A DNA stretch of 64,000 bases, from the NCBI GenBank assembly GCA_016184115.1, contig JACPDH010000077.1, positions 64,103-128,102 on the forward strand, in the 5' to 3' direction. The position numbers were made by a program, and so were the translations under genes. A model generated the notes under the pieces. That model was given only the letters and a program-made list of their open reading frames with translations, was not told the origin of the DNA and ran no database searches. Shown here piece by piece: positions 1 through 64,000 of the stretch. Each line of letters starts with the position of its first letter. Positions within the stretch are counted from its first letter, which is position 1. The stretch is from Acidobacteriota bacterium (GTDB taxonomy: Bacteria; Acidobacteriota; Thermoanaerobaculia; Gp7-AA8).

Positions 1-201
1 TTGTGCGAGCAGCTTCACGGCGAGAACGACCAGCGGTGCGGAGTGCCAGAGCAGATCGAACCAGTCGATTGGCCGCTTGAGCGTTCCACCGATCAGCATC
101 CGGCATTTCTCGAGCAAATGGGATTGCCCAAACGGGATCAACGCCATGAGAATCGTGACCGCAATCAGGAAGGGATAGGGGATCCTCTCGAGAAATGACA
201 T
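1..201 (-). CDS. Small hydrophobic membrane protein, 5' partial in window (continues beyond position 1); start ATG at rc 199-201
   Basis: Manual minus-strand translation gives MSFLERIPYPFLIAVTILMALIPFGQSHLLEKCRMLIGGTLKRPIDWFDLLW..., hydrophobic with good GC3; abuts mntP stop. Not in the ORF track because it is truncated. Confidence 0.3.
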   Translation of the reverse strand, partial: MSFLERIPYPFLIAVTILMALIPFGQSHLLEKCRMLIGGTLKRPIDWFDLLWHSAPLVVLAVKLLAQ

Positions 202-205
202 TCGA

Positions 206-769
206 TCAGTCTCCGATGAAGTGCTCGGCGACCGACCAGACGCCGATCGCGATCAGAACGATTCCACCAAGGATCTCCACGCGCGAGCCGAACTTCTCGC
301 CGATTGCGCGTCCGGCCCAGGCGCCAACGAATGACATGCCGAATGACACCACGCCGATGACCGCCGCGGAGGTTGCGAGCGGCAGCTCGAGTGTCGGGAG
401 CGTGGCGCCGACCGCGAGTGCATCGATGCTCGTCGCGACACCGAGCACGAAGAGGGTGTGAAGCGGCAAGTTGGGGTCGACCTTCTCGACCTCGTCACAG
501 TGATCCTCGAGCGCCTCGTGGATCATCTTCCCTCCGACCCAGGCGAGCAGCGCGAAGGCGATCCAGTGGTCCCAATGCTCGAGATAACGATTCGCCGCGT
601 TGCCTCCAAGCGCGCCGGCGAGAGCCATCGCGAACTGGAAGCTCCCGAATGTGAGGGCGAGCTTCGCGATGTCGCGGAACGAGAAGCGCTTGAGGGCGAA
701 TGATGCGGCGACCGCTGTTACATCCATCGCGACGCTCAGCGCGATGATCAGGAGGAGGGCGATGTTCAT
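206..769 (-). CDS. mntP: Manganese efflux pump MntP (DUF204 family)
   Basis: 187 aa. Two repeated hydrophobic halves with conserved acidic residues (AMDVTAVAA ... ATSIDALAVG), typical MntP architecture. Confidence 0.75.
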   Translation of the reverse strand: MNIALLLIIALSVAMDVTAVAASFALKRFSFRDIAKLALTFGSFQFAMALAGALGGNAANRYLEHWDHWIAFALLAWVGGKMIHEALEDHCDEVEKVDPNLPLHTLFVLGVATSIDALAVGATLPTLELPLATSAAVIGVVSFGMSFVGAWAGRAIGEKFGSRVEILGGIVLIAIGVWSVAEHFIGD

Positions 770-1040
770 TCGTTCGATCTCGGTTTCATTGGCTGCAGTG
801 GTGAACCGGCGAGAGGCGAGAGCTCGAGGACGAGGCGCCGCGCGTTTGTTGCAGGCGCGATGACGAGGACGCGGATGCGCATCGGAGGGTGCGTCATTCT
901 ATGACGCCAATCAAGCCCGGTTGGTGATCGTGCACACCCGATTCGAGGGGCAAAAAGTGAGGAATAGGATCCTGGGGAGGTGCGTTTCCCCCGTTGCGCT
1001 TGACAGGCTGATGGCAGCCGCCTCAGAATGTCGCCCGCTC

Positions 1041-1116
<76 letters not shown>

Positions 1117-1130
1117 ACGAAAACGATCGA

Positions 1131-1158
1131 AGGGCCGCCTCGGCGGCCCTTTTTTTCG
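1131..1158 (+). terminator. Rho-independent terminator after tRNA-Gly (palindromic; may also serve the convergent RR gene)
   Basis: GGGCCGCC-tcg-GGCGGCCC hairpin followed by TTTTTTT. Confidence 0.8.
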
Positions 1159-1165
1159 TCTGAGA

Positions 1166-2518
<1,353 letters not shown>

Positions 2519-2536
2519 TCGTGGTCTCGTGCCTCC

Positions 2537-4690
2537 TCAGGCAGGGATCTCGATCTCGAACCGCGTTCCGCGCGGCTGGTTCGGGTGGACGGTGATGCGG
2601 CCGTCGTGATCCTTGACGATGCGGAGCACGATTGCGAGCCCCAGGCCCGTCCCTTTTTCTTTCGTGGAGTAGTACGGAAGGAAGAGGCGCTCCCGGTCGG
2701 CCGCGGTGACTCCTCGACCGGTGTCGGAGACTTCGATGCGAAGCGTCTTCCTGCGGAGTCGCGCGCGGAGCGTGACGGCACCCTCTTCGGTTGCCTCGAC
2801 GGCGTTGTCGAGGAGGTTCACGATCGCGCGGCGGATCTGCTCGGGATCGACGACGGCGCGGAGGTCGTCGGCAATGTCGGCGTCGAGTGTGACCCCCGGC
2901 TTGACCTCGGAATAGAGCTGCGCCGCCTCACGAAGAATCGCGCTCACGTCGCTCATCCGCAGATGGATCGCCGGCATTCGTGCGAAGCGCGAGAACTCGT
3001 CGACCATGCTCTGCAGCTCGGTCACGGAGTTGACGATCGTGCGGCAACCCTCGTCGACAACGGTGGCGACGCCTTCGTCACCTGCCTGGAACTTCTTTCG
3101 GATTCGATCGGCGGAGAGGCGGATCGGCGTGAGCGGATTCTTGATCTCGTGGGCGATTCGTCGTGCGGCCTCACTCCAGGCCGCGAGTTTCTGCGCCTGA
3201 ATCAGCTGCGTGGAATCTTCGATCGCGACGACCCAGCCGATGGTCTTCTCGGCAGAGGTCATCGGCGCGGCAGAGATCTCGAGGTAGAGGATGTCGCCGC
3301 CGCGCGAGAGCGAGACCTCGCGGGGCCGTGGCTCACGCTTGAGCAGTTCGCGAAGGTAGTTACCGATCGGCGTGAGAGGGCCGACGAGGATCTCGTCGAG
3401 GCGTGCTCCCGGCGCGGGCTCGGCGGGGAGCTGGAGGATCCGGAGAGCCGCGCGGTTGATGCTGAGCAGCTCGAGCTGGTCGGTGCAGGCGAGGATTCCG
3501 GTCGAAACGCTCTCGAGGATCGTCGACAGGTAGGCGCGCTCGTCGCCGAGGCGGCGATTGACCTCCTCGGTTTCACGGTTCGACGCCGTGACCGCGTCGC
3601 GCTGCGCCTCGAGTTGTTCCGCCATGCTGTTGAACGACTCGATGAGCTGGCCGAGCTCGTCGGTGCCGCGAAGCTCGATGCGATGGCCGTAGTCGCCGCC
3701 TGCGAGCGTGCGCGTTCCCTCGGCGAGTGCCTGGACGGGGCCGGTGATGCGCCTCGAGACGTAGATCGAGATCCAGAGCGTGCCGAAGAGGACGAAGAGC
3801 GTGACGGTGAGGAACATCGAGGTCTGCGACGCCTTGAGTGCCTGGCGCTGCGCGTCGAGCTGCTGGAAGTCGGCAAACGCGACGACGTTCTGGTCGACCA
3901 TCCGCGCAATCTCGCCGGTGAGAAAGACGCCGGCGATTGCAACGAGTTGCTTGCCGCGGACGTCGATGCGGCGGCCGGAACGAATCCACTTCCCCGTGGG
4001 CGTGACCTCGATCTTGAACGCTCCTCCGTCGGCTGCGATCCTCTCGAGGAACTGCGTAGTCGGCTCGCGCATTTGATGGACTGGCGCGCGCGGGTCGGCG
4101 AGAAGACTCAGCACGACGCCGGCCTCGTAGACCCCGGCCACGTCGACGCCCTGCGTGGCACGCACATGGCGCAGCGCGGCGTCGATTCGATCGGCGCCGC
4201 CTTTTTCGACCGCTTCCCCGACCTCGGTCGCAGCGCGTCGGCTTCGCTCGATCGCCTCGCTCTGCAGCTGCTCGGCGATCGACTCGCTGTTCGTGAGGAT
4301 CGTCCGTACTGGCGTGTTGAACCAACGATCGATCGACACGCGAAGGAGGTCGGTCGCAACGAAAAAGAGAAGTCCGATTGGCACGAGCGCCGTAGCGAGA
4401 TAAGTGAGTACCAGTTTCGTCCTGAAGCGCGAGCCGGCGACGCCGCGCTGACGCTCGAGAACCAGCTTGATCACATTTCGCGTCAGGACGAAGAGGATGC
4501 CGAGGATGAGGATGACATTGATGTTCCATAGAGCGAAGAGGAGCAGCCGGCTCGTCAGCGCTTCCGGGGAGAGCTCCCGCGCGCGGAGCATCAGGTAATA
4601 GACGAGGCTCGTCGCGACGAAGAGCAGGAGCGGGACCGTGATGACGAAGCGCGGGTCCTTGCGGTAGTCGAGCAGGTTTGACGCCTTCAT
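2537..4690 (-). CDS. NtrY-like sensor histidine kinase (4 TM, HAMP, PAS, HisKA, HATPase)
   Basis: 717 aa. N-terminal hydrophobic segments, HAMP-like segment, H-box HEIKNPLTPIRLSADRI, N/G boxes LLDNAVEA ... DTGRGV ... GTGLGLAIV. Immediately upstream of and co-oriented with the sigma-54 RR. Confidence 0.8.
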   Translation of the reverse strand: MKASNLLDYRKDPRFVITVPLLLFVATSLVYYLMLRARELSPEALTSRLLLFALWNINVILILGILFVLTRNVIKLVLERQRGVAGSRFRTKLVLTYLATALVPIGLLFFVATDLLRVSIDRWFNTPVRTILTNSESIAEQLQSEAIERSRRAATEVGEAVEKGGADRIDAALRHVRATQGVDVAGVYEAGVVLSLLADPRAPVHQMREPTTQFLERIAADGGAFKIEVTPTGKWIRSGRRIDVRGKQLVAIAGVFLTGEIARMVDQNVVAFADFQQLDAQRQALKASQTSMFLTVTLFVLFGTLWISIYVSRRITGPVQALAEGTRTLAGGDYGHRIELRGTDELGQLIESFNSMAEQLEAQRDAVTASNRETEEVNRRLGDERAYLSTILESVSTGILACTDQLELLSINRAALRILQLPAEPAPGARLDEILVGPLTPIGNYLRELLKREPRPREVSLSRGGDILYLEISAAPMTSAEKTIGWVVAIEDSTQLIQAQKLAAWSEAARRIAHEIKNPLTPIRLSADRIRKKFQAGDEGVATVVDEGCRTIVNSVTELQSMVDEFSRFARMPAIHLRMSDVSAILREAAQLYSEVKPGVTLDADIADDLRAVVDPEQIRRAIVNLLDNAVEATEEGAVTLRARLRRKTLRIEVSDTGRGVTAADRERLFLPYYSTKEKGTGLGLAIVLRIVKDHDGRITVHPNQPRGTRFEIEIPA

Positions 4691-5235
4691 CGCGTCTTCG
4701 GCGTCCTCACCCGCGCCTTACTCCATTCCGTCGACACGTCCCACGGGATCATGTTCAGGAGGAACTCGCGCATCAGGTCGGCCCGGACACGCACGTGCAG
4801 CTTGTAAGGCTTCCACACGCCAGTGGAGAGGAGATCGGGCTCGACGATCGTCGTCATTCGTTTTCGAAGCTCGGCGGGGTCGTTGAGGGTCTCCGAGCGG
4901 ACGAGCTTGCCGTCGCGCCTGTAATTGACGAGGTACTCGCGCGTGCGCGAGTCGTAGGTGCTGATGATCTCGATCCTCGCCTCGCCGACCGTCGAGTCGA
5001 ACCAGTTCGGCCGGTAGCGCACCATCTCGATGTGGTACGTGAAGCCCGTTGGCAGCCCGCTCTCAAGCGCCTTGTTCAACTGGTCGACGTCAAAGGCTCC
5101 CGTGAGCTCGAAGGAGACGGAGACCTTGCTGCCCCGTTCAGTCGCCGAGAGTTTCGAAATCTTCGGCTTTGCAGCGAGGGGGAGCACCCCAAGCAGCAGA
5201 AAAAGCGCGAGAAACGCGAATCGCCGGGCCACTGT
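4687..5235 (-). CDS. DUF4390-like secreted/lipoprotein-type hypothetical, commonly found upstream of ntrY
   Basis: ORF 4687-5343 overlaps lpxC by 58 nt. The true start is probably internal (around VARRFAFLALFLLLGVLPLAAKP, a signal peptide). 4-nt overlap with the HK start. Confidence 0.4.
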   Translation of the reverse strand, partial: TVARRFAFLALFLLLGVLPLAAKPKISKLSATERGSKVSVSFELTGAFDVDQLNKALESGLPTGFTYHIEMVRYRPNWFDSTVGEARIEIISTYDSRTREYLVNYRRDGKLVRSETLNDPAELRKRMTTIVEPDLLSTGVWKPYKLHVRVRADLMREFLLNMIPWDVSTEWSKARVRTPKTR

Positions 5236-5284
5236 GGCGTTTTTACCACAGTCAGCGCCCGACGAACACGGGGAAGTGATGGTC

Positions 5285-6199
5285 TTACTCCTGGCGGTTT
5301 GCTGTCGCGTAGAGACCGGCGGAGGCGGAGTCGGTCCGGTCATTCCGCTCCTCGGCGCTCCAGACCGCTGCCTTTTCGAGGACGGCAGCGACGAAGCGGG
5401 AGTGGAGCGCGTGGCCGGCGCGTGAGGCGGTGATCTCGCCTACGAGAGGCCGCCCGAGCAGCGCGAGATCACCAACGAGGTCGAGGACTTTGTGCCGCAC
5501 GAACTCGTCGGTGTAGCGAAGCGCTCCGTTGATCACGCGGTGATCGTCGAGGACGATGCAGTTCTCGACGGAGCCGCCGCGAGCGAGTCCGGCGGCGCGC
5601 ATCTTCTCGACGTCGCGGAGGAAGCCGAACGTGCGGGCACCCGCAACCTTCTTCGAAAAGTTCTCGGCGTTGAGCTCGAGCTTCATCGACTGCTTTCCGA
5701 TGGCAGGATGGGCGAAGTCGACGTTGTAGCGGATTTGCAGGGTGTTCGTGCGTGCCGGCTCGATCCGGACGAACTTGTCGCCGTCGCGCACTTCAATCGC
5801 TTCGCGGATCCGAATCGGTTCGATCGTCGCATCGAGCTCGCGGACCCCCGCGGCTTCGATGAGGTGGATGAAGGGAAGCGCGCTGCCGTCGACGATCGGA
5901 ACTTCGACTCCATCGACGACGATGTCGAGGTCTGTGAGGCCTGCGGCAGCGATCGCCGCAAGGAGGTGCTCGATCGTGCCGATCGAGACGTCATCCCGGC
6001 CGACAGAGGTGGCGTAGTCAAGAGCAGTCGTGCTCGACTGGAGCGCAGGGATGCGCAGGCCGTCGAGATCGGAGCGGACGAATGCGATGCCGGAGCCGGC
6101 GGCCGCGGGGCGAAGCTCGACGCGGGTGTAGATTCCGGAGTGGAGACCGATGCCTTCGATGGCCACCGGGGCGTTGATCGTTTTTCTGTGCATGGTCAT
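5285..6199 (-). CDS. lpxC: UDP-3-O-acyl-N-acetylglucosamine deacetylase LpxC
   Basis: 304 aa. LpxC family signature (GIGLHSG..., two-domain fold, HKVLDLVGDLAL). Confidence 0.85.
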   Translation of the reverse strand: MTMHRKTINAPVAIEGIGLHSGIYTRVELRPAAAGSGIAFVRSDLDGLRIPALQSSTTALDYATSVGRDDVSIGTIEHLLAAIAAAGLTDLDIVVDGVEVPIVDGSALPFIHLIEAAGVRELDATIEPIRIREAIEVRDGDKFVRIEPARTNTLQIRYNVDFAHPAIGKQSMKLELNAENFSKKVAGARTFGFLRDVEKMRAAGLARGGSVENCIVLDDHRVINGALRYTDEFVRHKVLDLVGDLALLGRPLVGEITASRAGHALHSRFVAAVLEKAAVWSAEERNDRTDSASAGLYATANRQE

Positions 6200-6418
6200 A
6201 GGGATGCCTTCGAGCTCTTCGCCAACCTAAAGCAGACCCCGTGCCAGTTCGCGCCATTCTTCCTTTCAGCGGCTAAGTCACACAGATTCAGATTATTGAG
6301 AGACGGAGCGTATTTGGGTTTCGGGAGGATGGTGTCGTCGCAACGGTGCAACGGTGTGGCTGATTAACCACACCCATGGCGCTCGATTCCGATTCAGCCG
6401 TTACCGGCCACTGGTCTA

Positions 6419-6597
6419 GCCCGCATTTCTCATAGCCCTTCTGCTGCGACAGCCGATAGCTGTCTGTCTGCTTCATAGCGCGACGATCTCACTCCTCGAC
6501 ATAGTGTCAGCGATGCCGTCGTCGCGAAAACGCCGCGCGCCTCGCATTCAGGCCACTCTCGGCTGTCTCGCGACGAAGGGCTGTGAGAAATGCGGGC
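6419..6597 (+). ncRNA. Structured 5' leader / candidate cis-regulatory RNA closed by a 20-bp long-range helix
   Basis: GCCCGCATTTCTCATAGCCC (6419-6438) pairs with GGGCTGTGAGAAATGCGGGC (6578-6597). All 20 positions pair when transcribed from the + strand, with one G-U wobble (this would be A-C on the minus strand). Encloses about 140 nt of comparatively AT-rich non-coding sequence. Confidence 0.35.
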
Positions 6598-6730
6598 CAG
6601 GAGTCTGCGCGATATACTGATTTTGCAGCTCGGATTGATGCCAGTCGCGACTCCAATCGGCGCGACGCAAGGGCGAAGACGTCAAAACGACCCGCAGGGT
6701 GCCGCGGTGTGTGAAGGTGGGTGGCGAGAG

Positions 6731-8350
6731 ATGCTTTCAGAAATCTCCGAGATCGAGCCGAAGCTCAAGGAAATTCTCTACAACTGCCTCGAGCAGATTC
6801 GTGCGACGAAAGCCGCGCTTTACATCGCGGACAGCGAGAGGCAGCCGTACGTTCTCGTGACCCAGTACGGGTTCAAAGAAGGACTGCGGAAGCAGATTGA
6901 GCTGAGCGACCCGGCGATCGATCTCCTCTTGTTGAAACGGGTTCCCTTTTTCCTCAATTCGCTCGGCGAGGATTCGCGTTTCGCGCAGGCGCTCGACAGC
7001 GCGTCGACGACGAGGATCCTCATCGCGCCGATCTACTCGCGCGGACGGCTTTACGGACTCGTCGACATGCGTGACAGGGCCGGAGGCAAGCCGTTCGAAC
7101 ATTCCGATTCAGAAACTGCACAGGAGATCACGCAGCAATTCCTCGACCTGTTCGGCGAGCGCGGGATCTTCGGGCTCTCCAGGGAAGCGCTGCTTCCTCC
7201 GATTACGTCAGCGGGTAACATCGAGATTCCGAAGATCGCCATCTCAACGTCGGAGCCTTCGGCGTCGTACCTCAAGATCTCCAACAGGACGGTCGATGAT
7301 GCGAAGCGCTATGTCGATCGCGGCGGGCTCCGCCCGCGTGCGGGACGAAAGGCGCTCACCGAGGCGCACGTGCGGAGTGGCGCGGTCGTTCTGCCCGGAG
7401 TCCTGGCGATTCCGGGCGCGCTCGTCGCGGCGCTCTCCGCGTTCAGCGAGCTCGGTGGTGCGCAGGTCGTCGCGTCTCGTGCTGCAGTCACGCAGGAGGC
7501 GATGGATCAGTTTCAGGCGAAGCTCCGAGGCTGGCAACAGAAACGCAACGAGCCCGACAAGCTCACTGAAACGACGACCCAGTATCCCTATGGCAAGTTA
7601 GGCGCGCCGATCGGCCCCGAGCGCATGGCCTCGACGCTGAGCGCGCCGGTGCGTGTCGAAGGGATCGCCGGTGTCGTCCTGACCGTCGCGTTCGAGTCGC
7701 AGCCGGGGAACGAGACGAAAACGCTGCTCGAGGAGTTTCTCGCGCGTCTCGAGGAGATCCTCCGCTACGCAATGATCGCCGACGATTACCATTCGATTCG
7801 CCATCGGATCGCGCAGAAGCTGATCGAACCCGACCTCAACCACTATCCGCATCTCAAGAACCACTCGGAGCGCGTGGCTGACCTCGCGGAGCGGCTCGCA
7901 CTCTTCGTGGGCCTGGAGCCTGCCGAGGTCGAGAAGATCCGCCTTGCCGGCTATGTCCACGACGTCGGCATGCGGCTGCTCGACTACGGGGCAATCTACA
8001 GGAAGTCGGGGCTGACGACCGACGACATGGACCTGATCAAGAATCACCCAGTGGTCGGCGCCGCGTTGATCGCCGAATCGCCGCTTGGCCCTGAGATCGC
8101 GAGCATCGTTCTCGCCCACCATGAGCGACCTGATGGTACTGGCTACCCGTCGGGCGTTACCTCGGACGACATTCCGATCGGTGCGCGGATCATTCACATC
8201 TGTGAGGCGTTCGACGCGATGACCGCTTCTGACTCGTATCAGACGCCGGTGCCGACGGCCGCTGCCCTTGCGAAGATCAAGCGAGTCGCGGGCGCGCAGT
8301 TCGACGAGGCGCTCGTGGAGAAGTTTGCGGCGATGATGAGCCGGGAGTAA
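6731..8350 (+). CDS. GAF-domain / HD-GYP-domain protein (putative c-di-GMP phosphodiesterase)
   Basis: HD motif HDVGM and HHERPDGTGYP (HD-GYP signature). N-terminal GAF-like region. Start moved from 6590 to the ATG at 6731 (preceded by GGTGGCGAGAG; upstream ORF portion has poor GC3 and low complexity). Confidence 0.8.
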   Translation: MLSEISEIEPKLKEILYNCLEQIRATKAALYIADSERQPYVLVTQYGFKEGLRKQIELSDPAIDLLLLKRVPFFLNSLGEDSRFAQALDSASTTRILIAPIYSRGRLYGLVDMRDRAGGKPFEHSDSETAQEITQQFLDLFGERGIFGLSREALLPPITSAGNIEIPKIAISTSEPSASYLKISNRTVDDAKRYVDRGGLRPRAGRKALTEAHVRSGAVVLPGVLAIPGALVAALSAFSELGGAQVVASRAAVTQEAMDQFQAKLRGWQQKRNEPDKLTETTTQYPYGKLGAPIGPERMASTLSAPVRVEGIAGVVLTVAFESQPGNETKTLLEEFLARLEEILRYAMIADDYHSIRHRIAQKLIEPDLNHYPHLKNHSERVADLAERLALFVGLEPAEVEKIRLAGYVHDVGMRLLDYGAIYRKSGLTTDDMDLIKNHPVVGAALIAESPLGPEIASIVLAHHERPDGTGYPSGVTSDDIPIGARIIHICEAFDAMTASDSYQTPVPTAAALAKIKRVAGAQFDEALVEKFAAMMSRE

Positions 8351-8431
8351 CGCCGGGCCTGCTCCGCGTTTCACTCTCCCGCGCCGAGTGCCCGTCTGCG
8401 AGGACGGGCGTAGGCGGTGCACAGGCCACCC

Positions 8432-8905
8432 ATGACAAAGAAGAACGACGACGGCGAGAAGTCGGTCGCGACCAACCGGAAGGCGTACCACGATTACTTC
8501 ATCCTCGAGAAGCACGAGGCTGGGATCGCCCTGTTCGGCACCGAGGTGAAGTCGCTTCGCGACGGCCGCGCCATCCTGAAAGATGCCTACGTCATCTTCA
8601 AGGGTGCGGAGGCGTGGCTGTTCGGTGCTCACATCTCTCCGTACAGCCACGGCAACCTGCAGAATCACGAGCCGGAGCGGACCCGCAAGCTGCTTCTTCA
8701 CCGCCGCGAGATCGACAAGCTGGCAGCCGAGGCGACGATCAAAGGAAACGCGATCATCCCGCTCCGCATCTACTTCAAGGGAAGCCGGGCGAAGGTCGAG
8801 ATCGCCGTCGTCAAAGGGAAGAAGCAGTACGACAAGCGCGAGACTGAGCGGACGAAGGAAGCAGACCGCGAGGCCGCGGCAGCGATCAAGCACGGCCGGA
8901 GGTGA
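8432..8905 (+). CDS. smpB: SsrA-binding protein SmpB
   Basis: TNRKAYHDYFILEKHEAGIALFGTEVKSLRDGRAILKDAYV...LLLHRREIDKL. Classic SmpB. Confidence 0.85.
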   Translation: MTKKNDDGEKSVATNRKAYHDYFILEKHEAGIALFGTEVKSLRDGRAILKDAYVIFKGAEAWLFGAHISPYSHGNLQNHEPERTRKLLLHRREIDKLAAEATIKGNAIIPLRIYFKGSRAKVEIAVVKGKKQYDKRETERTKEADREAAAAIKHGRR

Positions 8906-8948
8906 GGCGCGTCGCTGCCCGTTCGCGGAGCAGCTTTACAATGGGCGC

Positions 8949-11351
8949 GTGCTCCCCAGCGGATTCCGCATCGGAACCTACGAGATCGTGGGCCTGCTCG
9001 GCTCGGGTGGGATGGGGGAGGTCTACCGGGCCCGCGATGCCCGCCTAGGTCGCGACGTCGCGATCAAGCTTCTCTGGAGCGACCGAACGCCGACGCCGCA
9101 GGCGATTGCGCGGTTCCGTACCGAGGCACGGGCCGCGTCCGCGCTCAACCATCCCGCGATCGTGCACATCTACGACGTTGGCGAGGTCGAGATCCCCGCG
9201 TCGTCCGGTGGCGTCGCAGCCACGTCGTACATCGTGATGGAGCTCATCGATGGCACCACTCTTCGGCAGCACATCGCCGACGGAGCACCGGCGGAAGCGA
9301 TCGTCGACTGGCTGGTCGAGATCGCCGACGGGCTGGCCAAGGCGCACGACGCTGGGATCATTCACCGCGATCTGAAGCCGGAAAACATCATGATCGCGCG
9401 TGATGGATACGCGAAGATCGTCGACTTCGGCCTCGCAAAGCTGCGCGAGCCGTCGGGCGACGCGCCGATCGAAAGCCACTCGCCGACGGAGCCGCTGAAG
9501 ACGACCGAAGGACTCATCGTCGGTACGGCTCCCTACATGTCGCCGGAGCAGTTGCTGGGCCCGTCGGTTGATGCGCGCTCCGACATCTTCGCCTTCGGGG
9601 CGATCGCGTTCGAGTCATTCACGGGACAGCGACCCTTCGGTGGCTCGACGACGCTCGAGGTGATTCACGAGATCGCGTACGGAACGCTCGGCGAGATTCC
9701 TGAGAGCATTCCCTCCGCGCTCGCACCGATCGTTGCTCGCTGTCTCGAAAAGGAACCCTCACGTCGTTATTCGTCGGCCGCGGAGGTTGCGAAGGCGCTG
9801 CGGCGCGCGCGCACCGACGGACTCGAGAGCGGCGTAGCGCGCCGGCCTTCGCGCGCTCGGTCACGGCGTTGGATCGTCGCCGCGATTGCGCTACTCGCGC
9901 TTGTCGGCGCCGCGGTGGGGATCGGCACATTCATTCGACGCGATGCAGAGACTGCCGTAGCGACGAAGGCGGTCGGCAGCATCGCGGTGCTTCCGTTTCA
10001 CAACGTGAATGCGGACAGCGAGATCGACTATCTCGCCGAAGGCATGACGGACTCGATCATCTACACGCTGTCGCGCGTGCCGAGTCTCCGTGTGATGTCG
10101 CGTGGCTCGGTCTCTCAGTTTCGAGATCGCAAGATGACGGCGCTCGAGACCGGAACGAAGCTTGGAGTCGACGCGGTACTCGATGGCGATATCGAGCAGC
10201 GTAACGGGCGCCTTACGGTCCGCGCGGAGCTCGTCTCGGTGCCTTCGGGAGAGTTGCTCTGGGGCGATCGCTACGATCGTGCCGCAGGTGACGCGCTGGC
10301 AATCCAGGCGACGATCGCGCGTGAGATCGGCGCGCACTTGCGGCGCTCTCTTTCGGCTGAGGAGCAAACGCGAGTCGCGACGCCTGAGACGGCGAGCCCC
10401 GAGGCCTACCGCGAGTATCTCAAGGGACGATTCTTCTGGAACAAGCGGACTGCCGAGGGGCTGCAGAAGGCGATCGAGCACTTCAACTTGGCACTCGAGC
10501 TCGATCCGACGTTTGCGCTTGCCTGGGTCGGGCTTGGCGACGCGCACGCCCTTCGCGAACAGTACGCCGGGATTCCGTCGAAGGAGAACTGCCCACGAGC
10601 GCTCGAGGCGGTTCGTCGTGCGCTCGAGCTCGACGCATCGCTACCGCAGGCGCATGCGTCGATGGGACTCCTTTATGCCCACTGCGAGTGGGACTGGCGC
10701 CGCTCGGAGGAGTCGTTCCGGCGCGCGATCGAGCTCGCGCCTGACTATCCGACCGTACATCACTGGTACGCGCTTCATCTCGGCTACCGTCTCCGATACG
10801 AGGAATCGCTCGCCGAAGCGCGGCACGCCGTCGACCTCGACCCGCTCTCGCCGATCGTCAACAACGCGTTGTCGGTCGCATACGACTACGGTCGACGCTA
10901 TCAGGAAACGCTCGAGCAGTCCGATCGGATCATCGAGATGGTTCCGTCGTTCCCCGTCGTGCACGTGCTAAAGGCTCGAGCCTTGCGGGGGTTAGGGCGC
11001 CTCGACGACGCGATTGCGGAGAATCAGAAAGCAATCGAGCTCTCCGGCGGTCGATCGCCGGAGGCGGTGGGGAACCTCGGCGTTTGTCGTGCGCTCCTGG
11101 GGGATCGAAGGGGCGTCCGCGAGGCGATGGAGACGCTCGAAGGCTCGCTCGGAACGAACCCAGCCAATGCTTACCAGCTCGCGAAGATCGCCGCGGCGGC
11201 AGGGGATACAGACGCGGCATTCCGGTGGCTCGACCGCGCGCGAGAGGCGCACAGCTGGCACCTCGTCGAGCTTGAAGTGGAGCCGGCATTCGACGCGATT
11301 CGCGTCGAGGCGCGGTTTCAGGCTCTCGTTCACGAGGTCGGGCTCGACTGA
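8949..11351 (+). CDS. Ser/Thr protein kinase with TM segment, periplasmic domain and C-terminal TPR repeats
   Basis: GSGGMGEVYRARD, VAIKLL, HRDLKPENIM, DFGLAK, APYMSPE. TM WIVAAIALLALVGAAVGIGTFI; TPR-like C-terminus. Start set to the in-frame GTG at 8949 just after the smpB stop (no in-frame ATG). Confidence 0.8.
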   Translation: MLPSGFRIGTYEIVGLLGSGGMGEVYRARDARLGRDVAIKLLWSDRTPTPQAIARFRTEARAASALNHPAIVHIYDVGEVEIPASSGGVAATSYIVMELIDGTTLRQHIADGAPAEAIVDWLVEIADGLAKAHDAGIIHRDLKPENIMIARDGYAKIVDFGLAKLREPSGDAPIESHSPTEPLKTTEGLIVGTAPYMSPEQLLGPSVDARSDIFAFGAIAFESFTGQRPFGGSTTLEVIHEIAYGTLGEIPESIPSALAPIVARCLEKEPSRRYSSAAEVAKALRRARTDGLESGVARRPSRARSRRWIVAAIALLALVGAAVGIGTFIRRDAETAVATKAVGSIAVLPFHNVNADSEIDYLAEGMTDSIIYTLSRVPSLRVMSRGSVSQFRDRKMTALETGTKLGVDAVLDGDIEQRNGRLTVRAELVSVPSGELLWGDRYDRAAGDALAIQATIAREIGAHLRRSLSAEEQTRVATPETASPEAYREYLKGRFFWNKRTAEGLQKAIEHFNLALELDPTFALAWVGLGDAHALREQYAGIPSKENCPRALEAVRRALELDASLPQAHASMGLLYAHCEWDWRRSEESFRRAIELAPDYPTVHHWYALHLGYRLRYEESLAEARHAVDLDPLSPIVNNALSVAYDYGRRYQETLEQSDRIIEMVPSFPVVHVLKARALRGLGRLDDAIAENQKAIELSGGRSPEAVGNLGVCRALLGDRRGVREAMETLEGSLGTNPANAYQLAKIAAAAGDTDAAFRWLDRAREAHSWHLVELEVEPAFDAIRVEARFQALVHEVGLD

Positions 11352-11401
11352 CGCGCCAGCCGTTTGACGTCGGCCGCGCGGCAACGTAGAGTCACCCGAT
11401 C

Positions 11402-12241
11402 ATGGCCTGGTTCAAGAAGGAAAAGACGCCGAAACTGCCCGCCGGACAGCGCCCCGCGATCCCCGAAGGGCTCTGGACGAAGTGCGAGGAATGTAAAGAG
11501 ATCATCTTCTCCAAGACGGTGGAACAGAACCTGAACGTCTGTCCCCGCTGCGGGTTCCACTTTCGTCTGAACGCACGCGAACGATTCGAGCTCCTTCTCG
11601 ACGACGGGCAGTACGAAGAGTTCGCCACGGGGATTCGATCGACCGATCCTTTGAAGTTCCGCGACACGAAGGCGTACCCCGATCGGCTTCGCCTCTACAC
11701 GCAGAAAGTTGGGCAGGGCGACGCGGTGCTCTGCGCCGAGGGGCGTCTCGAAGGGATGCTCGTCGTCGTCGCGTCGATGGAGTACGAGTTCATGGGCGGT
11801 TCGATGGGCTCGGTCGTCGGCGAGAAAATCACGTTGGCGGCCGAACGCGCGCTCGAGAAGAAGGTTCCCCTCATCGTCGTTTCCTGCTCCGGCGGCGCGC
11901 GCATGCAGGAGGGAATCCTTTCGTTGATGCAAATGGCGAAGATCTCGGCGGCCCTCAAGCGTCTCGCGGAAAACGGACTGCCTTACATCTCGCTGCTCAC
12001 GAACCCCACCACGGGAGGCGTGACCGCGTCGTATGCAATGCTGGGCGACGTGAACATCGCCGAGCCCAAAGCGCTGATCGGGTTCGCCGGCCCAAGAGTC
12101 ATCGAGCAGACGATCCGGCAGAAGCTGCCGGAGGGATTCCAGCGATCGGAGTTTCTTCTCGAGCACGGGATGGTCGACATCATCGCGACACGGCACGAGC
12201 TCAAGGCTACGATCGGAAAGGTGCTCCGCCACCTGGCATGA
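11402..12241 (+). CDS. accD: Acetyl-CoA carboxylase carboxyltransferase beta subunit AccD
   Basis: N-terminal Zn ribbon CEECKEIIF...CPRCGFHF, then the CT domain. 4-nt overlap with folC. Confidence 0.9.
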   Translation: MAWFKKEKTPKLPAGQRPAIPEGLWTKCEECKEIIFSKTVEQNLNVCPRCGFHFRLNARERFELLLDDGQYEEFATGIRSTDPLKFRDTKAYPDRLRLYTQKVGQGDAVLCAEGRLEGMLVVVASMEYEFMGGSMGSVVGEKITLAAERALEKKVPLIVVSCSGGARMQEGILSLMQMAKISAALKRLAENGLPYISLLTNPTTGGVTASYAMLGDVNIAEPKALIGFAGPRVIEQTIRQKLPEGFQRSEFLLEHGMVDIIATRHELKATIGKVLRHLA

Positions 12242-13575
12242 GTGCAGTGCGCCGTGCCGCCCCGAGTGCGCGCGAGACAAGGTGGGCTCCGTTTCGTAGC
12301 GCGCGTGAGGCGCACCGCTGGCTCGAGTCGCTGCAAGGGAGCGGGATCCGTCCCGGGCTGATGCGCATGCGCGCGCTCCTTCGCGCCGCCGGCAATCCTC
12401 ATCGCGCGAACCCGACGGTGATCGTCGCAGGTACGAACGGCAAGGGCTCGACCTCCGCGACGCTCGCGTCGATCCTTCAGTGCGCTGGCCTGCTCACTGG
12501 ACTCTATACATCGCCGCATCTCGTCGGTATCCGGGAACGCTGGCGCGTCGGCGGACGCGACGTCTCCGCGGAGGCGCTGCTTCTTGCGATTGGCGAGCTC
12601 TATGCCGCGTCGCAGACGTGCGGGATCGAGCCGACATATTTCGAAGCGCTCACGGCGCTCGCGTTCATTGTCTTTCGCGACGCGAAGTGCGACATCGCGG
12701 TGCTCGAGGTTGGAATGGGGGGGCGGCTCGACGCGACGAACGTCACTCGTCCCCTCGCGGCGCTCATCACGCCGATCGCGATGGACCACCAGGAGTTTCT
12801 GGGTGACACCATCACCAGGATCGCAGGCGAAAAAGCGGGAGTGATCCACGGTGGATGTGCAGCGCTGACGTCGGTGAGCGACGAACGGGCGCTCGCTGTG
12901 ATCCGGAGGCGCGCGGGGAAGGCCGGCGCAACACTGGCCGAAACGGCGCGAGAATGTCGCGTGTCGCGCGTGGAACAGGATGCAGACGGCCTCGCGTTTC
13001 GCCTCGCCACGCCAGCGAATTCATACGATCTGCGAACGCCCCTCGCGGGGAAACACCAGTGCGACAACATTGCGCTTGCGGTGAGGGGAGCGGAGGAACT
13101 TCGCCAGCGCTTTCCAGGCCTCACGCGGAACGCGATCGTCGAAGGCGTTGCGAAAACGGTGTGGCGCGGGCGGCTCGAACGTTTCGAGTTGCCTCACGGA
13201 AGGGTCTGGGTGGACGGAGGACACAACGAGGATGCGATTCGAGCGATTCTTCCGTTCGTGGAGGAGTCGGTTCCGCTCCCTCGTTGCCTCGTATTCGGGA
13301 TCATGAAAGACAAGGACTGGGAAGCGGTTGCGAAGCTCGTCTTTCCGCTCTTCGACCGGATCATCCTAACCAAGCCTGACAGAGCGCGGGGATGCGAGCC
13401 GCGCGAGCTTGCGGGGCTCGTGACGCTCGACCGGCGTTACGTGACCGTGAGATCGAAGCCTGCCGACGCGGTCGCGCTGGCGCTCGAAGAATGCTGGCCC
13501 GCGACGCTCGTATGCGGCTCGCTCTACCTCGCCGGGGCGGCGATCGAGGTGCTGGATTCGGTGAAGCCGCGATAG
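12238..13575 (+). CDS. folC: Bifunctional folylpolyglutamate synthase / dihydrofolate synthase FolC
   Basis: Mur-ligase P-loop [12 protein letters not shown]. Conserved accD-folC synteny. Confidence 0.85.
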
Positions 13576-13715
13576 CGACTACGGCCTCCGGCCGTTATTG
13601 CGCCGCGAGAGCGACGCGTGAATCGAGCGAAATACGGCACTGCGGTTCAGCGGCGGCGGCGAGGCGCCTCCGCCACGACCCTTCAGCTACAATGCGCCGC
13701 GACGGAGACACGATC

Positions 13716-14993
13716 ATGGCGAACGCGACTGATACCCACACCGACGAACATGCACGCCTGCAGCGCGAGCTTCGCGAGGTCGATCCCGAGATCGCCGACG
13801 CGATCCGCAGCGAGAGCGAGCGCCAGAACGACACGCTGGAGCTGATCGCCTCAGAGAACCACGTCTCGAAGGCGGTCCTGACTGCGATGGGCTCGGTCTT
13901 CACGAACAAATACGCCGAGGGTTATCCAGGAAAGCGGTACTACGGGGGCTGCGGACCAACCGACGTCGCCGAATCGATTGCGATCGAGCGCGCGAAGGCG
14001 CTGTTTGGCGCTGAGCATGCCAACGTGCAGCCGCACTCCGGCTCACAGGCGAATATGGGGGTCTACTTCGCCGTGCTCCGTCCTGGCGACGTGATCATGG
14101 GGATGGACCTCTCCCATGGTGGCCATCTGACGCACGGTCACCCGCTCTCGTACAGCGGCCGCGATTTTCAAGTCGTCTCGTACGGAGTTCGAAAAGACGA
14201 CGAGCGCATCGACTATGACGCGATGCAGACGCTCGCGGAGGAGAAGAAGCCGAAGCTGATCATCTGTGGCGCGTCGGCATATCCCCGAATCATCGACTTC
14301 AAGCGCATTCGCGAAATCGCCGACTCGTGCGGTGCCATGATGATGGCCGACGTCGCGCATATCGCAGGGCTCATCGTCGCGGGCGAGCATCCTTCACCCG
14401 TGCCGTTCGCGGACTTCGTCACCACGACGACGCACAAGACGCTTCGCGGGCCGCGCTCCGGTCTCATTCTCTGCAAGGAGAAGTACGCGAAGGACCTCGA
14501 CCGCTCCGTATTTCCCGGAATCCAGGGTGGTCCGCTCGTCCACATCGTCGCGGCGAAGGCAGTGGCCTTCAAAGAGGCGGCGACGGACGACTTCAGATCC
14601 TACCAGCGCCAGATCGTGAAGAACGCGAAGGTTCTCTGTGAAACGGTTGCGGCGGCTGGCTTCAGGATCGTGTCGGGCGGCACCGATAACCACCTCTTCC
14701 TCACCGATGTCTTTTCGAAAGAGGTGACGGGCAAGGAAGGGGAGAAGATGCTCGAGAGCGCCGGGATCACGGTGAACAAGAACACGATCCCGTTCGACCA
14801 GAACAAACCGATGGTCGCGTCGGGAATCCGGGTTGGAACGCCTGCGGTGACGACTCGCGGGATGCGCGAGGACGAGATGCGCGTGATCGGTGCTCTGATC
14901 GCGGAGGTTCTCGACTCAAAGGGTGATGTCGCGGTGATCGAGCGCGTGAGGGGCCGAGTGCTGGAGCTGTGCAAGCGGTTTCCGATTTACTGA
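13716..14993 (+). CDS. glyA: Serine hydroxymethyltransferase GlyA
   Basis: [15 protein letters not shown]..., PLP-lysine region [13 protein letters not shown]. Start ATG at 13716 (the ORF-track start 13392 is upstream junk). Confidence 0.9.
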
Positions 14994-14999
14994 CGCGCC

Positions 15000-15773
15000 T
15001 CAGCCAGCCTGTTGCGCCACGGCTTTCGGTTTGAAGATCCGGTGTTTGTAGATCTTCTTCTTGTCCAGCTTGTAGTAGACCATCGTCTTCAGGATCTCGA
15101 GCCCGTAGCGGACGCTGCGCCAGAAACTGATCTGTGAGGCTTCTTCGAAATAACGGGTCTGAATCGGGACCTCGCGGAATTTCATCCCCGCGGCGACGCC
15201 CTGCGCGATGATCTCGGTGTCGAAGACGAAGTTGTCGGAGTTCGCTTCGAAGTTGACGGCGTCGAGGTATCGCTTCGAGTAGGCGCGGAAGCCGGAGTGG
15301 TACTCGGAGAGAAAGACGTAGAAGGTGGCGTTCTCGACGGCGGTCAGGAAGAGGTTTGCGAAGTACTTCCACTTCGGCATCCCTCCTTCGATCGGCCGGC
15401 CGCCCAGCATCCTCGAGCCGAACACCGCATCGCATTCGTCGTTGAGCAATGGCTGGACGAGGTGTGGAACGATCGTCGGGTCATACTGATGGTCGGGGTG
15501 GACCATGACCATGATCTCGCCGCCGAGCTCGTCCATGGCGGTGCGGTAGCAGGTCTTCTGGTTGCCGCCGTAGCCGCGGTTCTGCTTGTGGACGACCACG
15601 CGGATTCCGAGCTTCTGCGCGAGGGCGACGGTGCCGTCCTTCGAACAGTCGTCGACCAGGAGGATCTCGTCGACCCAATCCTTCGGGATGTCGTCGAGCG
15701 TTGCCGCCAACGTCTTCTCGGCGTTGTAGGCCGGCAGGACGACGACGACTTTTTTATTTCGTTTCTGGGGCAT
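15000..15773 (-). CDS. GT2 glycosyltransferase, DPM1/Ppm1/GtrB/CsbB-like polyprenyl-phosphate sugar synthase (soluble form)
   Basis: VVVVLPAYNAEKTL...VDDCSKDGT (DxD)...HPDHQYD. About 257 aa with no C-terminal TM. Start taken at MPQKRNKK. Divergent from the YfhO cluster. Confidence 0.7.
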   Translation of the reverse strand: MPQKRNKKVVVVLPAYNAEKTLAATLDDIPKDWVDEILLVDDCSKDGTVALAQKLGIRVVVHKQNRGYGGNQKTCYRTAMDELGGEIMVMVHPDHQYDPTIVPHLVQPLLNDECDAVFGSRMLGGRPIEGGMPKWKYFANLFLTAVENATFYVFLSEYHSGFRAYSKRYLDAVNFEANSDNFVFDTEIIAQGVAAGMKFREVPIQTRYFEEASQISFWRSVRYGLEILKTMVYYKLDKKKIYKHRIFKPKAVAQQAG

Positions 15774-15841
15774 CGAATAGTGCCCGATTGGGCGCGCAAA
15801 GGTTAGCACAGGGGCTCGCGTACGGTTACAATCCGCGCCGC

Positions 15842-18205
15842 TTGAGCCGGAGAAGACTGCGCACCGAGGCCGCCGCACTGACGCTGCTCGTCGTCGTCGT
15901 GTTGATGCCGTTTCTCGACGTCCTGTTTGCGTCGGGACGTTTCTACGTTCGCGACCTCACGCGCTACTACTACCCGACCAAGCAGATCCTCCGCGACATC
16001 GTCCTGCACGGCGAGTTTCCGTACTGGAACCGCCACTACTCGGCGGGGCAACCGATTGCCGCGAACCCCGAGTACGAGATCTTCTACCCGTTGCAGTGGC
16101 TGATCCTGCTTCCCGACTACGACCTCGGATACCGGCTCCACATCATCGTTCACATTCCGATCGCGGCGATCGGGATGTACCTGCTGTTGCGGTCGCTTCG
16201 ACTGCGGATCGCGGCTGCGTTCTTCGGCGCGATCGTGTTCGCGATCGGCGGCTTGTCGATGTCGATGATCAACCTGTTGCCGATCCTGTTCTGCGTCGTC
16301 TGGATACCATGGGTGCTCCTCTTTACGAGACGGTTCCTGCGCGCGCCTAACGTGCGTGATTTCGCGCTGGCAGCGTTCTTCCTGGGGATTGAGGGGCTCG
16401 TCGGAGAGCCGACGTCGATCATGCAGACGGCGTTCCTGATGTCGGCGTACGGGTTCTGGCGCGCGATGCGAAGCGAGCGGCGGTTGCTGACGCTCGCGCG
16501 CAACGCGCTGCTCGTCGGACTGATCGGAATCGCCGGCTTTCTCGGCGGTGCGGCCCAACTCGTTCCGGCAGTCGACCACGTCGGCGATTCGGTACGCTCG
16601 CGGCCGTTCGAGCTCGGACTCGTCACCACCTGGAGTATGCCGCCGGCGCGGCCGCTCGAGCTGATCTATCCGAATCTCTTCGGGCGGTTGTTCGACTCGC
16701 CAGGAGCGTACTGGGGTTCCGGGCTCTACCCGCGCACGGCGTCGCCGTTCATCTTCAGCATCTACCTCGGGTTGATCGCGGCGGCGATGATCATCGGCGC
16801 GGTCGCAGGGCGGGTGCGCGGGCTAGTACTGTCGGCCGCGGTCCTTCTCGCCATGTTGCCAATCGCACTCGGCGGAAACACGCCGCTTTTCGACGGACTC
16901 CACGCGCTCGGCCTAACGCAGTCGATTCGATACCCGGAGAAGTTCGCGTATGCGGGACTCTTCGCGCTTAACGTGCTCGCCGCGATCGCATTCGACCGGT
17001 ACCTGAGGCGCGACGCGCGAGTGCGTCGCGCTGCTGTCGTCTTTGCGGCGGCTTCCGCGGTCGCGGCCGCAGTCTTTTTCGTCGCGACATTCACGCCCTT
17101 CTACGAGCTCGTCGTGCAAAAGGTGTGGGGCATGACGCACCGAGGACGCGTGGAGGTTGCGATTGCCGTCGCGCGTGAAGGCTGGGGCCTCGCCGTGCTT
17201 CGAGGCTTCGCGGTCGCAGGACTGCTCGCAGTCGGATGGAAGCGACGACGGATCTCCTGGCACGCGGGCGCGATCATCCTCATGCTCGTCGACCTGACGC
17301 CGGTCGGATTCGACGTCCTGCCCAGGTTCCCCGCGAAGTTCTTCACGATACCGGAGGCGGCGGCGGAGCTCCCGAGAGGAGGCGAACCCTACCGGATCTT
17401 CCATGAGGCCGACTGGTACGGAGGCAGCCAGCCTTCGAGCTCTTACTTCGGCGTCGGAGCCGATGCGTACTGGGTCGTTCGCAACGGAGTCTTCCCGATG
17501 ACGCCTGCGACGTGGGGACTCGAGACTGTGCTCGAGCGCGATTACGACAAGACAGCGCTGCTTCCGACGGTCGACCTGGTCGACGCGATGTGGCGAGCGC
17601 GCGATGCCGGCGTCAAGAACTGGCGCGAGGTTTTCGGCTCCATGTCCAACGTGGCGTACATCGCCCAGTACCGCGGATTCGAGGATGAGAAGAAGCGGAT
17701 CAAGGGAAACTTCAAGAAGTCGCGCCCCGTCGACTTCGTTCCGCAGGACGCGTCTCCGCGCTACTACTTCGCGAGCCGTTTGATCGAGGCTCGGGACGCC
17801 GATGCGATGCTCCGGAGGCTCGTGAAGGGAGATTGGTGCCGCGACTGTGCCTACGTCGCTCGCGGTGCCGGTGTGCCTGCAGCGGGTCGCGTCGCGTCCG
17901 TGAAGGAGACGGCGAACCGTGCCCGGATTGAAGTCGAGGCTGACGGCGACGCCTTCCTCGTGATGAGCGTGACGCCGCACAAATACTGGAGCGCGCGGAT
18001 CGACGGGCGGTCGGTTCCGATCGAGATCGCGAACGTCGCCTACCAGGGCGTGCGCGTTCCGGCGGGCCGGCATGTCATCGAGGTCCAGTACCGGAACACG
18101 CTCATCGTAAAGGCGGCGGCGGTGTCAGGCACGGTGCTCGTGGGGCTGCTCATTGCCGCGTTTGCGGCGCGTGGGCGTCGCGCTACCGTAGAATTCGAGT
18201 CGTGA
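15842..18205 (+). CDS. YfhO-family (GT-C fold) integral membrane glycosyltransferase-like protein, paralog 1
   Basis: N-terminal motif RDLTRYYYPTKQ...YWNRHYSAGQP...NPEYEIFYPLQWL, multiple TM segments, C-terminal periplasmic YfhO-like signature TPHKYWSARIDGRSVPIEIANVAYQGVRVPAGRHVIEVQYRN. Start uncertain (TTG at 15842, or an ATG further downstream). Confidence 0.6.
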   Translation: MSRRRLRTEAAALTLLVVVVLMPFLDVLFASGRFYVRDLTRYYYPTKQILRDIVLHGEFPYWNRHYSAGQPIAANPEYEIFYPLQWLILLPDYDLGYRLHIIVHIPIAAIGMYLLLRSLRLRIAAAFFGAIVFAIGGLSMSMINLLPILFCVVWIPWVLLFTRRFLRAPNVRDFALAAFFLGIEGLVGEPTSIMQTAFLMSAYGFWRAMRSERRLLTLARNALLVGLIGIAGFLGGAAQLVPAVDHVGDSVRSRPFELGLVTTWSMPPARPLELIYPNLFGRLFDSPGAYWGSGLYPRTASPFIFSIYLGLIAAAMIIGAVAGRVRGLVLSAAVLLAMLPIALGGNTPLFDGLHALGLTQSIRYPEKFAYAGLFALNVLAAIAFDRYLRRDARVRRAAVVFAAASAVAAAVFFVATFTPFYELVVQKVWGMTHRGRVEVAIAVAREGWGLAVLRGFAVAGLLAVGWKRRRISWHAGAIILMLVDLTPVGFDVLPRFPAKFFTIPEAAAELPRGGEPYRIFHEADWYGGSQPSSSYFGVGADAYWVVRNGVFPMTPATWGLETVLERDYDKTALLPTVDLVDAMWRARDAGVKNWREVFGSMSNVAYIAQYRGFEDEKKRIKGNFKKSRPVDFVPQDASPRYYFASRLIEARDADAMLRRLVKGDWCRDCAYVARGAGVPAAGRVASVKETANRARIEVEADGDAFLVMSVTPHKYWSARIDGRSVPIEIANVAYQGVRVPAGRHVIEVQYRNTLIVKAAAVSGTVLVGLLIAAFAARGRRATVEFES

Positions 18206-20580
18206 CCTCCAATGAGAGCGCCGATCGTCGGCAGACGGCGAGAGCCTTCGCGTTCCTCGCAGCGCTCGTGGCCGTCGCATTCGCCGATCTCCTCGTTTTC
18301 GGCAGGCGGCTCTTCATACGCGATGTCGCGAATTTCTACTTCCCGACGAAGAAGCTGCTGCGGGAGGCGTGGCTCTCGGGCGACCTGCCACTCTGGAACC
18401 ACGCCTACTCGGCCGGACAGCCGATGGCGGCGAACCCCGAGTATGGGGCGTTCTATCCGCCTCATCTTCTGCTGCTTCTGCCCGACTACGCGTTCGCGTT
18501 CCAACTGCTGATCGTCGTTCACGTCGTGATCGGTGCGTGGGGCGCCTATCGTTTTCTTCGCTCGCTCGGGCTCCGCGAGTCGTCGAGTCTCTTCGGAGCG
18601 GTGACGTTCGCGTTTGGCGGGCTGACTGCGTCGCTCCTCAATCTGCTGCCTTACCTGTTTCTGCTGACCTGGCTCCCCTGGGCGTTTCTGCATGTGAGGC
18701 GTTGGTTGACCTCGGGCGGCTGGGGAGACATGGCGCTCGCGGCGCTCTTCCTTGGATTGCAGATTCTCACGGCGGAGCCGAGCACGCTGGTTCAAGTCTG
18801 GTTGCTCGTGGGGCTCTACGCGATGCATCGCGTCGCACGAGCCGAGCGCAAGCGCGACGCGATCGAGAGGATTGCGCCGCGAGTCGGCGTGCTGCTCGTC
18901 GCCGCAATCGCGGTCGGTGCGATCCAGCTTCTGCCTGCGATCGACCATGCGGGCGACTCGGTGCGTGCGGAGCCGTTTGCCTATAAAACGGTGCGAAGTT
19001 GGAGTATGCCGTCGATCAGGCCTGCGGAGGTCGCAATTCCAGGCGCTTTCGGCCGCGTCTGGCGAGAAACGGAGACCGCGTACTTTGGCGGGATCTTCTA
19101 TGCGCCTCGACCGCTGCCGTTTCTCTTCAGCGTCTACGCCGGGATGTTAGGCTGCTGTCTCGCGGTCGCCGGGATTCGGGCGAGGCTTCCTGGTACCGGC
19201 CTGCTGCTCGCGGTCGCGGCGCTTTCGTTCGTATTCGCGCTCGGTGACCATACGCCACTGCTCCGGTGGTTGTACGACGCGGGTATCGCGACCTCGTTCC
19301 GTTACGCGGAGAAGTTCGCGATCATGGGGCTTCTCGCGCTGATGGTCTACCAGGCGCGCGCGTTCGACGCGCTTCTCGACGATCCGCGCCGGATGGGACG
19401 CGCGGCCTCGGTTGCGGCGGCGCTCTGCCTCGCAGTGTCTCTGGGGGCGGTCGTCTTCTTCTCGTCGGCGCAGGGCCCCGACCTCGCGCGCTCGCTCACG
19501 GGGTTGGGGAGCGACGACGTGCTCGCGGCGATCGTTCGTGACGCGCGCGTCGACTGGACTGCGAATTCTCTGCGGGCCGCCGTGGCCCTCGCGCTTTGCG
19601 TGGCAGCGGCACGCGGGCGGGTGGGAAGGAAATGGGTGGCGGTCGCGATCGTGAGTGCGTTCGTCGATCTTGCCGTGGCATCTCGGGCCGTCGCGCCGTC
19701 GATCGAGCCGAGCTTCTACGATGAACCGCCTGCGGCTGCGCAGCTTGGCGACGACCGCCACGCATACAGAATCTTCCCGCTCGCGGATTGGTACGACACG
19801 TTCGGCCTCAGCGAGAACGGCCGTAGGTTCGCCGCGACGGGGAAAGGCGTTTACTGGACATGCCGGAACGGGCTTGCGCCGATGATTTCAGCCGCCTGGG
19901 GTTTTCGATATGCGATGGAGGTCGACTATGACCGGACGAACCTTCTGCCGGCGAAGCGCTTCGTCGAGGTCATGTGGCGCGTGCGTAACGAGGCTGGTGA
20001 GGCGCGCGACGCGACGCTGATGGCGATGGCGGGCACGCGCTACAAGACGAGGTTCCGCGACCACTCGAGAGCAACCGTGGCAGGCATGCGCGAAGAGTCG
20101 ATCGAACCGATCGAGCTCGAGCAAAAGGGAACGGGGGAGCGGTACTACTTCGCCGATCGGATCATCATCGCACGCGATGCGGAATCGATGGCTCGTTCGA
20201 TCATCGCGGTCGATCCCGGGCCACACGCGGCGTTTCTCCCGGAGGAAATGGCGGGGGTGGCGCCCGGAAAGGTGATCTCATGGAGAGAGACGTCTCGATC
20301 AATCGAGCTGGACGTCGACGCTTCCGGGAGGTCGTTGCTCGTGCTGAGCATCACCCCGCACCGCTACTGGCGCGCGAGCGTCGACGGCAAGCCGGCCCGG
20401 CTCCTCACCGTGAACACCGGATTCAGTGGCCTGTCGTTGGAGCGCGGAAGGCAGCGGGTACTGCTCGAGTACCGCAATCCCGTCGTGATTGCAGGCGCAG
20501 AGATCAGTCTCGTCGCCGTGCTTTGTCTCGGAACAATCGCGGTAGTCAGTGGCCGCAGGCGGCGCGAGCCGCTACGGTAG
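18202..20580 (+). CDS. YfhO-family membrane glycosyltransferase-like protein, paralog 2
   Basis: RDVANFYFPTKK...LWNHAYSAGQP...NPEYGAFYP; C-terminal ITPHRYWRASVDGKPARLLTVNTGFSGLSLERGRQRVLLEYRN. GTG start overlaps the paralog-1 stop (GTGA). Confidence 0.6.
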   Translation: MTSNESADRRQTARAFAFLAALVAVAFADLLVFGRRLFIRDVANFYFPTKKLLREAWLSGDLPLWNHAYSAGQPMAANPEYGAFYPPHLLLLLPDYAFAFQLLIVVHVVIGAWGAYRFLRSLGLRESSSLFGAVTFAFGGLTASLLNLLPYLFLLTWLPWAFLHVRRWLTSGGWGDMALAALFLGLQILTAEPSTLVQVWLLVGLYAMHRVARAERKRDAIERIAPRVGVLLVAAIAVGAIQLLPAIDHAGDSVRAEPFAYKTVRSWSMPSIRPAEVAIPGAFGRVWRETETAYFGGIFYAPRPLPFLFSVYAGMLGCCLAVAGIRARLPGTGLLLAVAALSFVFALGDHTPLLRWLYDAGIATSFRYAEKFAIMGLLALMVYQARAFDALLDDPRRMGRAASVAAALCLAVSLGAVVFFSSAQGPDLARSLTGLGSDDVLAAIVRDARVDWTANSLRAAVALALCVAAARGRVGRKWVAVAIVSAFVDLAVASRAVAPSIEPSFYDEPPAAAQLGDDRHAYRIFPLADWYDTFGLSENGRRFAATGKGVYWTCRNGLAPMISAAWGFRYAMEVDYDRTNLLPAKRFVEVMWRVRNEAGEARDATLMAMAGTRYKTRFRDHSRATVAGMREESIEPIELEQKGTGERYYFADRIIIARDAESMARSIIAVDPGPHAAFLPEEMAGVAPGKVISWRETSRSIELDVDASGRSLLVLSITPHRYWRASVDGKPARLLTVNTGFSGLSLERGRQRVLLEYRNPVVIAGAEISLVAVLCLGTIAVVSGRRRREPLR

Positions 20581-20592
20581 AATCCGGCGGCG

Positions 20593-22953
20593 ATGGCGGA
20601 AGCGGGTGACGTCACGGCGGAACGCCGGAACGACTTCTTGGCGATGGCGTTGCTGTCGCTCATTGTCACGGTCCTGTACGCGGACGTGCTCTTTCTCGGG
20701 GCGAACTTTTTCACACGCGATCTTACGATCTATCACTACCCGATGAAGTGGGTCGTGCGCGAGTTGATACTCGGCGGCGACTTCCCGTACTGGAACCGGC
20801 TCTACTCCGCAGGTCAGCCGCTCGCGGCAAACCCGGCGTACGAAGTCTTTTATCCGCTCCAATGGCTGACGCTCCTGCCCGACTACAATTTTGGTTTCCG
20901 TCTCCACATCGTGGCGCACGTCTTCATCGCGGTGATCGGGGCGTACCGTTTTCTCCGTTCTCTCGAGTTGGGAGCGCCCGCGAGCCTCGCAGGTGCAACG
21001 GCATTCGGGCTTTGCGGGCCGTACGTCTCGACGGTCAACCTGTTGCCGTTTCTATTCAGCGTCAGCTGGGCGCCGTGGATCGCCCTCTACGCGCGGCGCT
21101 GGCTCCTCGCGCGGAGAGCGCGCGACTTCGCGGCGGCGGGCCTCGTCCTCGGGATGCAGGCGATCGTCTGCGAGCCCGTGACGCTTCTCCAGACGTGGGG
21201 TGTCATCGTCCTGTACGCGATCGGTGCCGGCTGGAAGCAGGGAGTGCTACGCGGGGCGATGAGAGGCGTGGCGCGATCGATCGGCCTCGTTGCGACCGGC
21301 ATCGCAGTCGCCGCAGTCCAGTTTCTCCCCGCGATCGACCACGCGTACGACTCCGTTCGAGGCCGCGGCTTCGAGCTCTGGGTCGCCTCACGGTGGAGTG
21401 TCGCGCCCGTTCGCCTCATCGAGGAGATCTTCCCGAATGTGTTTGGCTCGTCGGAGGGGCTCGGGCGGCTCTACTGGGGACAGTTTCGATTCGGCATGGA
21501 AGCGGGCGGTCCGTTTCTCTACAGCATCTATTTGTCGGTCGCGATCGTAGCGCTCGTGGTTGCTGGAATGTGGGGACGCGTGGCAGGACGGGGATTGACG
21601 GCGCTCGTGGCGGTGCCTTCCATCGTGCTTTCCTTCGGCGCGCACACTCCGCTGCTTGCGCTGATGCACGGCGCGGGGCTGCTGCCGTCAGTCCGCTACC
21701 CGGAAAAATTCATGCTTGTCGCGTCGTTCGCGTTGCTGACTTACGCGGCGATCGTGTTCGACGCGATCGTCAAGGGTAACAGTGCGTTGGCACGAAGGGG
21801 GGCGTGGCTCTGCGCTGCGTCGGGCGTTGTCGCGGCGGTGGTGTTCATTCTTTGCTTCCAGCCCGGATATCCCGAATGGTTCATGGAGTTCTGGCGTCGT
21901 ACTGACAGGAGCGCCGCATTGATCGCGCGGACGCAGTGGTTCGTCTCGGCGATTCGGAGCATCGCGTTCGCGTTCGCCTTCGCGGCACTCGCGCGCGACA
22001 CGGGGAGGAAAGCGATCGCGCTCTTCGTGCTCTTTCTCGTCGCCGACCTCGCTCCTCTCGGCAATCAGATCAATCCCCGAATCGACCGGAGCTTTTTCGA
22101 CACGCCGCCGCCTCTCCTCGCGAAGCTCGACATGCGGGGCACGAGACTCGCCCACGTTGCCGCGTTGCAGTTAGGCTCGAACGAGCAGAAAGCGTACTTC
22201 AAGTCGTACCGGACCTATTGGACGCTGCGAAACGGGCTCTGGCCCTACTCTCCCGCGCTCTGGGGTGTTCCGACCTGTCTCGAGTACGACGTTGACGAGA
22301 CGCAGCTGACGGCGACGCGCGACGTGATCGAGCTAGCCGACGTACTGTCGAAGAGGGGGATCACGGATTGGATCCCGATCGTCGGAGCGTGGTGCGCATC
22401 GGGGCCGGTGCTCACCTACCGTCATCCGGCTGCCGAGTTGAAGCGAATCGGTGATCGCTGGGACGAGATCGAACCGGTCACGGTGGATCCGTTCGTGCGA
22501 TACCCGCGGTATTTTTTTGCATCAGAAGTGGTCGCGGCTGCCGACAATACGGTACTAGCGGACTTGCTCGTCGCGCGACCGAGGAGTCCGCGCACGGCGT
22601 TCGTGAGGGAGGGCGCGTGGCGAGCCGGGAATGGCAGAGTCGTTGCCGCGCAGGAATCGGCGAGTCGCACGTTGGTCGATGTCGACGCCGGCGAAGACGC
22701 GTTTCTCGTTCTCGCTTCGACCTGGCACAAGTACTGGCGCGCAACGGTTGATGGCAGACAGGTGGAGATTGTTCCGACAAACGTCGCATTCCAGGGAATC
22801 GCAATCCCGAAGGGGGTGCATCGCGTGGAACTGCGCTACAGCAACCCGCTCATCGCGGTCGGAGGATTCCTGAGCCTGATGGCGCTCGCGACGCTTGCGG
22901 TCGTTGCAATCCGCGGCAACGGAAGAGCGGTTGGCGTAGGAGCGAACGAATGA
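20593..22953 (+). CDS. YfhO-family membrane glycosyltransferase-like protein, paralog 3
   Basis: RDLTIYHYPMKW...YWNRLYSAGQP...NPAYEVFYPLQWL; C-terminal STWHKYWRATVDGRQVEIVPTNVAFQGIAIPKGVHRVELRYSN. Confidence 0.6.
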   Translation: MAEAGDVTAERRNDFLAMALLSLIVTVLYADVLFLGANFFTRDLTIYHYPMKWVVRELILGGDFPYWNRLYSAGQPLAANPAYEVFYPLQWLTLLPDYNFGFRLHIVAHVFIAVIGAYRFLRSLELGAPASLAGATAFGLCGPYVSTVNLLPFLFSVSWAPWIALYARRWLLARRARDFAAAGLVLGMQAIVCEPVTLLQTWGVIVLYAIGAGWKQGVLRGAMRGVARSIGLVATGIAVAAVQFLPAIDHAYDSVRGRGFELWVASRWSVAPVRLIEEIFPNVFGSSEGLGRLYWGQFRFGMEAGGPFLYSIYLSVAIVALVVAGMWGRVAGRGLTALVAVPSIVLSFGAHTPLLALMHGAGLLPSVRYPEKFMLVASFALLTYAAIVFDAIVKGNSALARRGAWLCAASGVVAAVVFILCFQPGYPEWFMEFWRRTDRSAALIARTQWFVSAIRSIAFAFAFAALARDTGRKAIALFVLFLVADLAPLGNQINPRIDRSFFDTPPPLLAKLDMRGTRLAHVAALQLGSNEQKAYFKSYRTYWTLRNGLWPYSPALWGVPTCLEYDVDETQLTATRDVIELADVLSKRGITDWIPIVGAWCASGPVLTYRHPAAELKRIGDRWDEIEPVTVDPFVRYPRYFFASEVVAAADNTVLADLLVARPRSPRTAFVREGAWRAGNGRVVAAQESASRTLVDVDAGEDAFLVLASTWHKYWRATVDGRQVEIVPTNVAFQGIAIPKGVHRVELRYSNPLIAVGGFLSLMALATLAVVAIRGNGRAVGVGANE

Positions 22954-24347
22954 GGTTGGTGAATCGGTGGTCGTCGTCATTTCGATGGGTCGTCGGGCTT
23001 GTGCTCGTCGTGTTCCTCGCGCTGATCGTTCTGACGTTCCGACTCTCGAAGCCTCTCGAGGATCGCACGTACGTTCCTTTGGAGGAAGTGATTACGCCGG
23101 AGATCACACTCCTCCAGGAGTACGTCCGGATCGACACGTCGAATCCTCCCGGCAGGGAGCTCGACGGCGCAAGGTTCCTCATCGCGGAGCTCGCACGCCG
23201 GGGAGTCACGGCGGAGTTGATCGAGTCGGCCCCCGGACGTGCGAACGTCTACGCTCGCATCAAAGGGAAACGCCGCGGTGACGGACTCTTGCTTTTGCAT
23301 CACATCGATGTCGTTCCGCCAGGAGCGGAGGGATGGAGCGAACCTCCCTTTGCCGCGAAGACGAAGGCGAACATGCTCTATGGCCGGGGCACGCTCGACA
23401 TGAAGTCCATTGGTATCAGCCACCTCCTCGCGTTCGCCGATCTCGCGGCGATGGAGAGCCCGCCTCAACGCGACGTCGTATTCCTCGCGGTCGCCGATGA
23501 GGAGGCGGGCGGTGCGTTAGGCGTCGCTTGGCTGCTCGCGAACCGTCCCGACGTGTTCGAAGATGTCGGCTTTGCACTGAACGAAGGTGGGATCAGCGAG
23601 ACGGCCGAGGAGAAGCCGCGCCTTTTCGGAATCGAAGTCGGCACGCGCCAGCTCGTCAACCTCTCCCTGAAGGCGCGTGAACGGAGGCCTCTCGAGCTGG
23701 CCCGCACGGCGCTCCTCCCGTTCCAGAACCCCCGCGATCCGGAGCGCATTCTTCCCGAGGTTCCGGGGATTCTGAGAAACGCCTCGATGTACCGGATCGA
23801 GAAACGCGAGCTTCTTGCCGACGTCGAAGCGACGATCGCGAACGGCGATTTCTTCCGCTTGAGCACGGTGGATCGCTCGCTCTTCTTCTCCGCGATGAGT
23901 CTCGACGGCGTGCTCGCGGCGCCTGAAGGCGGCTTCACCATGAACGTCGTTCTGAACAACCTGTCGGACGTCAATCCTGACGATGCGATTGCGCGCGTCA
24001 GGCAGATCGTCGATCGATTCGGCGTCGCGATTGAGGTGGTCAGCAAGCAGGGGCCGTCGCCGATCACACCGACAGACTCGCGACTCTTTGCGCTCATCAG
24101 CGAGGAGGTCCGCCGTTCGTACGGCGACGAAGTCTTCGTCGGGCCGATTATTCTTCCCTTCTCCTCGAACGACTCTCGCTACCTGCGCCCGCGCGGGATC
24201 CGCGCGTACGGCCTTAGTCCGTTTCCCGTGACTCTCTACCAGACGTGGGGGATTCACGGGAGCGATGAGCGAATCCGGCTCGACTGGTTCGTCGAAGGTG
24301 TGAAGCTCACACGCCGCGTGGTGGCGAGGTTCGCGATGGAGCAGTAA
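22950..24347 (+). CDS. Secreted M20-family metallopeptidase (ArgE/DapE/ACY1/CPG2-like), paralog a
   Basis: Signal/TM anchor. HHIDVVP, GRGTLDMKS, ADEEAGG motifs. ATGA overlap with the YfhO-3 stop. Confidence 0.75.
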   Translation: MRLVNRWSSSFRWVVGLVLVVFLALIVLTFRLSKPLEDRTYVPLEEVITPEITLLQEYVRIDTSNPPGRELDGARFLIAELARRGVTAELIESAPGRANVYARIKGKRRGDGLLLLHHIDVVPPGAEGWSEPPFAAKTKANMLYGRGTLDMKSIGISHLLAFADLAAMESPPQRDVVFLAVADEEAGGALGVAWLLANRPDVFEDVGFALNEGGISETAEEKPRLFGIEVGTRQLVNLSLKARERRPLELARTALLPFQNPRDPERILPEVPGILRNASMYRIEKRELLADVEATIANGDFFRLSTVDRSLFFSAMSLDGVLAAPEGGFTMNVVLNNLSDVNPDDAIARVRQIVDRFGVAIEVVSKQGPSPITPTDSRLFALISEEVRRSYGDEVFVGPIILPFSSNDSRYLRPRGIRAYGLSPFPVTLYQTWGIHGSDERIRLDWFVEGVKLTRRVVARFAMEQ

Positions 24348-24510
24348 TTTGCGCTGGTCGGCGACAAAAATCGTCACTCGGATCGTGCCGCACGCGGAAC
24401 GGACGCCCCAACGCATTTTGCGTCAAACGTTTAGCCTTCCGCAATCGTTGGTATGTTTCTTGAACTGCACCGCAGGCGGTATCCAACCGTAACAGGAGGA
24501 AAGGAATCTT

Positions 24511-25038
24511 ATGATGCGAATCTCTCGTAAGCAGAAGGGTTTCACGCTCATTGAGCTGCTGATCGTCGTGGCGATCATCGGCATTCTGGCTGCGATCGCC
24601 ATTCCGAACCTGCTCTCCGCGATGCAGCGGTCGAAGCAGAAGAGGACGATGGCAGACATGCGTTCCATCGCGACGGCGTGGGAGTCCTACGCAACGGACT
24701 ACAACGCCTACAACGCTGCTGGTCAGGCGAGCTCGCTCGACATGGCCGACTTCAGCACCTACAGTTTCGCGAGCCTCATCGCGCGTGTCTCGCCGACCTA
24801 CATTCGCGCTCTGCCCCAGAAGGACGGGTGGGGAAATGACTTCACGTACGCCATCGATAACTCCACCGCGCTCAAGGCTCAGGAGTACGTGATTCGTTCG
24901 TTCGGCAAGGACGGACTGGAATCCGAAGGCGGTTCCTACACGAATGGACCGCGCCACGTATTCGAGTGCGACATCGTCTTCACGATGGGCGCATACGTTT
25001 CGTATCCGGAAGGCGTTCAGCAGGCGAAGTCGGACTAA
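24511..25038 (+). CDS. Type IV pilin-like protein (prepilin-type N-terminal cleavage/methylation domain)
   Basis: Leader MMRISRKQKG then mature FTLIELLIVVAIIGILAAIAIP (Phe+1, Glu+5). S/T/Y-rich C-terminal half. RBS AGGAGGA upstream. Confidence 0.8.
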   Translation: MMRISRKQKGFTLIELLIVVAIIGILAAIAIPNLLSAMQRSKQKRTMADMRSIATAWESYATDYNAYNAAGQASSLDMADFSTYSFASLIARVSPTYIRALPQKDGWGNDFTYAIDNSTALKAQEYVIRSFGKDGLESEGGSYTNGPRHVFECDIVFTMGAYVSYPEGVQQAKSD

Positions 25039-25068
25039 CGCTGACTCTCTTCTCTAGTCTTGTAGTGG

Positions 25069-25096
25069 AAAAGGGCGCCCTCGGCGCCCTTTTTCC
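25069..25096 (+). terminator. Rho-independent terminator after the pilin-like gene
   Basis: AAGGGCGCCC-tcg-GCGCCCTT followed by TTTCC. Confidence 0.7.
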
Positions 25097-25234
25097 TTAT
25101 GGACCGGGTCCGAGGACCGCGTTGTCGTTGTGTCGTGTTCCGTCGATCGCCTGCTATTCGCTGCAGCGGAATCGAGTCGATCGCCGCGCCGCTCGTCGTC
25201 GACGATGCCGATCATTCGTTATACTTCGCGCTGA

Positions 25235-26632
25235 ATGCGCCGCCTCTCTGGAATTGCTCTCATCCTCTTCGTGCTGAGCTTCGCGCAGAACTGTCGCGAG
25301 GCGGAAGCGGTTTCCGAGTCGCCGTTCGACAAGGAAGCCCAGAGTTACTTCATCGACTATCTGAAGATCGACACCTCGAACCCTCCCGGGAACGAGACCA
25401 CTGGCGCGGAGTTCCTTCGCGCAATCCTCGCGAAAGAAGGGATTGACGCAAAGCTCGTGGGACCCGACGCCGCGCGCAAATCGGTCTGGGCGCGACTCGA
25501 ATCGGGGAGCAGCAAGCCTGCGCTCCTGCTCATGCACCACATCGACGTGGTTCCGGTCGCTGAGAAGGAGTGGAGCGTCGCTCCGTTCTCCGGTGAGAAA
25601 GCGAACGGCTACATCTGGGGACGTGGCGCGCTCGACATCAAGTCGCTCGGAATCGCCCACCTCATGGCGATCATCGACATTAAGCGGCGAGGCGTGCCAC
25701 TCGACCGCGATATCGTGTTCCTTGGGGTAGCCGATGAGGAGACCGGCGGTAAGGCCGGCGTTCAGGCGCTGCTCGAACGGCAGCCCGAGCTCTTCAAAGG
25801 AGTCGGGTTCGTGCTCAACGAAGGTGGCGCAAATATTACGGTGGTCGATCGCATCGAGTCTTGGGGGATCGAAGTCGATCAAAAAGTTCCACTCTGGCTC
25901 CGCCTCACGGCGAAGGGCGAAGGGGGGCACGCGGCGATGCCTCCGCCGGATGGTGGAGCGACGCGAAAGCTGATCGAAGCCGCCTCCGCGGTCAGTGCCA
26001 TTCCGATGCGTACGGAACTGCACCCTTCGGTCGAGACATTCTTCAAATCGATCGCGCCGACCAAGCCGGGCAAGCGCGGGCAGGTGCTCTCCGATCCCCG
26101 ACGGCACATTGGTACTCCGCAGATCGCGGAGCTTCCGTACGGGCTTCAACTGCTTCTTCGCGACACGCTCGTGCTCACGCGACTCGAGGCGGGTACTTCG
26201 ACGAATGCGGTGCCTGACATCGCGACCGCAGATGTCGACATCAGGCTGTTGCCAGGCAGCGACCCATCGGATCTCATCCGACAGGTTAAGCAGGTCGTCG
26301 GTTCGCTTGCGGAGGTCGAGGTGCTGCTCAGCGGGCCGACCGCCCCTGCGTCGCCGGTCGATACCGAGTTATACACCGCGCTCGAAAAGGTGCTGCGCAG
26401 CGCCGCGCCTAAGTCGAAAGTGGGACCGATGGTTTCCGCGGGCACGACCGACAGCCGCTACTTCAGACGGCGCGGTATCGTCGCCTATGGTTTCTCACCG
26501 TTCAAGGTCAACTACTACGACGGCGCGACTGTCCACGGCTCTGACGAAAGGATCCGCATCCGCTTTTTCCTCGAAGGAGTGGCGCTGACGCGGCAGATCG
26601 TGAGCAGTTTCTGCGCCCGCAAGGCCGCATGA
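25235..26632 (+). CDS. Secreted M20-family metallopeptidase, paralog b
   Basis: Signal peptide MRRLSGIALILFVLSFA. MHHIDVVP, GRGALDIKS, ADEETGG. Same length (465 aa) as paralog a. Confidence 0.75.
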   Translation: MRRLSGIALILFVLSFAQNCREAEAVSESPFDKEAQSYFIDYLKIDTSNPPGNETTGAEFLRAILAKEGIDAKLVGPDAARKSVWARLESGSSKPALLLMHHIDVVPVAEKEWSVAPFSGEKANGYIWGRGALDIKSLGIAHLMAIIDIKRRGVPLDRDIVFLGVADEETGGKAGVQALLERQPELFKGVGFVLNEGGANITVVDRIESWGIEVDQKVPLWLRLTAKGEGGHAAMPPPDGGATRKLIEAASAVSAIPMRTELHPSVETFFKSIAPTKPGKRGQVLSDPRRHIGTPQIAELPYGLQLLLRDTLVLTRLEAGTSTNAVPDIATADVDIRLLPGSDPSDLIRQVKQVVGSLAEVEVLLSGPTAPASPVDTELYTALEKVLRSAAPKSKVGPMVSAGTTDSRYFRRRGIVAYGFSPFKVNYYDGATVHGSDERIRIRFFLEGVALTRQIVSSFCARKAA

Positions 26633-28779
26633 CGCGGCCGGCGTGGCGCCTGGCGGTGATCGCTGTCGTCGCGCTCGCTCCTTTTCTTCCGATGCTCGTG
26701 CGCGGCGAAGTGCCCGCGTTCCGCGACCATCGCGACTACTTCATTCCTCTTCGCGAAGCGACCGCCGAGGCGCTTCGGTCACACGAGCTTCCGCTCTGGA
26801 ATGCGCTCAGCGGCTCCGGCGAGCCGTGGCTCGCGAACCCGCAGACGGGCGTGTTCTATCCGCCGGCCTGGATACCGGCAGTACTCCCGTTCGAGATTGG
26901 ATACGTTCTCTTTCTCGCGCTCCATCTGGCAATTGCGGGATGGGGCTGGCGCCGCCTCATGATGCGGTGGACGGGTGACAGCGTGGCCACCCTCTCCGCC
27001 TGCGCGCTGATGCTCTCCGGTCCGATGCTCTCGCTTCTCGACGTTTCGAACTCGCTCGGCACCTTCGCGTGGATTCCGCTCCTACTTTCGTTTGCCCTCG
27101 AAGGGCGGCAGGATCGCGGCGCCGCGCGCGATGCGATCACGATCGCGCTCTGCTTTCTGGGCGGGGAACCGCTGCTCGCCCTGATCGCAGCAATTCTCTA
27201 TTCGGGCATCAGACTCCTCCGTGAAGGAGTTGCCGCGGCGCGGCCCGTAGCGGGCGTGGCGATCGTGTCGTTCCTCCTTTGCGGCGTGCAGCTACTTCCC
27301 TTCGTCGAGAGTCTCCGCGACAGCGACCGGTCTGCGGGACTCGAGGCCACGTCGTCGCTCGCTCACTCGCTGGCTCCTGTCGATTGGCTTCGCATGGCGG
27401 TTTCTCCGATGGCACCCGGAGATCGCTCCGTTGCGATGGGCTCCCAGCAGTTTCTCCCGTCGATCTATGTCACGCCGCTTCTTGCGCTTCTGCCATTTGC
27501 GGTGCCGTTGCTCTGGCATCGTGGGAGGTTACCTCGACGAGCCTGCGCCGGGCTTCTTCTGCTCCTCGTCGCGTCGGCGTTTCTCGCGGCCGGCTCGAGC
27601 ATGGCGCTGTCTTCGCGCGTCTATATGCTGCTGGGCCTCGCGGTGAATCGATACCCCGTCAAGCTCGCGTTGTTCGGAGTGCTCGCACTCGTTGCGCTCG
27701 GAACCATCTGCCTCGACCGCCTCCTCGACAGCCCGCGGCGAGACGCCTGTTGGGCGATCGCAGGCGTCGCGTTCGCCGCGACGATCCCATTCCTCGCCGC
27801 GGTCTCGGCCGGCGGCCACGCGGCCACGCTGCTGGCGGGCTGGGTCGTGCTGCTTGCCATTGCCGTCATCGCGAGACCGCCGCGAGTCTGGGTGGTTGCC
27901 GTCCTTGCGCTCGCGGTGTGCGCGGATTCGATCGCGTCGTCGCGGTTTCTGCTCGGATCACGCCCGCACACCTCCTCGATCACTCCGCACGCCGAGCTCA
28001 TGAGGAGGGACAGAAAAGTCGCTCGCCTCGAGCAGCTCGACGTGCTCATTGATCCAGCAGCGAGTCGGGCGAGCCGCGAGTCATGGCTTGGTGGTTACCT
28101 CAATCTTCGCAACGGACAGCCTGACGCGATGACGGCTGCTCCGGTCGTCGACGCGCACTACCTCGTACTCCTCGACTACGCGCTCTCTCGACCGCGACTC
28201 GACATCCTCGACGTGATCGGCGTTGGGTATCTCCTGACCATGCGGCAATTCGACGCTCCAGGGTTCCGTCAGATCGGCGAGCGTGACGGAGTGCGAATCT
28301 ACGAGCGCGATGCGGCGTTCCCGCCCGTCACGATCTGGGAGAGTCATGCGGTTGCGCGCGACCGCGACGACGCGTTCGCGTTGCTCTGGGGTGAATCGTG
28401 GAACGCGACGACGCGAATCGTCGTGACGGGCAGCGCTCCGGCACCTCTTCATGCCGCGGCCGCAGGCCCAGTGGGAACGGGGCGCGTCGTCGCAACGACC
28501 TGGCGGTCGCTAAGCGTTTCGGTGGAGTCGCCGCGGGGCGGCATTGCGGTCGTCACTCAGCGTGCGGCTCCTGGTTGGCGTGTCGTTGTCGATGGGTCTC
28601 CTCGAGAGGCTCTGCTCGTCGATGGCGTCTTTCGCGGTGTCGCGGTTCCAGCGGGCAGGCACACTGTAGTTTGGAGCTATGAGCCGCGATCGTTCGTCGC
28701 TGGCGCGGCCCTTTCGTTCACCGGTGCCGCGATCATCGCAGGCGCCCTCATTCGGCGTCGTCGGACTCGCCGCGCCTAG
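26629..28779 (+). CDS. YfhO-family membrane glycosyltransferase-like protein, paralog 4 (most divergent)
   Basis: RDHRDYFIPLRE...LWNALSGSGEPWLANPQTGVFYP. Multi-TM; C-terminal periplasmic region. 4-nt overlap with the M20b stop. Confidence 0.5.
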   Translation: MTRPAWRLAVIAVVALAPFLPMLVRGEVPAFRDHRDYFIPLREATAEALRSHELPLWNALSGSGEPWLANPQTGVFYPPAWIPAVLPFEIGYVLFLALHLAIAGWGWRRLMMRWTGDSVATLSACALMLSGPMLSLLDVSNSLGTFAWIPLLLSFALEGRQDRGAARDAITIALCFLGGEPLLALIAAILYSGIRLLREGVAAARPVAGVAIVSFLLCGVQLLPFVESLRDSDRSAGLEATSSLAHSLAPVDWLRMAVSPMAPGDRSVAMGSQQFLPSIYVTPLLALLPFAVPLLWHRGRLPRRACAGLLLLLVASAFLAAGSSMALSSRVYMLLGLAVNRYPVKLALFGVLALVALGTICLDRLLDSPRRDACWAIAGVAFAATIPFLAAVSAGGHAATLLAGWVVLLAIAVIARPPRVWVVAVLALAVCADSIASSRFLLGSRPHTSSITPHAELMRRDRKVARLEQLDVLIDPAASRASRESWLGGYLNLRNGQPDAMTAAPVVDAHYLVLLDYALSRPRLDILDVIGVGYLLTMRQFDAPGFRQIGERDGVRIYERDAAFPPVTIWESHAVARDRDDAFALLWGESWNATTRIVVTGSAPAPLHAAAAGPVGTGRVVATTWRSLSVSVESPRGGIAVVTQRAAPGWRVVVDGSPREALLVDGVFRGVAVPAGRHTVVWSYEPRSFVAGAALSFTGAAIIAGALIRRRRTRRA

Positions 28780-28867
28780 TTTCACGTGCCCGCAAAAGTC
28801 AAGGGCTTCCCATGCGACGCGCAGGTAGTAGAATTCCCGCTCGCTTTTCTTTTGGCCCGAGGAAAAC

Positions 28868-29176
28868 ATGTCCACGATTGACGACCGGTTGAATCAAATC
28901 ATTCGCGAGCTCATCTCGAGCGGTATCACGCTTGAACAGGCAGTCGAGGCGTTCGAAGCGAAGTACATCGTCGCCGCGATGAAGGAGAATCGTGGCAACG
29001 TGACGAAGGCGTCGGTCGTTCTCGGCGTTCACCGCAACACGCTGCACAACAAGCTCCGCAGTCAGGCGATGCTCAGCGGTTACGTGGCGACGCTTCGTCC
29101 GCGGCGCTCCTCATCGAAGCGCGGCGCAGCCGTGCGGGCTCGCGCGGGTGGGCACGACAACGGCAGGAAGGACTGA
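28868..29176 (+). CDS. Small Fis-family HTH DNA-binding protein
   Basis: 102 aa. EAKYIVAAMKENRGNVTKASVVLGVHRNTLHNKL resembles the C-terminal Fis-type HTH of NtrC-like proteins, here stand-alone. Confidence 0.5.
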   Translation: MSTIDDRLNQIIRELISSGITLEQAVEAFEAKYIVAAMKENRGNVTKASVVLGVHRNTLHNKLRSQAMLSGYVATLRPRRSSSKRGAAVRARAGGHDNGRKD

Positions 29177-29205
29177 GCCTCGGAGATCGCTCGCCGTGAG
29201 TCGGG

Positions 29206-31446
29206 GTGTTGGCGCCCATGACCGATCCCGCAAAGCAGATCAGATCGCTTCTCGCGCGCAGAGGATCGCGGGTCCTCTCTCCTGCCGACATTTTCAAGCG
29301 GCTGGCGGACGAGGCCGGCGGTGAGCCTCCGTTCACACTCGACGACGTAAGGAAGCGGCTCGAGCAGATGGAGCGCGATGGAGTCGTCGTCGCGGTCAGA
29401 GGCAAGCACTACTCGCTTCTCGAGTTCACTCCATTCGTCGCGGGTGCATTGCGCACGCGCTCGGACGGGAGCGCGACGGTACGCGTCGGCCCCGATCAGC
29501 CCGACGTGGCCATTTCCCGCAACGGACTTCGCGGTGCGATGAACGGGGACTTCGTCCTTGCCCGCGCGGATCGCGCCTCGGCCCCAAGGGGAAAGGGCCG
29601 GCGACGCGAACGAGTCGAAGGAGAGGTCGTCCGCATTCTTTGCCGCGAGCACCAACTCGTCGTCGGCCGCTTTCATCTCGACGAGCATCCGTTCGTCCGA
29701 CCTTTCGACGTGCGGCTCGACACCGACATTGAGATCGATGTCGATTCGAGCATCGCGGCGCGCGATGGCGAGATGGTGAACGTCGAGATCACCCGGTATG
29801 GAGACCGCCGCGGCGGGCCCTCCGGCCGGATCGTAGAGGCACTCGGCATGCTCGGTGAGCCGGGCGTCGACATCGAAGTGGTCCTTCGCAAGCACCACAT
29901 CCCGCATGCATTCTCCGATGACGTCATCGAAGCCTCCGAAGCGGTTGCGGTCGAAGTCGCTCCCGCGGAGATCGCGAAGCGAGTCGATCTTCGCGAGCGA
30001 GCGATCATGACGATTGACGGAGAGACGGCGAAGGACTTCGACGACGCCGTGGATGTGACGCGCCTCCCTAACGGGAACTTCGAGCTCGGCGTTCATATCG
30101 CCGACGTCTCGCACTACGTCACCGAAGGCTCTCCGATCGACCGCGAAGCGTTCGAGCGGGGAACGTCGGTCTACTTCCCGGGTCGCGCCGTACCGATGCT
30201 CCCGGAGCGCCTTTCGAACGGCATCTGTTCGCTCAATCCGCGAGTCGACAGGCTTACGGTCACCGCGCTGATGGAGATCGACCCGAAGGGCCGATTCGTC
30301 AACCAGAAGCTTTTTCGTTCCGTGATTCGTACGTGCGAGCGGATGACCTACACCGACGTCAATTCCCTGATCACCGGCGACGCCGAGCCCGAGTGGTTAG
30401 GGAAGCTCCAGCAACGCTACGAGGCGATTCTCCCGGCGCTCGAGCGGATGCGTGAACTGTTCGAGATCCTCAACGCGCGACGCAACGCGCGCGGATCGAT
30501 CGATTTCGATCTTCCGCAGAGCGAGGTACTTCTGACCGAGGCTGGTGAGATCGAGTCGATCCAGGCGAGCGAGCGGAATGTTGCACACAGGCTCATCGAA
30601 GAGTTCATGCTCGCCGCGAACGAGGTCGTCGCCAGAACGCTCGTGTTCGCGGGCCAGCCAGGAATGTATCGCGTGCATGCACCTCCCGACGTCGGAAGGA
30701 TGCAGGACCTCAAGGATCTCGTCGGCGAGTTTGGCCTCAAGTTTCGCGGTGACCCGGAACAACTCCGCCCGGCGGACCTCCAACGGCTCCTCGACGACGC
30801 GAAAGGGCGTCCCGAGGAGCGGTTCATCCACGAGCTGATCCTTCGTTCGATGACGCGCGCGATCTACTCCGAAGAGAACACGGGGCACTTCGCGCTGGCG
30901 CTCGAGCACTACTGCCATTTCACGTCACCGATCCGGCGCTATCCCGACCTCGTCGTACACAGGCGCCTCAACTTGCTGCTCGAACAAGGCGCGTTACTCG
31001 GCGAGAAGCTCGAACGAGCTGCCGCGTCCGACCCTTTCGTCGCACGGCAGGCGAGCGAGCGCGAGCGGCGTGCCGAAGAAGCCGAGCGCGAAGTGCTCGA
31101 ATGGAAGAAGGTCATTTTCATGCGCGACAAGATCGGCAACGTCTACACGGGACGGATCGCCGGCGTCGTGCCGTTCGGGCTCTTCGTCGAGCTCGACGAC
31201 TACTTCGTTCAGGGGCTCGTGCCGATCGCGTCGATCGGCGGCGACTACTGGCTCTTCGCCGAACGGGAACATCGGCTGCGTGGGCAATCGAGTGCGCGCG
31301 AGTTCCGGCTCGGCGACGAAGTCTCGGTGCAGGTTCGGAGCATCGACGAAGACAGGAGACAGATCGAGCTCCGGCTCGTCGAGGCGGGAGGCGTCGAAGT
31401 CGAGCGCCGGCGGAGCCGCACGGCGAAAGGGCGTCGCGGCGCATGA
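29206..31446 (+). CDS. rnr: Ribonuclease R (RNB + S1 domains)
   Basis: RNB catalytic region IDGETAKDFDDAVDV, C-terminal S1 GRIAGVVPFGLFVELDD, basic tail. Start at 29206 or the ATG at 29218. Confidence 0.85.
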   Translation: MLAPMTDPAKQIRSLLARRGSRVLSPADIFKRLADEAGGEPPFTLDDVRKRLEQMERDGVVVAVRGKHYSLLEFTPFVAGALRTRSDGSATVRVGPDQPDVAISRNGLRGAMNGDFVLARADRASAPRGKGRRRERVEGEVVRILCREHQLVVGRFHLDEHPFVRPFDVRLDTDIEIDVDSSIAARDGEMVNVEITRYGDRRGGPSGRIVEALGMLGEPGVDIEVVLRKHHIPHAFSDDVIEASEAVAVEVAPAEIAKRVDLRERAIMTIDGETAKDFDDAVDVTRLPNGNFELGVHIADVSHYVTEGSPIDREAFERGTSVYFPGRAVPMLPERLSNGICSLNPRVDRLTVTALMEIDPKGRFVNQKLFRSVIRTCERMTYTDVNSLITGDAEPEWLGKLQQRYEAILPALERMRELFEILNARRNARGSIDFDLPQSEVLLTEAGEIESIQASERNVAHRLIEEFMLAANEVVARTLVFAGQPGMYRVHAPPDVGRMQDLKDLVGEFGLKFRGDPEQLRPADLQRLLDDAKGRPEERFIHELILRSMTRAIYSEENTGHFALALEHYCHFTSPIRRYPDLVVHRRLNLLLEQGALLGEKLERAAASDPFVARQASERERRAEEAEREVLEWKKVIFMRDKIGNVYTGRIAGVVPFGLFVELDDYFVQGLVPIASIGGDYWLFAEREHRLRGQSSAREFRLGDEVSVQVRSIDEDRRQIELRLVEAGGVEVERRRSRTAKGRRGA

Positions 31447-32546
31447 CCCCGAGGGAGGGCGCGCGGCCACCAACGGGAAGGCTCGCGAAGGCGCTCGCAG
31501 CGCGCGATGAGGCTGTTCGCCGGCTTCATACGGCGGCAGACGCGCTCGACGACGCCTCGAGGAAAGGGCTCGACGTCGAGCTCAGCGCGGTATTCGATGC
31601 CTGCGTTGACGCCTTTCGTGCCGCCTGGCTCGAGTCATCCAGGATCGCGGCCGCGTTGGAGATCGCACGGACGCTCGCGATCCGCCTCACTCTCGTTCAC
31701 AACTACAGCGTCGATCCGACGTCGGATCTCCGTCTGATTGCTTCGAGGCTTGCTGCGCTGCTCGACGCTGCATCCGAGCACCACAAACTTACCGCCGATG
31801 CGGCAGAGGCTGCGTACCTTCGCGGTGTGCTGCTGCTGCACGCGGGCGAGCGTGAGGACGCCCGGTTGGCATTCGAAGGTGCACTCCAGCTCGCATCGCA
31901 TGCGACGGCCGAGCGAGTCGACTATGGCTCGTGTCTGCTGATCGCGCAGATCGCGCACGAAGAAGGGGACTGGAGCGACTCGATTCGCTACGCTGAGAAG
32001 GCGGCGAAGCTCGCGTCGAGCACCAATCTCGCGGCGCAGGCGCTCGCGGTTGTCGGATTGAGCCGTCACGCTCGCGGCGACCGCGCGCGGGCGCTCCATA
32101 AACTGGAGGACGCCCTTCGATTCTTCGACCCTTCGGAGCCGCTCTTCAACCCGTACTACTTCCGAAACACGATTCTCTTCTGCGGAATCGTCGCGCTCGA
32201 CATGGGTGATGTCGTCGCTGCCGAACGCTACTTCCGCCGCGCGCTCGAGGTGACGTCCGCCGACTCCTACGACGCCTTCGACGCGCACGCGCGTCTCGGG
32301 CGAGTCCTTCTGATGCAGCGCCGCGAGCGTGAGGCTGCCGCGGAGCTCGAAAAGGCTCTGGCGACCTACCATTTCGCGGAGTGCGAGCCGGTCGTCGATG
32401 TCTTGTTCGAGCTCGGAACGCTCTACGCCGCGCTCGGTGACACGACGCGTGCGCGCCCGCTGCTCCACCGCGTTCTGACGTCCGACATTGCTCATCCCGG
32501 CAAGGGTGAAGCGTCGCGACTCCTCGGTCGCGCCGTGATCGGCTAG
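31443..32546 (+). CDS. TPR-like repeat hypothetical protein
   Basis: Helical repeat composition. ATG at 31443 overlaps the rnr stop (ATGA). Good GC3. Confidence 0.4.
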   Translation: MTPREGARPPTGRLAKALAARDEAVRRLHTAADALDDASRKGLDVELSAVFDACVDAFRAAWLESSRIAAALEIARTLAIRLTLVHNYSVDPTSDLRLIASRLAALLDAASEHHKLTADAAEAAYLRGVLLLHAGEREDARLAFEGALQLASHATAERVDYGSCLLIAQIAHEEGDWSDSIRYAEKAAKLASSTNLAAQALAVVGLSRHARGDRARALHKLEDALRFFDPSEPLFNPYYFRNTILFCGIVALDMGDVVAAERYFRRALEVTSADSYDAFDAHARLGRVLLMQRREREAAAELEKALATYHFAECEPVVDVLFELGTLYAALGDTTRARPLLHRVLTSDIAHPGKGEASRLLGRAVIG

Positions 32547-32566
32547 ACTTCCACGAGAGACACGAG

Positions 32567-33160
32567 ATGAAACTGATCGTCGGCCTGGGAAATCCGGGCG
32601 GCCGCTACGAACGTACTCGTCACAACGCCGGATTCATGGTCGTCGACGCGTTCGCGCGGAAGTTCCGGATTGAGATCGATCGCCACGAGCGCGACGCGTT
32701 CGTCGGCAAAGGCCAGATTGCGGGTCGTACCGTGATGCTCGCGAAGCCCCAGACGTTCATGAATCTCTCCGGCGAGGCGGTCTCGAAACTGGTCAAGGCG
32801 CACATCGAGTCGCTCGACGACCTCGTGGTCATTTACGACGACATCGACCTTCCAGTCGGAAAGCTGCGGATCCGACAGGGAGGCGGCTCGGGGACCCACA
32901 ACGGAATGCGATCGCTCCTCGCCTCACTCGGCACCGAGAAGTTTCCGCGCATCCGCTTCGGTGTGAAGGGGGACGACTACGCCGAGGCGCGGGACCTCGC
33001 CGACTATGTGCTCGACGACTTTCCCGCCGCGGACGAACCGAAGGTCGAGAGCACGATCGGGCGCGCGGTCGACGCGCTCGCGGTGATTGCGCGCGGTGAC
33101 CTCTCCCGTGCGATGAACCAGTTCAACCGCGATCCGGCGGAAGGTGAGGAGAAAGCGTGA
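32567..33160 (+). CDS. pth: Peptidyl-tRNA hydrolase
   Basis: MKLIVGLGNPGGRYERTRHNAGFMVVD, classic Pth N-terminus. Confidence 0.9.
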   Translation: MKLIVGLGNPGGRYERTRHNAGFMVVDAFARKFRIEIDRHERDAFVGKGQIAGRTVMLAKPQTFMNLSGEAVSKLVKAHIESLDDLVVIYDDIDLPVGKLRIRQGGGSGTHNGMRSLLASLGTEKFPRIRFGVKGDDYAEARDLADYVLDDFPAADEPKVESTIGRAVDALAVIARGDLSRAMNQFNRDPAEGEEKA

Positions 33161-34746
33161 CGAGACCGGAGACACTTGGCGAGCTTCGCGCTTCGGGTTA
33201 CGCGCCGCGCTCCGTGAAGGACGAGCTTCGCGAGAATCTGACGAAGCGACTCGCCGCGCGCGAGACGGTCTTCCCTGGAATCCTCGGCTACGAGCGCACC
33301 GTCATCCCTGCCTTACAGAACGCGATTCTCGCGAGGCACGACATCATTCTTCTCGGTCTCCGCGGCCAGGCGAAAACGCGTCTGCTCCGCTCGCTCGCGC
33401 AACTGCTCGATGAGGAGATCCCGGTCGTCGATGGCTGCGAGATCAACGACGCGCCGTTCGATCCCGTTTGCCGGCGCTGCGGACGGCTGCTCGAAGAGCT
33501 CGGCGACCAGATGCCGATCGCCTGGTTGCCGCGCGTCGATCGGTACCGCGAGAAGCTCGCCACGCCTGACGTTACAGTCGCCGACCTCATCGGCGACATC
33601 GACCCGATCAAGGCGGCGAACAAGCGCCTTACATACGCCGATGAGGAGGTCATTCACTTCGGCATCATCCCGCGGACGAATCGCGGCATCTTCGCTGTGA
33701 ACGAGCTTCCCGACCTCGCACCGCGCATCCAGGTTTCGCTGCTCAACATTCTCGAGGAGCGCGATCTCCAGATTCGCGGCTTTCCGGTTCGGATTCCGCT
33801 CGACGTCGTCCTCGTCTTCAGCGCGAATCCTGAGGACTACACGAGTCGCGGGAACATCATCACGCCGCTCAAGGACCGGATCGACTCGCAGATCCTCACG
33901 CACTATCCGAAGTCGACCGACGTCGCGCGCGAGATCACGAGGCAGGAGGCATGGCTCGACCGCGACGGCGTCAAGGCGCGAATCGTGATTCCGGAACAGG
34001 TACGCGAGCTCGTCGAGCAAATCGCCTTCTCCGCGCGCGAATCGGAGCTCGTCGATCAGTCGTCGGGCGTCTCGGCGCGCATGCCGATCTCTGCGATCGA
34101 GATCCTCGTCTCGAATCTCGAGCGGCGCGCCATCGCGACGGGCGATCGTGAGGTCTACCCACGCCTCGCCGACCTGGCGATGGTGCTTCCCGCGATCACC
34201 GGAAAGGTCGAGATGGTCTACGAAGGGGAGCAGCAGGGATCGGAGGTCGTCGCGCGCAAGCTGGTGGGAGACGCCGTCACGAAGCTCTTCGAGCAGACGT
34301 TTCCTCCAGTCGAGCGCGCAGGGCGGGGCGTGGCCGCCGGGCGCGACCGCGAGCGACGTGGGTACGGGGAGATCGATCCTGAGCTCCGTGACGATGGCGA
34401 GGCGAGGCGACGGAGGAAACAGAGAGCTGAAGAGCACGAAGAGCCACGCGCCGAGGGAGATCCCGACTACGAGGCAATCGTCGCATGGTTCATGTCGGGC
34501 AATCGGATCACGCTCTCGGATGAGCAGCCGTACGACGAGTACTTCCGCGAGCTGCAGCGTGTTCCGAAGCTTTCAGACGTCGCTCGAAGGCATGCAAAGC
34601 CTTCGTCCGAGCCAGAGCTTGCGTTCGCAATGGAGATGATCCTCGAGGCGCTTCACCAGGCGCTTCGCCTCAGCCGGGAGGACCTCGATTCGACGATCAC
34701 CTTCACGGAGCTCATGAAGTTCAATATTCTGCGTACAATCAAGTAG
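33157..34746 (+). CDS. ChlI/BchI-like AAA+ ATPase (magnesium-chelatase family) with C-terminal extension
   Basis: Variant P-loop GLRGQAKT, sensor/arginine-finger region FAVNELPDLAPRIQVSLLNILEERDLQIRG...VLVFSANPEDY. 4-nt overlap with the pth stop. Confidence 0.55.
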   Translation: MTRPETLGELRASGYAPRSVKDELRENLTKRLAARETVFPGILGYERTVIPALQNAILARHDIILLGLRGQAKTRLLRSLAQLLDEEIPVVDGCEINDAPFDPVCRRCGRLLEELGDQMPIAWLPRVDRYREKLATPDVTVADLIGDIDPIKAANKRLTYADEEVIHFGIIPRTNRGIFAVNELPDLAPRIQVSLLNILEERDLQIRGFPVRIPLDVVLVFSANPEDYTSRGNIITPLKDRIDSQILTHYPKSTDVAREITRQEAWLDRDGVKARIVIPEQVRELVEQIAFSARESELVDQSSGVSARMPISAIEILVSNLERRAIATGDREVYPRLADLAMVLPAITGKVEMVYEGEQQGSEVVARKLVGDAVTKLFEQTFPPVERAGRGVAAGRDRERRGYGEIDPELRDDGEARRRRKQRAEEHEEPRAEGDPDYEAIVAWFMSGNRITLSDEQPYDEYFRELQRVPKLSDVARRHAKPSSEPELAFAMEMILEALHQALRLSREDLDSTITFTELMKFNILRTIK

Positions 34747-34748
34747 CC

Positions 34749-35162
34749 ATGGCTAAGTTGACGATCGAAATCGAGCCAGCGCTGCAGAGGCAGATCGAGC
34801 GAATTGTGCGCGATGGTTGGTATCCCGACGCGTCGGCGCTCGCGGTCGAGGCGCTTCGGCAATACGCCGAGGCGAAGAGTCATCTTGGAGACTCGCCGCC
34901 GCTTCTACATCGCTTTGCGGCGGACGCGCTCAACGCATCGAAGCCTGAGACTGCGCTGAAGTTCGTCTCGCGCGGAATCACGCTTCTCGATTCTCAGGCG
35001 ATCGCCGATCTCGGCCTCTATCAGAAGCTGGTCGAGCTGAAGGTGCAGATCCTCCTCGTGTTGGAGCGAGCAGACGATGCGATCGTCACGCTCGACGCCG
35101 CGAAAGACAAACTGCCGAACAACCCGACGATCGACGGCTGGCTGAAGAAGCTGAAAAAGTAG
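34749..35162 (+). CDS. Small protein with an N-terminal ribbon-helix-helix (ParD/CopG-like) domain fused to a helical C-terminus
   Basis: MAKLTIEIEPALQRQIERIVRDGWYPDASALAVEALRQYAE resembles the ParD-type RHH antitoxin N-terminus. Sits 2 nt after the ATPase stop. Confidence 0.35.
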   Translation: MAKLTIEIEPALQRQIERIVRDGWYPDASALAVEALRQYAEAKSHLGDSPPLLHRFAADALNASKPETALKFVSRGITLLDSQAIADLGLYQKLVELKVQILLVLERADDAIVTLDAAKDKLPNNPTIDGWLKKLKK

Positions 35163-35184
35163 CGATCGAAGAGGGGCGGAGAGG

Positions 35185-36363
35185 ATGCGTCGTCGGAATG
35201 ATCGACGCGCATCGGCGCGTATTCGTTCAGTACAGAGTGCAGCTGAGCTCTGCTCCTGGTTGCCCGGCATGCGATTCCGCTACGGCTATCTCGACCCCGA
35301 CTTGATCCGACAGCTTCTGTCGGAGATGGGGTTGCGCCGCCTTTTCAACCACCTGCTGCTCCAGACCGGTGGAGACGTGAACGAAGCGATGGCGTGGATG
35401 CGTGAGTTGCAGCGGCGCGGCTACATCGATGCGGGGCTCGACCTCGACGCGTTCTTCGCCCGGATGGTTGACGAGAATCTGATCGGTGATGACGGCGACG
35501 GTAACTTCATGCTCGCGGCAGGTGGCGAGCGGCAGATCCGGCGTGACGCGCTCGATCAGATTTTCGGTGGGCTGCGCAAGGGAGGCGCGGGATACCACTC
35601 GGTCGCGTCGGAAGGAGAGGGGAGCGAGCGCCTCACCGAAACGCGGCCCTGGAGATTCGGTGACGACCCGATGAGCCTCGACGGAATCCGCACACTGCAG
35701 AATGCGATGAAGTCGGGCGATCCGTTCGGCGAGATCGAGATCACCGAGGACGATCTCGAGGTTTTCGAAACGGAGCACGACTCGAATTGCGCGACCGTCG
35801 TCATGATCGATATCTCGCATTCGATGATCCTTTACGGCGAGGACAGGATCACGCCGGCGAAGAAGGTGGCTCTCGCGCTGACCGAGCTGATCCTGACGAA
35901 GTACCCGAAGGATTCGATCGACGTCGTCCTCTTCGGCGATGAGGCGATCGAGGTGCCGATCTTCGAGATTCCGTACGTGAAGGTGGGCCCGTACCACACC
36001 AACACGAAAGCGGGGCTCGAGCTCGCACAGGCGATCCTCCGCAGGCGAAGGCACGCGAACAAGCAGATCTTCATGATCACCGACGGGAAGCCTTCGGCGC
36101 TTCATGAGGGAGGAAGGCTCTACACGAATTCCTTCGGACTCGACTTGAAGATCGTGAACCGGACGCTCGAGGAAGCGGAACGATGCCGCCGCGCGGGCAT
36201 CCCGATCACGACCTTCATGCTTGCGACCGATCCCACGCTCGTGAATTTCGTCGAACAGCTCTCTCGAATCAACCGTGGACGTGCCTTCTACAGCTCGCCT
36301 GACCGGCTCGGCGAGTACATCCTCGCCGACTACATCCGGAACCGGAGAAAGTTCGTCCACTGA
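35185..36363 (+). CDS. VWA (von Willebrand factor A) domain protein with MIDAS motif, ChlD/CoxE-like
   Basis: MIDAS DISHSM (DxSxS) ... ITDGKPS. RBS GGAGAGG before the ATG at 35185. Confidence 0.6.
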   Translation: MRRRNDRRASARIRSVQSAAELCSWLPGMRFRYGYLDPDLIRQLLSEMGLRRLFNHLLLQTGGDVNEAMAWMRELQRRGYIDAGLDLDAFFARMVDENLIGDDGDGNFMLAAGGERQIRRDALDQIFGGLRKGGAGYHSVASEGEGSERLTETRPWRFGDDPMSLDGIRTLQNAMKSGDPFGEIEITEDDLEVFETEHDSNCATVVMIDISHSMILYGEDRITPAKKVALALTELILTKYPKDSIDVVLFGDEAIEVPIFEIPYVKVGPYHTNTKAGLELAQAILRRRRHANKQIFMITDGKPSALHEGGRLYTNSFGLDLKIVNRTLEEAERCRRAGIPITTFMLATDPTLVNFVEQLSRINRGRAFYSSPDRLGEYILADYIRNRRKFVH

Positions 36364-38021
36364 TGAAGCGACTCGAGAGTCTCGGCCTCCTCGTCGTACT
36401 TGCGATGCGGCTCTCGGCACAGTCGAACGAGAGCGGGTACGTGTCGTTGCAGTCGGGCACAGCCGGCGGCGGAACTCCCGTGCACAATCGCGGAATCCTC
36501 GGGCAGGGTCAGGTCATTGCGATTCTCGACACGGGGCTCGATTGGGATAGCTGCTGGTTCAGCGAGCCTGACGGATCGCCGCCTCCGGTCAACCTGACGA
36601 TCGACGGGCGTGTCGTCGACGCGAACCGACGGAAGGTGATCGCCTACGACTTCCTCTACTCCTGTATCGAGTGGCCGTTGTCGGCGTCGTGCGAGGTTCC
36701 ACTCGACGCGAGCGCGTGGGATAACCAGGGGCATGGTACGCACGCGGCCGCCGGGGCTGCGGCCGACAAGGGTGCGATGCTCGCGCACGATTTCGGCGAC
36801 GCGCTTGCACCCGGCGCAAAGCTGGTGATTCAGGACGGGGGATACATCGGGGGCGACAATTGTGCGCAACGCCCAGGCTTCGGCTGCCCGCTTCGAGACC
36901 TTCGCCCGGTCCTACGACAGGCATACGAGCAGGGGGCGCGCGTTCATTCGAGCTCGTGGGGAGATCGGCAGGGTGTTGCGCCGCCGGCAAATCCCCCGAC
37001 TGGCAACTATTCGACTGGTGCACGTGACATCGACGCGTTCGTCTACGAGAAGCCCGACATGGTCGTCGTGTTCAACACAGGCAATGCAGGCGAGCTTGGG
37101 GCGATGTCGCAGTCGAGCCCGGGGAACGCGAAGAACACGATTCAGGTTGGAGGCTCGTCGTTCGCGACCCCGCTCCTGCACGCGGTCGCTTCCTACAGTG
37201 GAATAGGGCCGACGCGCGATCAGCGAATCAAGCCCGATCTCGTCGGCCCGCTGAACGTGTACGGCGCAGACAGCGATCTATCGGTCGGAACTGCGAACTG
37301 CGACGGGAGCTATCAGGGGGGGACCTCCTTCGCGTCGCCGCCTGTTGCCGCCGCGGCGGCGCTCGTGCGCCAGTACTACCTGGAGGGGTGGTATCCAACG
37401 GGAGCGCGTGTCGCATCGAACGCGATCGCGCCGAGCGCAGCCCTCGTGAAGGCGACGCTGATCGGCGGTGCACGCCTCGTCCCGTACTGGAACAGCGCGT
37501 CGGGAACGGTGACGATCGACGCCGTTCCATCGTACGAACAGGGCTTCGGATTTCCGGTACTCGACGATGCGCTCTACTTCGCGGGCGACCGTGCACGGCT
37601 CTTCGTGCGCGATCGATCGCTTGCGGACGGACTGAAAGTGGAAGAGAGCGAGGAGCTCATCTTCGATGTCGCGTCGACGGAAGAATTGCGCGTTGCGCTC
37701 GTCTGGACCGACCCACCCGGCACGCCTGCAGGATTCACGAGCAGCACGCAGCAGCTCGTGAACGATCTCGATGTCGTCGTCGTCGAGCCGTCCGGCACGA
37801 CGCACTACGGCAACGAGCAGCTTCATCCCGGTGCGCGGGAGACGCGTAACAACGCGGAGGTCGTTCGCGTAGCTTCGCCGGCGTCGGGTCGCTGGAAGGT
37901 GCGAGTCGAAGCTCCACGCCTCGGCCTCGGGCCGCGTCAGGGCTGGGCCCTCGTCGTCATCGGCGATTTGCACGAGTCGGTGGCGCAGACGCGGCGCCGC
38001 CCCGTAAGGCCAGGCAGTTAG
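36363..38021 (+). CDS. Secreted subtilisin-like serine protease (peptidase S8)
   Basis: Signal peptide. Catalytic triad contexts DTGLDWDSCWF (Asp), HGTHAAAGA (His), GTSFASP (Ser). Start overlaps the VWA stop by 1 nt (TGATG). Confidence 0.8.
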   Translation: MKRLESLGLLVVLAMRLSAQSNESGYVSLQSGTAGGGTPVHNRGILGQGQVIAILDTGLDWDSCWFSEPDGSPPPVNLTIDGRVVDANRRKVIAYDFLYSCIEWPLSASCEVPLDASAWDNQGHGTHAAAGAAADKGAMLAHDFGDALAPGAKLVIQDGGYIGGDNCAQRPGFGCPLRDLRPVLRQAYEQGARVHSSSWGDRQGVAPPANPPTGNYSTGARDIDAFVYEKPDMVVVFNTGNAGELGAMSQSSPGNAKNTIQVGGSSFATPLLHAVASYSGIGPTRDQRIKPDLVGPLNVYGADSDLSVGTANCDGSYQGGTSFASPPVAAAAALVRQYYLEGWYPTGARVASNAIAPSAALVKATLIGGARLVPYWNSASGTVTIDAVPSYEQGFGFPVLDDALYFAGDRARLFVRDRSLADGLKVEESEELIFDVASTEELRVALVWTDPPGTPAGFTSSTQQLVNDLDVVVVEPSGTTHYGNEQLHPGARETRNNAEVVRVASPASGRWKVRVEAPRLGLGPRQGWALVVIGDLHESVAQTRRRPVRPGS

Positions 38022-38058
38022 GCCGGCATGGTGCGCTCGCTCCGACGGGGTTCGCCTG

Positions 38059-39753
38059 TCATCTCACGTCGAGCCGCGCCCGCTGGAATCCGGCCAGATT
38101 CGAGATGTTGTCCTGCACGGCCACGGCGACGATGTTCTCCCCACGTCGCATCAGAAGGTCCATCGCGAAGGTGAACTCGTTACGCTCGAGCGCCCGAAGT
38201 TGCGTCGGCGTCAGGTTGACCGCCTGTCGCTGCCGGTTGATGTTGGAGATGCCACCCTTTCCGTCGCCGACTCCGACGAAGACCGAGAATGTGCCCGACA
38301 TCTTCTCTCCGTTAGGGATGAGCGTGATGGCTTCAGTCGGGATCTTGACCTCGAGTGTAACGCTATAGGTGCCGCGTTTCGCTTTCTGAGGCTTGCCGGT
38401 GGTCAGTCGAATCGGCAGCTCGCCTGCGCCGGTCTCGTAGAAGAGGTTCGCGACGACGCGATCGACCATTTCGTCCTGCGGTGTCTTGGCGTAGTAGTTC
38501 CGGCGTGTTCTCACTTCGAGTCCGGGTCGCTTCGTGCGGACGATCAGCTTCCGCTCGCCCGGTGCCGACGACTCTGCTGCGCGGAACCCGAGAGCGTAGT
38601 AGGTGTCGAAGTCGCGCTCGATCGACCTGAACGATTGGCGAACGTCGCTTCGCTCGAGAAACGCGAGGCCGCCGGTTGCGGCCGCGATCGACTGGAACGC
38701 GCTGATGCCACTCATCGAGTCGAGGAATCCTACCGAAGCAGAACGATCGCCGCGGCTCTCCGCCATCGACTCGGTGAGATTCTGCGACGCCGCCGGGTTG
38801 AGCATGTAGACCGTGACTCCATTCGCGTTTGCGATCCGGCCGACGCTCTCGATCAGGAGTGACTCGGGAGGCGCGAGCGACTCCGCGTGCGACATCACGA
38901 CCGAGTCGCCGCCACCGGTGACGTGAGGCTGGAAGGTGTCGTTCACGTATTGGAACATTTCGATTCCAGGACGTAGCGAGAGCTCCTCACCAATGTAGAC
39001 CATCGCCTTCTTGCCCGACACGCCGGCGAGCGTCGACAGAAGACCGTTGATCGCCGTCACGCGAGCGCGAAGCTCGGTGCGCTTCTCATCGGCGTACGCG
39101 TGACCGATCGAGATCGAGTCCTTGTACGCATCCTTCATCGTGTAGGTCGAGTCGCGATCGAGAGCCATCTCGAGATCGCTGCGAACCCGGTCTTCCGCCT
39201 GGCGCCTCCTGAGTGAGCGCGCGGACTTTCCGGTGTTCATCTTCGCAAGCCCGACGAGCTGGCGCTCAAACTCGCTGATCAACGACGTGAATGGCACTTC
39301 GACGCGCAATCCGTCGTTCCAAACGGCGAGCATTGCCTGATCGCCTGGGCGAAGCAGTTGACCCGTCAGCCCTCGAATTTCCTCGAACACGCGGTTGCGG
39401 TTGAAGGGGTGAAGCGTCTCGCCGTCGACGAGGAAGATCATCTTGCGGCTTCGCTGCTCGTCGATCCGATCTGTCGGGGTGCCGCCTTCAGTCGGGCGCA
39501 ACGCAGGCAGGACTTCCTCGCGGACTTCCGAGAAGTTCGAGATCTCGCGGCGTGCGCCGTTCTCGAGAATCTCGAAGTCGTCGCCTGTGAGGCCGGCGAC
39601 CGGCCGCCCCGCGGCGTCGGTCACGAAGATGTCGAGACTGACGACGTCGACGTCGATCGTCTCGACGACGATCTCATCGGTTGGCACCTCCGCGTACGTC
39701 GTGGCGGCGAGGAAGAATGCCGGTAAGAGGGTGGCCCATCGACGTTTCGTCAT
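38059..39753 (-). CDS. VWFA-related acidobacterial domain protein (TIGR03436-like), secreted
   Basis: Signal peptide. VETIDVDVVSLDIFVTDAAGRPVAGLTGDDFEILENG, typical of the acidobacterial-specific VWFA-related family. Confidence 0.6.
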   Translation of the reverse strand: MTKRRWATLLPAFFLAATTYAEVPTDEIVVETIDVDVVSLDIFVTDAAGRPVAGLTGDDFEILENGARREISNFSEVREEVLPALRPTEGGTPTDRIDEQRSRKMIFLVDGETLHPFNRNRVFEEIRGLTGQLLRPGDQAMLAVWNDGLRVEVPFTSLISEFERQLVGLAKMNTGKSARSLRRRQAEDRVRSDLEMALDRDSTYTMKDAYKDSISIGHAYADEKRTELRARVTAINGLLSTLAGVSGKKAMVYIGEELSLRPGIEMFQYVNDTFQPHVTGGGDSVVMSHAESLAPPESLLIESVGRIANANGVTVYMLNPAASQNLTESMAESRGDRSASVGFLDSMSGISAFQSIAAATGGLAFLERSDVRQSFRSIERDFDTYYALGFRAAESSAPGERKLIVRTKRPGLEVRTRRNYYAKTPQDEMVDRVVANLFYETGAGELPIRLTTGKPQKAKRGTYSVTLEVKIPTEAITLIPNGEKMSGTFSVFVGVGDGKGGISNINRQRQAVNLTPTQLRALERNEFTFAMDLLMRRGENIVAVAVQDNISNLAGFQRARLDVR

Positions 39754-39949
39754 CGGAGCTCTCCTGACAGTTTGTTAGGTCGGGAGTCTATGGGAGAGAG
39801 GGGCGTAGGTTGTTACGGACCCGTTCCCAAATGGAGCCCGGAGCGTGACACCTTGCCAATTCCCTGTGACGCCCGCGCCCAAACGATGCATGCGACCGTG
39901 ATCACCGTCGTTTCATCGCGACCCCTGCGTCGGTTAGTCTTGTCGCGCA

Positions 39950-40690
39950 ATGGGCGACTACTCGGAGTTCGGACTGAAGATCCGCGCAACGCTTGCGGTT
40001 TACCGATGGCAGCGGATCGACCCGATGCCGTGGGCCGAGCTGGGCAGGCCGGTCGCCGAAGCGAACGTCGCGCTCGTGTCGACCGCGGGGCTAGCGCTGC
40101 CAGGGCAAGCGCTCTTCGATGACGGAGTGAAGGGGGGCGACTTCTCATTTCGCGAGGTTCCGTCGTCGACCGATCCGCAGTGCCTCGTCGAGTCGCACCG
40201 GAGCGACGCATTCTCCCGCGACGGACTCGCGGAAGACCGAAACCTGGTCTTTCCGATCGACAGAATGCACGAACTCGAGCGAGAGGGTGCGATCGGGAGG
40301 TTCAACGCGCGCTGCATCTCGTTCATGGGCTCGATCACGGCGCCGAGGCGGCTGATGCTGGAGACGGCGCCACGTGCCGCGGAGATCCTTGTCGGCGACG
40401 GCGTCGACGTCGCGCTCCTCGTCCCTGTCTGACCGACCTGCAATCAAACGGTCGGTCTGATCGGCGCGGAGATGGAGAAGCGAGGGATCGCGACGGTCGT
40501 TCTGTCGCTCCTCCGCGACGTCACGGAGAAGGTGGGTCCGCCACGTGCCCTATGCGTGCCGTTCCGGCATGGTTACCCGCTCGACGTTCCGTCGAACCCT
40601 GCGAGGCAGCGACGCGTGATCAAGGCGGCGCTCGAACTGCTCATTCGGCCGCGAAGCGAGGCGCCGGTACTCGTCGACTACGTGCCGTAG
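39950..40690 (+). CDS. GrdB/PrdB-family (glycine/D-proline reductase selenoprotein B-like) candidate selenoprotein; in-frame TGA at 40430-40432 read as Sec
   Basis: Two ORFs (39950-40432 and 40472-40690) are in the same frame, separated only by one TGA and 13 sense codons. Read-through gives ...[24 protein letters not shown]..., a U-x-x-C redox motif. A hairpin GACCGACC-N11-GGTCGGTC starts in the TGA. Confidence 0.5.
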
Positions 40691-40837
40691 TGGCCTGTAT
40701 TGAAGGAATTGGTACCACGGTAGCAATTCCTCCGATACAGGCCATTAGTCGTCGCGAACGGCCGCGGCTCCTCCGCGTGACGTCCTTTTGCCACTGGCAG
40801 GAACGACCTCCAACGCTTTTGCTAGAATCGCGCCGCC

Positions 40838-42112
40838 ATGCTGTCACGAGAATATCTGCGCGAATCCACCGATGCCTACCGCGAGGCCCTGAAGAACCGT
40901 CGTGCCAGCGTCGATCTCGATCGTTTCCTCGAGATCGATGCGGAGCGCAGGCGCGTGATCGTCGAGGCCGAGCAGCTCAAGAACCAGAAGAACGTCGCCT
41001 CGCAGGAGATCGCCCTCCTCAAGAGAGAGAAGAAGGACGCCGCGGCCGAGATCGATGCGATGAGGCAACTCGGCGAGAGGATCAAGGATCTCGACGTTCG
41101 TCAGGCCGAAATCGAGCAGGAGCTTCACGACCTCGAAATGATCTTCCCGAACGCCCCTCATGCGTCGGTCCCCGTCGGGCCCGACGAGAGTGCGAACAGG
41201 GTTGAGCGCGTCTGGGGCGCACCACCTTCATTCGAGTTCGAACCGAAGAACCACTGGGACATCGGCGAAGCTCTCGGCATCCTCGACTTCGAGCGTGCCG
41301 CGAAGATCACGGGCGCACGCTTTGCGGTGATGATCGGTGCGGCCGCGCGCCTCGAGCGCGCGCTGATCAACTTCATGCTCGATGTCCACACGCGCGAGCA
41401 TGGATACGTCGAGGTGCTTCCGCCATTCATGGTCAACGCCGACTCGCTGCGCGGAACGACGCAGCTGCCGAAGTTCGAAGCGGATCTCTTCAAGCTTCAG
41501 GGCGAGAAAGAGTATTACCTCATCCCGACCGCCGAGGTGCCGGTGACGAACCTGCACCGTGACGAGATCCTCGATGGCGACAGGCTGACGATCTCGTACT
41601 GCGCCTACACACCCTGCTTTCGCAGTGAGGCGGGCTCGTACGGAAAGGACACACGCGGTCTGATCCGCCAGCATCAGTTCGACAAGGTCGAGCTCGTCAA
41701 ATTCTCGCGCCCTGACACTTCGTGGGCCGACCTCGAGACGCTCACCGCGAATGCGGCGACGATCCTCGAGAAGCTCGGGTTGTGCCACCGCGTCGTCACG
41801 CTCTCGACCGGCGACATGGGGTTTGGCTCGGCAAAGACCTACGACATCGAAGTCTGGCTCCCCGGCCAGGCGACGTTCCGCGAGATTTCGTCATGCACGA
41901 ATTTCCTCGACTTCCAGGCGCGGCGCGCGAACATCCGCTTCCGCGGCGACGGGAAAAAGACCGAGCTCGTACACACTCTGAATGGATCGGGTCTCGCGGT
42001 CGGGCGAACGCTCGTTGCGGTCCTCGAGAATTACCAGCAGGCCGATGGCTCGGTCGTCGTCCCTAACGCACTGCGTCCCTACATGGGCGGAATCGAACGG
42101 ATCTCAAAGTGA
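40838..42112 (+). CDS. serS: Seryl-tRNA synthetase
   Basis: N-terminal coiled-coil, class II motifs, ...[21 protein letters not shown]... Confidence 0.9.
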
Positions 42113-42140
42113 CGCGCTTCGAGCTCCATGCGAGGCGCCG

Positions 42141-42872
42141 ATGAGACCAGTCATCGGCATCGGCTGCGACGTCGAGCCTTCACCGCATGGCGAAGGGCGT
42201 GAGTTGATGTACGTCTACGGCACCTACCTCGAGGCGATCGAGATGGCGGGAGCGATCCCGCTCCTCCTTCCGCCGATCGAAGAGGTGCTGGAGCGGACGC
42301 TTCCGCTGCTCGACGGGGTGATACTCGCCGGTGGTGATGACCTCGATCCAGCGAGCTACGGTGAGGCGAACGCGGCGTGCCGCGAGCTACTCGATGGCCG
42401 CCGCCAGCGCCATGACCTGGCCCTTGCGCGGCTGACGCGCGAGCAGAGGATTCCTACGCTCGGGATCTGCCTAGGCGCCCAGCTGATCAACGTCGCCGCA
42501 GCGGGCTCGCTCGTGCAGGACATCGGCTCCACGCTTCCCGAGTCGATTCAGCACACAGGCCGGACGGGGACGCGAGGGCGCCATCGCGTCTCGATCGAAC
42601 AGCGCTCCCGGCTTGCAGCGGTTCTCGGCGCGATCGAGGTCGACGTGAACTCAGGGCATCACCAGGCGGTGAAGGATCCCGGTCGCGGGCTCTCGATCGT
42701 TGCGCGTTCCGGCGATGGGGTCGTCGAGGCAATCGAAGACGCATCGCATCCGTTCTATGTTGGCGTGCAGTGGCACCCCGAAGAGATGCTCGCGGAGGAG
42801 TCCGCGCAGCGTCTGTTTCACGCGTTCGTCGAAGCGGCAAGGACGTGCGGGCGGCTGCGGCGCAAGTCGTGA
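42141..42872 (+). CDS. Class I glutamine amidotransferase-like / gamma-glutamyl-GABA hydrolase family (peptidase C26)
   Basis: GICLGAQLINVA (Cys nucleophile), HQ, and WHPE motifs. Confidence 0.7.
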   Translation: MRPVIGIGCDVEPSPHGEGRELMYVYGTYLEAIEMAGAIPLLLPPIEEVLERTLPLLDGVILAGGDDLDPASYGEANAACRELLDGRRQRHDLALARLTREQRIPTLGICLGAQLINVAAAGSLVQDIGSTLPESIQHTGRTGTRGRHRVSIEQRSRLAAVLGAIEVDVNSGHHQAVKDPGRGLSIVARSGDGVVEAIEDASHPFYVGVQWHPEEMLAEESAQRLFHAFVEAARTCGRLRRKS

Positions 42873-42942
42873 CGGCTCCGCCACTCCTGCGCGGAATAGC
42901 CCTTGGAAGCGACTCGTTGCGGCGAGTTTGACGGAGGCTCGA

Positions 42943-43782
42943 TTGAAGCGGATTTCAGGACTCGCCGCGCTCGTCGTGGCGATGACGCTCGCACCGCAGG
43001 TTGCGGCTGCCGGTACATGGCACAAGACGGTCGCCAAGGCGCAAGCCGAGGCGAAGCAGGGCAATAAGCTGATCGTCGTCGACCTCTGGGCCGACTGGTG
43101 TGGCTGGTGCAAGCGCATGGATCAGGAAGTGTTCCCGTCCGAGACCTTCCAGGCCGCCGCCAAGAACTGGAGCCTTCTGAAGCTCGACACCGAGGATGGC
43201 GCCGAAGGATCGAAAGTGGCCGCGCAGTTCGGAATTCGCAGCCTTCCGACGCTTCTCGTCCTCACGCACGATCTCACGCTTGCAGGAGTCGTCCAGGGAT
43301 ACGCGCCACCGGAGCAGTTCGTCGCCCGAGTCGAAGCGGTGGAAGATAGCTTCCTTACGTTCCAGAAGAAAGTCCACGCCGAGCCGAAGAATGCAAGCGC
43401 GAGAGCAAAACTGACGCTGACCGACGAGATGGTCGACCGGCACGATTACGTGCGAGCCGAACCGCGTCTCGTTGCGCTGACAAAGAGCAGCGACGCTGCC
43501 GTACGCGACGAGGCCTACAACATGCTTGCCGGGATCTACGTCGTGCAGCAGCAGTTCGCGAAGGCCGAGACGACGCTCAAGCAGGCGCTCGCGGTGACCT
43601 CCACCGGAGAGATCGCCGAGCGCAACCAGATGAACCTCGCGAATGTCTACATGGGGATGCGAAACTACCCTGCGGCGGTCGCCGAGCTGAAGAAGTTCAG
43701 GACCCGCTATCCGAAATCCGAAATGATCCCGAGCGTCGACGCGATCATCACGCAGCTCGAGAAACAGATTCCTGCCCGATAG
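42943..43782 (+). CDS. Secreted thioredoxin-like (CxxC) protein with C-terminal TPR repeats
   Basis: Signal peptide. DLWADWCGWCK thioredoxin active site. TPR-like C-terminus. TTG start with RBS GGAGG. Confidence 0.6.
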   Translation: MKRISGLAALVVAMTLAPQVAAAGTWHKTVAKAQAEAKQGNKLIVVDLWADWCGWCKRMDQEVFPSETFQAAAKNWSLLKLDTEDGAEGSKVAAQFGIRSLPTLLVLTHDLTLAGVVQGYAPPEQFVARVEAVEDSFLTFQKKVHAEPKNASARAKLTLTDEMVDRHDYVRAEPRLVALTKSSDAAVRDEAYNMLAGIYVVQQQFAKAETTLKQALAVTSTGEIAERNQMNLANVYMGMRNYPAAVAELKKFRTRYPKSEMIPSVDAIITQLEKQIPAR

Positions 43783-43797
43783 GCGGCCCCGAAATCC

Positions 43798-45573
43798 ATG
43801 ACATCCCCCTCGCGCCTTCCCCTGCAGGCCGCGGCGCTTCTGATCGCGGCAACCTCGCTTCACTCACAACTCAGTCCCGCTGGATTCGGCGGTGATTCCG
43901 CGACTCCAGTCGTCGAAATCGACGCGAAGTTCCTGAAGCCCGTGGCTGGCCGGATCGACGGCGTCGTCACGGTCACGATCCCCGAGACGTGGCACGTCAA
44001 CTCCTACAAGCCGAAGGACGAGTTTGCGATCCCGACGAAGGTAAGGGTCGAATCGCCCGCGTTTGCGATCGACGCGATCGACTATCCCCCGCACGTCGAG
44101 CGGGCGTTTGGTTTTGCCGGCGGTCAGATGCTTGCGGTGTACGAGGGGACGGTACGGATTCCCGTTCACGGAAGCGCGAGCGCGGCCGACGGCGACGTGA
44201 CGGTCGGCGTCTACTACCAGGCCTGCAACGACACGATCTGCCTTCCGCCGAGAGAAGTGATGAAGGCATTCACGTTGTCTGCGATCACCGTCGATTCGCT
44301 CGGCGAGGCGGCTCCGGCCGGAGGCGCATTCCAGAAGCTCTCGGACGCGCCGGGGGGCAGCTCGCAGGGGCTCTTCAGCGGCGACATCGGCTCGACGTTT
44401 CAGTCGCGTGGGCTCGCGACGACGCTGCTCGTCGTCTTTGTCCTCGGTATGGCGCTCACGCTGACTCCGTGCGTCTATCCTCTCATCCCGCTGACGATGG
44501 CCTTCTTCTCGTCGCAGACGGGAGGGAGCACGGCACGTCGTTTCGGCTTGTCATCGACGTACGTTCTGGGAATTGCGATTACCTACTCGACGCTCGGAGT
44601 TTTTGCGGCGATGAGCGGAGCGCTCTTTGGTGCGTGGATGCAGAAGCCGGTCGTTCTCGGCTTCTTTGCGCTCTTGATGCTGTTGCTCGCGCTCTCGATG
44701 TTCGGCCTTTACGACATCAACGTGCCGCAGTTCATCGCGAGCCGTGCGAGCGCAAGGGCCGGGTTCATCGGATCGCTCACGATGGGACTGCTTGCCGGCA
44801 TCGTCGCGGCACCCTGTGTCGGCCCATTCGTCGTCTCTCTGATCGCACTCGTGTCGCAGAGCGGCAACCCATACCTCGGGTTCCTGCTCTTTTTTGTCCT
44901 GGCGTTAGGTCTGGGAGTTCCCTTCCTCGCGCTCGGCATCTTCTCGAGCGGTGCGAGCTCGCTCCCGCGCTCCGGCCCCTGGCTCGTGAAGATCAAGCAG
45001 GCGCTCGGCTTCGTCCTGATTGCGATGGCGTTCTACTTCCTCCGGCCCGTGACCGGCGACGAAGTCTATCGCTGGGGCGTGGCAGCGAGTCTCGTGCTCG
45101 GTGCGCTATTCCTTTTCGTCCGGAGCGAGCGGACCAAAGCTGGCAACGTGATCCGACTCGTCTGCGGGCTCCTTCTGCTGGCCGGTGCCGTGCCGTTCGT
45201 GATGCCGAAGTCGGGTGGTCCCGAGATCCAGTGGGCGCGTTACGACGACGCTGCGATCGCCGCGGCCGCGCGCGAAGGAACGCCTGTCATCATCGATTTC
45301 TACGCAGATTGGTGCCTCCCTTGCAAGGAGCTCGACCACAACACCTTCAACCAGTCAGGTGTCGTTGCCGAGTCGAAGCGTTTCGCGACATTCAAGGCCG
45401 ACCTCACGCGAGGAGACGACGAGCGATCGAAGGAGCTCGTGAAGCGCTACGGAATCGTGGGCGTCCCGACGATCGTCTTCATCGACGCAACGGGGACTGA
45501 GCTTCGCGAGCTTCGCCTCGCGGGATTCGAAAAGCCCGAGCAGTTCCTCGCCAGAATGAAGAAGGCGAAGTAG
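43798..45573 (+). CDS. dsbD: Thiol:disulfide interchange protein DsbD (alpha domain + CcdA-like TM core + C-terminal thioredoxin)
   Basis: TM core with LTPCVYPLIPL and AAPCVGPF. C-terminal Trx WCLPCKELD. Confidence 0.8.
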   Translation: MTSPSRLPLQAAALLIAATSLHSQLSPAGFGGDSATPVVEIDAKFLKPVAGRIDGVVTVTIPETWHVNSYKPKDEFAIPTKVRVESPAFAIDAIDYPPHVERAFGFAGGQMLAVYEGTVRIPVHGSASAADGDVTVGVYYQACNDTICLPPREVMKAFTLSAITVDSLGEAAPAGGAFQKLSDAPGGSSQGLFSGDIGSTFQSRGLATTLLVVFVLGMALTLTPCVYPLIPLTMAFFSSQTGGSTARRFGLSSTYVLGIAITYSTLGVFAAMSGALFGAWMQKPVVLGFFALLMLLLALSMFGLYDINVPQFIASRASARAGFIGSLTMGLLAGIVAAPCVGPFVVSLIALVSQSGNPYLGFLLFFVLALGLGVPFLALGIFSSGASSLPRSGPWLVKIKQALGFVLIAMAFYFLRPVTGDEVYRWGVAASLVLGALFLFVRSERTKAGNVIRLVCGLLLLAGAVPFVMPKSGGPEIQWARYDDAAIAAAAREGTPVIIDFYADWCLPCKELDHNTFNQSGVVAESKRFATFKADLTRGDDERSKELVKRYGIVGVPTIVFIDATGTELRELRLAGFEKPEQFLARMKKAK

Positions 45574-45576
45574 AGA

Positions 45577-45758
45577 CATTTCGGATTTCGAATTTCGGAT
45601 TTCGAATTTGCTTCGCAAGGCTGCGATCGCCACGCTCCCTTCAGGGTGAACTTCGGCGTGGGCCGGGAGATCCGAAGTTGCTTCTGCGTGGCCACCCCAG
45701 CCTTGCGAGGCAAATCCGAAATCCGAAATTCGAATTTCGAAATCCCAAATCCGAAATG
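45577..45758. repeat. Heptamer-tandem-repeat palindromic element A (ATTTCGG/ATTTCGA units; palindromic GC-rich core)
   Basis: Left arm CATTTCGGATTTCGAATTTCGGATTTCGAATTTGC, right arm GCAAATCCGAAATCCGAAATTCGAATTTCGAAATCCCAAATCCGAAATG. Core contains CGCAAGGCTG...CAGCCTTGCG. Starts 4 nt after the dsbD stop and ends 6 nt before the yhbY stop. Confidence 0.8.
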
Positions 45759-45763
45759 CCTTC

Positions 45764-46054
45764 CTACTCCGGCACTTTGATCGTCGGATCTTCGGCTCGA
45801 CGCCGGTAGAGGATCGCGACCTTGCCGACGAGGCCGACGACTTCGGCGGTGGTCTGCTCGGCGAGCATTCCTGCAAGTTGCTTGCGTTCGTCACCTTCGG
45901 CGTCGATCTTCACTTTGATCAGTTCGTGTGATTCGAGGGCGCGTCCCGTCTCGGTAGAGACGCCCGTTGTGAGCCCGTGCTGGCCGATTCGGACGATCGG
46001 GTCGAGGTGGTGAGCAAGAGCCTTCAGGTACTTTCTCTGGCGTGGTGTCAGCAT
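45764..46054 (-). CDS. yhbY: Ribosome assembly RNA-binding protein YhbY (CRM domain)
   Basis: MLTPRQRKYLKALAHHLDPIVRIGQHGLT. Confidence 0.75.
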   Translation of the reverse strand: MLTPRQRKYLKALAHHLDPIVRIGQHGLTTGVSTETGRALESHELIKVKIDAEGDERKQLAGMLAEQTTAEVVGLVGKVAILYRRRAEDPTIKVPE

Positions 46055-46170
46055 CGATGGCCTCGGGGAAGGGAATGCGCGTCGCCGCGGCGTCATTGTA
46101 GCGGAGTCGGTCGGCTCGAACGCCGCTCATTTGACTGACTCGGAGGGCATGCGCTAGAGTTTGCCGCCCT

Positions 46171-46896
46171 TTGGAGGAGAGTATGGATCGCCAGGAACGC
46201 CACGACATCAAGCACGACAAATTCGTCGACGAGGTCGGTCACTACTACGACGAAGTCCGGAAGAACTCGCAGCGCGTTGTCATCGGAGTCGTCGGATTGC
46301 TCGTCATCATCGGAATCGGAATCGCGATCTGGGGATGGAACGCGCGGCAGGAGAAGGCAGCGCAGTCGCTCCTGGCCGGCGCGATCGAGACGTTCGAGGC
46401 ACCGGTTGGTATCGACGCCGTCGCCGATCCGAACCGTAAGGGTCCGGCCTTCGCGACCGAAGCGGAACGAGTGAAGGCGGCGGAAGCGAAACTCAACGAC
46501 GTCGCCTCGAAGTACTCGGGCAGCGATGCCGCACAGGTGGCGGGTCTCTATCTCGCGCAGATCGACATCTCGAAAGGGCAAACTGACGCTGCCATCAAAC
46601 GCTACGAGGAGTTCGTCAAGAAGAACTCCGGCAGCCTTCTAGCGGGTGGCGCGCAGATGAGTGTCTATCAGCTCAAGATGGCGACCGACGCGAAGATCGT
46701 CATTCCGGAGCTCGAGAAGGCCTCACAGGACGAGAAGTCGCCGCTGCCGAAAGAATCGGTCCTTTCCCTCCTCGCCGAGGCCTATGAGAAGAGTGGAGAC
46801 AAGGCGAAAGCGATGGACGTGTATCGCCGGATTGCGACCGAGTTTCCGCAGACGTCATATGCCGCCGACGCGCAGCAGAAGATCAACCGCGGCTGA
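46171..46896 (+). CDS. YfgM-like single-pass membrane TPR-type protein
   Basis: Cytoplasmic N-terminus, TM VVIGVVGLLVIIGIGIAIWGW, helical periplasmic repeat domain. Confidence 0.45.
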   Translation: MEESMDRQERHDIKHDKFVDEVGHYYDEVRKNSQRVVIGVVGLLVIIGIGIAIWGWNARQEKAAQSLLAGAIETFEAPVGIDAVADPNRKGPAFATEAERVKAAEAKLNDVASKYSGSDAAQVAGLYLAQIDISKGQTDAAIKRYEEFVKKNSGSLLAGGAQMSVYQLKMATDAKIVIPELEKASQDEKSPLPKESVLSLLAEAYEKSGDKAKAMDVYRRIATEFPQTSYAADAQQKINRG

Positions 46897-47159
46897 CGCG
46901 CCGACCTCTTGCAACGTATCCCGAAGCGCGGCCAAACGGCCGCGCTTCGTGCTTGATGGCGCCGCGCTGTCCCTTTAGGTTCGATCGTTCGGACACCGAT
47001 CGCGGGAAACGACGAGCCCGCCACCGGCCACCGGCCGGCGCGCCCGGGCGACATCGTGCGATCCACCGTCGTGATCGTTGACCGCGGCGTGTTTCCCGAT
47101 AAGCTGGCCTGAAGCCATACGCATTACGGAGGCTTCTCATCATCTACGTCGCGGGTCTC

Positions 47160-48350
47160 GTGCTCCTCTTCTGGTTCGTAATGTCGATCCAGACGCTCGT
47201 CAACCTCGTGACGATGCCTCGCCTTCGCGGAGCCGTTCATCCATCTGCAGGCGAGCCGCTCGTCTCGATTGTGATTCCGGCGCGCAACGAGGAAGCGCAT
47301 GTCGGCGCGACGGTCGAGTCAATGTTGGCGCAAAGCTGGACGAGGCTCGAGGTGATCGTCGTCGACGATCTGTCGACGGACGGCACCGCGGAAGTCGTTC
47401 GTGCGCTTGCCAAGCGCGATCCGCGCGTTCGACTCGTGGAGGGTGCGCCGCATCCCGAAGGGTGGCTCGGGAAGCCGTGGGCGCTCGAGCAGGGAGGGGA
47501 AGCTGCCCGCGGCGAGCTGATCATCTTCGTCGACGCCGACGTGCGCTACGCCGCGGGGACAATCGAAGCTGTGGTCGCGGAGATGCGCGCGCATCCTGAA
47601 ACCTCGATGCTCGCGCTCTTCCCTCGCTTCGAGATGTTCGGGTTCTGGGAGAACGTCCTGATGCCGGCGCTGCCGAGCGGGCTCTTCATGGGGATCCCGG
47701 TCTGGCTCTCGAACAGGACGACGCTGCCGCTGCTCGGCGTCGGTGGCGGGCCAGGAAACGTCGTCCGGCGTGAAACCTACGAGACGATTGGGAGGCACAC
47801 GAGGTTGCGCGACGCCGTGATCGATGACATCGGGCTTGCGCGGATCGTCAGGGCATTCGGTTTCCGCTCGCGATCGGTCAATGCTGACGGCTTGATTCGA
47901 ATCCGGATGTATCGAGGACTGCGCCAGATCGTCGACGGTTTCACGAAGAACTCCTTCATGGTATTCGCGGGCTCCTTGCCGAAGGCGTTCGCTGTGAGCG
48001 TGATCATTCCGATCACGCATCTCCTGCCGTGGGTATGGGGAGGGATTGTCATCTCCTCGGTGGTGGCGGGCCATCCGCCGCGCGGCTCGGCGGTCCTCGG
48101 TGGAACGGCTCTCGTGCTCCTGCTCCTCACGCGGCACGCGCTCTTCGGGGTGCTCGGTTTCAGCCGCCTCGCGGCACTCGGTGGGCAACCGCTCGAGGTA
48201 ATCGTCTGGCTCTGGATCTTCGCCCGCTCGACCTGGAAGGTCGGCGTGATGGGACGGCTCCACTGGCGGGGCCGCGACTACCCGGCGCGAGTCACGGCAT
48301 TCGGAAACTTCGATGGCGTCGTAAAGCGGGTCAGCGATCGAAGTGGGTAG
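47160..48350 (+). CDS. Membrane-associated GT2 family glycosyltransferase
   Basis: VSIVIPARNEEAHV...VVDDLSTDGT...IFVDADV (DxD). C-terminal TM segments. Confidence 0.65.
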   Translation: MLLFWFVMSIQTLVNLVTMPRLRGAVHPSAGEPLVSIVIPARNEEAHVGATVESMLAQSWTRLEVIVVDDLSTDGTAEVVRALAKRDPRVRLVEGAPHPEGWLGKPWALEQGGEAARGELIIFVDADVRYAAGTIEAVVAEMRAHPETSMLALFPRFEMFGFWENVLMPALPSGLFMGIPVWLSNRTTLPLLGVGGGPGNVVRRETYETIGRHTRLRDAVIDDIGLARIVRAFGFRSRSVNADGLIRIRMYRGLRQIVDGFTKNSFMVFAGSLPKAFAVSVIIPITHLLPWVWGGIVISSVVAGHPPRGSAVLGGTALVLLLLTRHALFGVLGFSRLAALGGQPLEVIVWLWIFARSTWKVGVMGRLHWRGRDYPARVTAFGNFDGVVKRVSDRSG

Positions 48351-48573
48351 GTCCGTCAAACGAGACGGGGGGCCGGCGCGCCGCCCGCCGAGGCTGCTCC
48401 TCCCGCCCCGAACGAAACTGTGCGGTCGCGTTTTGGGTGCGTCGCGACATCTAAGTCGTGCCATTACAACGAATTAGAAGGCGCGCCGCGCCGCGGGTGC
48501 TCGCAGAAAGTGACAGCGTGAAATATGTTGCGTGCGGCGAGGTTAGAGTAGCCGCGAGCTCTCCGCTCTCCCT

Positions 48574-49341
48574 ATGACAAGACCGATCGAGCGCCATCAG
48601 CAGTTGATCGAGGAAATCCTCGCGAAGTACGACCTCAGCCACGACTTCGGCAGGAAGATGGCGTACGAGGCGGCGATTGAGCACGCCCGCGAGCACCTGA
48701 CCGAGGATCCGCACTGCAACGACTTCCTTCGCGCGGTCGCGAACCGTCTCGGATTCCAGCCGGTCGTCTTCGACACGATCGAGAGCCGCGTGAAGCTCCG
48801 CAAGGGAGCATGGGTCGATGCGTGGATCTCCGATGAGGATGATGAAGTCGCGATCACGGCCACGCGCGAAGGGTTGCAGTACGTCATCGACGTGCTGACG
48901 CAGCTTCGCAACTCGACCGAGGAAGGCGAGCACGTCCATCTCGATCGCGGCATCGCGCCGATGACCGATAACTCCGCACATCTCGTCTTCTTCAAAGAGG
49001 AAGAGACATGGTTCACGGGAGCGCCGGAGGAGCAGGAACCGTACCCGCCGCGCGACATCGAGCCGGAGCAGGTCTTCGCATTCCAGACACTGCAATATCC
49101 TCCCGAAGGTCTCGCGGTGACGCCTTACAAGCTCTACCGCGTGACGGGATTCGAAGCCGCGCCCGAAGACGACCCTAACGTGAAGGATTTTCCCGAGGGA
49201 GATCCGAAGCGCTTCTATCTCTTCCGATTCCGGAACGACGGCGGCCAGCTCGTCACGTACGGCTTCCATCTCGACGACCCTGGGATGAACTTCTTCACGC
49301 ACAAGGAAGTCATGTCGCTCGTGATGGGGGTGGAAGAGTAA
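48574..49341 (+). CDS. Hypothetical acidic protein, no recognised domain
   Basis: 255 aa. Coding-like GC3. Followed immediately by repeat element B. Confidence 0.4.
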   Translation: MTRPIERHQQLIEEILAKYDLSHDFGRKMAYEAAIEHAREHLTEDPHCNDFLRAVANRLGFQPVVFDTIESRVKLRKGAWVDAWISDEDDEVAITATREGLQYVIDVLTQLRNSTEEGEHVHLDRGIAPMTDNSAHLVFFKEEETWFTGAPEEQEPYPPRDIEPEQVFAFQTLQYPPEGLAVTPYKLYRVTGFEAAPEDDPNVKDFPEGDPKRFYLFRFRNDGGQLVTYGFHLDDPGMNFFTHKEVMSLVMGVEE

Positions 49342-49575
49342 CGCGGAAGGCGAAACGCGGAAGGCGAAACGCGAAACTGATAGCCCGCGCAAACCACTAG
49401 CCTTCGTATCTCCACATCTGCGACCGATCAAGAACGCTCTCCCTTTCCGTAGCTACTTTCGCTCCCGGCGATTCTGCTTCACGATTTCGCATTCTGCGTT
49501 CCGGGTTTGGCGCTCCGCGTTTCGCAATTCGCGTTTCGCAATTCGCCTTTCGCATTCCGCACTCCGCCTTCCCTT
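49342..49575. repeat. Heptamer-tandem-repeat palindromic element B (GCGAAAC/GCGGAAG units)
   Basis: Left arm CGCGGAAGGCGAAACGCGGAAGGCGAAACGCGAAACT begins 1 nt after the stop. Right arm ...TTTCGCAATTCGCGTTTCGCAATTCGCCTTTCGCATTCCGC... is its imperfect inverted counterpart. Confidence 0.8.
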
Positions 49576-49613
49576 TTCCGCCCGTGTGATCCCCATCATT
49601 GCGACCTCCGAGG

Positions 49614-49640
49614 GGGCGGGATACGCTCCGCCCGGTTTTT
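49614..49640 (+). terminator. Candidate intrinsic terminator/attenuator directly upstream of the RBS of the PLP-enzyme gene
   Basis: GGGCGG-gatacgct-CCGCCC followed by GGTTTTT, then the RBS GAGGAGG and the ATG at 49656. Confidence 0.4.
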
Positions 49641-49655
49641 CGAGGAGGTTTTGCG

Positions 49656-50960
49656 ATGGCGGCTTGGGAATGGTGGGACTGGTGGCAGGCTCGGAAGGAT
49701 CGCTATCTTCTCGATGACGAGCCGTTTCTCGACGCCGAGCGCTTCGCGAGCATCTGCGTCGGCACCGGACTTCCCGACATCGCGCAGCGATCGACCTTCG
49801 CGTTTCGCAACGTGCGCGACGGGGCCGATCGCTTCATCGGGAAGTCGAAGCACGGCGAGAAGCCATTCGCGCGCATCTACACGCGTCTCGGAAATCCGAC
49901 GACCGAGTATCTGGAGCGTGTTCTCTTCCGGCTCGAATGCCAGCATCTGATCGACAAGGCACTCGACGCGGACGAGCAGGAACCGACCGTCGGAAGCATG
50001 GTGCTCGCCTCCGGTATGGGAGCGATCGCCGCACTCCTTCTTTCCCTCGTCCGCACCGGCGACGCAGTCATCGCGGGGAATGTCTACGGTTGCACGGATA
50101 GCTTGCTGCGAGGGCTGCAGCAGAAGTTCGGAGTCGATCCGGTCTTCGTCGACACGACCGACATCGCACAGATCGAGGAAGCATTCCGGACGCACCCCAA
50201 TGCCAGGGTCGTCTTCCTCGAGAGCCCCGAGAACCCGAACCTCGGGATGGCAGACATCCGCAAGGCCGGCGCGCTTGCGCGAAAGCACGGTGCGCTTCTC
50301 GTCGTCGACAACACATTCTGTAGCGCGTACCTGCAGCAGCCCTTCCGACTCGGTGCGGACTTCGTCGTGCAGAGCCTGACGAAATACGTGAACGGTCACT
50401 CGACTTCGATCGGTGGGCACGTGCTCGGGCCATTCCCACACATGACCAACGAGTTTTTCGTCTGGGCGAAGGACCTGGGGCCGACGCCGAGCCCGTTCGA
50501 CAGCTGGCTCAACGGCCTCTGTGTGCAGACGTTGCCGCAGCGCATGGAGCTCGCCTGCGCGAGCGCAGCGACGCTCGTCGAGTTCTTAGCCGCACACCCG
50601 AGGATCGAGAAGCTCTACTTCCCCGGGCTGCCGACGCACCCGCAGCACCATCTCATCGGACCGCAGATGCGGAACGGGGGAGCGATGATTGCGTTCGAGC
50701 TCGAAGGGGGCTATGAGCCTGCGGTGAAGCTGATGGACTACTTCGCGCGCCACGACACGCCGATGGAGCTGGCCGTGAGTCTGGGCAGCGTGATCAGCTA
50801 CATTCAGCACCCGGCGAGCATGACGCACAGCGTCGTGCCGGAGGCCGACCGGCTCGCGCGAGGCATCAGCAACGGTCTCGTCCGGTTCAGCGTCGGGCTC
50901 GAGGGCGTTTCGATCCTCCGCGACGCGTTCGAGGAAGGCCTCGACCTGGCCTACCGGTAG
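49656..50960 (+). CDS. Cys/Met-metabolism PLP-dependent enzyme (cystathionine gamma-synthase / methionine gamma-lyase family)
   Basis: PLP-lysine context SLTKYVNGHS. Family-typical length. Start ATG at 49656. Confidence 0.75.
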   Translation: MAAWEWWDWWQARKDRYLLDDEPFLDAERFASICVGTGLPDIAQRSTFAFRNVRDGADRFIGKSKHGEKPFARIYTRLGNPTTEYLERVLFRLECQHLIDKALDADEQEPTVGSMVLASGMGAIAALLLSLVRTGDAVIAGNVYGCTDSLLRGLQQKFGVDPVFVDTTDIAQIEEAFRTHPNARVVFLESPENPNLGMADIRKAGALARKHGALLVVDNTFCSAYLQQPFRLGADFVVQSLTKYVNGHSTSIGGHVLGPFPHMTNEFFVWAKDLGPTPSPFDSWLNGLCVQTLPQRMELACASAATLVEFLAAHPRIEKLYFPGLPTHPQHHLIGPQMRNGGAMIAFELEGGYEPAVKLMDYFARHDTPMELAVSLGSVISYIQHPASMTHSVVPEADRLARGISNGLVRFSVGLEGVSILRDAFEEGLDLAYR

Positions 50961-51039
50961 ACTCCTGGCGCAAATCGAGCTGCCGGACGGTATTCTGGGG
51001 CAGTGATCAGCCCGGCTGCACGCCGGGAGCGGAGGCTAC

Positions 51040-51894
51040 GTGTCGATTCAACGCATCGCAGTCCTTGGCGCCGGAACGATGGGGCGCGGCATCGCGTATC
51101 TCGCCGCACTCGCCGGCTACGAAACCACGCTCTACGACGTGACCGACCACATCGTTCACGACGCGATGACGCTGCTACAGGGGACCTTTTCGAAAGCGGT
51201 CGAAAAGAAGAAGCTCGACCCGGCCGAGGCGCACAAATCGATCTCGCGCATCGTGGCGACGAGCGACTTCGAAGCGGCGGTGCGCGAGGCGGATTTGATC
51301 GTCGAAGCGGTCCCCGAGGATCTCAGCCTCAAGCGCGAGTTGTATGCGCAGATCGACGTGCTGACGAGGGACCACGTGATCCTCGCGTCGAACACCTCGT
51401 CGATCTCGATCAGCGAGCTCGCGGCATCCGTCGAGGAACCCGAAGTGTTCATCGGAATGCACTTCTTCAATCCGCCGCATCTGATGAAGCTCGTCGAGAT
51501 CGTCGTCGGCGATGCGACGAGCGAAGCGACGGTCTCCGCCGTGCGCGACGTCGCGACGCGCATGGGGAAGGAGACGATCGTCGTGAAAGATTTCCCCGGC
51601 TTCGCGACCTCCCGTCTCGGAGTTGCGATCGGTCTCGAGGCGATCCGGATGTTCGAGGACGGAGTCGCGTCGGCGGTCGACATTGACAAGGCGATGGAGC
51701 TCGGCTACAACCATCCGATGGGGCCTCTTCGCCTAACGGACCTCGTCGGGCTCGACGTGCGGCTCGGCATCGCCGAGTACCTCGCCAAGACACTCGGCCC
51801 CCGTTTCGATCCGCCGCGCGTGCTTCGCGAGATGGTCGCAAACGGTCAACTCGGGAAGAAGACGGGCAAGGGCTTCTACGAATGGGAGCCGTGA
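51040..51894 (+). CDS. hbd: 3-hydroxybutyryl-CoA / 3-hydroxyacyl-CoA dehydrogenase
   Basis: Rossmann IAVLGAGTMGRGIAYLAALAGYETTLYD. GTG start with RBS GGAGG. Confidence 0.8.
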   Translation: MSIQRIAVLGAGTMGRGIAYLAALAGYETTLYDVTDHIVHDAMTLLQGTFSKAVEKKKLDPAEAHKSISRIVATSDFEAAVREADLIVEAVPEDLSLKRELYAQIDVLTRDHVILASNTSSISISELAASVEEPEVFIGMHFFNPPHLMKLVEIVVGDATSEATVSAVRDVATRMGKETIVVKDFPGFATSRLGVAIGLEAIRMFEDGVASAVDIDKAMELGYNHPMGPLRLTDLVGLDVRLGIAEYLAKTLGPRFDPPRVLREMVANGQLGKKTGKGFYEWEP

Positions 51895-52643
51895 GCCTCC
51901 CCGCCGACTCTTACGGTGCGTTCGCGCGCGTCTATGATCGTGCGCTCGGCGATCTGTTCATGCGCGGCGCGGCCGCGGTGCTGCGGGCGCTCGAATCGGA
52001 GTATCCGACCGAAACGCGGACGCATCTCGATGTTGCATGCGGCACGGGGCTCGCGATGCGCCATTTCGCGGCTCGAGGGTACGCGACGCGAGGAATCGAC
52101 GCCTCGTATGCGATGGCCTCGAGGGCGCGCCGCCGCGGACTCGATGTCGTCGTAAGCGACGTGCGAACTTCCGTCGTTCGTGCGCGTTTCGAGCGCGTCA
52201 CGTGTCTTTACGACAGCCTGAATCATCTCCTCGAGCGCGGCGATCTCGCTCGCGCTTTCGCATCGGTCGCATCCGTGATGGGTGAGTCGTCCCTCTTCTG
52301 GTTCGATCTCAATCACCCCGAGTCGTACCGCGAGGTCTGGGCGATGGCGGAGCCGTTCGAGTCGGGCGACGCCGTCTACAACCTCGAGATCGATACGCAT
52401 TACGACGAAGCGGCGAACCTCGCGACCGCGCGCGTACGCGGCTGGCACACAGACGCGGGGGTGCGGCACACGATTGACGAGACGCACTACCAGCGTGCGT
52501 GGGAGCGCGACGAAGTCGTCGAGATCCTTCGCGACGCGGGGCTCGAAACGGTCGACGTATTCTGCTTCGATCCGTTCGCGGCAAAGGTGTTTGGCGGGAT
52601 CGAAGTGAAGGAGATGTACGTCGCGCGGAGAAAAGCGGAGTAA
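51882..52643 (+). CDS. Class I SAM-dependent methyltransferase
   Basis: LDVACGTGLAMRHFA (motif I), ...VTCLYDSLNHL. Confidence 0.65.
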   Translation: MGAVSLPADSYGAFARVYDRALGDLFMRGAAAVLRALESEYPTETRTHLDVACGTGLAMRHFAARGYATRGIDASYAMASRARRRGLDVVVSDVRTSVVRARFERVTCLYDSLNHLLERGDLARAFASVASVMGESSLFWFDLNHPESYREVWAMAEPFESGDAVYNLEIDTHYDEAANLATARVRGWHTDAGVRHTIDETHYQRAWERDEVVEILRDAGLETVDVFCFDPFAAKVFGGIEVKEMYVARRKAE

Positions 52644-52795
52644 TGCGGACTGCGGAACGCGGAACGCGAATTGAATGACGGTTCGAGGGTGCGTTCAACG
52701 ATGCTCAACCCCGACCGCACACGAGCTCCAGTGTGATTCGTTCGAGATGCCTCGACTCGCATTTCGCACTTCGCATTCCGCGTTCCGAATTCCCG
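52644..52795. repeat. Heptamer-tandem-repeat palindromic element C (GCGGAAC units)
   Basis: TGCGGACTGCGGAACGCGGAACGCGAATTG begins 1 nt after the stop. Inverted arm TCGCATTTCGCACTTCGCATTCCGCGTTCCGAATTCC. Confidence 0.75.
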
Positions 52796-52820
52796 TCGGC
52801 ACTGTAGAATCTGGCTACCT

Positions 52821-53612
52821 ATGAACCTCGGAATCTCCGGTCGCGGTGCGATCGTCGGTGGCTCCAGCTCCGGTATCGGTCTCGCGTGCGCCGATCTTCT
52901 GCTCGGCGAAGCTGTTCGCGTCGTTCTCGTGTCGCGCGGCGAAGAGAAGCTCGCCCGGGTCGCGGCCTCACTTTCGTCGAAGCACGAGCGTGAAGTTTTC
53001 TGGGTTGCGGCCGATCTCGCGACCCCGGAAGGCGCGGCCACTGCGTTTCGTGAGGCGGAAGCGAAGCTCGGTGCGGTCGACATCGTCGTCAACAACGCGG
53101 GGGGCCCCAAGTCGGGACCCTTCGAGTCGCTCTCCGACGCCGACTGGGAGAGCTCGTTCCACCTCAACCTGATGAGCGCGGTGCGCCTCACGCGGCTCGC
53201 GTCGGCAGGGATGCGAGAGCGGCGCTGGGGGCGTATCGTCAACATCACCTCGACTTCGGTGAAACAGCCGGTCGAAGGACTGATGCTGTCGAACGCAATC
53301 AGAATGTCGGTCGTCGGCTTCGCGAAGACTCTCGCCGACGAGCTCGGCGCATTCGGCATCACGGTGAATACGGTCGCGCCTGGCTACACCGGCACCGAAC
53401 GGCTCGCCGAGCTCGCCGCGGCGAAGGCGCAGAGGAGCGGAGTGACGAAAGAGTCGGTGCTCGAGGAGTGGCGCTCCAGCGTTCCCTTGCGAAGGATCGG
53501 CCTTCCTGAAGAGGTCGCAGCCGCGGTCGTCTGGCTCTGCTCGGAGCAGGGGGCGTACATCACGGGGGTCACATTGTCCGTCGACGGCGGAAGGACGCGA
53601 GCGTCGCTGTAG
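52821..53612 (+). CDS. SDR-family oxidoreductase
   Basis: GGSSGIGLA cofactor motif. NNAG. Catalytic region typical of the family. Confidence 0.75.
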   Translation: MNLGISGRGAIVGGSSSGIGLACADLLLGEAVRVVLVSRGEEKLARVAASLSSKHEREVFWVAADLATPEGAATAFREAEAKLGAVDIVVNNAGGPKSGPFESLSDADWESSFHLNLMSAVRLTRLASAGMRERRWGRIVNITSTSVKQPVEGLMLSNAIRMSVVGFAKTLADELGAFGITVNTVAPGYTGTERLAELAAAKAQRSGVTKESVLEEWRSSVPLRRIGLPEEVAAAVVWLCSEQGAYITGVTLSVDGGRTRASL

Positions 53613-53628
53613 CGGGCGGAGTCCGAGA

Positions 53629-55560
53629 ATGGCGAAAGGCCCGAGCTTCGGCAAGTCGATCCTGGTTAGGGCAGCCGGAGCCCTTCTGATCGTAGGGTTC
53701 GTTCCGCTCCTGATCACCGCCGCGCGTCTCATCAACATCAACAAGGACGGGATGAAGGACCAGGTCCTTCGCGCGCACAACGTCGCGGCGACGACCTCCG
53801 CGGAGCGGATCGACGCGTTCGTCGATTCGTGGCGCTCGCGTTGCAACGCGGTGTCGATGAACGAGATCGTCGCGGCGAATCCGAAGTCGCCTGAGGCGCT
53901 CGAGATCCTGCAATCTCTCCTCGGAGGCGATGCGAACCTCGTTGCGGTCGAGATCCTCGATCCCGCGGGCGAACGCGTGGTCGGCATCAGGAATCGCGAC
54001 GTGGGAAAGGCGATCGACGACTGGTTCGGCCGTGCGATCCTCGGCGAGCTCGACCTCGTTGGGAAAGGCGGTGGACGCTGGCTCATCGTCTCGTCTCGTC
54101 TCCCTGATTCGCTCGCCACGGTCCAAATGATCGTGAACGCGAAGTCGATCGACGACGTCCTTACGACGACGGTTCTCGGACCGCAGTCGGAGCTCGGTCT
54201 CATAGATAGACAAGGCCACCTCCTCGCGCCTCGAGGCCGCTCCCTCGAAGCGTTCCCTCCCGATCTCGTCGCATTTGCGCGCACGGCGAGTCTCGGGGGC
54301 GCGGGGCGTTTCGGAACGAGGGAATCGGGAGAGGTACTCGGCGCCTATCATCCGCTCGGCAAACCCGACTGGACCGTGCTCTCGCGCCAACCCGTCGACG
54401 TCGCCGAGGAAATCGAAGGGACGATGCGGCGCGACGCGACGACGGCGCTAGCGCTGGCGGTTGGCCTGACCGCGGTGCTCACGGCTCTCGCATATGCACA
54501 GTTCGTTCGCCCGATACGCCAGCTCGTGCTCGCGCAACGAAAGCTCGCGGGCGGCTCGGCTCGAGGCGGCGACGGCGGTTCGGAGATCCAGCAGCTTCAG
54601 AGCACGTTCGAGATGATCGAGCGCCGGATTCGCGACCAGGAGGAGCTCGGTCAGATTTTCGTCGGCCGCTACCAGGTGTTAGGGCTTCTCGGGCGCGGCG
54701 GTATGGGAGTCGTCTTTCGCGGCTTCGACTCGAAGCTCGAGCGGAATGTTGCGCTGAAAGTCGTCCGCGCATCGGACTCAGTCAGCGAGGCGGAGCGCGA
54801 AGAAATGGTTGAAGCGCTCAAACGCGAGGCGGTCATCGTCGCGAAATTCAACCATCAGAATGTGGTGAGCGTGTACGACGTCGAGGGCCAGGGGGGGACG
54901 GCGTACATCGCGATGGAGCTCGTCGAGGGACTCAGCCTCGAGCGTTATCTCGCGCGACGCAAGCGTGTTCCATGGGCCGAAGCGCTCGTCATCGGGCTCG
55001 CGACGACAAAGGCGATCGCCGCTGCGCACGACAGCGGAATCGTCCATCACGACATCAAACCGGGAAACGTGCTGCTCGGCAAAGACGGATCGATCAAGGT
55101 CACCGACTTTGGCATCTCGCGCCCGATCAGCTCCGGAACCCAGCGCAGCGACGTCATCTTCGGCAGCCCAAGCTACCTTTCACCCGAGGCATGCAGGGGT
55201 AAGAGGATGGGGCCCGAAGGGGACATTTTCGCACTCGGTGTGACCCTCTACGAGATCTTGATCGGCATCAATCCGTTCCGCCGCCAGACGGTTCAGGCGA
55301 CGATTCGCGCGACGATCGACGACGAGGTCCCGGAGCTTTCCGGGAAGATCGACGGGATCGACCCGCTGTTCAGCGCAATCATCGCGTCGATGCTGAGGAA
55401 AGACCCGGAAGCGCGGGCTCACAGCGCGGCAGAGATTGCGGAGCGGCTTGCGGACATCGTGCGGCGTACCGGTGCGCGATGGGAGTTCCCCGCCGCGCTC
55501 GTCGCGAAGAGTACGCTGGCGGGCGACGCGAAGAGCAGTCCACCGAAGTCGGCTGTCTGA
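53629..55560 (+). CDS. Ser/Thr protein kinase with N-terminal membrane/sensor region
   Basis: GRGGMGVVFRG, VALKVV, HHDIKPGNVLL, DFGISR, SPSYLSPE. N-terminal TM plus a HAMP-like region. Confidence 0.8.
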   Translation: MAKGPSFGKSILVRAAGALLIVGFVPLLITAARLININKDGMKDQVLRAHNVAATTSAERIDAFVDSWRSRCNAVSMNEIVAANPKSPEALEILQSLLGGDANLVAVEILDPAGERVVGIRNRDVGKAIDDWFGRAILGELDLVGKGGGRWLIVSSRLPDSLATVQMIVNAKSIDDVLTTTVLGPQSELGLIDRQGHLLAPRGRSLEAFPPDLVAFARTASLGGAGRFGTRESGEVLGAYHPLGKPDWTVLSRQPVDVAEEIEGTMRRDATTALALAVGLTAVLTALAYAQFVRPIRQLVLAQRKLAGGSARGGDGGSEIQQLQSTFEMIERRIRDQEELGQIFVGRYQVLGLLGRGGMGVVFRGFDSKLERNVALKVVRASDSVSEAEREEMVEALKREAVIVAKFNHQNVVSVYDVEGQGGTAYIAMELVEGLSLERYLARRKRVPWAEALVIGLATTKAIAAAHDSGIVHHDIKPGNVLLGKDGSIKVTDFGISRPISSGTQRSDVIFGSPSYLSPEACRGKRMGPEGDIFALGVTLYEILIGINPFRRQTVQATIRATIDDEVPELSGKIDGIDPLFSAIIASMLRKDPEARAHSAAEIAERLADIVRRTGARWEFPAALVAKSTLAGDAKSSPPKSAV

Positions 55561-55580
55561 CGTAGACAGGAGAGCGCAAC

Positions 55581-58433
55581 ATGCGAGCACTTCTCTTCAC
55601 CGTGGTATCCGTATTCGCCGGGGCGCTCGCCCTGGCGCAGACTCCGCCCCAGGCGCGAGAAGGCGATTCGGTCGCCTGGCATGTCGTTAGGCCGGGCGAG
55701 ACGCTGAGCGCCATCACGTACAAATACCTCGGTGACGCGTCGCTCTGGCCGGAGAACCAACGACTGAATCCTGGCATCTCCGATCCCGACAAGCTCACAC
55801 CGGGGCAGCGTGTGCTCGTGATCACCGCCCGCGAGATCGCGGCGCGACGCGCGAAGGTGGACAAGCTCTCGCGCAAGGTCGACAAAAAACTCCAGCAGGA
55901 GTCGTGGCTTGCCGCGCACATCGGCGATCAGCTCGTCGAGCGCGAAGGGCTTCGAACTTTTGGGAGCTCTTCGGCGGAGCTCGGGCTCGATGACGGTACC
56001 CGGCTTCAGATGACCGAGAATTCGATCGTTTTTCTTCGCGAGTACAAGTCGTCGATCCGCAAGGTCGATCGGAGCAAGATCGAAGTCGTCGAAGGAGGAG
56101 TCGATCTCGCGATCGCCCCCGCGGCACGTCGTTCGAGGCGAGAGGTCGAAGTGCTGATCGGAGACGTTCAGGCGCGGCCGAAGGCAGTGGGCGGCGCGAC
56201 GGAAGCGCGCGCGAGGCGCGATGCGGAGACGAAGTCGGCGAAGCTGATGGTCTACGCCGGAACGACCGAGGTCGAGTCGGCCGGTGTGAAGGTGCAAGTG
56301 CCGAAGGGGATGGGCACGTCGGTGAAGGAAGGCGCGCCGCCCGCGCCGCCGCAGAAGCTGCTCGCGGCACCCGCTCTGGTCACTCCCGCGGCCGGCGCCG
56401 AGAGTCGAGGCGCGACCGAATTGACCTGGTCGCCTGTCCCCAGGGCGGCGAGCTACATCGTCGAGGTCTGCAGGGATGCGAAATGTGCAGGGCTCGCCGG
56501 GCGTCAAACCGGCCTAACTGACACGAAGGCGGCATTCGCGTCGCTGCCGGCTGGCGCCCTCTTCTGGCGTGTGACCGCGCGAAGCCAGGGCGGTCTCGAC
56601 GGGTATCCATCGAAGCCGCGCGCGCTGTCGATGATTCGCGTCATCAGCGGGCGGGTGTTGCTCGATGACAGGCGCGGTGTGAGGGATAACCTTCCGCTCG
56701 CCGGCATCGGCGGAGCGCTCGTGAGGCTTCATCTCGACAACGGTGACGGTGCGCCGGGAGACGGCGACGTGATGATGGGAGAGGTCCGCACCGATGCCAG
56801 AGGCGCCTTCGAGCTCGGGCGCGTCGAGAACGGAACGTTCTGGGTCGTGGTCGAAGCGCGCTCCGCGTCGCCTTCCGGGTCGTGGCGCGAGCAGACTTAT
56901 GGTCCGGCCGGATCATTGTGTTCCGACGCTGAGGGTGGAACGTCGATGCTGACTGCCGCCGGCGTCTGCTACGGCGGGCGCCGCGGTGGTGTTCCGGATG
57001 CCTTCGAGACACTCGCTGGCTCCGAACACGTTGCGCGCGTCGAGGTGAGCGATCAGGACGAGCTCCCCGATCTCGAGTTCGCGTTCAGCGATACCGCCGT
57101 GACCACGGCGTCGGATTCCGAGCCCGCGGTTCAGGGCTCGCTCCGGCAGTTCGTTCTCAATTCCCAGGCTGTGTCTGGGAACCACATCATGCAGTTCGTT
57201 CCGATGGAGCCAGCGAACGCGACCGCCGGTGACGCCTCGTGGTGGCGTGTTTCGCTCGTGGCTCCGCTGCCCGCTCTTCCTGACCGCACGCTCATCGAAG
57301 GTGAGGCGATGCGTGCGCAGCGTCCCTTCGCGCGGATTGACTCGAATCCCGGCACACTTGGATCGTCGGATGCGGTTGGTGTGGACGCTGCCCGGATCGT
57401 GAATCCCGATCGTCCGGAGCTGGAGATCGACGGCAGAGGCTCGGTGCCCGTACTGATCTCGGGCCGAGCGCTCGGAGGAGTGTCGAATGTGGCGCTCATC
57501 GGCGCTACCCGGCAGCTGATCGAGTCGACCGGGGAGTTTGCGGTGTCGAACTCCATCATCGGTCTCGGCGCCGACGGCTCCGTGCCCACTTCCGCGCCGA
57601 TCGTCGGGATCGACACGACAGGCACGCTCAGGATCGAGCGAACGCTCGTCGCGCATCAGTCGGCCGTCGGCATTCGCGTCTGGTCGGACGACGGGCGGCC
57701 ACGCCTCGTCGCCCGCGACCTCGAGGCAACCGGCTGCGGGCCTCACCCGGTTCTTCAGATCCGTTCCTCGGGCGCCGTCATCGAGAGGTCGTACATCCAC
57801 CGCTGCGACGACGCGGCCGGAAGCGTCGGCATCGAGTTCCAGGGCCGCAGCGTTGCGTTAGGCGCGATCTGCAGGAATCACATGGTCACCGGCTCGACGA
57901 TACGCGGCTTCGATGCCGGAATCGTGTTGCGGCTCGGTGCGATGGACAATGTGATTGAGGGTAACGTGATCGACGCGTCGGGGCACGGGATCATGTTCCA
58001 ACACATCCAGTCATTCTGGACACCGAAGGGAAACCGCATCTCGAGGAATTCGTTTCTCGGGGGAGGCGAGCCGATCTCACTCGAAGGGCGGCCGGGCCTC
58101 GGATTTGAAGAAAAGAAGCTCTACGAGCTCGCCGTATCCTGCGCGGGCAGCGGAACGAGCGTCGACCGAGGACTCGACTTCATGGGTGTCGGTACGATCA
58201 AGCGAGATGGAAGCTCGCTGCGCGTCACCGGAACGGTCTGCCCCGATACGACGGTCGAGATCTACGCGCGGAGCGAAGGGAAGATCGAGTACGTCGGATC
58301 TGTGAAGGGTGATGCCGCCGGCGCGGTCGATGCTGTTGTGGAGACTCCGGGCGGGGCTCCACGCGACCTCGCGCTCGTGACGATCGACAAGACCGGCACG
58401 ACGTCGCGCATGAAGTTCGGTTCGATCAGGTGA
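55581..58433 (+). CDS. Large secreted protein: LysM + FecR-like + carboxypeptidase-regulatory-like + right-handed parallel beta-helix repeats
   Basis: Signal peptide. LysM HVVRPGETLSAITYKYLGD...LTPGQRVLV. Beta-helix repeat-like NVIEGNVIDASGHGIMFQ. 950 aa. Confidence 0.55.
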   Translation: MRALLFTVVSVFAGALALAQTPPQAREGDSVAWHVVRPGETLSAITYKYLGDASLWPENQRLNPGISDPDKLTPGQRVLVITAREIAARRAKVDKLSRKVDKKLQQESWLAAHIGDQLVEREGLRTFGSSSAELGLDDGTRLQMTENSIVFLREYKSSIRKVDRSKIEVVEGGVDLAIAPAARRSRREVEVLIGDVQARPKAVGGATEARARRDAETKSAKLMVYAGTTEVESAGVKVQVPKGMGTSVKEGAPPAPPQKLLAAPALVTPAAGAESRGATELTWSPVPRAASYIVEVCRDAKCAGLAGRQTGLTDTKAAFASLPAGALFWRVTARSQGGLDGYPSKPRALSMIRVISGRVLLDDRRGVRDNLPLAGIGGALVRLHLDNGDGAPGDGDVMMGEVRTDARGAFELGRVENGTFWVVVEARSASPSGSWREQTYGPAGSLCSDAEGGTSMLTAAGVCYGGRRGGVPDAFETLAGSEHVARVEVSDQDELPDLEFAFSDTAVTTASDSEPAVQGSLRQFVLNSQAVSGNHIMQFVPMEPANATAGDASWWRVSLVAPLPALPDRTLIEGEAMRAQRPFARIDSNPGTLGSSDAVGVDAARIVNPDRPELEIDGRGSVPVLISGRALGGVSNVALIGATRQLIESTGEFAVSNSIIGLGADGSVPTSAPIVGIDTTGTLRIERTLVAHQSAVGIRVWSDDGRPRLVARDLEATGCGPHPVLQIRSSGAVIERSYIHRCDDAAGSVGIEFQGRSVALGAICRNHMVTGSTIRGFDAGIVLRLGAMDNVIEGNVIDASGHGIMFQHIQSFWTPKGNRISRNSFLGGGEPISLEGRPGLGFEEKKLYELAVSCAGSGTSVDRGLDFMGVGTIKRDGSSLRVTGTVCPDTTVEIYARSEGKIEYVGSVKGDAAGAVDAVVETPGGAPRDLALVTIDKTGTTSRMKFGSIR

Positions 58434-58446
58434 GGGGAGGCCGCTG

Positions 58447-59520
58447 ATGGTTAAGCGTGTCGGTATTCTGACGGGAGGGGGCGACTGCCCAGGGCTCAAC
58501 GCGGTCATCCGAGGCGCCGTGCGCACGCTCATTCGAGAGTACAAGTGCGAAGTCGTCGGGATCGAGCTAGGTTTCGAAGGGCTGATGCAGGGGCGTGGCT
58601 ATCCGATGACACTCGACGCGGTCCGCGGCATTCTCCACAAAGGCGGCACGCTGCTCCGCACGTCGAACCGCGGCAATCCGTTCGACTATCCGACTAAAGA
58701 CGATCCGAACGTACGCGAAGACCGGTCGGCGGAATGCCTCGACAACTGCCGGCGAATGGGCATCGACGCGCTGATTGCGATCGGAGGCGAGGGAACGCTC
58801 AAGATTGCGGACAAGATGGGCGACCTCGGATTTCCAATCGTCGGCGTGCCGAAGACGATCGACAACGACGTCCGGCAAACCGACTTCAGCTTCGGCTTTC
58901 AAACCGCGGTCTCGATCGCGACCGAGGCGATTGACCGCCTGCACACCACGGCCGAGAGCCATAACCGTGTCATGGTGCTCGAAGTCATGGGCCGCCACGT
59001 CGGTTGGATCGCGCTTCACTCCGGAATCGCGGGAGGGGCCGACATCATCCTCATCCCCGAGATCCCGTACAAACCCGAGGAGATCGCGAAGAAGATCAGG
59101 CTTCGGCAAGCACGTGGCCAGCAGTTCGACATCATCGTCGTTGCCGAGGGAGCGAAGCGTGACGGCGGGGATGAGGTCTGGGCCGACAAAGGTTCGAAAC
59201 GTCTCGGTGGGGTCGCGTTCCGGGTGGCGGAGGAGATCGGCGAGCTGAGCGACCTCGAGGTGCGCGTCACCGTGCTGGGGCATCTCCAGCGGGGAGGCTC
59301 GCCGGAAGCGATCGATCGTGTCTGGTCAACGCTCTACGGCAACCGCGCCGCTGACTTCGTGGCTGAAGGGATGTGGGGGATGATGACCGCTCTTCAGAAC
59401 GGCGAGATCGTGCCGGTGCCCATCAAGGACGCGATCGGCCAACTCAACACCGTATCGCCCGACGGCCCGCTCATTCGAACGGCGAGGGCGTTGGGGATAT
59501 CGTTTGGAGATGGGCGATAG
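58447..59520 (+). CDS. pfkA: 6-phosphofructokinase (PfkA family, ATP- or PPi-dependent)
   Basis: RVGILTGGGDCPGLNAVIRGAV, GGEGT, MGR motifs. Confidence 0.85.
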   Translation: MVKRVGILTGGGDCPGLNAVIRGAVRTLIREYKCEVVGIELGFEGLMQGRGYPMTLDAVRGILHKGGTLLRTSNRGNPFDYPTKDDPNVREDRSAECLDNCRRMGIDALIAIGGEGTLKIADKMGDLGFPIVGVPKTIDNDVRQTDFSFGFQTAVSIATEAIDRLHTTAESHNRVMVLEVMGRHVGWIALHSGIAGGADIILIPEIPYKPEEIAKKIRLRQARGQQFDIIVVAEGAKRDGGDEVWADKGSKRLGGVAFRVAEEIGELSDLEVRVTVLGHLQRGGSPEAIDRVWSTLYGNRAADFVAEGMWGMMTALQNGEIVPVPIKDAIGQLNTVSPDGPLIRTARALGISFGDGR

Positions 59521-59523
59521 GCG

Positions 59524-59765
59524 GGTCAAAGGTCAAAGGTCAAAGCAGGCTGCGAGAGGCGAATCGCGAGAGGCGCGAGGCGAAAGGCGAGAGGCGAAGG
59601 GCGAAAGGCGAAAGGCACGCCGGTGGCCTCGTAGCGCCGGCGTCCTCGCCGGCCGTCGCGTGGGCGTCCCGCCCGCGCCAAAGTCTTTTCGCAGCACGCC
59701 GGCGTCGCGATGTCGCCGCCTTCAGCCTGCTCAGCGCCTCTCGCCTGCTTTGACCTTTGACCTCC
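59524..59765. repeat. Heptamer-tandem-repeat palindromic element D (GGTCAAA x3 + GCGAGAG/GCGAAAG units)
   Basis: GGTCAAAGGTCAAAGGTCAAAGCAGGC...GCGAGAGGCGAATCGCGAGAGGCGCGAGGCGAAAGGCGAGAGGCGAAGGGCGAAAGGCGAAAGGC with inverted arm GCCTGCTCAGCGCCTCTCGCCTGCTTTGACCTTTGACC. Starts 4 nt after the pfk stop. Confidence 0.8.
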
Positions 59766-59829
59766 TCGAACCCGCTTCTTGACACGTCGCGTACAATTCA
59801 CGCCATCTAACGTCTTTCGAGGAGCAACC

Positions 59830-60627
59830 ATGGGAATTCTTGTCGACTACAGCGTCGAGAACGGCGTAGCGGTCATCGCGTTGAACGATCCGCCGGCGAA
59901 CACCTACACATACGAAATGAACAAGGAGCTCGACACGGCGATCCTCGAGGCTCGCATGGACGACAGCGTTCACGTGATCGTGCTGCGGGGCGCGGGAGAC
60001 AAGTTCTTCTCTGCCGGCGCGAACATCAAGATGCTTTCGGAGGTCACCCCGGGCTTCAAGTACTACTTCTGCCTTCACGCGAACGAGACGCTCAGCCGCC
60101 TCGAGCAGACGCCGAAGCTCGTCATTGCGGCGATCAACGGCCACTGCGTCGGCGGCGGACTCGAGATCGCGATGGCGGCTGACATGCGCATCGCGAAGAA
60201 GGGGGCCGGCAAGATGGGGCTCCCCGAAGTCTCGCTCGGTGTCCTCCCGGGAACGGGCGGAACGCAGCGCCTGTCGCGCATCGTCGGCAAGTCGAAGTCG
60301 ATCGAGCTGATGATCGAAGGCGGCCTCTTCGAGCTCGAGGACGCGCTCGAGATGGGAATCATCAATTACCTCTGGCCGGCCGAAGAGGATGGCAAGGCGT
60401 GGTGGGATCGTGTCATGGAGTACGCCCGCAGCTTCTGTCCGCCGAACAAGGCGTCGAGGGCGGTCGGTCGGATCAAGCGCTCGGTGCAGTCGGGCTGGGA
60501 GCTTCCGTTCGAGTCGGCGCTCACGCTGGAGCGCGAGCTGCAGCAGCAGCTCTTCCAGTCGAGCGACGCGAAAGAAGGGCTCAACGCCTACGTCACGAAG
60601 CGGACGCCGAAGTTCGAAGGCAAGTAG
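59830..60627 (+). CDS. Enoyl-CoA hydratase/isomerase (crotonase family)
   Basis: VIALNDPPANTY...RGAGDKFFSAGANIKML...GHCVGGGLEIAMAADMR. Confidence 0.8.
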   Translation: MGILVDYSVENGVAVIALNDPPANTYTYEMNKELDTAILEARMDDSVHVIVLRGAGDKFFSAGANIKMLSEVTPGFKYYFCLHANETLSRLEQTPKLVIAAINGHCVGGGLEIAMAADMRIAKKGAGKMGLPEVSLGVLPGTGGTQRLSRIVGKSKSIELMIEGGLFELEDALEMGIINYLWPAEEDGKAWWDRVMEYARSFCPPNKASRAVGRIKRSVQSGWELPFESALTLERELQQQLFQSSDAKEGLNAYVTKRTPKFEGK

Positions 60628-60653
60628 CGCCACGAACGCAGCGCATCGAACCG

Positions 60654-60680
60654 AAGGGCGGCCGCGAGGCCGCCCTTATT
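60654..60680. terminator. Palindromic terminator-like hairpin between convergent genes
   Basis: GGGCGGCC-gcga-GGCCGCCC followed by TTATT. Confidence 0.45.
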
Positions 60681-60704
60681 CGCGCTCGATTGCTGGCGGC
60701 GGCC

Positions 60705-61310
60705 TTACACCGAGTCGATTCCCGCCTGGCTCAGTGCTTCTGCAAGCAACTCGCTTAGCCCCTGCTCCGCGGCCGAGGCGCGAAGGTAGGTGAGGTCGAG
60801 CGTGGCACGTGCCTTGATCAGTCCCGTGACATCACGCCATTGGCGATCGGAGATGCCGTTGCCGGCTCGGAACCACATCAGCTTTCGCACGATCAGGTCC
60901 TCCGGCGAGTACAAGCTGACCGAAACTCCGGGCATGACATCCATCCTCGTCGAGCGCTCGAGTTGCCGGTCTGCGAATGGGGCATCCTCGGCCACGAAGA
61001 TGTCGACCTTCATTCCCAGAGTAATGTGGATGATGTTGAACGCCGTCCGCCGCCGTACAGCGTCGAGAACGGTTTCCTCATCGACGTAGTAGTCGGGTCC
61101 AAGTGCGCCGACGAACGCCCTGGCTTGCGGCTCCGAAAGCCTGGCCATCAGGTCGACGTCGAACGTGGAGCGCGGCTCTCCCAGCAGACCGCTGGCGACC
61201 GAACCTCCCACTACGTATCGGATGTCGAGACGATCGAAGATCTGCCCGATGGCAGCCGCAAGCAGGACGGGATCGGCCTTCGTCACGGCCTGTGTTCCTC
61301 TGGATCCCAT
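60705..61310 (-). CDS. Nucleotidyltransferase-like hypothetical protein (minimal-NTase fold suspected)
   Basis: Start chosen at the internal Met (MGSRGTQAV...). LDIRYVVGGSVASGLLGEPRSTFDVDLMARLS resembles MNT-type GS...D.D motifs. The longer 327-aa ORF N-terminus looks non-coding. Confidence 0.35.
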   Translation of the reverse strand: MGSRGTQAVTKADPVLLAAAIGQIFDRLDIRYVVGGSVASGLLGEPRSTFDVDLMARLSEPQARAFVGALGPDYYVDEETVLDAVRRRTAFNIIHITLGMKVDIFVAEDAPFADRQLERSTRMDVMPGVSVSLYSPEDLIVRKLMWFRAGNGISDRQWRDVTGLIKARATLDLTYLRASAAEQGLSELLAEALSQAGIDSV

Positions 61311-61552
61311 CCGTACACGCGGATCATCGTGTCGCGGTCGAGACGCATCGACGCAAGTCGAAGAAACGTCTCGCGCTCCGACGCATTCGGGTGACGCATC
61401 CGGATTCCGATGAGAGCCATTTCCTGGACGGAATCGTTGAACGAGCGAAACAGCTCGACTCGTTCCTGTAGCGACATCCGTCTCCAGAGCTCGAACTGCA
61501 TCCGGTCGATCTTTTCGGACGTGTCGCGCGCCTGGGGCGTGTACCCACTCAC
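61283..61552 (-). CDS. Small hypothetical protein overlapping the start of the NTase-like gene
   Basis: 89 aa, helical, coding-like. Overlaps the downstream gene by about 28 nt. Possible toxin-antitoxin-like partner. Confidence 0.3.
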   Translation of the reverse strand: MSGYTPQARDTSEKIDRMQFELWRRMSLQERVELFRSFNDSVQEMALIGIRMRHPNASERETFLRLASMRLDRDTMIRVYGWDPEEHRP

Positions 61553-61628
61553 AACCCAATTCTAAGGCCGCCGGTGCCGATTCGGCCGCCCTTTGACTTT
61601 TCCCGCTGTCCCGAGAAGAATGCCCGCC

Positions 61629-63086
61629 ATGTCCGATTCGACCATCCAGCGGCAGCTCTACATCAACGGCGAGTTCGTCGACGCCCACAGCGGCGAGACG
61701 TTCACCTCGATCAACCCTGCGACCGAAGAGGCGATCTGCGACGTCGCTTGTGCCGATGCGGCCGACGTCGACCTCGCGGTTGCCTCGGCGCGCGCGCAGA
61801 TGGAGCCAGGCTCCGCGTGGCAGAAGATGAAGCCGCGCGACCGGGCGAAGGTGATGTGGAAACTCGCCGACATCCTCTCCTCGCGCGCTTCCGAGATCGG
61901 ACGCATCGAGACGATCGACAATGGGAAGCCGATCTTCGAGTCGCAGTACGTCGACGTGCCGGCCGCCGCGGAGTGTCTCTACTACTTTGCCGGATGGTCG
62001 GGGAAGGTCACCGGGGAGACGATTCCGATCCAGGAGGGAGCGTTCACCTACACGACGCGCGAGCCGTTAGGCGTGGTCGGCGCGATCACGCCGTGGAACT
62101 TCCCGCTGATGCTTGCGGTCTGGAAGATTGCTCCGGCGCTCGCGTGCGGGAACACCGTCGTCCTCAAACCGGCGGAGTACACCTCGCTTTCGATCCTCAA
62201 GTTCGCCGAATACGCCCGTGAGGCGGGTCTTCCGCCGGGCGTGCTCAACATCAGCCCCGGGAAGGGCACGGTCGCCGGCGCGGCGCTCGTCGACCATCCA
62301 GGCGTCGACGCGATCGCCTTCACCGGCTCGACCGTCGTGGGGCGCGAGATCATGACGCGCGCTGCGCGGACGGTGAAGAAGGTTTCCCTCGAGCTCGGCG
62401 GAAAGTCGCCTAACATCGTCTTTGCCGACGCCGACCTCGAGGCTGCCGCGCGCGGCGCCCTCAGTGCCATCTTCTACGGCAAAGGCGAAGTCTGCGCCGC
62501 CGGATCACGTCTCCTCGTCGAAGATTCGGTGCACGACGCGCTCGTCGAAAAGGTGCGGGAGCGCGCCGCGAAGATGGTCGCCGCCGATCCACTCGACCCG
62601 AAAACGCGCCTCGGGGCGATCGTCTCGAAGAAGCAGATGGAGTCGGTGTTAGGCTACATCGAGACGGGGAAGAACGAGGGCGCGACCGTCGTCGCCGGCG
62701 GCGGGCGCGCCGACATCGGAACAGGCAAAGGCTACTTCGTGCAGCCGACTGTCTTCACCGGAGTCGAGCCATCGATGACGATCGCGCGCGAGGAGATCTT
62801 CGGGCCGGTCCTCGCGACGCTCCGCTTCAGCGATCAGGATGATGCCGTGAGGAAGGGAAACGACTCGCTCTACGGCCTCGCCGCCGCGCTCTGGACACGC
62901 GACGTCTCGAAGGCGCACCGCGTCGCGCGCGCACTGAAGGCTGGCACCGTCTGGGTGAACACCTACAACATGTACGATCCCGCGCTCCCGTTCGGCGGAT
63001 TCAAGGAGTCGGGCTTCGGTCGCGATCAGGGGCGCGACGCGCTCGACAAGTACACACAGACGAAAAGTGTCTGGATGGCGTTGTAG
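61629..63086 (+). CDS. NAD(P)-dependent aldehyde dehydrogenase
   Basis: ALDH glutamate region LELGGKSPNIVF. Catalytic Cys region GEVCAAGSRLLV. Start at MSDSTIQRQLYING. Confidence 0.85.
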   Translation: MSDSTIQRQLYINGEFVDAHSGETFTSINPATEEAICDVACADAADVDLAVASARAQMEPGSAWQKMKPRDRAKVMWKLADILSSRASEIGRIETIDNGKPIFESQYVDVPAAAECLYYFAGWSGKVTGETIPIQEGAFTYTTREPLGVVGAITPWNFPLMLAVWKIAPALACGNTVVLKPAEYTSLSILKFAEYAREAGLPPGVLNISPGKGTVAGAALVDHPGVDAIAFTGSTVVGREIMTRAARTVKKVSLELGGKSPNIVFADADLEAAARGALSAIFYGKGEVCAAGSRLLVEDSVHDALVEKVRERAAKMVAADPLDPKTRLGAIVSKKQMESVLGYIETGKNEGATVVAGGGRADIGTGKGYFVQPTVFTGVEPSMTIAREEIFGPVLATLRFSDQDDAVRKGNDSLYGLAAALWTRDVSKAHRVARALKAGTVWVNTYNMYDPALPFGGFKESGFGRDQGRDALDKYTQTKSVWMAL

Positions 63087-63087
63087 G

Positions 63088-63162
63088 GAACGCGAAACGC
63101 GGAACGCGGAACGCGGAACGCGAAACGCGGAATGCGAAACGCTAAACGCTGAGCGTGAAACG
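63088..63162. repeat. Heptamer tandem repeat array E (AACGCGG/AACGCGA, about 10 units), single arm
   Basis: GAACGCGAAACGCGGAACGCGGAACGCGGAACGCGAAACGCGGAATGCGAAACGCTAAACGCT begins 2 nt after the ALDH stop. Confidence 0.75.
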
Positions 63163-63299
63163 AGCGATTCGGCGCTACACGCACAGTTTGTCGTCTCTCC
63201 TCCTTCTCCCGCTTCGCGGGATCGGTCGGCAGACGACGAACTGTGCGTTCTGGATGCGTCGCGCCCCGCGCAGGGGTGCCGGCGAGGCATCGAACCTCG

Positions 63300-63560
63300 C
63301 TACTTCTTCGTCTCCGGGATCTTCAGCGGTCCCTCCTTCAGATCTTCGCGGATGATTAGGTCGAGGAAGAGCTGCCGCACCCCGTCCTTGCCCTGCGCTT
63401 TGTACACGCGCCTGACGTCGGCCGGCTTCAGCTTCACGCCAGTCATCGCATGAAGGTACTGGCAGAACACGACCGCCCGCGAACGGAACGAGACGATGAG
63501 GATGAGCAGGAGAAGGAAGGCGAACGCGACGAGCACCAGCGTCATCAGATTTTCGGGCAT
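63300..63560 (-). CDS. Small membrane hypothetical protein
   Basis: MPENLMTLVLVAFAFLLLLILIVSF... single TM. Start uncertain. Confidence 0.3.
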   Translation of the reverse strand: MPENLMTLVLVAFAFLLLLILIVSFRSRAVVFCQYLHAMTGVKLKPADVRRVYKAQGKDGVRQLFLDLIIREDLKEGPLKIPETKK

Positions 63561-63619
63561 CGTGAGGTCACACTCCGTCGGGCGCAATGCTAGCAGATCA
63601 TCGAGGCCCGATTCGCTGA

Positions 63620-63793
63620 CCTAAGTGCCCCGTTCGCAAAATTCGGCTACACAGGCCGTGAGTGCCGAGGCGTCGGATGCGAGGCGTCGCGACGCAGGCG
63701 ATGCAGGGACATCGCTGAGGAGCGACAACGAAACAGACGGCGTCGCGGCGCCACGGAATGCGTCGTCGAATTTAGCGAACGGGGCACTAAGTT
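63620..63793. repeat. Long-range inverted repeat (about 25 bp arms, 2 mismatches) flanking about 120 bp
   Basis: CCTAAGTGCCCCGTTCGCAAAATTCG ... CGAATTTAGCGAACGGGGCACTAAGTT. Confidence 0.5.
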
Positions 63794-63882
63794 AGCAATC
63801 CGCGCGGCGGTTTTCCTTCGCGCATTTCACGATTCTCAAGCGAGCTCCTGCCCCGTATGCTTTCCCCGGAGAGAAACGAGGA

Positions 63883-64000
63883 ATGAAGGTCTATTTGATG
63901 CGCCACGGCGAGGCTGCGGCGAGACAGGGTGACGCTGAGCCTGGGCTCACGCTCAACGGAGAGCGGCAGGCCGATGACACGGCGCGAGCTCTCGTGCGTC
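63883..64000 (+). CDS. Histidine phosphatase family protein (SixA-like phosphohistidine phosphatase), 3' partial
   Basis: MKVYLMRHGEAAARQGDAEPGLTLNGERQ. RHGEA is the catalytic His motif. Confidence 0.6.
   Translation, partial: MKVYLMRHGEAAARQGDAEPGLTLNGERQADDTARALVR

Follow-up and report, generated by a model that had tools for sequence, protein, structure and literature searches.

Among the systems closest to the locus described here is CsbB/GtcA/YfhO of Bacillus subtilis, Staphylococcus aureus and Listeria monocytogenes, in which a GT2 gene likewise adjoins the gene for a YfhO-family GT-C enzyme and the flippase gene is likewise located elsewhere. YfhO has a multi-TM N-terminal domain, a large extracytoplasmic domain and a last TM helix, a layout described for the B. 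subtilis protein (PMC5836110), and the characterised acceptors of YfhO enzymes are mostly glycopolymers (PMC5836110, PMC8035078). The streptococcal GtrB/PgtC2 and PgfS/PgfM1/PgfE/PgfM2 systems also combine a GT2 with one or two YfhO-family GT-C enzymes, and there PgtC2 and PgfM1/M2 O-glycosylate Ser/Thr-rich extracytoplasmic regions of proteins (PMC12041528). In the Pgf case the genes for substrates (Cnm and others) lie in the same cluster as the enzymes. The pilin glycosylation accessory genes of Pseudomonas aeruginosa encode TfpW, a polytopic enzyme of the GT-C type, or TfpO (PilO). The gene for TfpW adjoins pilA, that of the major pilin, and the enzyme takes its sugar from a polyprenyl-P-monosaccharide donor made by cytoplasmic enzymes and glycosylates Ser/Thr in the surface loops of the pilin (bioRxiv 10.1101/2020.04.19.049825). 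The glycosylation genes beside pilA vary between strains. A final point of comparison is ArnC/ArnD/ArnT, a trio of GT2, hydrolase and GT-C that recurs in diderm bacteria. FlmF2/NaxD/FlmK and LgmA/LgmC/LgmB are lipid A amino-sugar modification trios too, and the hydrolases of the Arn, Flm and Lgm sets are sugar deacylases of other folds that act on the lipid-linked sugar.

The window, by which we mean the whole 64-kb stretch of DNA that was analysed, contains at positions 15000-28779 a cluster in which the gene for a TM-less GT2 is joined by those for four full-length paralogs of the YfhO family, a pair of periplasmic M20 metallohydrolases and a single prepilin, arranged as follows.

15000..15773, minus strand: GT2 glycosyltransferase, 257 aa, PF00535; candidate polyprenyl-phosphate sugar synthase that would supply a lipid-linked donor
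15774..15841, no strand: divergent intergenic region between GT2 and YfhO1, 68 nt, sequence read
15842..18205, plus strand: YfhO paralog 1, ~787 aa (the maximal ORF, from TTG 15701, is 834 aa)
18202..20580, plus strand: YfhO paralog 2, 792 aa, GTGA overlap with paralog 1
20593..22953, plus strand: YfhO paralog 3, 786 aa, starting 12 nt past paralog 2
22950..24347, plus strand: M20a metallohydrolase, 465 aa, N-terminal membrane anchor, predicted periplasmic, ATGA overlap with YfhO3
24511..25038, plus strand: type IV pilin / GspG-like prepilin, 175 aa, own transcription unit, candidate acceptor
25235..26632, plus strand: M20b metallohydrolase, 465 aa, N-terminal signal-peptide-like leader
26629..28779, plus strand: YfhO paralog 4, 716 aa, the most divergent, ATGA overlap with M20b

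All the genes named in an earlier note on this DNA lie where that note had placed them, with one amendment. Paralog 1 had been given as 834 aa, which is the maximal ORF and would overlap the GT2 gene. Because the ortholog at another locus (L001) has 787 aa, translation of YfhO1 probably begins at TTG 15842; the divergent spacer between it and the GT2 ATG, read directly in the sequence at 15773, is 68 nt long (about 70 bp in the earlier note). A sigma-70-like element (TTAGCA-18-TACAAT, 15803-15832, plus strand), recognised purely as a consensus match, lies in this spacer. The earlier note had also described paralogs 1-3 as a tandem coupled through GTGA and ATGA overlaps. This holds for YfhO1 and YfhO2, which share GTGA at 18202-18205, but YfhO2 and YfhO3 are separated by a 12-nt spacer and the ATGA overlaps join YfhO3 to M20a (22950-22953) and M20b to YfhO4 (26629-26632).

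Comparison with the systems above suggests a glycosylation system of a type already known in a setting that is new. Unlike the hosts of CsbB/GtcA/YfhO, the organism is an uncultured diderm acidobacterium (class Thermoanaerobaculia), of a group in which teichoic acids are not known; its GT2 is without membrane helices, there are four paralogs in place of one, a periplasmic M20 hydrolase is coupled to them, a type IV pilin is embedded in the cluster, and only the C-terminal ~75 residues resemble the Pfam model. In contrast to the streptococcal Pgf system there is no epimerase, the place of the sortase-anchored adhesin is taken by a type IV pilin as candidate substrate, and the M20 partner is without a counterpart. 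TfpW ends in a TPR domain and has an Emb-like proline motif, whereas the paralogs have a YfhO beta-sandwich, and TfpO is an O-antigen-ligase-type enzyme; by Pfam and NCBIfam profiles, none of the paralogs has a TPR, Wzy_C or O-antigen-ligase domain. The accessory genes of P. aeruginosa lie downstream of pilA, whereas here they are upstream, and no M20 hydrolase is found there. The resemblance to TfpW, TfpO/PilO and PglL is one of position and mechanism only. The structural and sequence comparisons of the cluster proteins did bring up ArnT and ArnC as neighbours, but the hydrolase here, predicted to face the periplasm, belongs to the M20 family, which normally cleaves peptide or N-acyl-amino-acid bonds, and the GT-C proteins are not of the PMT_2/ArnT type.

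The assignment of the four large proteins to the YfhO type is supported by Pfam, since paralogs 1 to 4 score 38.0, 41.7, 29.3 and 44.8 bits against PF09586, each exceeding the gathering threshold of 28.5 bits. These matches are restricted to the last ~75 residues, which align with positions ~758-835 of the 835-position model. PF09586 is precomputed on most database homologs, and the 100 %-identical database entry, from an "Acidobacteria bacterium" MAG, carries the NCBI name "YfhO family protein". PgfM1 and PgfM2 were the sole NCBIfam models matched by the paralogs, weakly, at the C-terminus only and far under their cut-offs, the best being PgfM2 with paralog 3 (E 8e-7). The four proteins align end to end, with 39, 38 and 27 % identity to paralog 1 for paralogs 2, 3 and 4. 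As had been proposed, the fourth is the more divergent, and in a neighbor-joining (NJ) tree it falls in a separate clade of "post-M20" copies. YfhO1 groups in this tree with single-copy genes and is orthologous to the form that most of the class carries in a single copy; the YfhO3 clade is limited to 5 loci.

A shared N-terminal motif in hydrophobic proteins could be a low-complexity artefact of TM segments. This is ruled out here, for RD, WN, GQP, ANP and FYP are invariant across 60 homologs, the predicted model places the motif in the first periplasmic loop (residues ~32-95), and conservation of the paralogs peaks in this loop (52-66 % identity between paralogs 1-3) and is lowest in the periplasmic domains (~30 %). 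Even paralog 4 retains the invariant RD, WN, NP and FYP. R40-D41 (paralog 2 numbering), at the start of loop 1, is invariant in the 60 homologs and all four paralogs. Its Asp is a conserved acidic residue such as GT-C enzymes carry in the first extracytoplasmic loop, and it is a candidate counterpart of the catalytic Asp of ArnT and PglB.

Hydropathy and an AF2 model of paralog 2 match the YfhO layout, which has ~13 TM helices and a big extracytoplasmic domain between the last two: a TM/loop region (1-500), a periplasmic helical and beta-sandwich domain (501-758) and a final TM helix (760-788). A PDB sequence search with the paralogs gave zero matches, there being no solved YfhO structure, and it is the predicted structure that ties the N-terminal, putatively catalytic module to GT-C. 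The model gives paralog 2 a high-confidence GT-C fold, with AftD, AftA and ArnT as the best structural neighbours.

The GT2 matches PF00535 with 80.7 bits. Its best NCBIfam matches, AglJ (E 3.9e-24), PpgS (E 4.8e-18) and Dol-P-hexose transferase, are all far under the equivalog cut-offs; its best PDB sequence match is the Dol-P-Man synthase of P. furiosus (5mlz, E 2.6e-9), and ArnC is also among the nearest families. The description of this protein as DPM1/GtrB-like is borne out to the extent that its closest relatives are polyprenyl-phosphate sugar synthases. We regard it as a candidate for such an activity. Several features count against this assignment: the low scores, the lack of any hydrophobic segment or TM helix in a hydropathy scan, the missing GacJ-like partner, and HPD in place of DXD, which is 94-99 % conserved in 80 orthologs. 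No GtrA/GacJ/GtcA-type flippase gene is linked, as had been noted, the only small multi-TM ORF of the 64-kb window being MntP (206-769). This is not unusual, because in Bacillus and Staphylococcus, too, gtcA lies apart from csbB-yfhO (PMC8035078).

Close relatives of the cluster all come from the Thermoanaerobaculia, and its gene order was compared among 79 species-level loci of this class. The order GT2, YfhO (1-3 copies), M20, pilin (1-3 copies) is near-universal, and species differ in YfhO copy number (1 to 3, plus extras). The GT2 gene adjoins the YfhO run in 69 of the 70 related loci, although its orientation flips (36 on the plus and 33 on the minus strand). The M20 and pilin genes, previously seen as interleaved in the cluster, are core, class-wide parts of it and not bystanders. 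The gene order is thus common across the Thermoanaerobaculia, one half of what the earlier note had said would refute its reading; as for the other half, prior characterisation, a literature search returned no mention of YfhO together with Acidobacteria, which points to a cluster not yet characterised.

Both M20 proteins appear to be exported, as had been suggested. M20a (Peptidase_M20, 90.6 bits) has a TM segment at 14-32 by hydropathy; M20b (Peptidase_M20, 105.8 bits, and M20_dimer) has an N-terminal hydrophobic leader that looks signal-peptide-like in the translation, and the hydropathy scan found no TM segment in this protein. M20a orthologs are ~50 % identical across the class, whereas M20b, 34-37 % identical to M20a, is present only in the window's sub-clade (~12 loci). 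Across 89 M20a/M20b sequences, the metal ligands and catalytic Asp/Glu of the M20 family (H118, D120, D150, E184, E185, E212, H436) each reach 95 % conservation or more. At 43 of 74 YfhO-M20 junctions the M20 start codon is no more than 8 nt from the YfhO stop, and stop/start overlaps far exceed the ~10-15 % expected by chance, a rough figure that was estimated and not computed. The overlaps and the conserved residues argue for a YfhO-M20 unit, in which M20a is the class-wide partner of YfhO.

These data bear on the suggestion that the paralogs are not active glycosyltransferases, serving instead in lipid-carrier handling, as scaffolds or as pseudoenzymes, or that the cluster is a syntenic accident without common function. 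We consider this very improbable. The C-terminal confinement of the similarity to the YfhO model, the empty PDB search and the equal synteny of neighbouring housekeeping genes would be compatible with it, but it must contend with the confidently predicted GT-C fold, the invariance of the loop 1 charged residues, a GT2 adjacency that survives inversions and the excess of YfhO-M20 overlaps.

That the remaining gene encodes a type IV pilin-like protein is confirmed by matches to N_methyl (42.8 bits) and T2SSG (31.7 bits) and by the motif G|FTLIE, the sole prepilin motif in the window. Under NCBIfam it matches GspG (E 2.6e-21) and Myxococcus PilA (E 4.3e-17), both under the cut-offs, and, weakly, HpsB, a polysaccharide-secretion pseudopilin; its PDB sequence matches are the PilA proteins of Geobacter, Myxococcus and Thermus, and GspG. 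The model shows a helix at 13-63, and the variable loops contain 27-31 % Ser/Thr compared with 13 % elsewhere, a surface-loop enrichment that is not specific. The gene is a separate transcription unit, set off by a gap of ~150 nt. It directly follows M20a in 56 of the 56 loci with enough sequence, and look-ups seeded with the pilin return the same locus. A PilT/PilU ATPase (TIGR01420, 405 bits against a cut-off of 319) adjoins the pilin in most relatives and is absent beside it in the window, whose clade has M20 + YfhO pairs on both flanks of a pilin without a pilT neighbour. Elsewhere the slot right after the pilin is taken by an STT3 oligosaccharyltransferase (L086), a PMT_2 GT-C (L035), a GT87 GT-C (L090) or a sulfotransferase with PAPS synthase (L057). 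Adjacency to the pilin alone is nevertheless weak evidence, because the whole ~20-kb neighbourhood, including accD, folC, glyA, ruvX and yceG, is syntenic across the class.

Because of this region-wide synteny the link to the pilin may be incidental, and the same enzymology might serve a glycan acceptor (LPS core or O-antigen, capsule, EPS), in the manner of Gtr O-antigen glucosylation, ArnT or the YfhO glycosylation of teichoic acids. The pilin would then be near the cluster through synteny alone, or would belong to a pseudopilus for polysaccharide export, and the HpsB match, although weak, would fit. YfhO enzymes of Bacillus, Listeria and Staphylococcus do work on teichoic acids (PMC5836110; PMC8035078), the nearest structures, AftD, AftA and ArnT, target glycans or lipid A, and the paralogs carry a C-terminal beta-sandwich, an extracellular carbohydrate-binding domain having been speculated for S. 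aureus YfhO (PMC8035078). Two observations weigh against a glycan acceptor, which we think unlikely, though a serious contender: the 64-kb window is otherwise free of polysaccharide genes (Wzx, Wzy, Wza, initiating transferases), and the pilin stays with the cluster where the pilT linkage is broken. The STT3-family enzyme beside the pilin in L086 points the same way, since enzymes of this family are known to act on proteins only.

If the acceptor is protein, it need not be a single one. General O-glycosylation of Ser/Thr-rich regions in many periplasmic, membrane and surface proteins, with the pilin as at most one substrate, would follow PgtC2 and PgfM1/M2, which have multiple protein substrates (PMC12041528), and an expansion of paralogs with divergent periplasmic domains would suit several acceptor classes. 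The conserved site beside one pilin family and the accessory GT-C genes found there favour a dedicated target, and we judge the general system improbable.

As a whole, these results suggest that the most likely role of the cluster is to glycosylate, outside the cytoplasm, some target at the cell surface, which may be the pilin. A GT2 + GT-C extracytoplasmic glycosylation system for which the pilin is the favoured acceptor is the best explanation, and we give it about an even chance of being right; the adjacent pilin as the acceptor is in itself a tentative preference, a little short of that. What the analysis establishes is the families and folds, the coupling of the genes and the synteny across the class; the lipid-sugar chemistry and the place of action follow by inference, and the pilin as acceptor is a hypothesis. 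We infer each step from family membership and context. The GT2 would place a single sugar, from a nucleotide sugar, on undecaprenyl phosphate at the inner membrane face, and the lipid-sugar would cross the membrane via an unlinked flippase. The YfhO-type enzymes would then pass the sugar to a periplasmic acceptor, using the invariant Arg-Asp of loop 1. Sharing a common donor side and differing mainly in their periplasmic domains, the four paralogs would probably differ in the acceptor site or linkage that they serve. The periplasmic M20, translationally coupled to YfhO, would belong with it in one functional unit, and this explanation assigns it no role. On the hypothesis of a pilin acceptor, the Ser/Thr-rich surface loops would be O-glycosylated. 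The "multi-specificity" put forward in the earlier note is a conjecture: the cluster has one GT2, and one donor sugar is therefore the simpler expectation, while the number of paralogs varies within the class.

A wider reading, which we think less likely than not, is that of a class-wide glycosylation island around the type IV pilin, in which YfhO GT-C enzymes, one GT2 and a dedicated periplasmic M20 O-glycosylate the major pilin, and lineage-specific YfhO, STT3, PMT_2, GT87 and sulfation genes diversify the pilus glycan. If the pilin is the target, this diversification would parallel the pilin glycosylation islands of Pseudomonas and Neisseria, with different enzymes. If the island reading is true, it would be without precedent in three respects: as a function of the YfhO family in diderms, as YfhO-dependent glycosylation of a pilin and as a pairing of GT-C and M20 enzymes. 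Studies of the family have so far been confined to Firmicutes, with teichoic acids and streptococcal surface proteins as targets, and acceptors are known for almost none of the more than 70,000 cluster representatives that the subfamily profile finds in public data. The conserved hydrolase partner is missing from existing models of GT2 + GT-C systems, and the natural series of one to four paralogs lends itself to the study of how GT-C acceptor specificity diverges. The cluster offers a concrete acceptor candidate, the pilin, in an abundant and almost uncultured class of soil and sediment bacteria.

The cluster is bounded by glyA and the gene for RNase R, and its gene order was derived from the ORF listing, third-position GC and scans with Pfam and NCBIfam models. 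In window positions the genes are as follows.

15000-15773, minus strand: GT2, 257 aa
15842-18205 (maximal ORF from 15701), plus strand: YfhO1, about 787 aa
18202-20580, plus strand: YfhO2, 792 aa
20593-22953, plus strand: YfhO3, 786 aa
22950-24347, plus strand: M20a, 465 aa
24511-25038, plus strand: prepilin, 175 aa
25235-26632, plus strand: M20b, 465 aa
26629-28779, plus strand: YfhO4, 716 aa
28868-29176: small Fis-type HTH gene, 3' of YfhO4
29206-31446: RNase R, after the HTH gene

All of the genes in the cluster as first described are real, but the length of paralog 1 and the identity of the overlapping gene pairs required revision. Initiation of YfhO1 at the TTG at 15842 yields 787 aa, the same length as the ortholog in L001, a related locus from another genome, and this start leaves a divergent spacer of 68 nt between YfhO1 and GT2, which begins with an ATG at 15773. 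When the junctions were read directly, GTGA was found at YfhO1/YfhO2 (18202-18205), a 12-nt spacer between YfhO2 and YfhO3, and ATGA at both YfhO3/M20a (22950-22953) and M20b/YfhO4 (26629-26632). Promoter and terminator scans gave results no better than those from shuffled sequence and have descriptive value only.

Some neighboring genes may be mentioned here. The maximal glyA ORF of 533 aa carries an Arg/Ala-rich N-terminal extension of ~105 codons (window 13392-13706, plus strand) that overlaps folC; because glyA orthologs are 426-433 aa long, translation probably begins close to 13707. On the other side of the cluster, genes for a MoxR-like AAA_5 ATPase, a 137-aa ORF, a VWA-domain protein and a subtilase (S8) follow one another with short gaps (33157-38021, plus strand), in what looks like an operon. 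An ORF of 564 aa (38059-39753, minus strand) has coding-like codon bias and neither a Pfam match nor a hydrophobic segment. For a 160-aa ORF (39950-40432, plus strand) the match is limited to the C-terminal ~70 residues of GRDB (glycine/sarcosine/betaine reductase selenoprotein B); the ORF may be a fragment, or an in-frame UGA (selenocysteine) may interrupt the gene.

The four large proteins were assigned to the YfhO family in the earlier note, and all four exceed the Pfam YfhO gathering score, with the match confined to the last ~75 residues. The only NCBIfam matches, weak and C-terminal, were to PgfM1 and PgfM2, which are streptococcal YfhO-family enzymes. The paralogs can be aligned over their full length with 27-39% identity, and hydropathy indicates a polytopic N-terminal half, then a hydrophilic region of ~260 residues and a final TM helix. 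Because no YfhO structure has been solved, the fold was taken from prediction. An AlphaFold2 model of paralog 2, made with 60 homologs, reached a pLDDT of 91.2 and a pTM of 0.92, and Foldseek matched it in the PDB to the GT-C enzymes AftD, ArnT, AftA, AglB, EmbA/B, PglB, STT3 and Pmt4, bearing out the proposed GT-C fold. A search of PDB sequences with a profile built from the four paralogs found no match at E <= 1. The shared N-terminal motif (RD, WN, GQP, ANP, FYP) proved to be invariant across the 60 homologs and maps to periplasmic loop 1 in the model. This loop is the best-conserved segment among the paralogs (52-66%), and conservation is lowest in the periplasmic C-terminal domains (about 30%), a pattern that would fit enzymes with a common donor chemistry, diverging on the acceptor side.

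The nearest NCBIfam models to GT2 (AglJ, PpgS and Dol-P-hexose transferase) describe polyprenyl-phosphate sugar synthases, and its nearest PDB sequences are P. furiosus DPMS (5mlz) and ArnC. Its model scores fall far under every equivalog cut-off. In the alignment with DPMS, HPD stands in place of the DAD motif, with His for the first Asp of DXD; the segment HPDHQYDP (residues 92-99; DADLQ in the Dol-P-Man synthase) is 94-99% conserved in 80 GT2 orthologs. A hydropathy scan found no hydrophobic segment in GT2. GT2 enzymes without TM helices that depend on a second protein in the membrane are known from the GacI/GacJ type (PMC8035078); no gene for a GtrA/GacJ-type small membrane protein was found in the 64-kb window. 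A second, unrelated GT2 of 396 aa with GT21-like similarity (47160-48350, plus strand) adjoins a TPR protein 18 kb downstream, and no evidence ties it to the cluster.

The earlier note had proposed that the four paralogs serve several specificities. Their divergence stands, but multi-specificity is still conjectural, and since the cluster holds one GT2 the use of one donor is the more economical assumption. In a rough NJ tree, YfhO1 groups with single-copy genes, the clades of YfhO2 and YfhO3 are small and limited to 5-6 loci, and YfhO4 belongs to a separate clade of genes that follow M20. Other lineages show YfhO expansions of their own, and some relatives (L002, L011, L013, L016 and L055) have a second GT2 between YfhO and M20.

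For comparison, one genome per species was scanned, which yielded 228 relatives, and the window proteins were mapped onto the best 79 loci, all from Thermoanaerobaculia or Acidobacteriota MAGs. The order is nearly invariant: accD, folC, glyA and a cysG-like gene, then GT2, one to three YfhO genes, M20 and one to three pilin genes. YfhO lies directly 5' of M20a in 70/75 loci, GT2 is ahead of the YfhO run in 69/70 (36 on the plus and 33 on the minus strand), and the pilin is immediately 3' of M20a in all 56 loci with enough sequence. The YfhO run contains one copy in 39 loci, two in 13 and three in 13. A start codon lies <=8 nt from the preceding stop at 43 of 74 YfhO-M20 junctions and 33 of 48 YfhO-YfhO junctions; the chance level is roughly 10-15% by our own, uncomputed estimate. 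In most loci the next genes after the pilin are a Zn-ribbon gene and pilT, each in convergent orientation to it, followed by ruvX and yceG; the sub-clade of the window has M20b, YfhO4, the HTH gene and RNase R instead. Across the class, the Zn-ribbon protein (~207 aa; L004:15007-16787, minus strand, and equivalents) invariably accompanies the PilT/PilU ATPase beside the pilin. Two further genes, present in many relatives and absent from the window, are a shorter YfhO-like gene of 602 aa on the opposite strand between folC and glyA (L005:3648-5456, minus strand) and a 498-aa gene ahead of GT2 (L005:7679-9175, plus strand) that weakly matches the putative glycosyltransferase family of Leptospira LA_3751/LA_3752. 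The gene order is therefore common in Thermoanaerobaculia; as to whether it is also already characterised, a literature search found no paper linking YfhO with Acidobacteria.

A hydropathy scan places a membrane anchor at residues 14-32 of M20a, and the translation of M20b begins with a signal-peptide-like leader, so that both are predicted to lie outside the cytoplasm. The M20 metal and catalytic residues are each at least 95% conserved across 89 sequences, and identity among M20a orthologs is about 50% over the class, compared with about 37% for the YfhO proteins. The nearest solved relatives, DapE, ArgE and aminoacylase-1, do not reveal the substrate, and the best 120 matches to M20a are all from Thermoanaerobaculia, with no out-group and no characterised relative among them. 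The bonds that M20 enzymes normally hydrolyze are peptide or N-acyl-amino-acid bonds. Because of this bond type and the predicted periplasmic location, a role as sugar deacetylase, by analogy with ArnD, NaxD and LgmC, was rejected as unsupported.

The prepilin, the only one in the window, combines a canonical prepilin motif with a globular domain resembling GspG. Foldseek with its model (pLDDT 80) gave weak matches, the best to GspG (3gn9, E 0.012), and did not separate a T2SS pseudopilin from a T4 pilin; the best 120 matches to the globular domain were again all from Thermoanaerobaculia, with neither an out-group nor a characterised relative. No pilT is present within the 64-kb window, but a bona fide PilT/PilU ATPase adjoins the pilin in most relatives, a neighborhood that favors a type IVa pilus subunit.

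Might this pilin be the acceptor? Adjacency alone is weak evidence, because ~20 kb including housekeeping genes is syntenic. An acceptor that is a glycan instead has to be considered, and seems to us somewhat less likely than the pilin. Three observations raise the standing of the pilin. In the clade of the window the link between pilin and pilT is broken, yet the pilin has been kept with the glycosylation genes, flanked on each side by an M20 and YfhO pair. Look-ups seeded with the pilin return the same locus. Finally, insertions right after the pilin are often another glycosylation or glycan-modification gene; the others are RHS genes or a transposase.

L086:8533-10287 and L087:5939-7693, minus strand (GCA_038040385.1, an Acidobacteriota MAG): STT3-family oligosaccharyltransferase, 584 aa, convergent with and directly after the pilin; Pfam 37.5 bits against a cut-off of 24.5, NCBIfam archaeo_STT3 E 2.6e-44
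L035:5243-7084, minus strand: PMT_2 GT-C in the post-pilin slot; 29.5 against 26.1
L090:56-2810, plus strand: four tandem pilin genes
L090:2983-4242, minus strand: GT87-family GT-C after the four pilins, with an RHS toxin-like gene; 50.6 bits against 25
L057:9885-11639 and L057:11636-12508, minus strand: bifunctional ATP-sulfurylase/APS-kinase and sulfotransferase, ~1.8-4.5 kb downstream of the last pilin
L034 and L062: SGNH-like hydrolase after the pilin

Outside Campylobacterota and Desulfobacterota, few studies of bacterial STT3/PglB homologs are known. The L057 genes may point to sulfation of a glycan or protein in that lineage. A precedent for the pairing of a GT-C enzyme with a pilin is TfpW, encoded beside pilA, in pilin glycosylation of P. 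aeruginosa. The cyanobacterial pilin glycosyltransferase Ogt was considered as a relative and set aside; the words GT-C, PMT and transmembrane do not occur in the paper on it. Two variable segments of the pilin contain 27-31% Ser/Thr, compared with 13% elsewhere in the protein, a composition that is compatible with O-glycosylation but unspecific. A further precedent comes from streptococci, in which YfhO-family enzymes O-glycosylate Ser/Thr-rich protein regions (PMC12041528). A general protein glycosylation system seems to us improbable here. An N-X-S/T sequon ('NG[ST]') near the C-terminus of many relatives' pilins was dropped as evidence, since the window pilin lacks it and reads 'TMGAY'. 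On balance, the pilin is the acceptor of YfhO-dependent glycosylation that we tentatively favor.

As a whole, the cluster is best read as a GT2 plus GT-C extracytoplasmic glycosylation system, which is already a known kind, and its proteins had been auto-annotated as YfhO family; a database protein identical to YfhO2, from an 'Acidobacteria bacterium' MAG, is named 'YfhO family protein'. What is new is the setting in a diderm class without known teichoic acid synthesis, the conserved, translationally coupled periplasmic M20 partner of YfhO, the repeated lineage-specific expansion of YfhO paralogs, and a type IV pilin embedded in the cluster, at a locus on which several GT-C families converge.

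Follow-up and report, generated by a model that had tools for sequence, protein, structure and literature searches.

A conserved neighbourhood of pilin and YfhO-family genes in Thermoanaerobaculia suggests a possible novel route of pilus glycosylation

The pilA genes of Myxococcus, Geobacter and Pseudomonas are sigma-54-dependent (PDB 8tj2, 7tgg), and glycosylation of the pilin alters the surface chemistry of the pilus, its adhesion and its susceptibility to phages. Few enzyme families are known to carry out this modification, namely the PilO/TfpO/PglL-type oligosaccharyltransferases and TfpW. Outside pili, lipid A receives aminoarabinose through the ArnC-ArnD-ArnT pathway, in which a GT2 enzyme charges polyprenyl phosphate and is joined by a deacylase and by a transferase of the GT-C type (ArnT, PDB 5f15). 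TfpW is a GT-C enzyme, encoded beside pilA, that glycosylates the group IV pilin of P. aeruginosa (bioRxiv 10.1101/2020.04.19.049825; PMC5836110). Within the YfhO family, PgtC2 and PgfM1 O-glycosylate Ser/Thr-rich extracytoplasmic regions of proteins together with glycosyltransferases of the GtrB/PgfS type, which have a GT-A fold and of which GtrB makes Glc-P-Und (PMC12041528). The streptococcal pgf cluster also encodes the substrates of its enzymes, which are adhesins (PMC12041528; PMC5856776), while CsbB-YfhO of B. subtilis and Lmo1079 of Listeria take part in the glycosylation of lipoteichoic or wall teichoic acids (PMC5836110).

Here, we describe a prepilin gene in a 64,000-nucleotide stretch of DNA (the window) from a member of Thermoanaerobaculia, an abundant lineage of soils and sediments that is almost uncultured. 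The best overall explanation, to which we give a probability of about 0.45, is that the gene encodes the sigma-54-driven major pilin of a type IVa pilus and that this pilin is a candidate substrate of YfhO-type O-glycosylation. Literature searches on YfhO together with pilins, and on Thermoanaerobaculia together with type IV pili, turned up no earlier account of the association described here.

As with TfpW, a likely major pilin gene adjoins the gene for a polytopic enzyme of GT-C fold with a large periplasmic C-terminal domain. We propose that a polyprenyl-phosphate carrier made in the cytoplasm supplies the sugar in this case too, and in one type of related locus (the L077 type, described below) the enzyme gene lies directly 3′ of the pilin gene, as tfpW does. 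The enzymes are, however, of the YfhO family (PF09586) and are set apart by family match from the TfpW/Emb-like enzymes. Furthermore, genes for D-arabinofuranose biosynthesis are absent here, exported M20 proteins and up to four YfhO paralogs are added, the main YfhO genes of the window lie upstream in a separate transcription unit, and glycosylation is a candidate activity only. The pairing of a YfhO-family GT-C with a GT2-type enzyme recalls the streptococcal Pgf (PgfS/PgfM1/PgfM2) and GtrB/PgtC2 systems (PMC12041528; PMC5856776), although those belong to monoderm Firmicutes and act on disordered Ser/Thr-rich regions of adhesins and membrane proteins rather than on pilins. In addition, an epimerase (PgfE) is missing here, and the Pgf systems have no M20 partner. 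CsbB-YfhO shares with our locus the pair of GT2 and YfhO and, as judged here from hydropathy and an AF2 model, the topology of 13 TM helices, the last of them preceded by a large loop. In contrast to the CsbB-YfhO and Lmo1079 systems, teichoic acids, the classical YfhO substrates, should be absent here, since LpxC is encoded in the window and points to a diderm. The logic of the ArnC-ArnD-ArnT pathway is the same, ArnT is a significant structural match to one of the YfhO proteins (YfhO4), and the ArnC model weakly matches the GT2 protein; nevertheless, the hydrolase here is an exported M20 rather than a deformylase of the ArnD type at the cytoplasmic face, and the amino sugar and the lipid A target belong to the Arn pathway, with no counterpart in the evidence from this locus.

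The pilin and its expression signals

The open reading frame (Table 1) encodes 175 residues, and its translation is identical to the one quoted in the first-pass annotation, which had recognised a canonical prepilin leader. That assignment is sound: the leader MMRISRKQKG is followed by FTLIELL, giving Gly-1, Phe+1 and Glu+5 of the N_methyl motif, and the matches to Pfam N_methyl (PF07963; E = 3.1e-11, 42.8 bits, cutoff 21.2), Pfam T2SSG (PF08334; E = 1.7e-07, 31.7 bits, cutoff 21) and TIGR02532 (39 bits, cutoff 16.3) all exceed their cutoffs. By its sequence, the product is a protein of the type IV pilin superfamily with a class III signal peptide and a predicted cleavage after Gly10. It is built from a 50-residue N-terminal helix and a small, GspG-related head of beta-sheet, and the AF2 model (pLDDT 82.3) predicts a lollipop fold with a helix at residues 13-63 and strands at 75-166. 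The pilin has more than 7,400 homologs, the closest of which are full-length proteins of Thermoanaerobaculia with 57-75% identity, and residues 10-58 form a near-invariant segment.

In a profile search of PDB sequences, the PilA proteins of Geobacter, Myxococcus and Thermus matched the N-terminal helix (E = 7e-17 to 2e-12), while the GspG chain 5wda matched residues 11-135 (E = 1.3e-11). We rely on this type of search because long-helix pilins align poorly in Foldseek, which returned no significant PDB match to the pilin model (best, Myxococcus PilA 8tj2, E = 0.12). Homology to GspG (TIGR01710; PDB 5wda, 3g20, 3fu1) extends over leader, N-terminal helix and head, there is no disulfide pair, and a conserved GKDG...(E/D)CDI segment aligns with the part of GspG that binds calcium; unlike GspG, the pilin is about 25-30 residues longer, carries a hypervariable loop, scores below the family cutoff and is linked to pilT and pilD. 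It resembles the sigma-54-dependent PilA proteins in its N-terminal 60 residues (E = 5.5e-15 to 6.7e-17), and its gene resembles theirs in having a -24/-12 promoter, a strong terminator and pilT in proximity, whereas the GspG-like head, the single Cys, the lack of adjacent pilS/pilR and a TTGA -12 element in the clade of the window set it apart. That Cys (Cys153) is nearly invariant and there is no second one, so that the disulfide-bonded C-terminal D-region typical of type IVa major pilins is missing; some bona fide major pilins also lack a disulfide. All in all, we think that a type IVa pilus probably has this protein as its major, PilA-like subunit; that it would be the most abundant subunit of a retractile filament is supported indirectly, by the sigma-54 promoter, the strong RBS and terminator of its gene and the near-invariant segment.

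The hypervariable loop that follows the N-terminal helix (residues about 72-88) is rich in Ser and Thr, and the richness of the pilin in these residues and in Tyr had been taken in the first-pass annotation as favouring glycosylation. The composition itself is as claimed for Ser and Thr, with Ser+Thr making up 15.8% of the mature pilin vs 9.8% in soluble neighbours, but it is not specific: Ser/Thr content is typical of pilins, and in an underpowered comparison homologues linked to YfhO/M20 genes (21.5% in the variable loop) did not differ from unlinked ones (20.1%; p = 0.64, with only 6 unlinked homologues evaluable). A possible PglB-type N-glycosylation sequon at the invariant D63-x-N65-x-Y67 was also considered and was rejected, as there is no Ser/Thr at +2. 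The window contains no other prepilin gene, and positions 25039-25234 hold no remnant of a second, tandem pilin; this 196-nt spacer matches only the region upstream of M20b in relatives.

The gene's own ribosome binding site and clean intrinsic terminator are both borne out, and what had been a low-confidence guess at a sigma-54 promoter is strengthened by comparison. The pattern TGGYAY-N5-TTGM occurs at 2 sites in the 64-kb window vs 0.24 expected, and a relaxed sigma-54 core lies within 130 nt upstream of 58 of the 63 first pilins after an M20 gene, against a background of 0.013 per 140 nt. Moreover, about 40 orthologous loci have the a-priori pattern TGG-N9-TGC at -33 to -44 relative to the estimated start. 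Relatives with the majority gene arrangement have a canonical TGGTAT-N5-TTGC at the equivalent place, and the clade of the window has a clade-wide TTGA/TTGG variant. By this comparison, the element of the window is orthologous to the canonical promoters of its relatives, and its -12 part has drifted to TTGA in one clade. The window also contains a gene for an NtrC-type sigma-54 activator. Downstream, the hairpin GGGCGCC-CUC-GGCGCCC with U5 (25073-25094) folds at -28.4 kcal/mol (z = -4.4), a stability reached by 0 of 200 shuffled sequences, and the same hairpin lies 3′ of the orthologous pilin (pilin 1) in two related loci (L001 and L010). It was seen on direct folding; a simple terminator scanner made no call there, probably because pairing between the A-tract and the U-tract lengthens the stem. 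Searched against Rfam for an sRNA or a riboswitch in the leader, positions 24300-25300 gave only a chance-level match.

Table 1. Genes and expression signals at the pilin locus, in window coordinates
Feature	Position	Strand	Remarks
GT2 glycosyltransferase, 257 aa from Met36, soluble	15000..15773	-	candidate polyprenyl-phosphate-sugar synthase
YfhO1	15701..18205	+	ortholog of the single YfhO 5′ of M20-pilin in most relatives; start may be later
YfhO2	18202..20580	+	lineage-specific YfhO1 paralog, 38% identity to YfhO1
YfhO3	20593..22953	+	lineage-specific paralog; stop overlaps M20a start
M20a metallohydrolase	22950..24347	+	N-terminal membrane anchor, catalytic domain predicted to be exported
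Sigma-54-type -24/-12 element TGGTAT-GTTTC-TTGAA	24449..24464	+	-12 C replaced by A
RBS AGGAGG	24494..24499	+	CAGGAGG motif conserved in orthologous loci
Prepilin gene	24511..25038	+	10-residue leader with predicted cut after Gly10, 165-aa mature pilin, GspG-like head
Intrinsic terminator	25069..25094	+	A-tract, 7-bp all-GC stem, CUC loop, U5
M20b metallohydrolase	25235..26632	+	signal peptide; stop overlaps YfhO4 start
YfhO4	26629..28779	+	divergent, predicted YfhO-family GT-C glycosyltransferase; Pfam YfhO 44.8 bits

Enzymes encoded around the pilin

The pilin gene lies, as first described, between two M20 genes with YfhO genes on both flanks, and the four YfhO genes, M20a and M20b have the positions given in Table 1. 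It is also true of the 64-kb window that no pilus assembly genes are nearby, and there is no peptidase A24 gene in it either. The YfhO proteins score 38.0, 41.7, 29.3 and 44.8 bits against PF09586 (cutoff 28.5), with matches limited to the C-terminal 60-80 residues, and their homologs have precomputed matches to PF09586, PF09594 and PF10131. By hydropathy, they have about 11-13 TM helices and a large extracytoplasmic domain that precedes the final one. For YfhO4, the AF2 model (pLDDT 92.7) yielded significant Foldseek hits in the PDB that are all GT-C enzymes: AftD (2.8e-08), ArnT (1.9e-05), STT3 (3.9e-05) and AftA. AglB and PglB are weaker hits with Foldseek probabilities of 0.99-1.00, and GT-C enzymes fill all of the top 14 places. 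With phmmer, YfhO4 matched no sequence in the PDB, and it is the structural model, a confident one, that identifies this protein as a putative GT-C glycosyltransferase.

An RD motif with its conserved acidic residue follows TM1 in YfhO1-4, and R32-D33-H34 at this place is invariant in 46 YfhO4 homologs; the same pattern did not find it in the YfhO of the L077-type loci. The NCBIfam models PgfM1, PgfM2 and PgfS match window proteins weakly, far below their equivalog cutoffs, and profile searches of the neighbouring enzymes gave no Wzy_C or TfpW-like family, YfhO being the only family match.

The GT2 protein matches Pfam Glycos_transf_2 (E = 1.6e-22) and has no TM segment. Its best NCBIfam models are AglJ, PpgS, Dol-P-hexose transferase, PgfS and ArnC, all under their cutoffs, and by sequence it resembles polyprenyl-phosphate-sugar synthases and may be one of them. 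In relatives, its gene always adjoins YfhO1. Both M20 proteins have export signals and intact metal-binding motifs, and M20a is the ortholog of the M20 found directly 5′ of the pilin in relatives.

A candidate route of pilin glycosylation

A glycosyltransferase gene adjoins the pilin gene, as expected of a pilin O-glycosylation system, and by analogy with precedents in the family (PMC5836110, PMC12041528), a YfhO protein would use a polyprenyl-phosphate donor to add sugar to an acceptor outside the cytoplasm. We can outline a pathway. Transcription of the pilin gene would be driven from the sigma-54 promoter with the help of an enhancer-binding protein, and the product would be processed by a prepilin peptidase and assembled by a machinery encoded outside the window. 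O-glycosylation would take place before assembly, at a stage when the pilin is anchored in the inner membrane and its head projects into the periplasm. On the cytoplasmic side, the soluble GT2 would charge polyprenyl phosphate with a sugar, a putative flippase would move the lipid-linked sugar across the membrane, and a YfhO-type GT-C enzyme would pass it to Ser/Thr residues of the pilin loop (about 72-88) or of the C-terminal tail.

We consider the chance that the pilin is O-glycosylated before assembly by such a GT2 and YfhO-type GT-C route to be a little short of even. More tentatively, the GT-C enzymes of the YfhO family may be O-glycosyltransferases of type IV pilins in diderm Acidobacteriota, a class of enzymes that has so far gone unrecognised. 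Their partners would be a polyprenyl-phosphate-sugar GT2 and, in most lineages, an M20 amidohydrolase dedicated to processing the glycan or the pilin in the periplasm. As for the precise role of the exported M20 hydrolases, which appear to be translationally coupled to the YfhO genes, it is conceivable but unlikely that they are periplasmic amidohydrolases that de-N-acylate an amino sugar or trim a peptide.

If the link to YfhO is true, the enzymes known for pilin glycosylation would gain a further family along with an accessory hydrolase, both new to this process, and YfhO-type protein glycosylation would reach beyond Firmicutes to diderms. So far, YfhO-family GT-C enzymes have been tied to the glycosylation of teichoic acids and of streptococcal surface proteins in monoderms. 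It would also provide a testable function for the expanded sets of YfhO paralogs in Thermoanaerobaculia, where multiple paralogs together with tandem pilins could diversify the pilus surface, for instance against phages. Regardless of glycosylation, a likely major pilin and its sigma-54 promoter are identified for the class.

Gene order in Thermoanaerobaculia and alternative explanations

About 140 related loci were compared, and the denominators given here include evaluable loci only. The YfhO linkage of the pilin, whose absence from related genomes had been named at the outset as grounds for abandoning the idea, persists throughout the class, where it takes three distinct forms of arrangement. 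An M20 gene lies directly 5′ of the pilin in 48 of 65 loci (median gap, 166 nt), and the GT2-YfhO-M20-pilin core is retained in 34 of 46 species-level genomes, despite changes in GT2 orientation, insertions elsewhere and two different downstream contexts. The wider gene order accD-folC-glyA...GT2-YfhO-M20-pilin-pilT-ruvX-yceG is syntenic throughout the class. In the majority arrangement, the gene adjoining the orthologous pilin on its 3′ side, present in 43 of 64 loci, encodes a 381-aa ATPase of the PilT/PilU type (TIGR01420, 412.9 bits, cutoff 319.1). In the third, L077-type arrangement, the pilin is directly 5′ of a YfhO gene in 41 of 43 loci from metagenomes, among which the YfhO identity falls as low as 43%, and the order in L077 itself is pilin-pilin-YfhO-Peptidase_A24-PilT-PilT, that is, with pilD and two pilT genes. 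Thus, the impression of a stand-alone gene given by the first-pass annotation does not survive comparison: orthologs in Thermoanaerobaculia consistently adjoin YfhO-family GT-C genes and type IVa pilus genes (pilT, pilD), an association that is seen in the relatives and not in the window.

An important question is whether this adjacency is functional or simply inherited, as the whole region is syntenic across the class and even functionally unlinked genes (accD, folC, glyA, ruvX and yceG) keep their order around the locus. The pilin could be an ordinary, unglycosylated sigma-54 pilin, its link to YfhO one of synteny alone, with the GT2, YfhO and M20 proteins modifying LPS/lipid A, an exopolysaccharide or other periplasmic proteins. 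We regard this as a real possibility, though not a likely one. The pilin's own promoter and terminator imply that it is not co-transcribed with the YfhO genes, the structural neighbours of YfhO4 include the lipid and polysaccharide modifiers AftD, ArnT and AftA, and Ser/Thr content does not separate linked from unlinked homologues. Furthermore, the M20b-YfhO4 pair occurs without pilins, beside thymidine kinase and RNase R, in two related loci (L091 and L092), and, since these genomes carry many YfhO paralogs, several of them scattered in the loci, the odds of a chance adjacency of pilin and YfhO are raised. Inheritance does not readily account, however, for the junction of M20a and pilin staying intact where that of pilin and pilT is broken (both in the clade of the window and through insertions of up to 3.6 kb), or for the unbroken YfhO-M20-pilin core beside an inverted GT2. 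It also leaves aside that a different YfhO paralog lies between the pilins and pilD in a separate lineage (the L077-type loci) and that, in the clade of the window, another YfhO/M20 pair was acquired on the opposite flank of the pilin. Counting against a glycosylated major pilin are the possibly inherited synteny, the M20b-YfhO4 pairs away from pilins, the many YfhO paralogs, a Ser/Thr content that is usual for pilins, the TTGA -12 element, the single Cys, the lack of a significant PDB match to the pilin model in Foldseek, and the absence of a flippase gene from the cluster and of assembly genes from the 64-kb window.

Two other explanations place the protein outside pili. It might be GspG, the major pseudopilin of a type II secretion system whose cargo could include the neighbouring M20 peptidases, as could be expected from its T2SSG domain, from GspG structures matching residues 11-135, from the alignment with the calcium-binding region and from the label "type II secretion system protein G" that JGI gives to its homologs. 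GspG (TIGR01710) is even its top NCBIfam model, but at 76.1 bits the score falls below the equivalog cutoff of 88.85, no gsp gene is found in the window or near the pilin in about 140 loci, and the neighbours in relatives are pilD and retraction-type PilT/PilU ATPases, which are absent from type II systems. The mature pilin, with 165 aa, is also longer than GspG, and M20a is anchored in the membrane rather than secreted. Membership of the GspG family was therefore rejected on score and gene context, and we judge a role in type II secretion very improbable. Slimmer still is the chance that the protein is the pseudopilin piston of a polysaccharide-export apparatus comparable to the cyanobacterial Hps, in which YfhO and GT2 would build or decorate the polymer and not the pilin. 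Pilin-like genes do cluster with glycosyltransferases here, and there is a weak match to the HpsB pseudopilin model (E = 0.0077), but it is restricted to the generic N-terminal helix, the cluster contains no polysaccharide polymerase or export genes (Wzx/Wzy, Wza or ABC transporters), and adjacency to PilT points to a retractile pilus.

Returning to the sigma-54-driven pilin with a candidate YfhO-type modification, its layout in the window, between two M20 paralogs, arose when an ancestral GT2-YfhO1-M20a-pilin locus became fused to an M20b-YfhO4-HTH8-RNase R locus that had been separate, and the lone position of the pilin is due to this rearrangement. At a paralog locus of a close relative (L045), which has no pilus or secretion genes, the neighbours are the unrelated Kup, LysE, a two-component system and a kinase.

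The pilin gene and its family

The gene lying between the two M20 metallohydrolase genes almost certainly encodes a pilin, and its product adds a member to a superfamily already known. The Pfam matches to N_methyl (E 3.1e-11) and T2SSG (E 1.7e-07) both exceed the gathering scores, and more than 7,400 homologs were found at E < 1e-5, the closest being full-length Thermoanaerobaculia MAG proteins (57-75% identity). Aligning 52 homologs showed near-invariant residues 10-58, a hypervariable Ser/Thr/Ala-rich loop at about residues 72-92 and conserved head motifs such as SPTYI-x3-P-x2-DGW, GKDG and F(E/D)CDIV(Y/F)-x2-G-x5-PEG, the last holding the only cysteine, the nearly invariant Cys153. In a profile of the homolog alignment, the N-terminal helix matches the major pilins of Geobacter, Myxococcus and Thermus, and residues 11-135 match GspG structures. 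The AF2 model (pLDDT 82) has a helix at 13-63 and a beta-sheet head, and a Foldseek search with it against the PDB gave no significant match. Where the N-terminal helix ends, the homologs vary little or not at all in T62-D63-x-N65-x-Y67 (96% of them keep T62); this motif was rejected as a PglB sequon because there is no Ser/Thr at +2.

Features of the window around the pilin gene
Feature	Position (nt)	Strand	Remark
NtrC/NtrX-like sigma-54 enhancer-binding response regulator	1166-2518	-	
Histidine kinase	2537-4690	-	adjoins the NtrC-type activator
LpxC	5285-6199	-	
GT2	15000-15773	-	divergent gene, neighbour of YfhO1
YfhO1	15701-18205	+	
YfhO2	18202-20580	+	
YfhO3	20593-22953	+	
M20a	22950-24347	+	membrane anchor
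AGGAGG box, ribosome-binding site	24494-24499	+	5' of pilin
Pilin ORF	24511-25038	+	175 codons; product starts MMRISRKQKG/FTLIELLIVVAIIGILAAIAIPN
Terminator hairpin	25073-25094	+	7-bp all-GC stem then U5; -28.4 kcal/mol, z = -4.4 (folding)
M20b	25235-26632	+	signal peptide
YfhO4	26629-28779	+	
Small Fis-type HTH_8 protein	28868-29176		always after YfhO4

The gene is best read as encoding a sigma-54-dependent type IVa major pilin with a GspG-like head, and we would place the probability of this role at about 0.65, since its orthologs adjoin pilT and pilD, its expression signals fit a monocistronic gene with high expression, and among characterised proteins the PilAs are nearest to its N-terminus. 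GspG itself (TIGR01710), although the best NCBIfam model, was rejected, as the score of 76.1 bits falls under the cutoff of 88.85 and a gsp context was never found in the compared loci. The first-pass annotation had remarked that no pilus assembly genes lie nearby; this is correct for the 64-kb window, where we found neither pilus or secretion machinery genes nor another prepilin.

Three arrangements of the locus

We compared loci around homologs from metagenome assemblies together with 80 loci from GTDB species genomes, mapping neighbour genes by tblastn, and found three arrangements. In the majority (A), the order is accD-folC-glyA-(cysG)-GT2-YfhO-M20-pilin, with one to three tandem pilins, followed on the other strand by a 207-aa Zn-ribbon protein and a 381-aa ATPase identified as PilT/PilU (TIGR01420, 412.9 bits vs cutoff 319.1), and then by ruvX-yceG. 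The window and its nearest relatives (B) carry GT2-YfhO1(-YfhO2-YfhO3)-M20a-pilin(1-2 copies)-M20b-YfhO4-HTH8-RNase R. In arrangement C (loci L061, L069, L077 and L083), an opposite-strand ATP-grasp gene is followed by pilin-pilin-YfhO-Peptidase_A24 (PilD) and, again on the opposite strand, PilT and a PilT-HEAT fusion.

Among evaluable GTDB loci, M20 lies directly 5' of the pilin in 48/65 (median gap 166 nt), GT2, YfhO and M20 all lie 5' in 34/46, and PilT lies 3' in 43/64; the loci without those neighbours are arrangement C, homologues at a greater distance (54% identity or below; some belong to the same MAGs, and one paralog locus among them has unrelated neighbours) and a few contigs too short upstream. 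Scanning metagenomes with the YfhO of arrangement C added 49 loci, with identity down to 43%; the pilin is directly 5' of YfhO in 41 of the 43 evaluable ones, and PilD is directly 3' wherever the sequence reaches far enough.

Several details of these loci may be recorded here. The 207-aa protein (for instance, L006 10642-11268 (-) and equivalents) is always between pilin and pilT in arrangement A, has an N-terminal CxxC...CxxC zinc ribbon, matches DUF7836 faintly in Pfam and nothing in NCBIfam, and could serve the pilus in an accessory or regulatory role not recognised so far. In loci of type C (L077 8367-20414; further loci L093-L141), the ATP-grasp is PGM1_C-like, one or two pilins are present, and one PilT-family ATPase, 1034 aa long, has HEAT repeats fused to its N-terminus. 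Two of these loci, L115 and L116, keep YfhO-PilD with no pilin within 8 kb upstream.

YfhO1 and M20a are orthologous to the one YfhO and the one M20 that arrangement A has, and YfhO2 and YfhO3 are lineage-specific duplicates. In other genomes, M20b-YfhO4-HTH8-RNase R is a separate locus with no pilin nearby, preceded by an aminotransferase and thymidine kinase. Judged from this gene content, the placement of the pilin between two M20 paralogs goes back to the joining of two loci, an event that parted the pilin from pilT. Pilin copy number ranges from one to three across the class; in the nearest relatives another tandem pilin lies between the first and M20b (L001 10612-11112, L010 10573-11055), and in the equivalent region of the window (25039-25234) this copy was lost or never present. 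The terminator after the first pilin is kept in these same two loci.

A sigma-54-like element upstream of the pilin

In about 40 loci the orthologous pilin is preceded by the a priori sigma-54 consensus TGG-N9-TGC, placed at -33 to -44 relative to its estimated start, and arrangement B has the form TGGTAY-N5-TTGA or TTGG about 60 nt 5'. A relaxed core spanning both forms, defined post hoc from the data, precedes 58/63 first pilins after M20, against a background rate of 0.013 per 140 nt. This conserved element makes it very probable that the window's promoter, proposed at first with low confidence, is real, and on sequence comparison the -12 C-to-A change is fixed in the window's clade rather than a one-off. 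Of the later tandem pilin copies, 18/55 have their own element.

The window holds two sites of this kind vs 0.24 expected. The other TGGYAY-N5-TTGM site (60803-60817 (+), TGGCACGTGCCTTGA) lies inside or opposite an unannotated ORF (60705-61688 (-)). The regulator and histidine kinase pair (1166-4690), about 20 kb from the pilin, could be candidate PilR/PilS-type regulators of it.

YfhO, M20 and the glycosylation question

Three YfhO genes lie upstream of the pilin and one downstream. For each of the four proteins about 11-13 TM segments are predicted; the C-terminal part forms a large extracytoplasmic domain, and a TM helix ends the chain. A (F/V)RD...P...PxWN motif stands after TM1; D33 is invariant in 46 YfhO4 homologs. 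YfhO4 itself is 100% identical to the MAG protein HYU52_12195. All significant PDB structural neighbours of the YfhO4 AF2 model (pLDDT 92.7) in Foldseek are GT-C glycosyltransferases, namely AftD (E 2.8e-08), ArnT (1.9e-05), STT3 (3.9e-05) and AftA (3.1e-04), with AglB and PglB as weaker matches (probability 0.99-1.00). The soluble GT2 best matches polyprenyl-phosphate-sugar synthases, with below-cutoff scores only (NCBIfam AglJ, PpgS, Dol-P-hexose transferase, PgfS and ArnC). Both M20 proteins retain intact metal and catalytic motifs, and the YfhO3 stop overlaps the M20a start, as the M20b stop does that of YfhO4.

YfhO and exported M20 genes form translationally coupled pairs (20593-24347 and 25235-28779), and the pilin-free M20b-YfhO4 pair is kept next to thymidine kinase and RNase R in two further loci (L091 4968-8818; L092 5586-9001). 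Such a GT-C plus periplasmic M20 module appears uncharacterised so far, and any particular function assigned to the M20 enzymes is quite doubtful. The presence of LpxC points to a diderm that lacks teichoic acids.

On comparative grounds it is plausible that the pilin and YfhO are functionally linked, because their adjacency persists in three differently organised loci, because M20a and the pilin have stayed joined where the pilin and pilT came apart, and because the arrangement C YfhO sits between the pilin genes and pilD. It is also quite possible that the adjacency is inherited synteny, given that flanking housekeeping genes unrelated to pili are syntenic with the pilin region, that the M20-YfhO pair exists elsewhere without a pilin and that YfhO paralogs are numerous in these genomes. 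The glycosylation reading fits two experimental precedents: the YfhO-family PgtC2 and PgfM1 O-glycosylate Ser/Thr-rich extracytoplasmic segments with GtrB/PgfS-type glycosyltransferases (PMC12041528), and the GT-C enzyme TfpW, whose gene lies beside pilA, glycosylates the P. aeruginosa pilin (bioRxiv 10.1101/2020.04.19.049825; PMC5836110). Our literature search found no prior report of YfhO enzymes tied to pilins. YfhO-dependent glycosylation of this pilin is a serious possibility, if somewhat short of even odds.

The first-pass annotation described the neighbourhood accurately, and its interpretation is supported in part: co-localisation of pilin and YfhO holds among relatives, but Ser/Thr richness does not discriminate, the content of 15.8% being typical of the family (16.2%) and failing to set YfhO/M20-linked homologues apart from unlinked ones, of which six were evaluable. 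Pilin genes with adjacent accessory glycosyltransferases are a known theme, of which the conserved pilin-YfhO-(M20) module is a variant, offering a prediction that is clear and open to test, for a lineage not yet in culture, rather than a demonstrated new mechanism.

Some gene boundaries and neighbours also deserve mention. For the GT2 ORF, Met36 (15773) is the probable start, and the true start of YfhO1 may lie downstream of 15701. The listed SHMT ORF (533 aa from 13392; region 12238-14993 (+)) shares about 180 nt with the end of a folC-like gene, and its product exceeds the orthologs (427-433 aa) by about 100 aa; the real start is probably downstream. Further along, downstream of pth, a co-directional cluster unrelated to the pilin (33157-38021 (+)) encodes an AAA_5 (MoxR-like) ATPase, a VWA-domain protein and an S8 subtilase, and its AAA_5 gene is conserved in relatives.

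Follow-up and report, generated by a model that had tools for sequence, protein, structure and literature searches.

Does the TGA at positions 40430-40432, on the forward strand of this DNA, end one small gene ahead of a second one, or is it read as selenocysteine (Sec) within a single gene? In the 64-kb stretch that we analysed, the whole of which is referred to here as the window, the ATG at 39950 starts a 160-codon ORF that is terminated by this TGA. Past the TGA, the frame is open for 85 sense codons up to the TAG at 40688-40690, and the first in-frame ATG, at 40472, is found 13 codons on. Gene callers and the NCBI record cut the protein at the UGA, and the NCBI label of the resulting fragment is 'MAG: selenoprotein B glycine/betaine/sarcosine/D-proline reductase [Acidobacteria bacterium]'. 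The initial annotation of this locus had noted that ORFs 39950-40432 and 40472-40690 lie in one frame with the TGA as the only interruption, that 13 sense codons separate the TGA from the ATG at 40472, and that read-through creates a U-x-x-C motif. Our frame check and codon count agree on each of these points. The CDS read in this way (39950-40690, forward strand) has 246 codons including Sec161, and its 246-residue product carries the motif U161-P-T-C164, the codon of Cys164 being the TGC at 40439-40441.

We put the probability at roughly 0.88 that 39950-40690 is one gene for a PrdB-like protein from a stand-alone clade of the GrdB/PrdB superfamily, with its UGA decoded as Sec and its SECIS at 40443-40461. 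A scan of the 64-kb window for in-frame TGA codons with coding-like flanks returned 40430-40432 as the only credible case. TGA is also the commonest ordinary stop in the window, where it ends 21 of 40 genes; the genetic code is thus standard, and a reassignment of TGA under a non-standard code was ruled out.

Conservation of the in-frame UGA

Relatives of the window protein were collected at three scales, namely: by a protein search of 5.8 billion protein clusters (1580 relatives), by a profile search of 1.84 billion representatives (2719 relatives, 1116 of them at E <= 1e-10) and by a one-genome-per-species scan (299 relatives, of which the best 80 were examined together with five other loci). 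Among the best 120 of the 1580 protein relatives, about 112 stop at the same ...LLVPV, at 160 aa or near it. A few full-length relatives of 247-263 aa instead read V-P-V-C-P-x-C-N-Q-T, with a Cys at the UGA position (P0002-P0006, P0013 and P0019), and the distant relatives P0121, P0128 and P0267 also have Cys there.

At the DNA level, the aligned codon is TGA in 83 of 84 related loci once duplicates are removed (with duplicates, in 88 of 89 placements). The sole exception is locus L078, which has TGC, and neither TAA nor TAG occurs at this codon among the 84 distinct loci. The hosts are assigned to Thermoanaerobaculia, Acidobacteriota, Verrucomicrobiota, Desulfobacterales, Binatia, Myxococcota, Brocadia and Gemmatimonadales, the host names of MAG contigs being those deposited, a few of which ('Bifidobacterium', 'Akkermansia muciniphila') are implausible for GC-rich sequence.

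The homologues are collinear with the window protein and share a conserved MGDxSEF start; the proteins of L006 and L007 are 76-77% identical to it in amino acid sequence over all 246 residues. Directly 3′ of the TGA, the stretch P-x-C-[NST]-Q-[TA]-V-x-L-[IV]-A-A-E-L-E-R is among the most conserved codons of the protein, and the resulting family motif is U-P-x-C-[NST]-Q-[TA], compared with C-G-T-C-H-R-S in true PrdB. The residue at position 164, presumably the resolving Cys of U-x-x-C, is Cys in all Sec-type loci examined, and in most Cys-type relatives, as in true PrdB, it is matched by the second Cys of C-x-x-C. Across 82 sequences, the column entropy at codon positions 1, 2 and 3 is 0.49, 0.21 and 1.20 after the TGA, as against 0.24, 0.02 and 1.36 just before it. 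Variation after the TGA is therefore concentrated at third positions, which indicates purifying selection on translation downstream.

The Cys orthologues at the U position that the initial annotation had suggested looking for do exist, in the full-length relatives listed above and in L078. The possibility it had raised of orthologues ending here as two genes is countered by the near-universal TGA and by the existence of single-chain Cys forms. A conserved TGA, Cys homologues and downstream coding conservation together form the comparative pattern by which bacterial selenoprotein genes are recognised, and they exclude both a 'two genes' and a 'pseudogene' reading.

Family assignment of the read-through product

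When aligned to Pfam GRDB (PF07355), as had been suggested, the read-through product gives a borderline match of 23.6 bits (gathering threshold 22), and the same domain is precomputed for most of its homologues. The NCBIfam PrdB equivalog TIGR04483 matches with an E-value of 4.6e-33 over profile positions 16-219 of 238. With 114.6 bits against an equivalog cut-off of 300, however, the window protein falls short of the PrdB threshold. The Grd models TIGR01917, TIGR01918, NF040794 and NF040795 score 31-49 bits against cut-offs of 65-800 (602-800 for TIGR01917, NF040794 and NF040795), with only the C-terminal part matched. P0267, which passes the PrdB equivalog model with 453 bits, aligns collinearly with the window protein in BLASTP (31% identity over 208 aa) and places its active-site C-G-T-C on U161-P-T-C164. 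The family match, this identity to a true PrdB and the conserved UGA together bear out the earlier assignment to the GrdB/PrdB selenoproteins. The description as an orphan short GrdB is right in its first half, since grd and prd partners are lacking (see below), but not in its second, since the protein is PrdB-sized at 246 aa, true PrdB having 241 aa and likewise corresponding to the C-terminal half of GrdB.

Like PrdB of Clostridium sticklandii and Clostridioides difficile (TIGR04483), the window protein has about 240 aa, is collinear with it at 31% identity, and keeps the position of Sec/Cys-x-x-Cys; unlike PrdB, its clade reads V-U-P-x-C-N-Q in place of G-C/U-G-T-C-H-R-S and is found in other host phyla. 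With GrdB, GrdF and GrdH, which are about 435 aa long, it shares the C-terminal ~150-230 residues including the Sec site, but it has no counterpart of their N-terminal half.

An AlphaFold2 model of P0002, a Cys form 60% identical to the window protein, predicts a single-domain alpha/beta protein (pLDDT 90.9, pTM 0.91) in which the motif would lie between a strand (154-158) and a helix (162-177). Our search found no solved structure of any relative, and fold searches returned generic Rossmann-like matches only. Among the distant Cys-type relatives there are forms of ~390 aa whose C-terminal domain of ~150 aa is conserved but has no annotation, as well as HTH fusions; no separate gene for that C-terminal domain was found near the Sec-type genes. 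Many homologues are labelled 'D-proline reductase (dithiol) PrdB' by JGI. From the profile scores and the alignment with P0267, we consider the window protein to be PrdB-sized and PrdB-shaped, and to belong to a distinct clade that has no NCBIfam model of its own.

A covarying hairpin downstream of the UGA

When 82 Sec-type sequences were aligned without gaps over positions -12 to +75 relative to the TGA, RNAalifold found a single helix, which pairs columns 26-32 with columns 38-44. In the window, this helix corresponds to a hairpin at 40443-40461 (forward strand) with a 5′ arm AUCAAAC (40443-40449), a loop GGUCG (40450-40454) and a 3′ arm GUCUGAU (40455-40461). The hairpin is thus a 7-bp stem with a 5-nt loop, and a weak extension of the stem joins 40440-40441 to 40463-40464. 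It begins 10 nt after the UGA, and its loop begins 17 nt after.

The helix with its two-pair extension has standard pairs in 96.5% of cells, and in 53 cells both partners are changed. Neither the observed pairing nor the covariation score was matched in 500 column shuffles, and pairing falls to 17-46% if the 3′ partner is slid by 1-3 columns; the covariation counts themselves ignore phylogeny, which the slid-partner control takes into account. Most of the signal comes from two pairs, whose changes connect different codon positions. C-G becomes U-A in 19 sequences, involving the third base of an Asn codon and the first base of a Val/Ile codon, while A-U and G-C (39 and 33 sequences, respectively) join the first base of a Thr/Ala codon to the third base of a Gly/Ser/Cys codon. 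In this stem, amino-acid-changing substitutions are offset by synonymous ones. The loop follows N-G-U-N-N, with positions 2 (G) and 3 (U) nearly invariant. For 73 of the 82 sequences the minimum-free-energy fold includes the hairpin, whose median stability is -9.8 kcal/mol. Only 4-6 of the 7 pairs are left in the control, which consists of four Cys-type loci (L078, L088, L089 and L090), even though the peptide is nearly the same.

The minimal element of E. coli fdhF has a spacing of ~11 nt, with which the hairpin of the window family fits. The 17-nt start of its loop also fits the bSECIS model of Zhang and Gladyshev from 2005, which reportedly places bacterial SECIS loops ~16-37 nt downstream. 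The element nevertheless differs from the canonical bacterial SECIS of the fdhF type: its sequence is specific to the family and constrained by the codons for N-Q-[TA]-V-x-L-[VI], and an Rfam search gave no matching family. On the strength of its covariation, conservation and position, we identify the hairpin at 40443-40461 as the predicted SECIS of the PrdB-like family.

An alternative hairpin and a weakened SECIS in the window

The initial annotation had pointed to a different hairpin as a SECIS-like element. This structure (40431-40457, forward strand) pairs GACCGACC at 40431-40438 with GGUCGGUC at 40450-40457 across an 11-nt loop. As a predicted structure it is real: the local RNA, taken as 66 nt, is most stable when folded in this way (-28.7 kcal/mol, z = -3.4, with 1 of 200 shuffles as good), and the 8-bp stem alone contributes -14.2 kcal/mol. 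The proposed SECIS role is not supported: across the 82 Sec-type homologues 73.9% of cells pair and the covariation equals that of shuffled controls, and the hairpin forms in only 5 of them. Its loop begins just 6 nt after the UGA, and its 3′ arm is re-used by the conserved SECIS. Judged from these folds, it is best described as a lineage-specific alternative structure that would compete with the SECIS.

In the window, the SECIS itself is unusual. Among the 82 sequences, the window is the only one with an A·C mismatch at the central pair of the stem, A40447·C40457, the A resulting from a Gln codon that is CAA and not CAG. The folding energy predicted for its SECIS is only -2.8 kcal/mol compared with the family median given above and with the far more stable alternative stem. 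In L007 both hairpins are intact, and in L006 one G weakens both. As the two ORF halves of the window are intact and the protein is 76-77% identical to those of L006 and L007, we regard the gene as functional. Sec insertion in the lineage of the window may be less efficient or structurally modulated, and the extra 8-bp hairpin, which ties up the UGA and has one arm in common with the weakened SECIS, could be a structural switch that tunes Sec insertion.

Gene neighbourhood and Sec machinery

The next gene downstream is serS (40838-42112; Pfam Seryl_tRNA_N and tRNA-synt_2b). It is part of a gene order, namely: VWA protein, S8 peptidase, PrdB-like gene, serS, GATase, thioredoxin-like gene and DsbD, that is common to the window and L004/L005 and partly kept in L006. 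The adjacency of serS is missing in L001, L002 and other phyla. Hence serS was correctly placed by the initial annotation, but the functional link to Sec that it implied was rejected, since the adjacency is limited to the window, L004/L005 and L006 and amounts to local synteny.

A Pfam scan of the 40 window genes found no prdA, grdA, grdE, trxB or sel genes, and so agrees, for the larger ORFs of the window, with the earlier remark that grdA and trxB partners are not present. Nor were prdC, prdD, prdE, grdC or grdD found near the window gene. When the ORFs within 4 kb were clustered over 81 distinct neighbourhoods, no partner gene recurred across phyla, and the annotated neighbourhoods contain no PF09338-type gene. 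Within Desulfobacterales, 13 loci have a fusion of an alpha/beta-hydrolase with OsmC 18 nt downstream of the gene, and genes for a Liv-type ABC transporter and an AMP-binding enzyme are located upstream. The sub-threshold PrdB score and the lack of a PrdA, GrdA or GrdE partner nearby together lead us to place the protein in a stand-alone PrdB-like clade.

A tblastn search with E. coli SelA, SelB and SelD found no selA, selB or selD in the window and 85 related loci, which cover ~1-2% of each genome. Over the same fraction of each genome, no tRNA-Sec was detected in the 64-kb window (ARAGORN and Rfam) or in the 85 related loci (ARAGORN).

Discussion

The geometry of the locus suggests how the UGA could be decoded. 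With the UGA in the A site of the ribosome, the 5′ arm of the 8-bp hairpin would be inside the mRNA channel, and the downstream hairpin with its 7-bp stem and 5-nt loop (40443-40461) would then be free to form. By its conserved geometry, this hairpin would be expected to recruit SelB·GTP·Sec-tRNA(Sec), as in other bacterial selenoprotein mRNAs, and SelB bound at 40443-40461 would deliver Sec to UGA161. The base after the UGA is C in every sequence, as the first base of a Pro codon (CCN), which gives the context UGAC, a weak RF2 signal. In the finished protein, the selenolate of Sec161 would probably be the attacking nucleophile, by analogy with PrdB and GrdB. Cys164 would then resolve the adduct to a selenenylsulfide, to be re-reduced by a dithiol such as thioredoxin. 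D-proline is unlikely to be the substrate in the absence of a pyruvoyl PrdA partner.

Several other readings of the locus were weighed against this one. That the protein is a genuine D-proline reductase subunit, or belongs to another complex of the Grd/Prd type, with its pyruvoyl partner (PrdA- or GrdE-like) encoded elsewhere, is suggested by its PrdB length, architecture and active-site position and by the 'PrdB' labels from JGI. We nonetheless consider it improbable, given that the protein reaches 114.6 of the 300 bits of the PrdB cut-off and is far under every Grd cut-off, and that the 81 neighbourhoods hold no recurrent partner and the annotated ones no PF09338-type gene. The host phyla of the clade, moreover, are not known to be Stickland fermenters. 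True prd genes, for their part, are found in operons, such as the prdB-prdC operon (PMC13188914). The opposite view, that the TGA is an ordinary stop and that two small proteins of 160 aa and about 72 aa are made, has on its side the gene callers, the NCBI record and the ATG 13 codons downstream. It is scarcely credible because those 13 codons from the TGA to the ATG are among the most conserved of the family (U-P-x-C-N-Q-T-V-x-L-I), because 83 distinct loci have TGA and never TAA or TAG, and because the single-chain Cys homologues, as well as true PrdB, run as one chain across the UGA point.

Two further readings concern the lineage of the window. The gene might be decaying or poorly expressed, most translation ending at codon 160 owing to the SECIS weakened by A40447 and the sequestered UGA; that the window stands alone among 82 sequences with its A·C mismatch, and that the energies favour the alternative fold (-2.8 as against -14.2 kcal/mol), speak for this. 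Bacterial SECIS stems, however, tolerate bulges, as in the E. coli fdhF element, and in the window the SECIS loop and two closing pairs are intact, as are both halves of a protein still 76-77% identical to its relatives in L006 and L007. The alternative hairpin would, in addition, be impossible while the ribosome covers its 5′ arm, and we find decay decidedly improbable. It is also very improbable that in this lineage the hairpin at 40431-40457, and not that of the family, is the working SECIS. In the window and in L007 its 8 bp are perfect and give the fold of lowest free energy, but the closest relative, L006, has a broken copy and 77 of the 82 homologues have none. Its loop lies 6 nt after the UGA and not at the ~16-37 nt said to be typical of known bacterial SECIS loops, and its 5′ arm takes in the last two bases of the UGA and would melt under the decoding ribosome. 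A single selenoprotein gene served by the hairpin at 40443-40461 is the reading that we retain.

Since 2005, a selenoprotein family called 'proline reductase (PrdB)' (pfam07355, UxxC) has been known from environmental surveys, joined in 2006 and 2016 by surveys of bacterial genomes. In the Sargasso Sea survey of 2005, its 42 genes ranked third in abundance among the known selenoprotein families (PMC1088965), and in the GOS survey of 2008, which counted 235 Sec and 110 Cys forms, it ranked seventh (PMC2398784). Anaeromyxobacter dehalogenans and Geobacter uraniireducens are also on record as having a PrdB selenoprotein (PMC1794560). The Olavius delta-1 symbiont, from whose genome locus L074 of the window family comes, has five PrdB copies (PMC1976440). 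A 2016 survey counts PrdB in 110 organisms (PMC5029168), and a 2026 review lists only 'D-proline reductase, TIGR04483, UxxC' (PMC13188914). Our literature search for a 'PrdB-like' selenoprotein gave no match, the family being named only 'proline reductase/PrdB'. The PrdB family of the surveys resembles the window gene in its pfam07355 assignment, its U-x-x-C motif, its mix of Sec and Cys forms and its occurrence in environmental and non-Stickland bacteria. These shared descriptors suggest that the marine sequences and the clade are the same. The surveys lump true PrdB with stand-alone PrdB-like proteins and give the latter no function. The literature has therefore already established that PrdB homologues outside Stickland fermenters are selenoproteins; new here are the correction of the SECIS, the evidence that the clade should not bear the D-proline reductase label, and the odd arrangement of SECIS and alternative hairpin in the lineage of the window.

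For the genome of the window, the result corrects the annotation, in that two ORF fragments become one selenoprotein gene, and this gene implies that the host, a Thermoanaerobaculia-like Acidobacteriota MAG, uses Sec. More widely, databases hold many copies of the PrdB-like protein cut at ...VPV, and the name 'D-proline reductase PrdB' that many copies bear finds no support in either the family model or the gene context. The covarying SECIS of the family is well defined and could be used for automatic annotation. The clade occurs in at least eight phyla without a pyruvoyl partner and almost always in the Sec form (83 of 84 distinct loci), which makes it a widespread, nearly always Sec-dependent enzyme family. 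We tentatively propose, as a combined idea that we hold at somewhat less than even odds, that the clade works on its own as a selenoenzyme or redox protein, with no relation to D-proline reduction, and that the 8-bp hairpin of the window acts as a switch for Sec insertion. If this is true, one of the commonest environmental 'PrdB' selenoproteins would be a separate family mislabelled by homology.

RNA structures in the selenoprotein gene

The SECIS stem conserved in the family (window 40443-40461) carries an A·C mismatch, 40447 opposite 40457, in the window gene and in no other of the 82 homologues aligned around the TGA. The window can also form a perfect 8-bp alternative hairpin at 40431-40457, the one pointed out in the initial annotation, which sequesters the UGA and shares the 3′ arm of the SECIS. 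Among the closest relatives of the gene, locus L007 has both hairpins, while in L006 neither is intact.

A near-perfect 60-nt hairpin, whose first bases are the TAG stop codon of the selenoprotein gene, lies at 40688-40747, between this gene and serS. For an 81-nt RNA that includes it, the calculated folding energy is -44.1 kcal/mol (z = -7.2), and none of 200 shuffled sequences was equally stable. The arms have no second copy within the window, and the hairpin lacks a T-run and received no terminator call. It may be a Rho-independent-like or an mRNA-stabilising structure.

Unusual homologues and architectures

A Binatia MAG contig (L066) encodes two Sec-type PrdB-like genes, at 6481 and 10664 (spacing 4.2 kb), both with a TGA and a SECIS hairpin. 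The full-length homologue P0007, from a 949-bp JGI contig, reads VPV-W-PMCNQ, with Trp in place of Sec, which could reflect a TGA-to-TGG change or an artefact of the gene caller or of sequencing.

Among the distant relatives of the Cys type (C-P-x-C), some are ~380-420 aa long, with a conserved C-terminal domain of ~150 aa that has no Pfam match, and others have an N-terminal HTH_3 domain; both forms are fusion architectures of the PrdB-like domain (proteins P0128, P0129, P0138, P0152, P0154, P0155, P0158, P0165; P0199, P0270). Three contigs with a GC-rich gene of the family, deposited as Bifidobacterium (L020), Bifidobacteriaceae (L078) and Akkermansia muciniphila (L067) MAGs, are probably mis-binned.

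Gene neighbourhoods

Downstream of the selenoprotein gene (42700-45573), the second gene encodes a thioredoxin-domain/TPR protein and the third a DsbD-type thiol:disulfide transporter; this order is kept only in L004/L005 and L006. Elsewhere in the window, four large paralogous membrane proteins (716-834 aa) with YfhO-like C-termini are encoded at 15701-22953 and 26629-28779, interleaved with genes for two M20 peptidases (22950-24347 and 25235-26632) and a type II secretion/pilin-like gene (24511-25038).

At loci of the Desulfobacterales type (L017, L021, L025, L029, L034, L035, L039, L041, L042, L045, L048, L060, L074), the next gene after the selenoprotein gene, ~18 nt away on the same strand, encodes an alpha/beta-hydrolase-OsmC fusion (locus coordinates about 6759-8093). 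Genes for an ABC transporter of the Liv type and for an AMP-binding enzyme lie upstream. This arrangement is synteny at the level of the lineage, and it might point to a role connected with redox or peroxide.

Follow-up and report, generated by a model that had tools for sequence, protein, structure and literature searches.

What kind of sequence fills the gaps behind five genes of this Acidobacteriota (Thermoanaerobaculia) genome, and why does it begin at their stop codons? The window analysed is a 64,000-nt stretch of one contig, in which the initial annotation had described five intergenic elements of shared architecture, built of tandem 7-nt units. Arrays were indeed recovered in five gene gaps: at a strict threshold (17 of 21 self-matches) there were seven arrays of period 7, the other periods from 4 to 12 gave none, and at a looser one (15 of 21) ten period-7 arrays against 1.4 expected and a maximum of 4 in Markov simulations. 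It is evident that period-7 arrays exceed chance and that, among periods 4-12, the enrichment is limited to period 7. The seven strict arrays are all confined to 45.5-63.2 kb, as had been noticed before, and the five elements fall within the last 29% of the window; about ten 3'-facing spacers within 1-45 kb have no element, nor does any of the three divergent spacers checked. The distance from stop codon to array is 0-4 nt in all five cases, in agreement with the first description. The exclusion of CRISPR also stands, the 7-nt period being without spacers.

Element A (45574-45761, strand unassigned) makes up the whole spacer between the convergent genes dsbD (plus strand) and yhbY (minus strand) and forms a single hairpin. 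Its left array (45578-45609) consists of ATTTCGG/ATTTCGA units (ATTTCGR) and its right array (45712-45757) is of AAATCCG type; the 58-nt arms are 88% complementary, and the yhbY stop lies 6 nt from the end of the right arm. Element B (49340-49579, plus strand) has a left array (49340-49377) of the form (AACGCGG AAGGCGA)n, the first unit of which overlaps the TAA stop of an Imm32-like gene, and a right array (49485-49579) of TTTCGCG/ATTCGCG type. The left array of element C (52644-52794, plus strand), TGCGGAC/CGCGGAA at 52644-52673, begins directly 3' of the methyltransferase TAA, and the right array, CGCATTY at 52757-52794, is followed by a -10-like motif, TGTAGAAT, and then the SDR gene. Element D (59521-59765, plus strand) is nested: outer arms of three GGTCAAA (59524-59545) and two TTTGACC units (59746-59763) surround inner arms of GGCGARA type, which are very unequal, with nine GCGARAG units on the left (59552-59616) and about 1.5 on the right (CGCCTCTCGCC, 59735-59745). 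It has 21-nt arms of perfect complementarity, and its conserved centre (59617-59724, plus strand) contains two hairpins, one GTAG-tagged and REP-like (59631-59660), the other terminator-like, GCGTGGGCG-tcc-CGCCCGCGC with AAAGTCTTTT behind it (59660-59689). Element E (63087-63162, plus strand) is a single array of about ten GGAACGC/GAAACGC units, whose first base directly follows the ALDH TAG; no inverted partner of this array was found, so it is one-armed, as described. Like A it lies in a spacer of convergent genes (ALDH and a small membrane protein), where a non-heptameric 18-bp hairpin (63179-63248, strand unassigned) stands 3' of the array. Arms often differ in length, and super-periods of 14 and 21 nt are seen in B, A and E. 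With at least four unit flavours among the five elements, the common (G/C)CGAAA(C/G) core proposed at first is only loose, but the tandem 7-nt units themselves are real.

RNA folding gave z-scores of -9.7 (A), -2.7 (B), -3.3 (C), -8.4 (D) and -3.8 (E). Four of the five gaps, A-D, form long imperfect hairpins (z -2.7 to -9.7), as had been predicted from the inverted arms; in E the array is unpaired, and it is the separate 18-bp hairpin that folds. Like Rho-independent terminators, the elements are GC-rich stem-loops directly downstream of genes, but their stems are 30-60 nt long with many mismatches, no U-tract was found 3' of the distal arm (T count over 12 nt 3.3, control 3.6, n=43), and some of them (D in its centre, and a further site, F) enclose rather than replace an ordinary terminator-like hairpin. 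Sense and antisense strands did not differ in folding stability (n=34, p=0.28). The elements are therefore not canonical intrinsic terminators, and the strand-equal folding is a symmetry at the DNA level. An earlier proposal of a U-less terminator or mRNA stabiliser thus holds for the missing U-tract but finds no positive support for the function: the strands fold equally and the C site is gapless in the relative L004. Ordinary terminators also occur in this genome, behind the TPR gene and ECH, and the window contains an RNase R gene.

Arrays occur at the same sites in those relatives whose PFK is at least 90% identical (L001, L002, L003 and L005), where they differ between close relatives in unit number, unit sequence or centre. 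Three farther relatives (79%, 68% and 67% PFK identity) have no arrays at these sites, and farther relatives' spacers there are 0-44 nt long, except for a 210-nt heptamer-free spacer in L006. At the B site, L001 has other units (GAATGAA/TTCATTC) and retains the hairpin. At the C site, L001 conserves the right arm and has GGCGAGA in place of the left arm, into which the ORF extends by about 25 nt; in the distant relative L004 the genes abut without a gap. The inner units of D number 9, 6 or 3 in three orthologues, and L005 has the outer arms only. Element E is missing in L002, where a 12-nt spacer, GGGAACGCTCTG, includes one GGAACGC unit, and in L001 a larger hairpin sits in place of the 18-bp one. 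Site F, behind a small ORF, carries nine CTAACAA units in L001 and none in L002. The comparison of related genomes suggested earlier thus revealed presence/absence polymorphism between close relatives (E in L002, inner D in L005). The elements are young and unstable, with rapid turnover, and the unit-number differences between orthologues are of the type expected from slippage.

Moreover, the same units recur at other loci. Arms of GCGRAAC are common to B, C, E and the L001 locus G, and those of GGCGARA to D, L001-C and L002-H; the last, at the non-orthologous position L002:13699, also has 16-21 nt in common with the centre of D. More than 120 metagenome contigs carry the GCGRAAC unit, and at least one of them (locus L109) was traced to Gemmatimonadota. 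The unit is also present in phage operons, as single arrays without a partner. Among 120 metagenome loci, 185 of the 290 period-7 arrays (about 64%) have a reverse-complement partner no more than 400 nt away, compared with 2-3 in controls, and the elements have a median span of 102 nt. One arm, AACGCGG-AACGCGG-AAGTCGG-AACGCGG-AACAG, keeps an identical order of variant units at five or more of these loci, with variable centres, which demonstrates dispersal of one arm pattern to unrelated loci. On the other hand, the interiors of copies in this clade are mutually unrelated and the unit order varies between them, and copy-and-paste is therefore shown for the metagenome loci only, not for this genome. 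The MITE-like mobility envisaged at first is consistent with the polymorphism but weakened by these unrelated interiors; the empty sites of E and inner D showed no target-site duplication, and the roughly 45 ORFs of the window yielded neither a transposase nor a RAYT gene.

Chances seem about even to us that the elements are REP/REPIN/MITE-type extragenic palindromic repeats, the arms of which are heptanucleotide microsatellites, tolerated only from the stop codon to the next promoter. A hairpin-forming inverted repeat would land in a gene-end spacer, either as a copy from another locus or by nesting with a terminator or REP-like hairpin already there, inside or around it. Its arms may then change in length in 7- or 14-nt steps via replication slippage, while template switching or gene conversion, acting from one arm to the other or from copy to copy, may maintain their likeness. 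Such elements would persist only in DNA where additions do no harm, presumably from the base after the stop to the promoter or ribosome-binding site of the next gene, or as far as the stop codon of a convergent one, and for this reason they would appear to begin at stop codons. The target preference for gene ends suggested previously is equally well explained by elements that fill the only DNA that can be spared; the spacers of farther relatives at these sites are mostly 0-44 nt. If transcribed, an element would provide the 3' UTR or inter-cistronic RNA with a long, imperfectly paired hairpin, probably acting at most like REP/BIME, as a 3' exonuclease barrier or weak attenuator.

Selection for RNA structure at 3' ends is a rather unlikely alternative, in which a long hairpin terminates without a U-tract or keeps 3' exonucleases off the upstream mRNA, the repeat arms being merely an easy route to a longer stem. 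The position directly 3' of stop codons, the empty divergent spacers, the terminator-like hairpins within D and F, the hairpin that two species retain at the B site despite different units and interior, the RNase R gene and reports of long stems without U-tracts at 3' ends in GC-rich phyla (PMC13613805) would all fit it. However, the missing U-tract behind the distal arm and a sense strand no more stable than the antisense speak against it, and it is hard to reconcile with very unequal arms, with E and phage arrays that lack a partner, with close relatives that have no element behind the same genes, with abutting, probably co-transcribed genes at the C site of a more distant relative, and with the ordinary terminators of this genome. 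It is similarly doubtful that the arrays are pure microsatellites formed in situ by slippage from seeds in neutral DNA, with partners via quasi-palindrome template switching and neither mobility nor selection. According to reports cited in PMC4679880 and PMC4692102, heptanucleotides form the most abundant class among the long SSRs of many bacteria, which has been put down to polymerase slippage; the variable unit numbers, perfect runs and 14/21-nt super-periods agree with this, the single GGAACGC in the short L002 spacer being a possible seed. Yet the same few flavours recur at unrelated loci, one variant order is repeated at five or more metagenome loci, D and L002-H have non-repeat centre sequence in common, one unit is present in two phyla and in phages, and inverted partners for 64% of arrays are hard to obtain via slippage alone.

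We regard it as improbable that the arrays bind a protein reading 7-nt DNA or RNA units (e.g. a cold-shock-type single-strand binder or a regulator), with a regulatory or chromosome-structuring role. The strict period across several flavours and the spread of one unit across phyla and phages speak for it, as do CspB, reported on heptamer repeats with one protein per unit (discussed in PMC4679880), and the effect of heptamer repeats on recF/recO expression in Nostoc (bioRxiv 10.1101/2022.06.06.494920). However, one genome contains at least four unrelated units within 18 kb, units give way to others from one close relative to the next, orthologous sites do not conserve arrays, and no candidate protein is at hand. 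Integron attC-like sites or CRISPR-like arrays behind gene cassettes would resemble the elements, which are palindromes of imperfect pairing, 60-140 nt in length, that follow ORFs directly and have a variable centre between conserved ends. This reading is effectively refuted by gene content and synteny: the neighbours (dsbD, pfk, ALDH) are housekeeping genes whose synteny is conserved, integrase and cas genes are absent among the roughly 45 ORFs, and the element ends do not match RYYYAAC/GTTRRRY.

The initial annotation knew of no described element with this heptamer structure, but such elements have precedents. The Xanthomonas GGGAATC and Nostoc GGGGAYT repeats prefer about four units and are about 90% intergenic (Rehm et al. 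2015, PMC4692102). They form 70-75 inverted (convergent) pairs per genome, potential stem-loops, lie far nearer the upstream ORF, where a 'strong bias' places them beside or over its stop codon, are under-represented between divergent genes, and vary in length and sometimes presence among related species (PMC4692102). Elements A-E resemble these repeats in tandem 7-nt units, intergenic location, inverted pairs, stop-codon proximity, avoidance of divergent gaps and turnover. In contrast, their units have no G-tracts, making a G-quadruplex reading inapplicable, several unrelated flavours are mixed within 18 kb, nesting is possible (D), and the host is an acidobacterium, with the unit also in Gemmatimonadota and phages. 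In the Nostoc trnL intron, P6b stems consist of 7-nt repeats (Kaasalainen et al. 2015, PMC4476775), likewise with motifs on both sides of the hairpin, unit gain or loss on one or both sides and alternative unit classes for one structure; however, these Nostocales repeats, STRR and the P6b stem-loop, are located inside a group I intron or at other places in the genomes of cyanobacteria, have other units, and are not described as associated with stop codons. The TAACTGA direct repeats of marine Beggiatoaceae (MacGregor 2015, PMC4679880) are also intergenic heptamer arrays (2-6 copies), tightly placed at ORF boundaries and common to distant phyla, but they are of one unit with stops in all frames, whereas most A-E units have none, and most of them stand 5' of start codons, with hardly any inverted copies.

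Finally, REP/BIME/REPIN sequences (PMC3116915, PMC3733652) are similarly extragenic inverted doublets that form hairpins, lineage-specific with fast turnover, with mRNA stabilisation or attenuation proposed as roles. The arms of REPINs are conserved and the spacer is variable (Bertels & Rainey 2011, PMC3116915), and REP termini were reported to abut ORFs or supply stop codons (Di Nocera et al. 2013, PMC3733652), which the elements parallel near ORF ends. On the other hand, the arms here are tandem heptamers instead of a single 20-40-nt GTAG/CGTC-tagged palindrome; likeness to GTAG REPs is limited to the D centre, and RAYT is absent from the window. Elements A-E are thus not a new class; their kind, poorly understood, has been described before from Xanthomonas and cyanobacteria. 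The occurrence of GCGRAAC in two phyla, together with the single arrays in phages, could instead mean a sequence-specific function.

Both Tandem Repeats Finder and a scan by lag autocorrelation detected period-7 arrays in the window (G+C 63.6%), at the places given in the initial annotation. At 15/21 self-matches there were 10 such arrays, against a mean of 1.4 and a maximum of 4 in first-order Markov simulations, and at 17/21 self-matches period 7 gave seven arrays in the window and every other period from 4 to 12 gave none. They make up five elements in gene gaps, located at 45578-45609 and 45712-45757 (A), 49340-49377 and 49485-49579 (B), 52644-52673 and 52757-52794 (C), 59524-59545 plus 59552-59616 and 59735-59763 (D), and 63087-63162 (E, a singlet with no inverted partner, as annotated initially). 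By direct reading of the sequence, the left arrays of all five start 0-4 nt past a stop codon, in line with the 1-4 nt first proposed. With flanking genes identified from Pfam, these stops are the TAG of dsbD (A), the TAA of an Imm32-like gene, which the first unit overlaps (B), the TAA of a methyltransferase gene (C), the TAG of pfk (D) and the TAG of an aldehyde dehydrogenase gene (E). The elements occupy essentially all DNA from the stop codon as far as the following promoter-like motif or, where the next gene is convergent, its stop; A and E are in convergent-gene spacers, and the right arm of A stops 6 nt short of the yhbY stop. Instead of the single (G/C)CGAAA(C/G) core that had been assumed, at least four unit flavours were found, and the units ATTTCGG, GCGRAAC, GGTCAAA and GGCGARA (R, G or A) have no run of three G. 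D is nested, with GGTCAAA arms outside and GGCGARA arms inside, around a conserved centre. All five elements fall within 45-63 kb, the last 29% of the window, and arrays are absent from about ten comparable 3'-facing spacers in 1-45 kb. The GC skew across the window has no switch matching this clustering, and in relatives the array-rich stretch extends further downstream.

A search with the PFK protein (the product of pfk) against species-representative genomes gave one syntenic relative, a Thermoanaerobaculia (Acidobacteriota) MAG (L001), with a PFK identity of 92% and a DNA identity of 80-89%. Protein database and contig look-ups added further relatives with PFK identities of 93% (L002 and L003), 90% (L005), 79% (L006), 68% (L007) and 67% (L004). 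In the relatives, 11 distances from array to stop codon were measured on 10 elements, and 9 of these distances were 10 nt or less. Period-7 arrays were confined to relatives with a PFK identity of at least 90%. In L004, dsbD overlaps yhbY, no gap separates the methyltransferase gene from the SDR gene, and a gap of 38 nt follows pfk; in L007, 44 nt follow pfk; and in L006 the spacer between pfk and the downstream enoyl-CoA hydratase gene (ECH) is 210 nt and heptamer-free. The elements are therefore recent additions, to spacers that two of the three more distant relatives have in minimal form. The stops preceding D and E have unchanged positions in relatives without the elements, so the elements sit behind pre-existing stops and did not create them.

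The presence/absence comparison among related strains, suggested in the initial annotation, revealed differences: E is missing from L002, where the convergent stop codons are separated by GGGAACGCTCTG alone, and the inner arrays of D are missing from L005, which keeps the GGTCAAA arms around a quite different centre. The inner units of D number nine in the window, six in L002 and three in L001, and the outer unit of L001 is GCCAGAG in place of GGTCAAA. At B, L001 has a GAATGAA/TTCATTC hairpin with an unrelated interior. At C, the right arm is conserved and the left arm of L001 consists of GGCGAGA, with the methyltransferase ORF extending about 25 nt into it. Further downstream elements in L001 and L002, which differ in presence and length between the two, are AGTTGTT/CTAACAA around a canonical terminator, GGAACGY past a small ORF and GGCGARA past an epimerase gene. 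In addition, a stretch of about 800 bp with a minus-strand gene (L001 19850-20640) is missing from L002; the (CTAACAA)9 array of L001 ends 6 nt from the stop of that gene, and a new array thus accompanied the new end of a convergent gene.

The centre of D (59631-59689) is the only one with GTAG and a GCCGGCG/CGCCGGC hairpin: a GTAG-tagged GC-rich hairpin of the classical REP type is followed by a terminator-like hairpin and then by AAAGTCTTTT. It is well conserved among three orthologues, and part of it recurs at a non-orthologous position, 13699-13719 of L002. A promoter-like motif, TTGACACGTCGCGTACAAT (59779-59797), lies 13 nt past D, upstream of ECH; the window, L001 and L002 have it in identical form, and it differs by one base in L005 and by two bases in L006 (79% identity). 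This motif is either a putative promoter whose hexamers have an odd 7-nt spacing or a putative near-palindromic operator. Inside the ECH terminator hairpin there is an insertion of about 0.9 kb (60678-61593), missing from L001 and L002 and flanked by the direct repeat GGCCGCCCTT at 60668-60677 and 61584-61593. It has two minus-strand ORFs with lower GC3; one bears a weak resemblance to AbiEii/DUF6036 nucleotidyltransferases (E 0.002-0.009), suggesting that the insertion is a toxin-antitoxin-type cassette. Downstream of the small membrane-protein gene, at 63621-63791, lies an inverted repeat that is not heptameric, whose 40-nt arms (83% complementary) are 91 nt apart. Elsewhere in the window, 15701-28779 encodes four large membrane proteins that are paralogues of one another and all have a YfhO-like match at the C-terminus; two M20 peptidases and a pilin-like gene are interspersed among them.

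Arrays of the same units were found in viral and metagenome contigs. Five IMG/VR contigs matched (GCGRAAC)3, and 24 matched (GGCGARA)3, with a G+C of 0.42-0.70 and several unit types per contig. Two IMG/VR contigs (L008, 4040-4830; L011, 4850-5920) are tailed-phage structural modules with single (GCGRAAC)n and (CTGACTT)n arrays 4-6 nt past stops. Their genes are those for the tail terminator and major tail proteins, the portal, and the small and large terminase subunits; the arrays separate the tail terminator gene from the major tail gene and also lie beside the terminase genes, filling the short gaps from the stop codon to the next ribosome-binding site. A search of JGI metagenomes with the first pattern, (GCGRAAC)3, gave at least 120 loci (767 kb, median G+C 0.68); those listed include no close relative of the window, and one locus, L109, was traced to Gemmatimonadota. 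Among the matches listed, 362 arrays had period 7, compared with 70, 33 and 84 that had periods 6, 8 and 9, and a reverse-complement partner (at least 16/18 matches) within 400 nt was found for 185 of 290 arrays (64%), against 2-3 in controls. Among the same matches, about one in five arrays, and roughly 40% of elements, adjoin a gene stop with a clear peak at 0-5 nt, and 43 of the 62 stop-adjacent arrays have a downstream partner (median span 102 nt). These distances come from a stop-codon-anchored measure and not from ORF calls, because stop-free arrays let called ORF starts run upstream through the arrays, half of which then appear to be "inside genes".

One scheme recurs in many copies in the metagenomes, namely TGA-(AACGCGG)3-4-AACAG, a variable 20-60 nt, and CTGTT-(CCGCGTT)3-4-TCA. 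Its carriers include L040, L042, L081, L083, L103, L126 and L134, a dispersed palindromic family with TGA termini on both strands, which in many cases are also the stop codon of the gene beside them; the centres differ in the apparently orthologous pair L040/L126 and are similar in the pair L042/L103. Next to stops, AACGCGG was found 33 times versus 8 times for CCGCGTT among the matches listed. We rejected this bias as a link to transcription, since a palindromic element is identical on both strands and the count shows only the commoner hairpin polarity.

Folding of the elements, as proposed initially, bore out the expected long imperfect hairpins for A-D, each of which has two convergent arrays able to form a stem-loop (z of -9.7, -2.7, -3.3 and -8.4, respectively, versus dinucleotide shuffles); the E array is unpaired in the fold, with a separate 18-bp hairpin alongside. 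That these stems are 3' hairpins maintained by selection seems unlikely to us. Sense and antisense folds are equally stable in the clade and in 34 metagenome elements (p = 0.28); the G-U signature that selection on the transcribed strand would leave is thus missing. No U-tract directly follows the stem in the tails of A-D that were read, except for a short CCCTTTTCC tail in B, and the T content in the 12 nt past the distal arm is 3.3 versus 3.6 in the control (stop-adjacent metagenome arrays with a downstream partner, among the matches listed). An identity as intrinsic terminators was rejected as these are defined, since the stem-loop has no U-tract directly behind it; ordinary terminator hairpins are present elsewhere in the genome. 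Consensus promoter and terminator scans gave counts not above shuffles, and the sole Rfam match in the window at the gathering threshold was a tRNA-Gly, with no element matched. Arrays serving as protein-binding sites are, in our estimation, very improbable.

Changes in unit number, 14- and 21-nt super-periods among the arrays and arms of unequal length are patterns that replication slippage yields. An origin purely by slippage in situ is nevertheless doubtful: the variant unit AAGTCGG is third in order at no fewer than five unrelated metagenome loci, which requires copying or conversion between loci and not independent slippage. All-against-all BLAST revealed arm flavours common to different loci, GCGRAAC at B, C, E and L001-G (a further element of L001) and GGCGARA at D, L001-C (the element C of L001) and L002-H (a further element of L002). 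The BLAST similarity is limited to the arrays and the interiors are unshared, apart from a stretch of 16-21 nt (GTAGCGCCGGCGTCC...) that D has in common with L002-H. Inverted termini are present as in MITEs; shared internal sequence was not seen, and no target-site duplication was found on comparing filled and empty sites of E and of the inner arms of D. The Pfam scan of about 45 window ORFs found no transposase or RAYT (IS200/IS605-type Y1). Integron attC sites were rejected on ends that do not fit RYYYAAC ... GTTRRRY, on the syntenic housekeeping genes and on the absence of an integrase among the window ORFs; CRISPR, coding repeats and phase-variation SSRs were also considered and rejected. 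The window has 5 elements in its 64 kb; for the clade the count is about 15 over roughly 100 kb, and their interiors are dissimilar. The best-supported reading, to which we give roughly even chances, is that the elements are REP/REPIN/MITE-like extragenic palindromes with heptamer-microsatellite arms. The palindrome would be seeded by copying or nesting, its arms would be resized by slippage, and the elements would be largely neutral, with a REP-like RNA effect at most. Their start at the stop codon may reflect tolerance of extra DNA there, as the sites are tiny spacers in more distant relatives.

Among long SSRs, heptanucleotides are reported to be the commonest class in many bacteria, and this has been attributed to polymerase slippage, in work cited in PMC4679880 and PMC4692102. 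The GGGAATC arrays of Xanthomonas are about 90% intergenic with four units preferred. Each genome has 70-75 inverted pairs of them; their mean distance from the upstream ORF is 28 nt, with a strong stop-codon bias, and between divergent genes they are rare (PMC4692102). The P6b stems of Nostoc trnL are 7-nt repeats varying by unit gain and loss (PMC4476775). The initial annotation knew of no described element with this heptamer structure; that none is described is wrong in the light of these two. A-E are similar to the Xanthomonas heptamers in their head-to-tail 7-nt units in two or more copies, enriched over other periods, in their intergenic position nearer the upstream ORF, adjoining or overlapping its stop, and in the convergent array pairs of A-D. 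On the other hand, the units here have no G-tract, unlike GGGAATC, and G-quadruplexes are impossible. GTAG REPs frequently adjoin ORFs or provide the stop codon of the ORF (PMC3733652), and REPINs have conserved arms and variable spacers (PMC3116915). Our elements share with REP/REPIN the extragenic inverted doublet with a spacer folding into a hairpin, but their arms are tandem heptamers and not 20-40-nt imperfect palindromes with a GTAG (or CGTC) tag, the GTAG type being found in the D centre only. New here are the host phylum, units unable to form G-quadruplexes, the coexistence of several flavours, with nesting, inside 18 kb, and the occurrence of the same GCGRAAC unit in Gemmatimonadota and in phage operons. 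We found no literature on heptamer repeats in Acidobacteria, and literature searches for the unit strings (GCGGAAC and similar) gave only primers and unrelated text.

A bolder reading, offered tentatively and with rather low expectation, is that one cross-phylum family of non-autonomous elements, TGA-(AACGCGG)n-centre-(CCGCGTT)n-TCA and its unit variants, is shared by Acidobacteriota, Gemmatimonadota and the phages of both. The elements would be made or mobilised, and put at stop codons, by an unrecognised activity acting in trans that can build or recognise 7-nt repeats, and the Xanthomonas and cyanobacterial heptamers would be products of the same process.

Finally, assembly and terminator prediction in GC-rich soil lineages will be disturbed by such arrays, as will gene-end calling, since ORFs can extend into them; the arrays are also highly polymorphic strain markers. 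The layout of about four heptamers that have an inverted partner and begin at the stop codon recurs with units incapable of forming G-quadruplexes, so the architecture is independent of these structures. The same layout in Acidobacteriota, Gemmatimonadota and phage structural operons implies a general but unexplained process by which hairpins of 7-nt units are made or spread at the ends of bacterial genes, for which slippage bias, copying machinery and a 3'-end RNA role are candidates.
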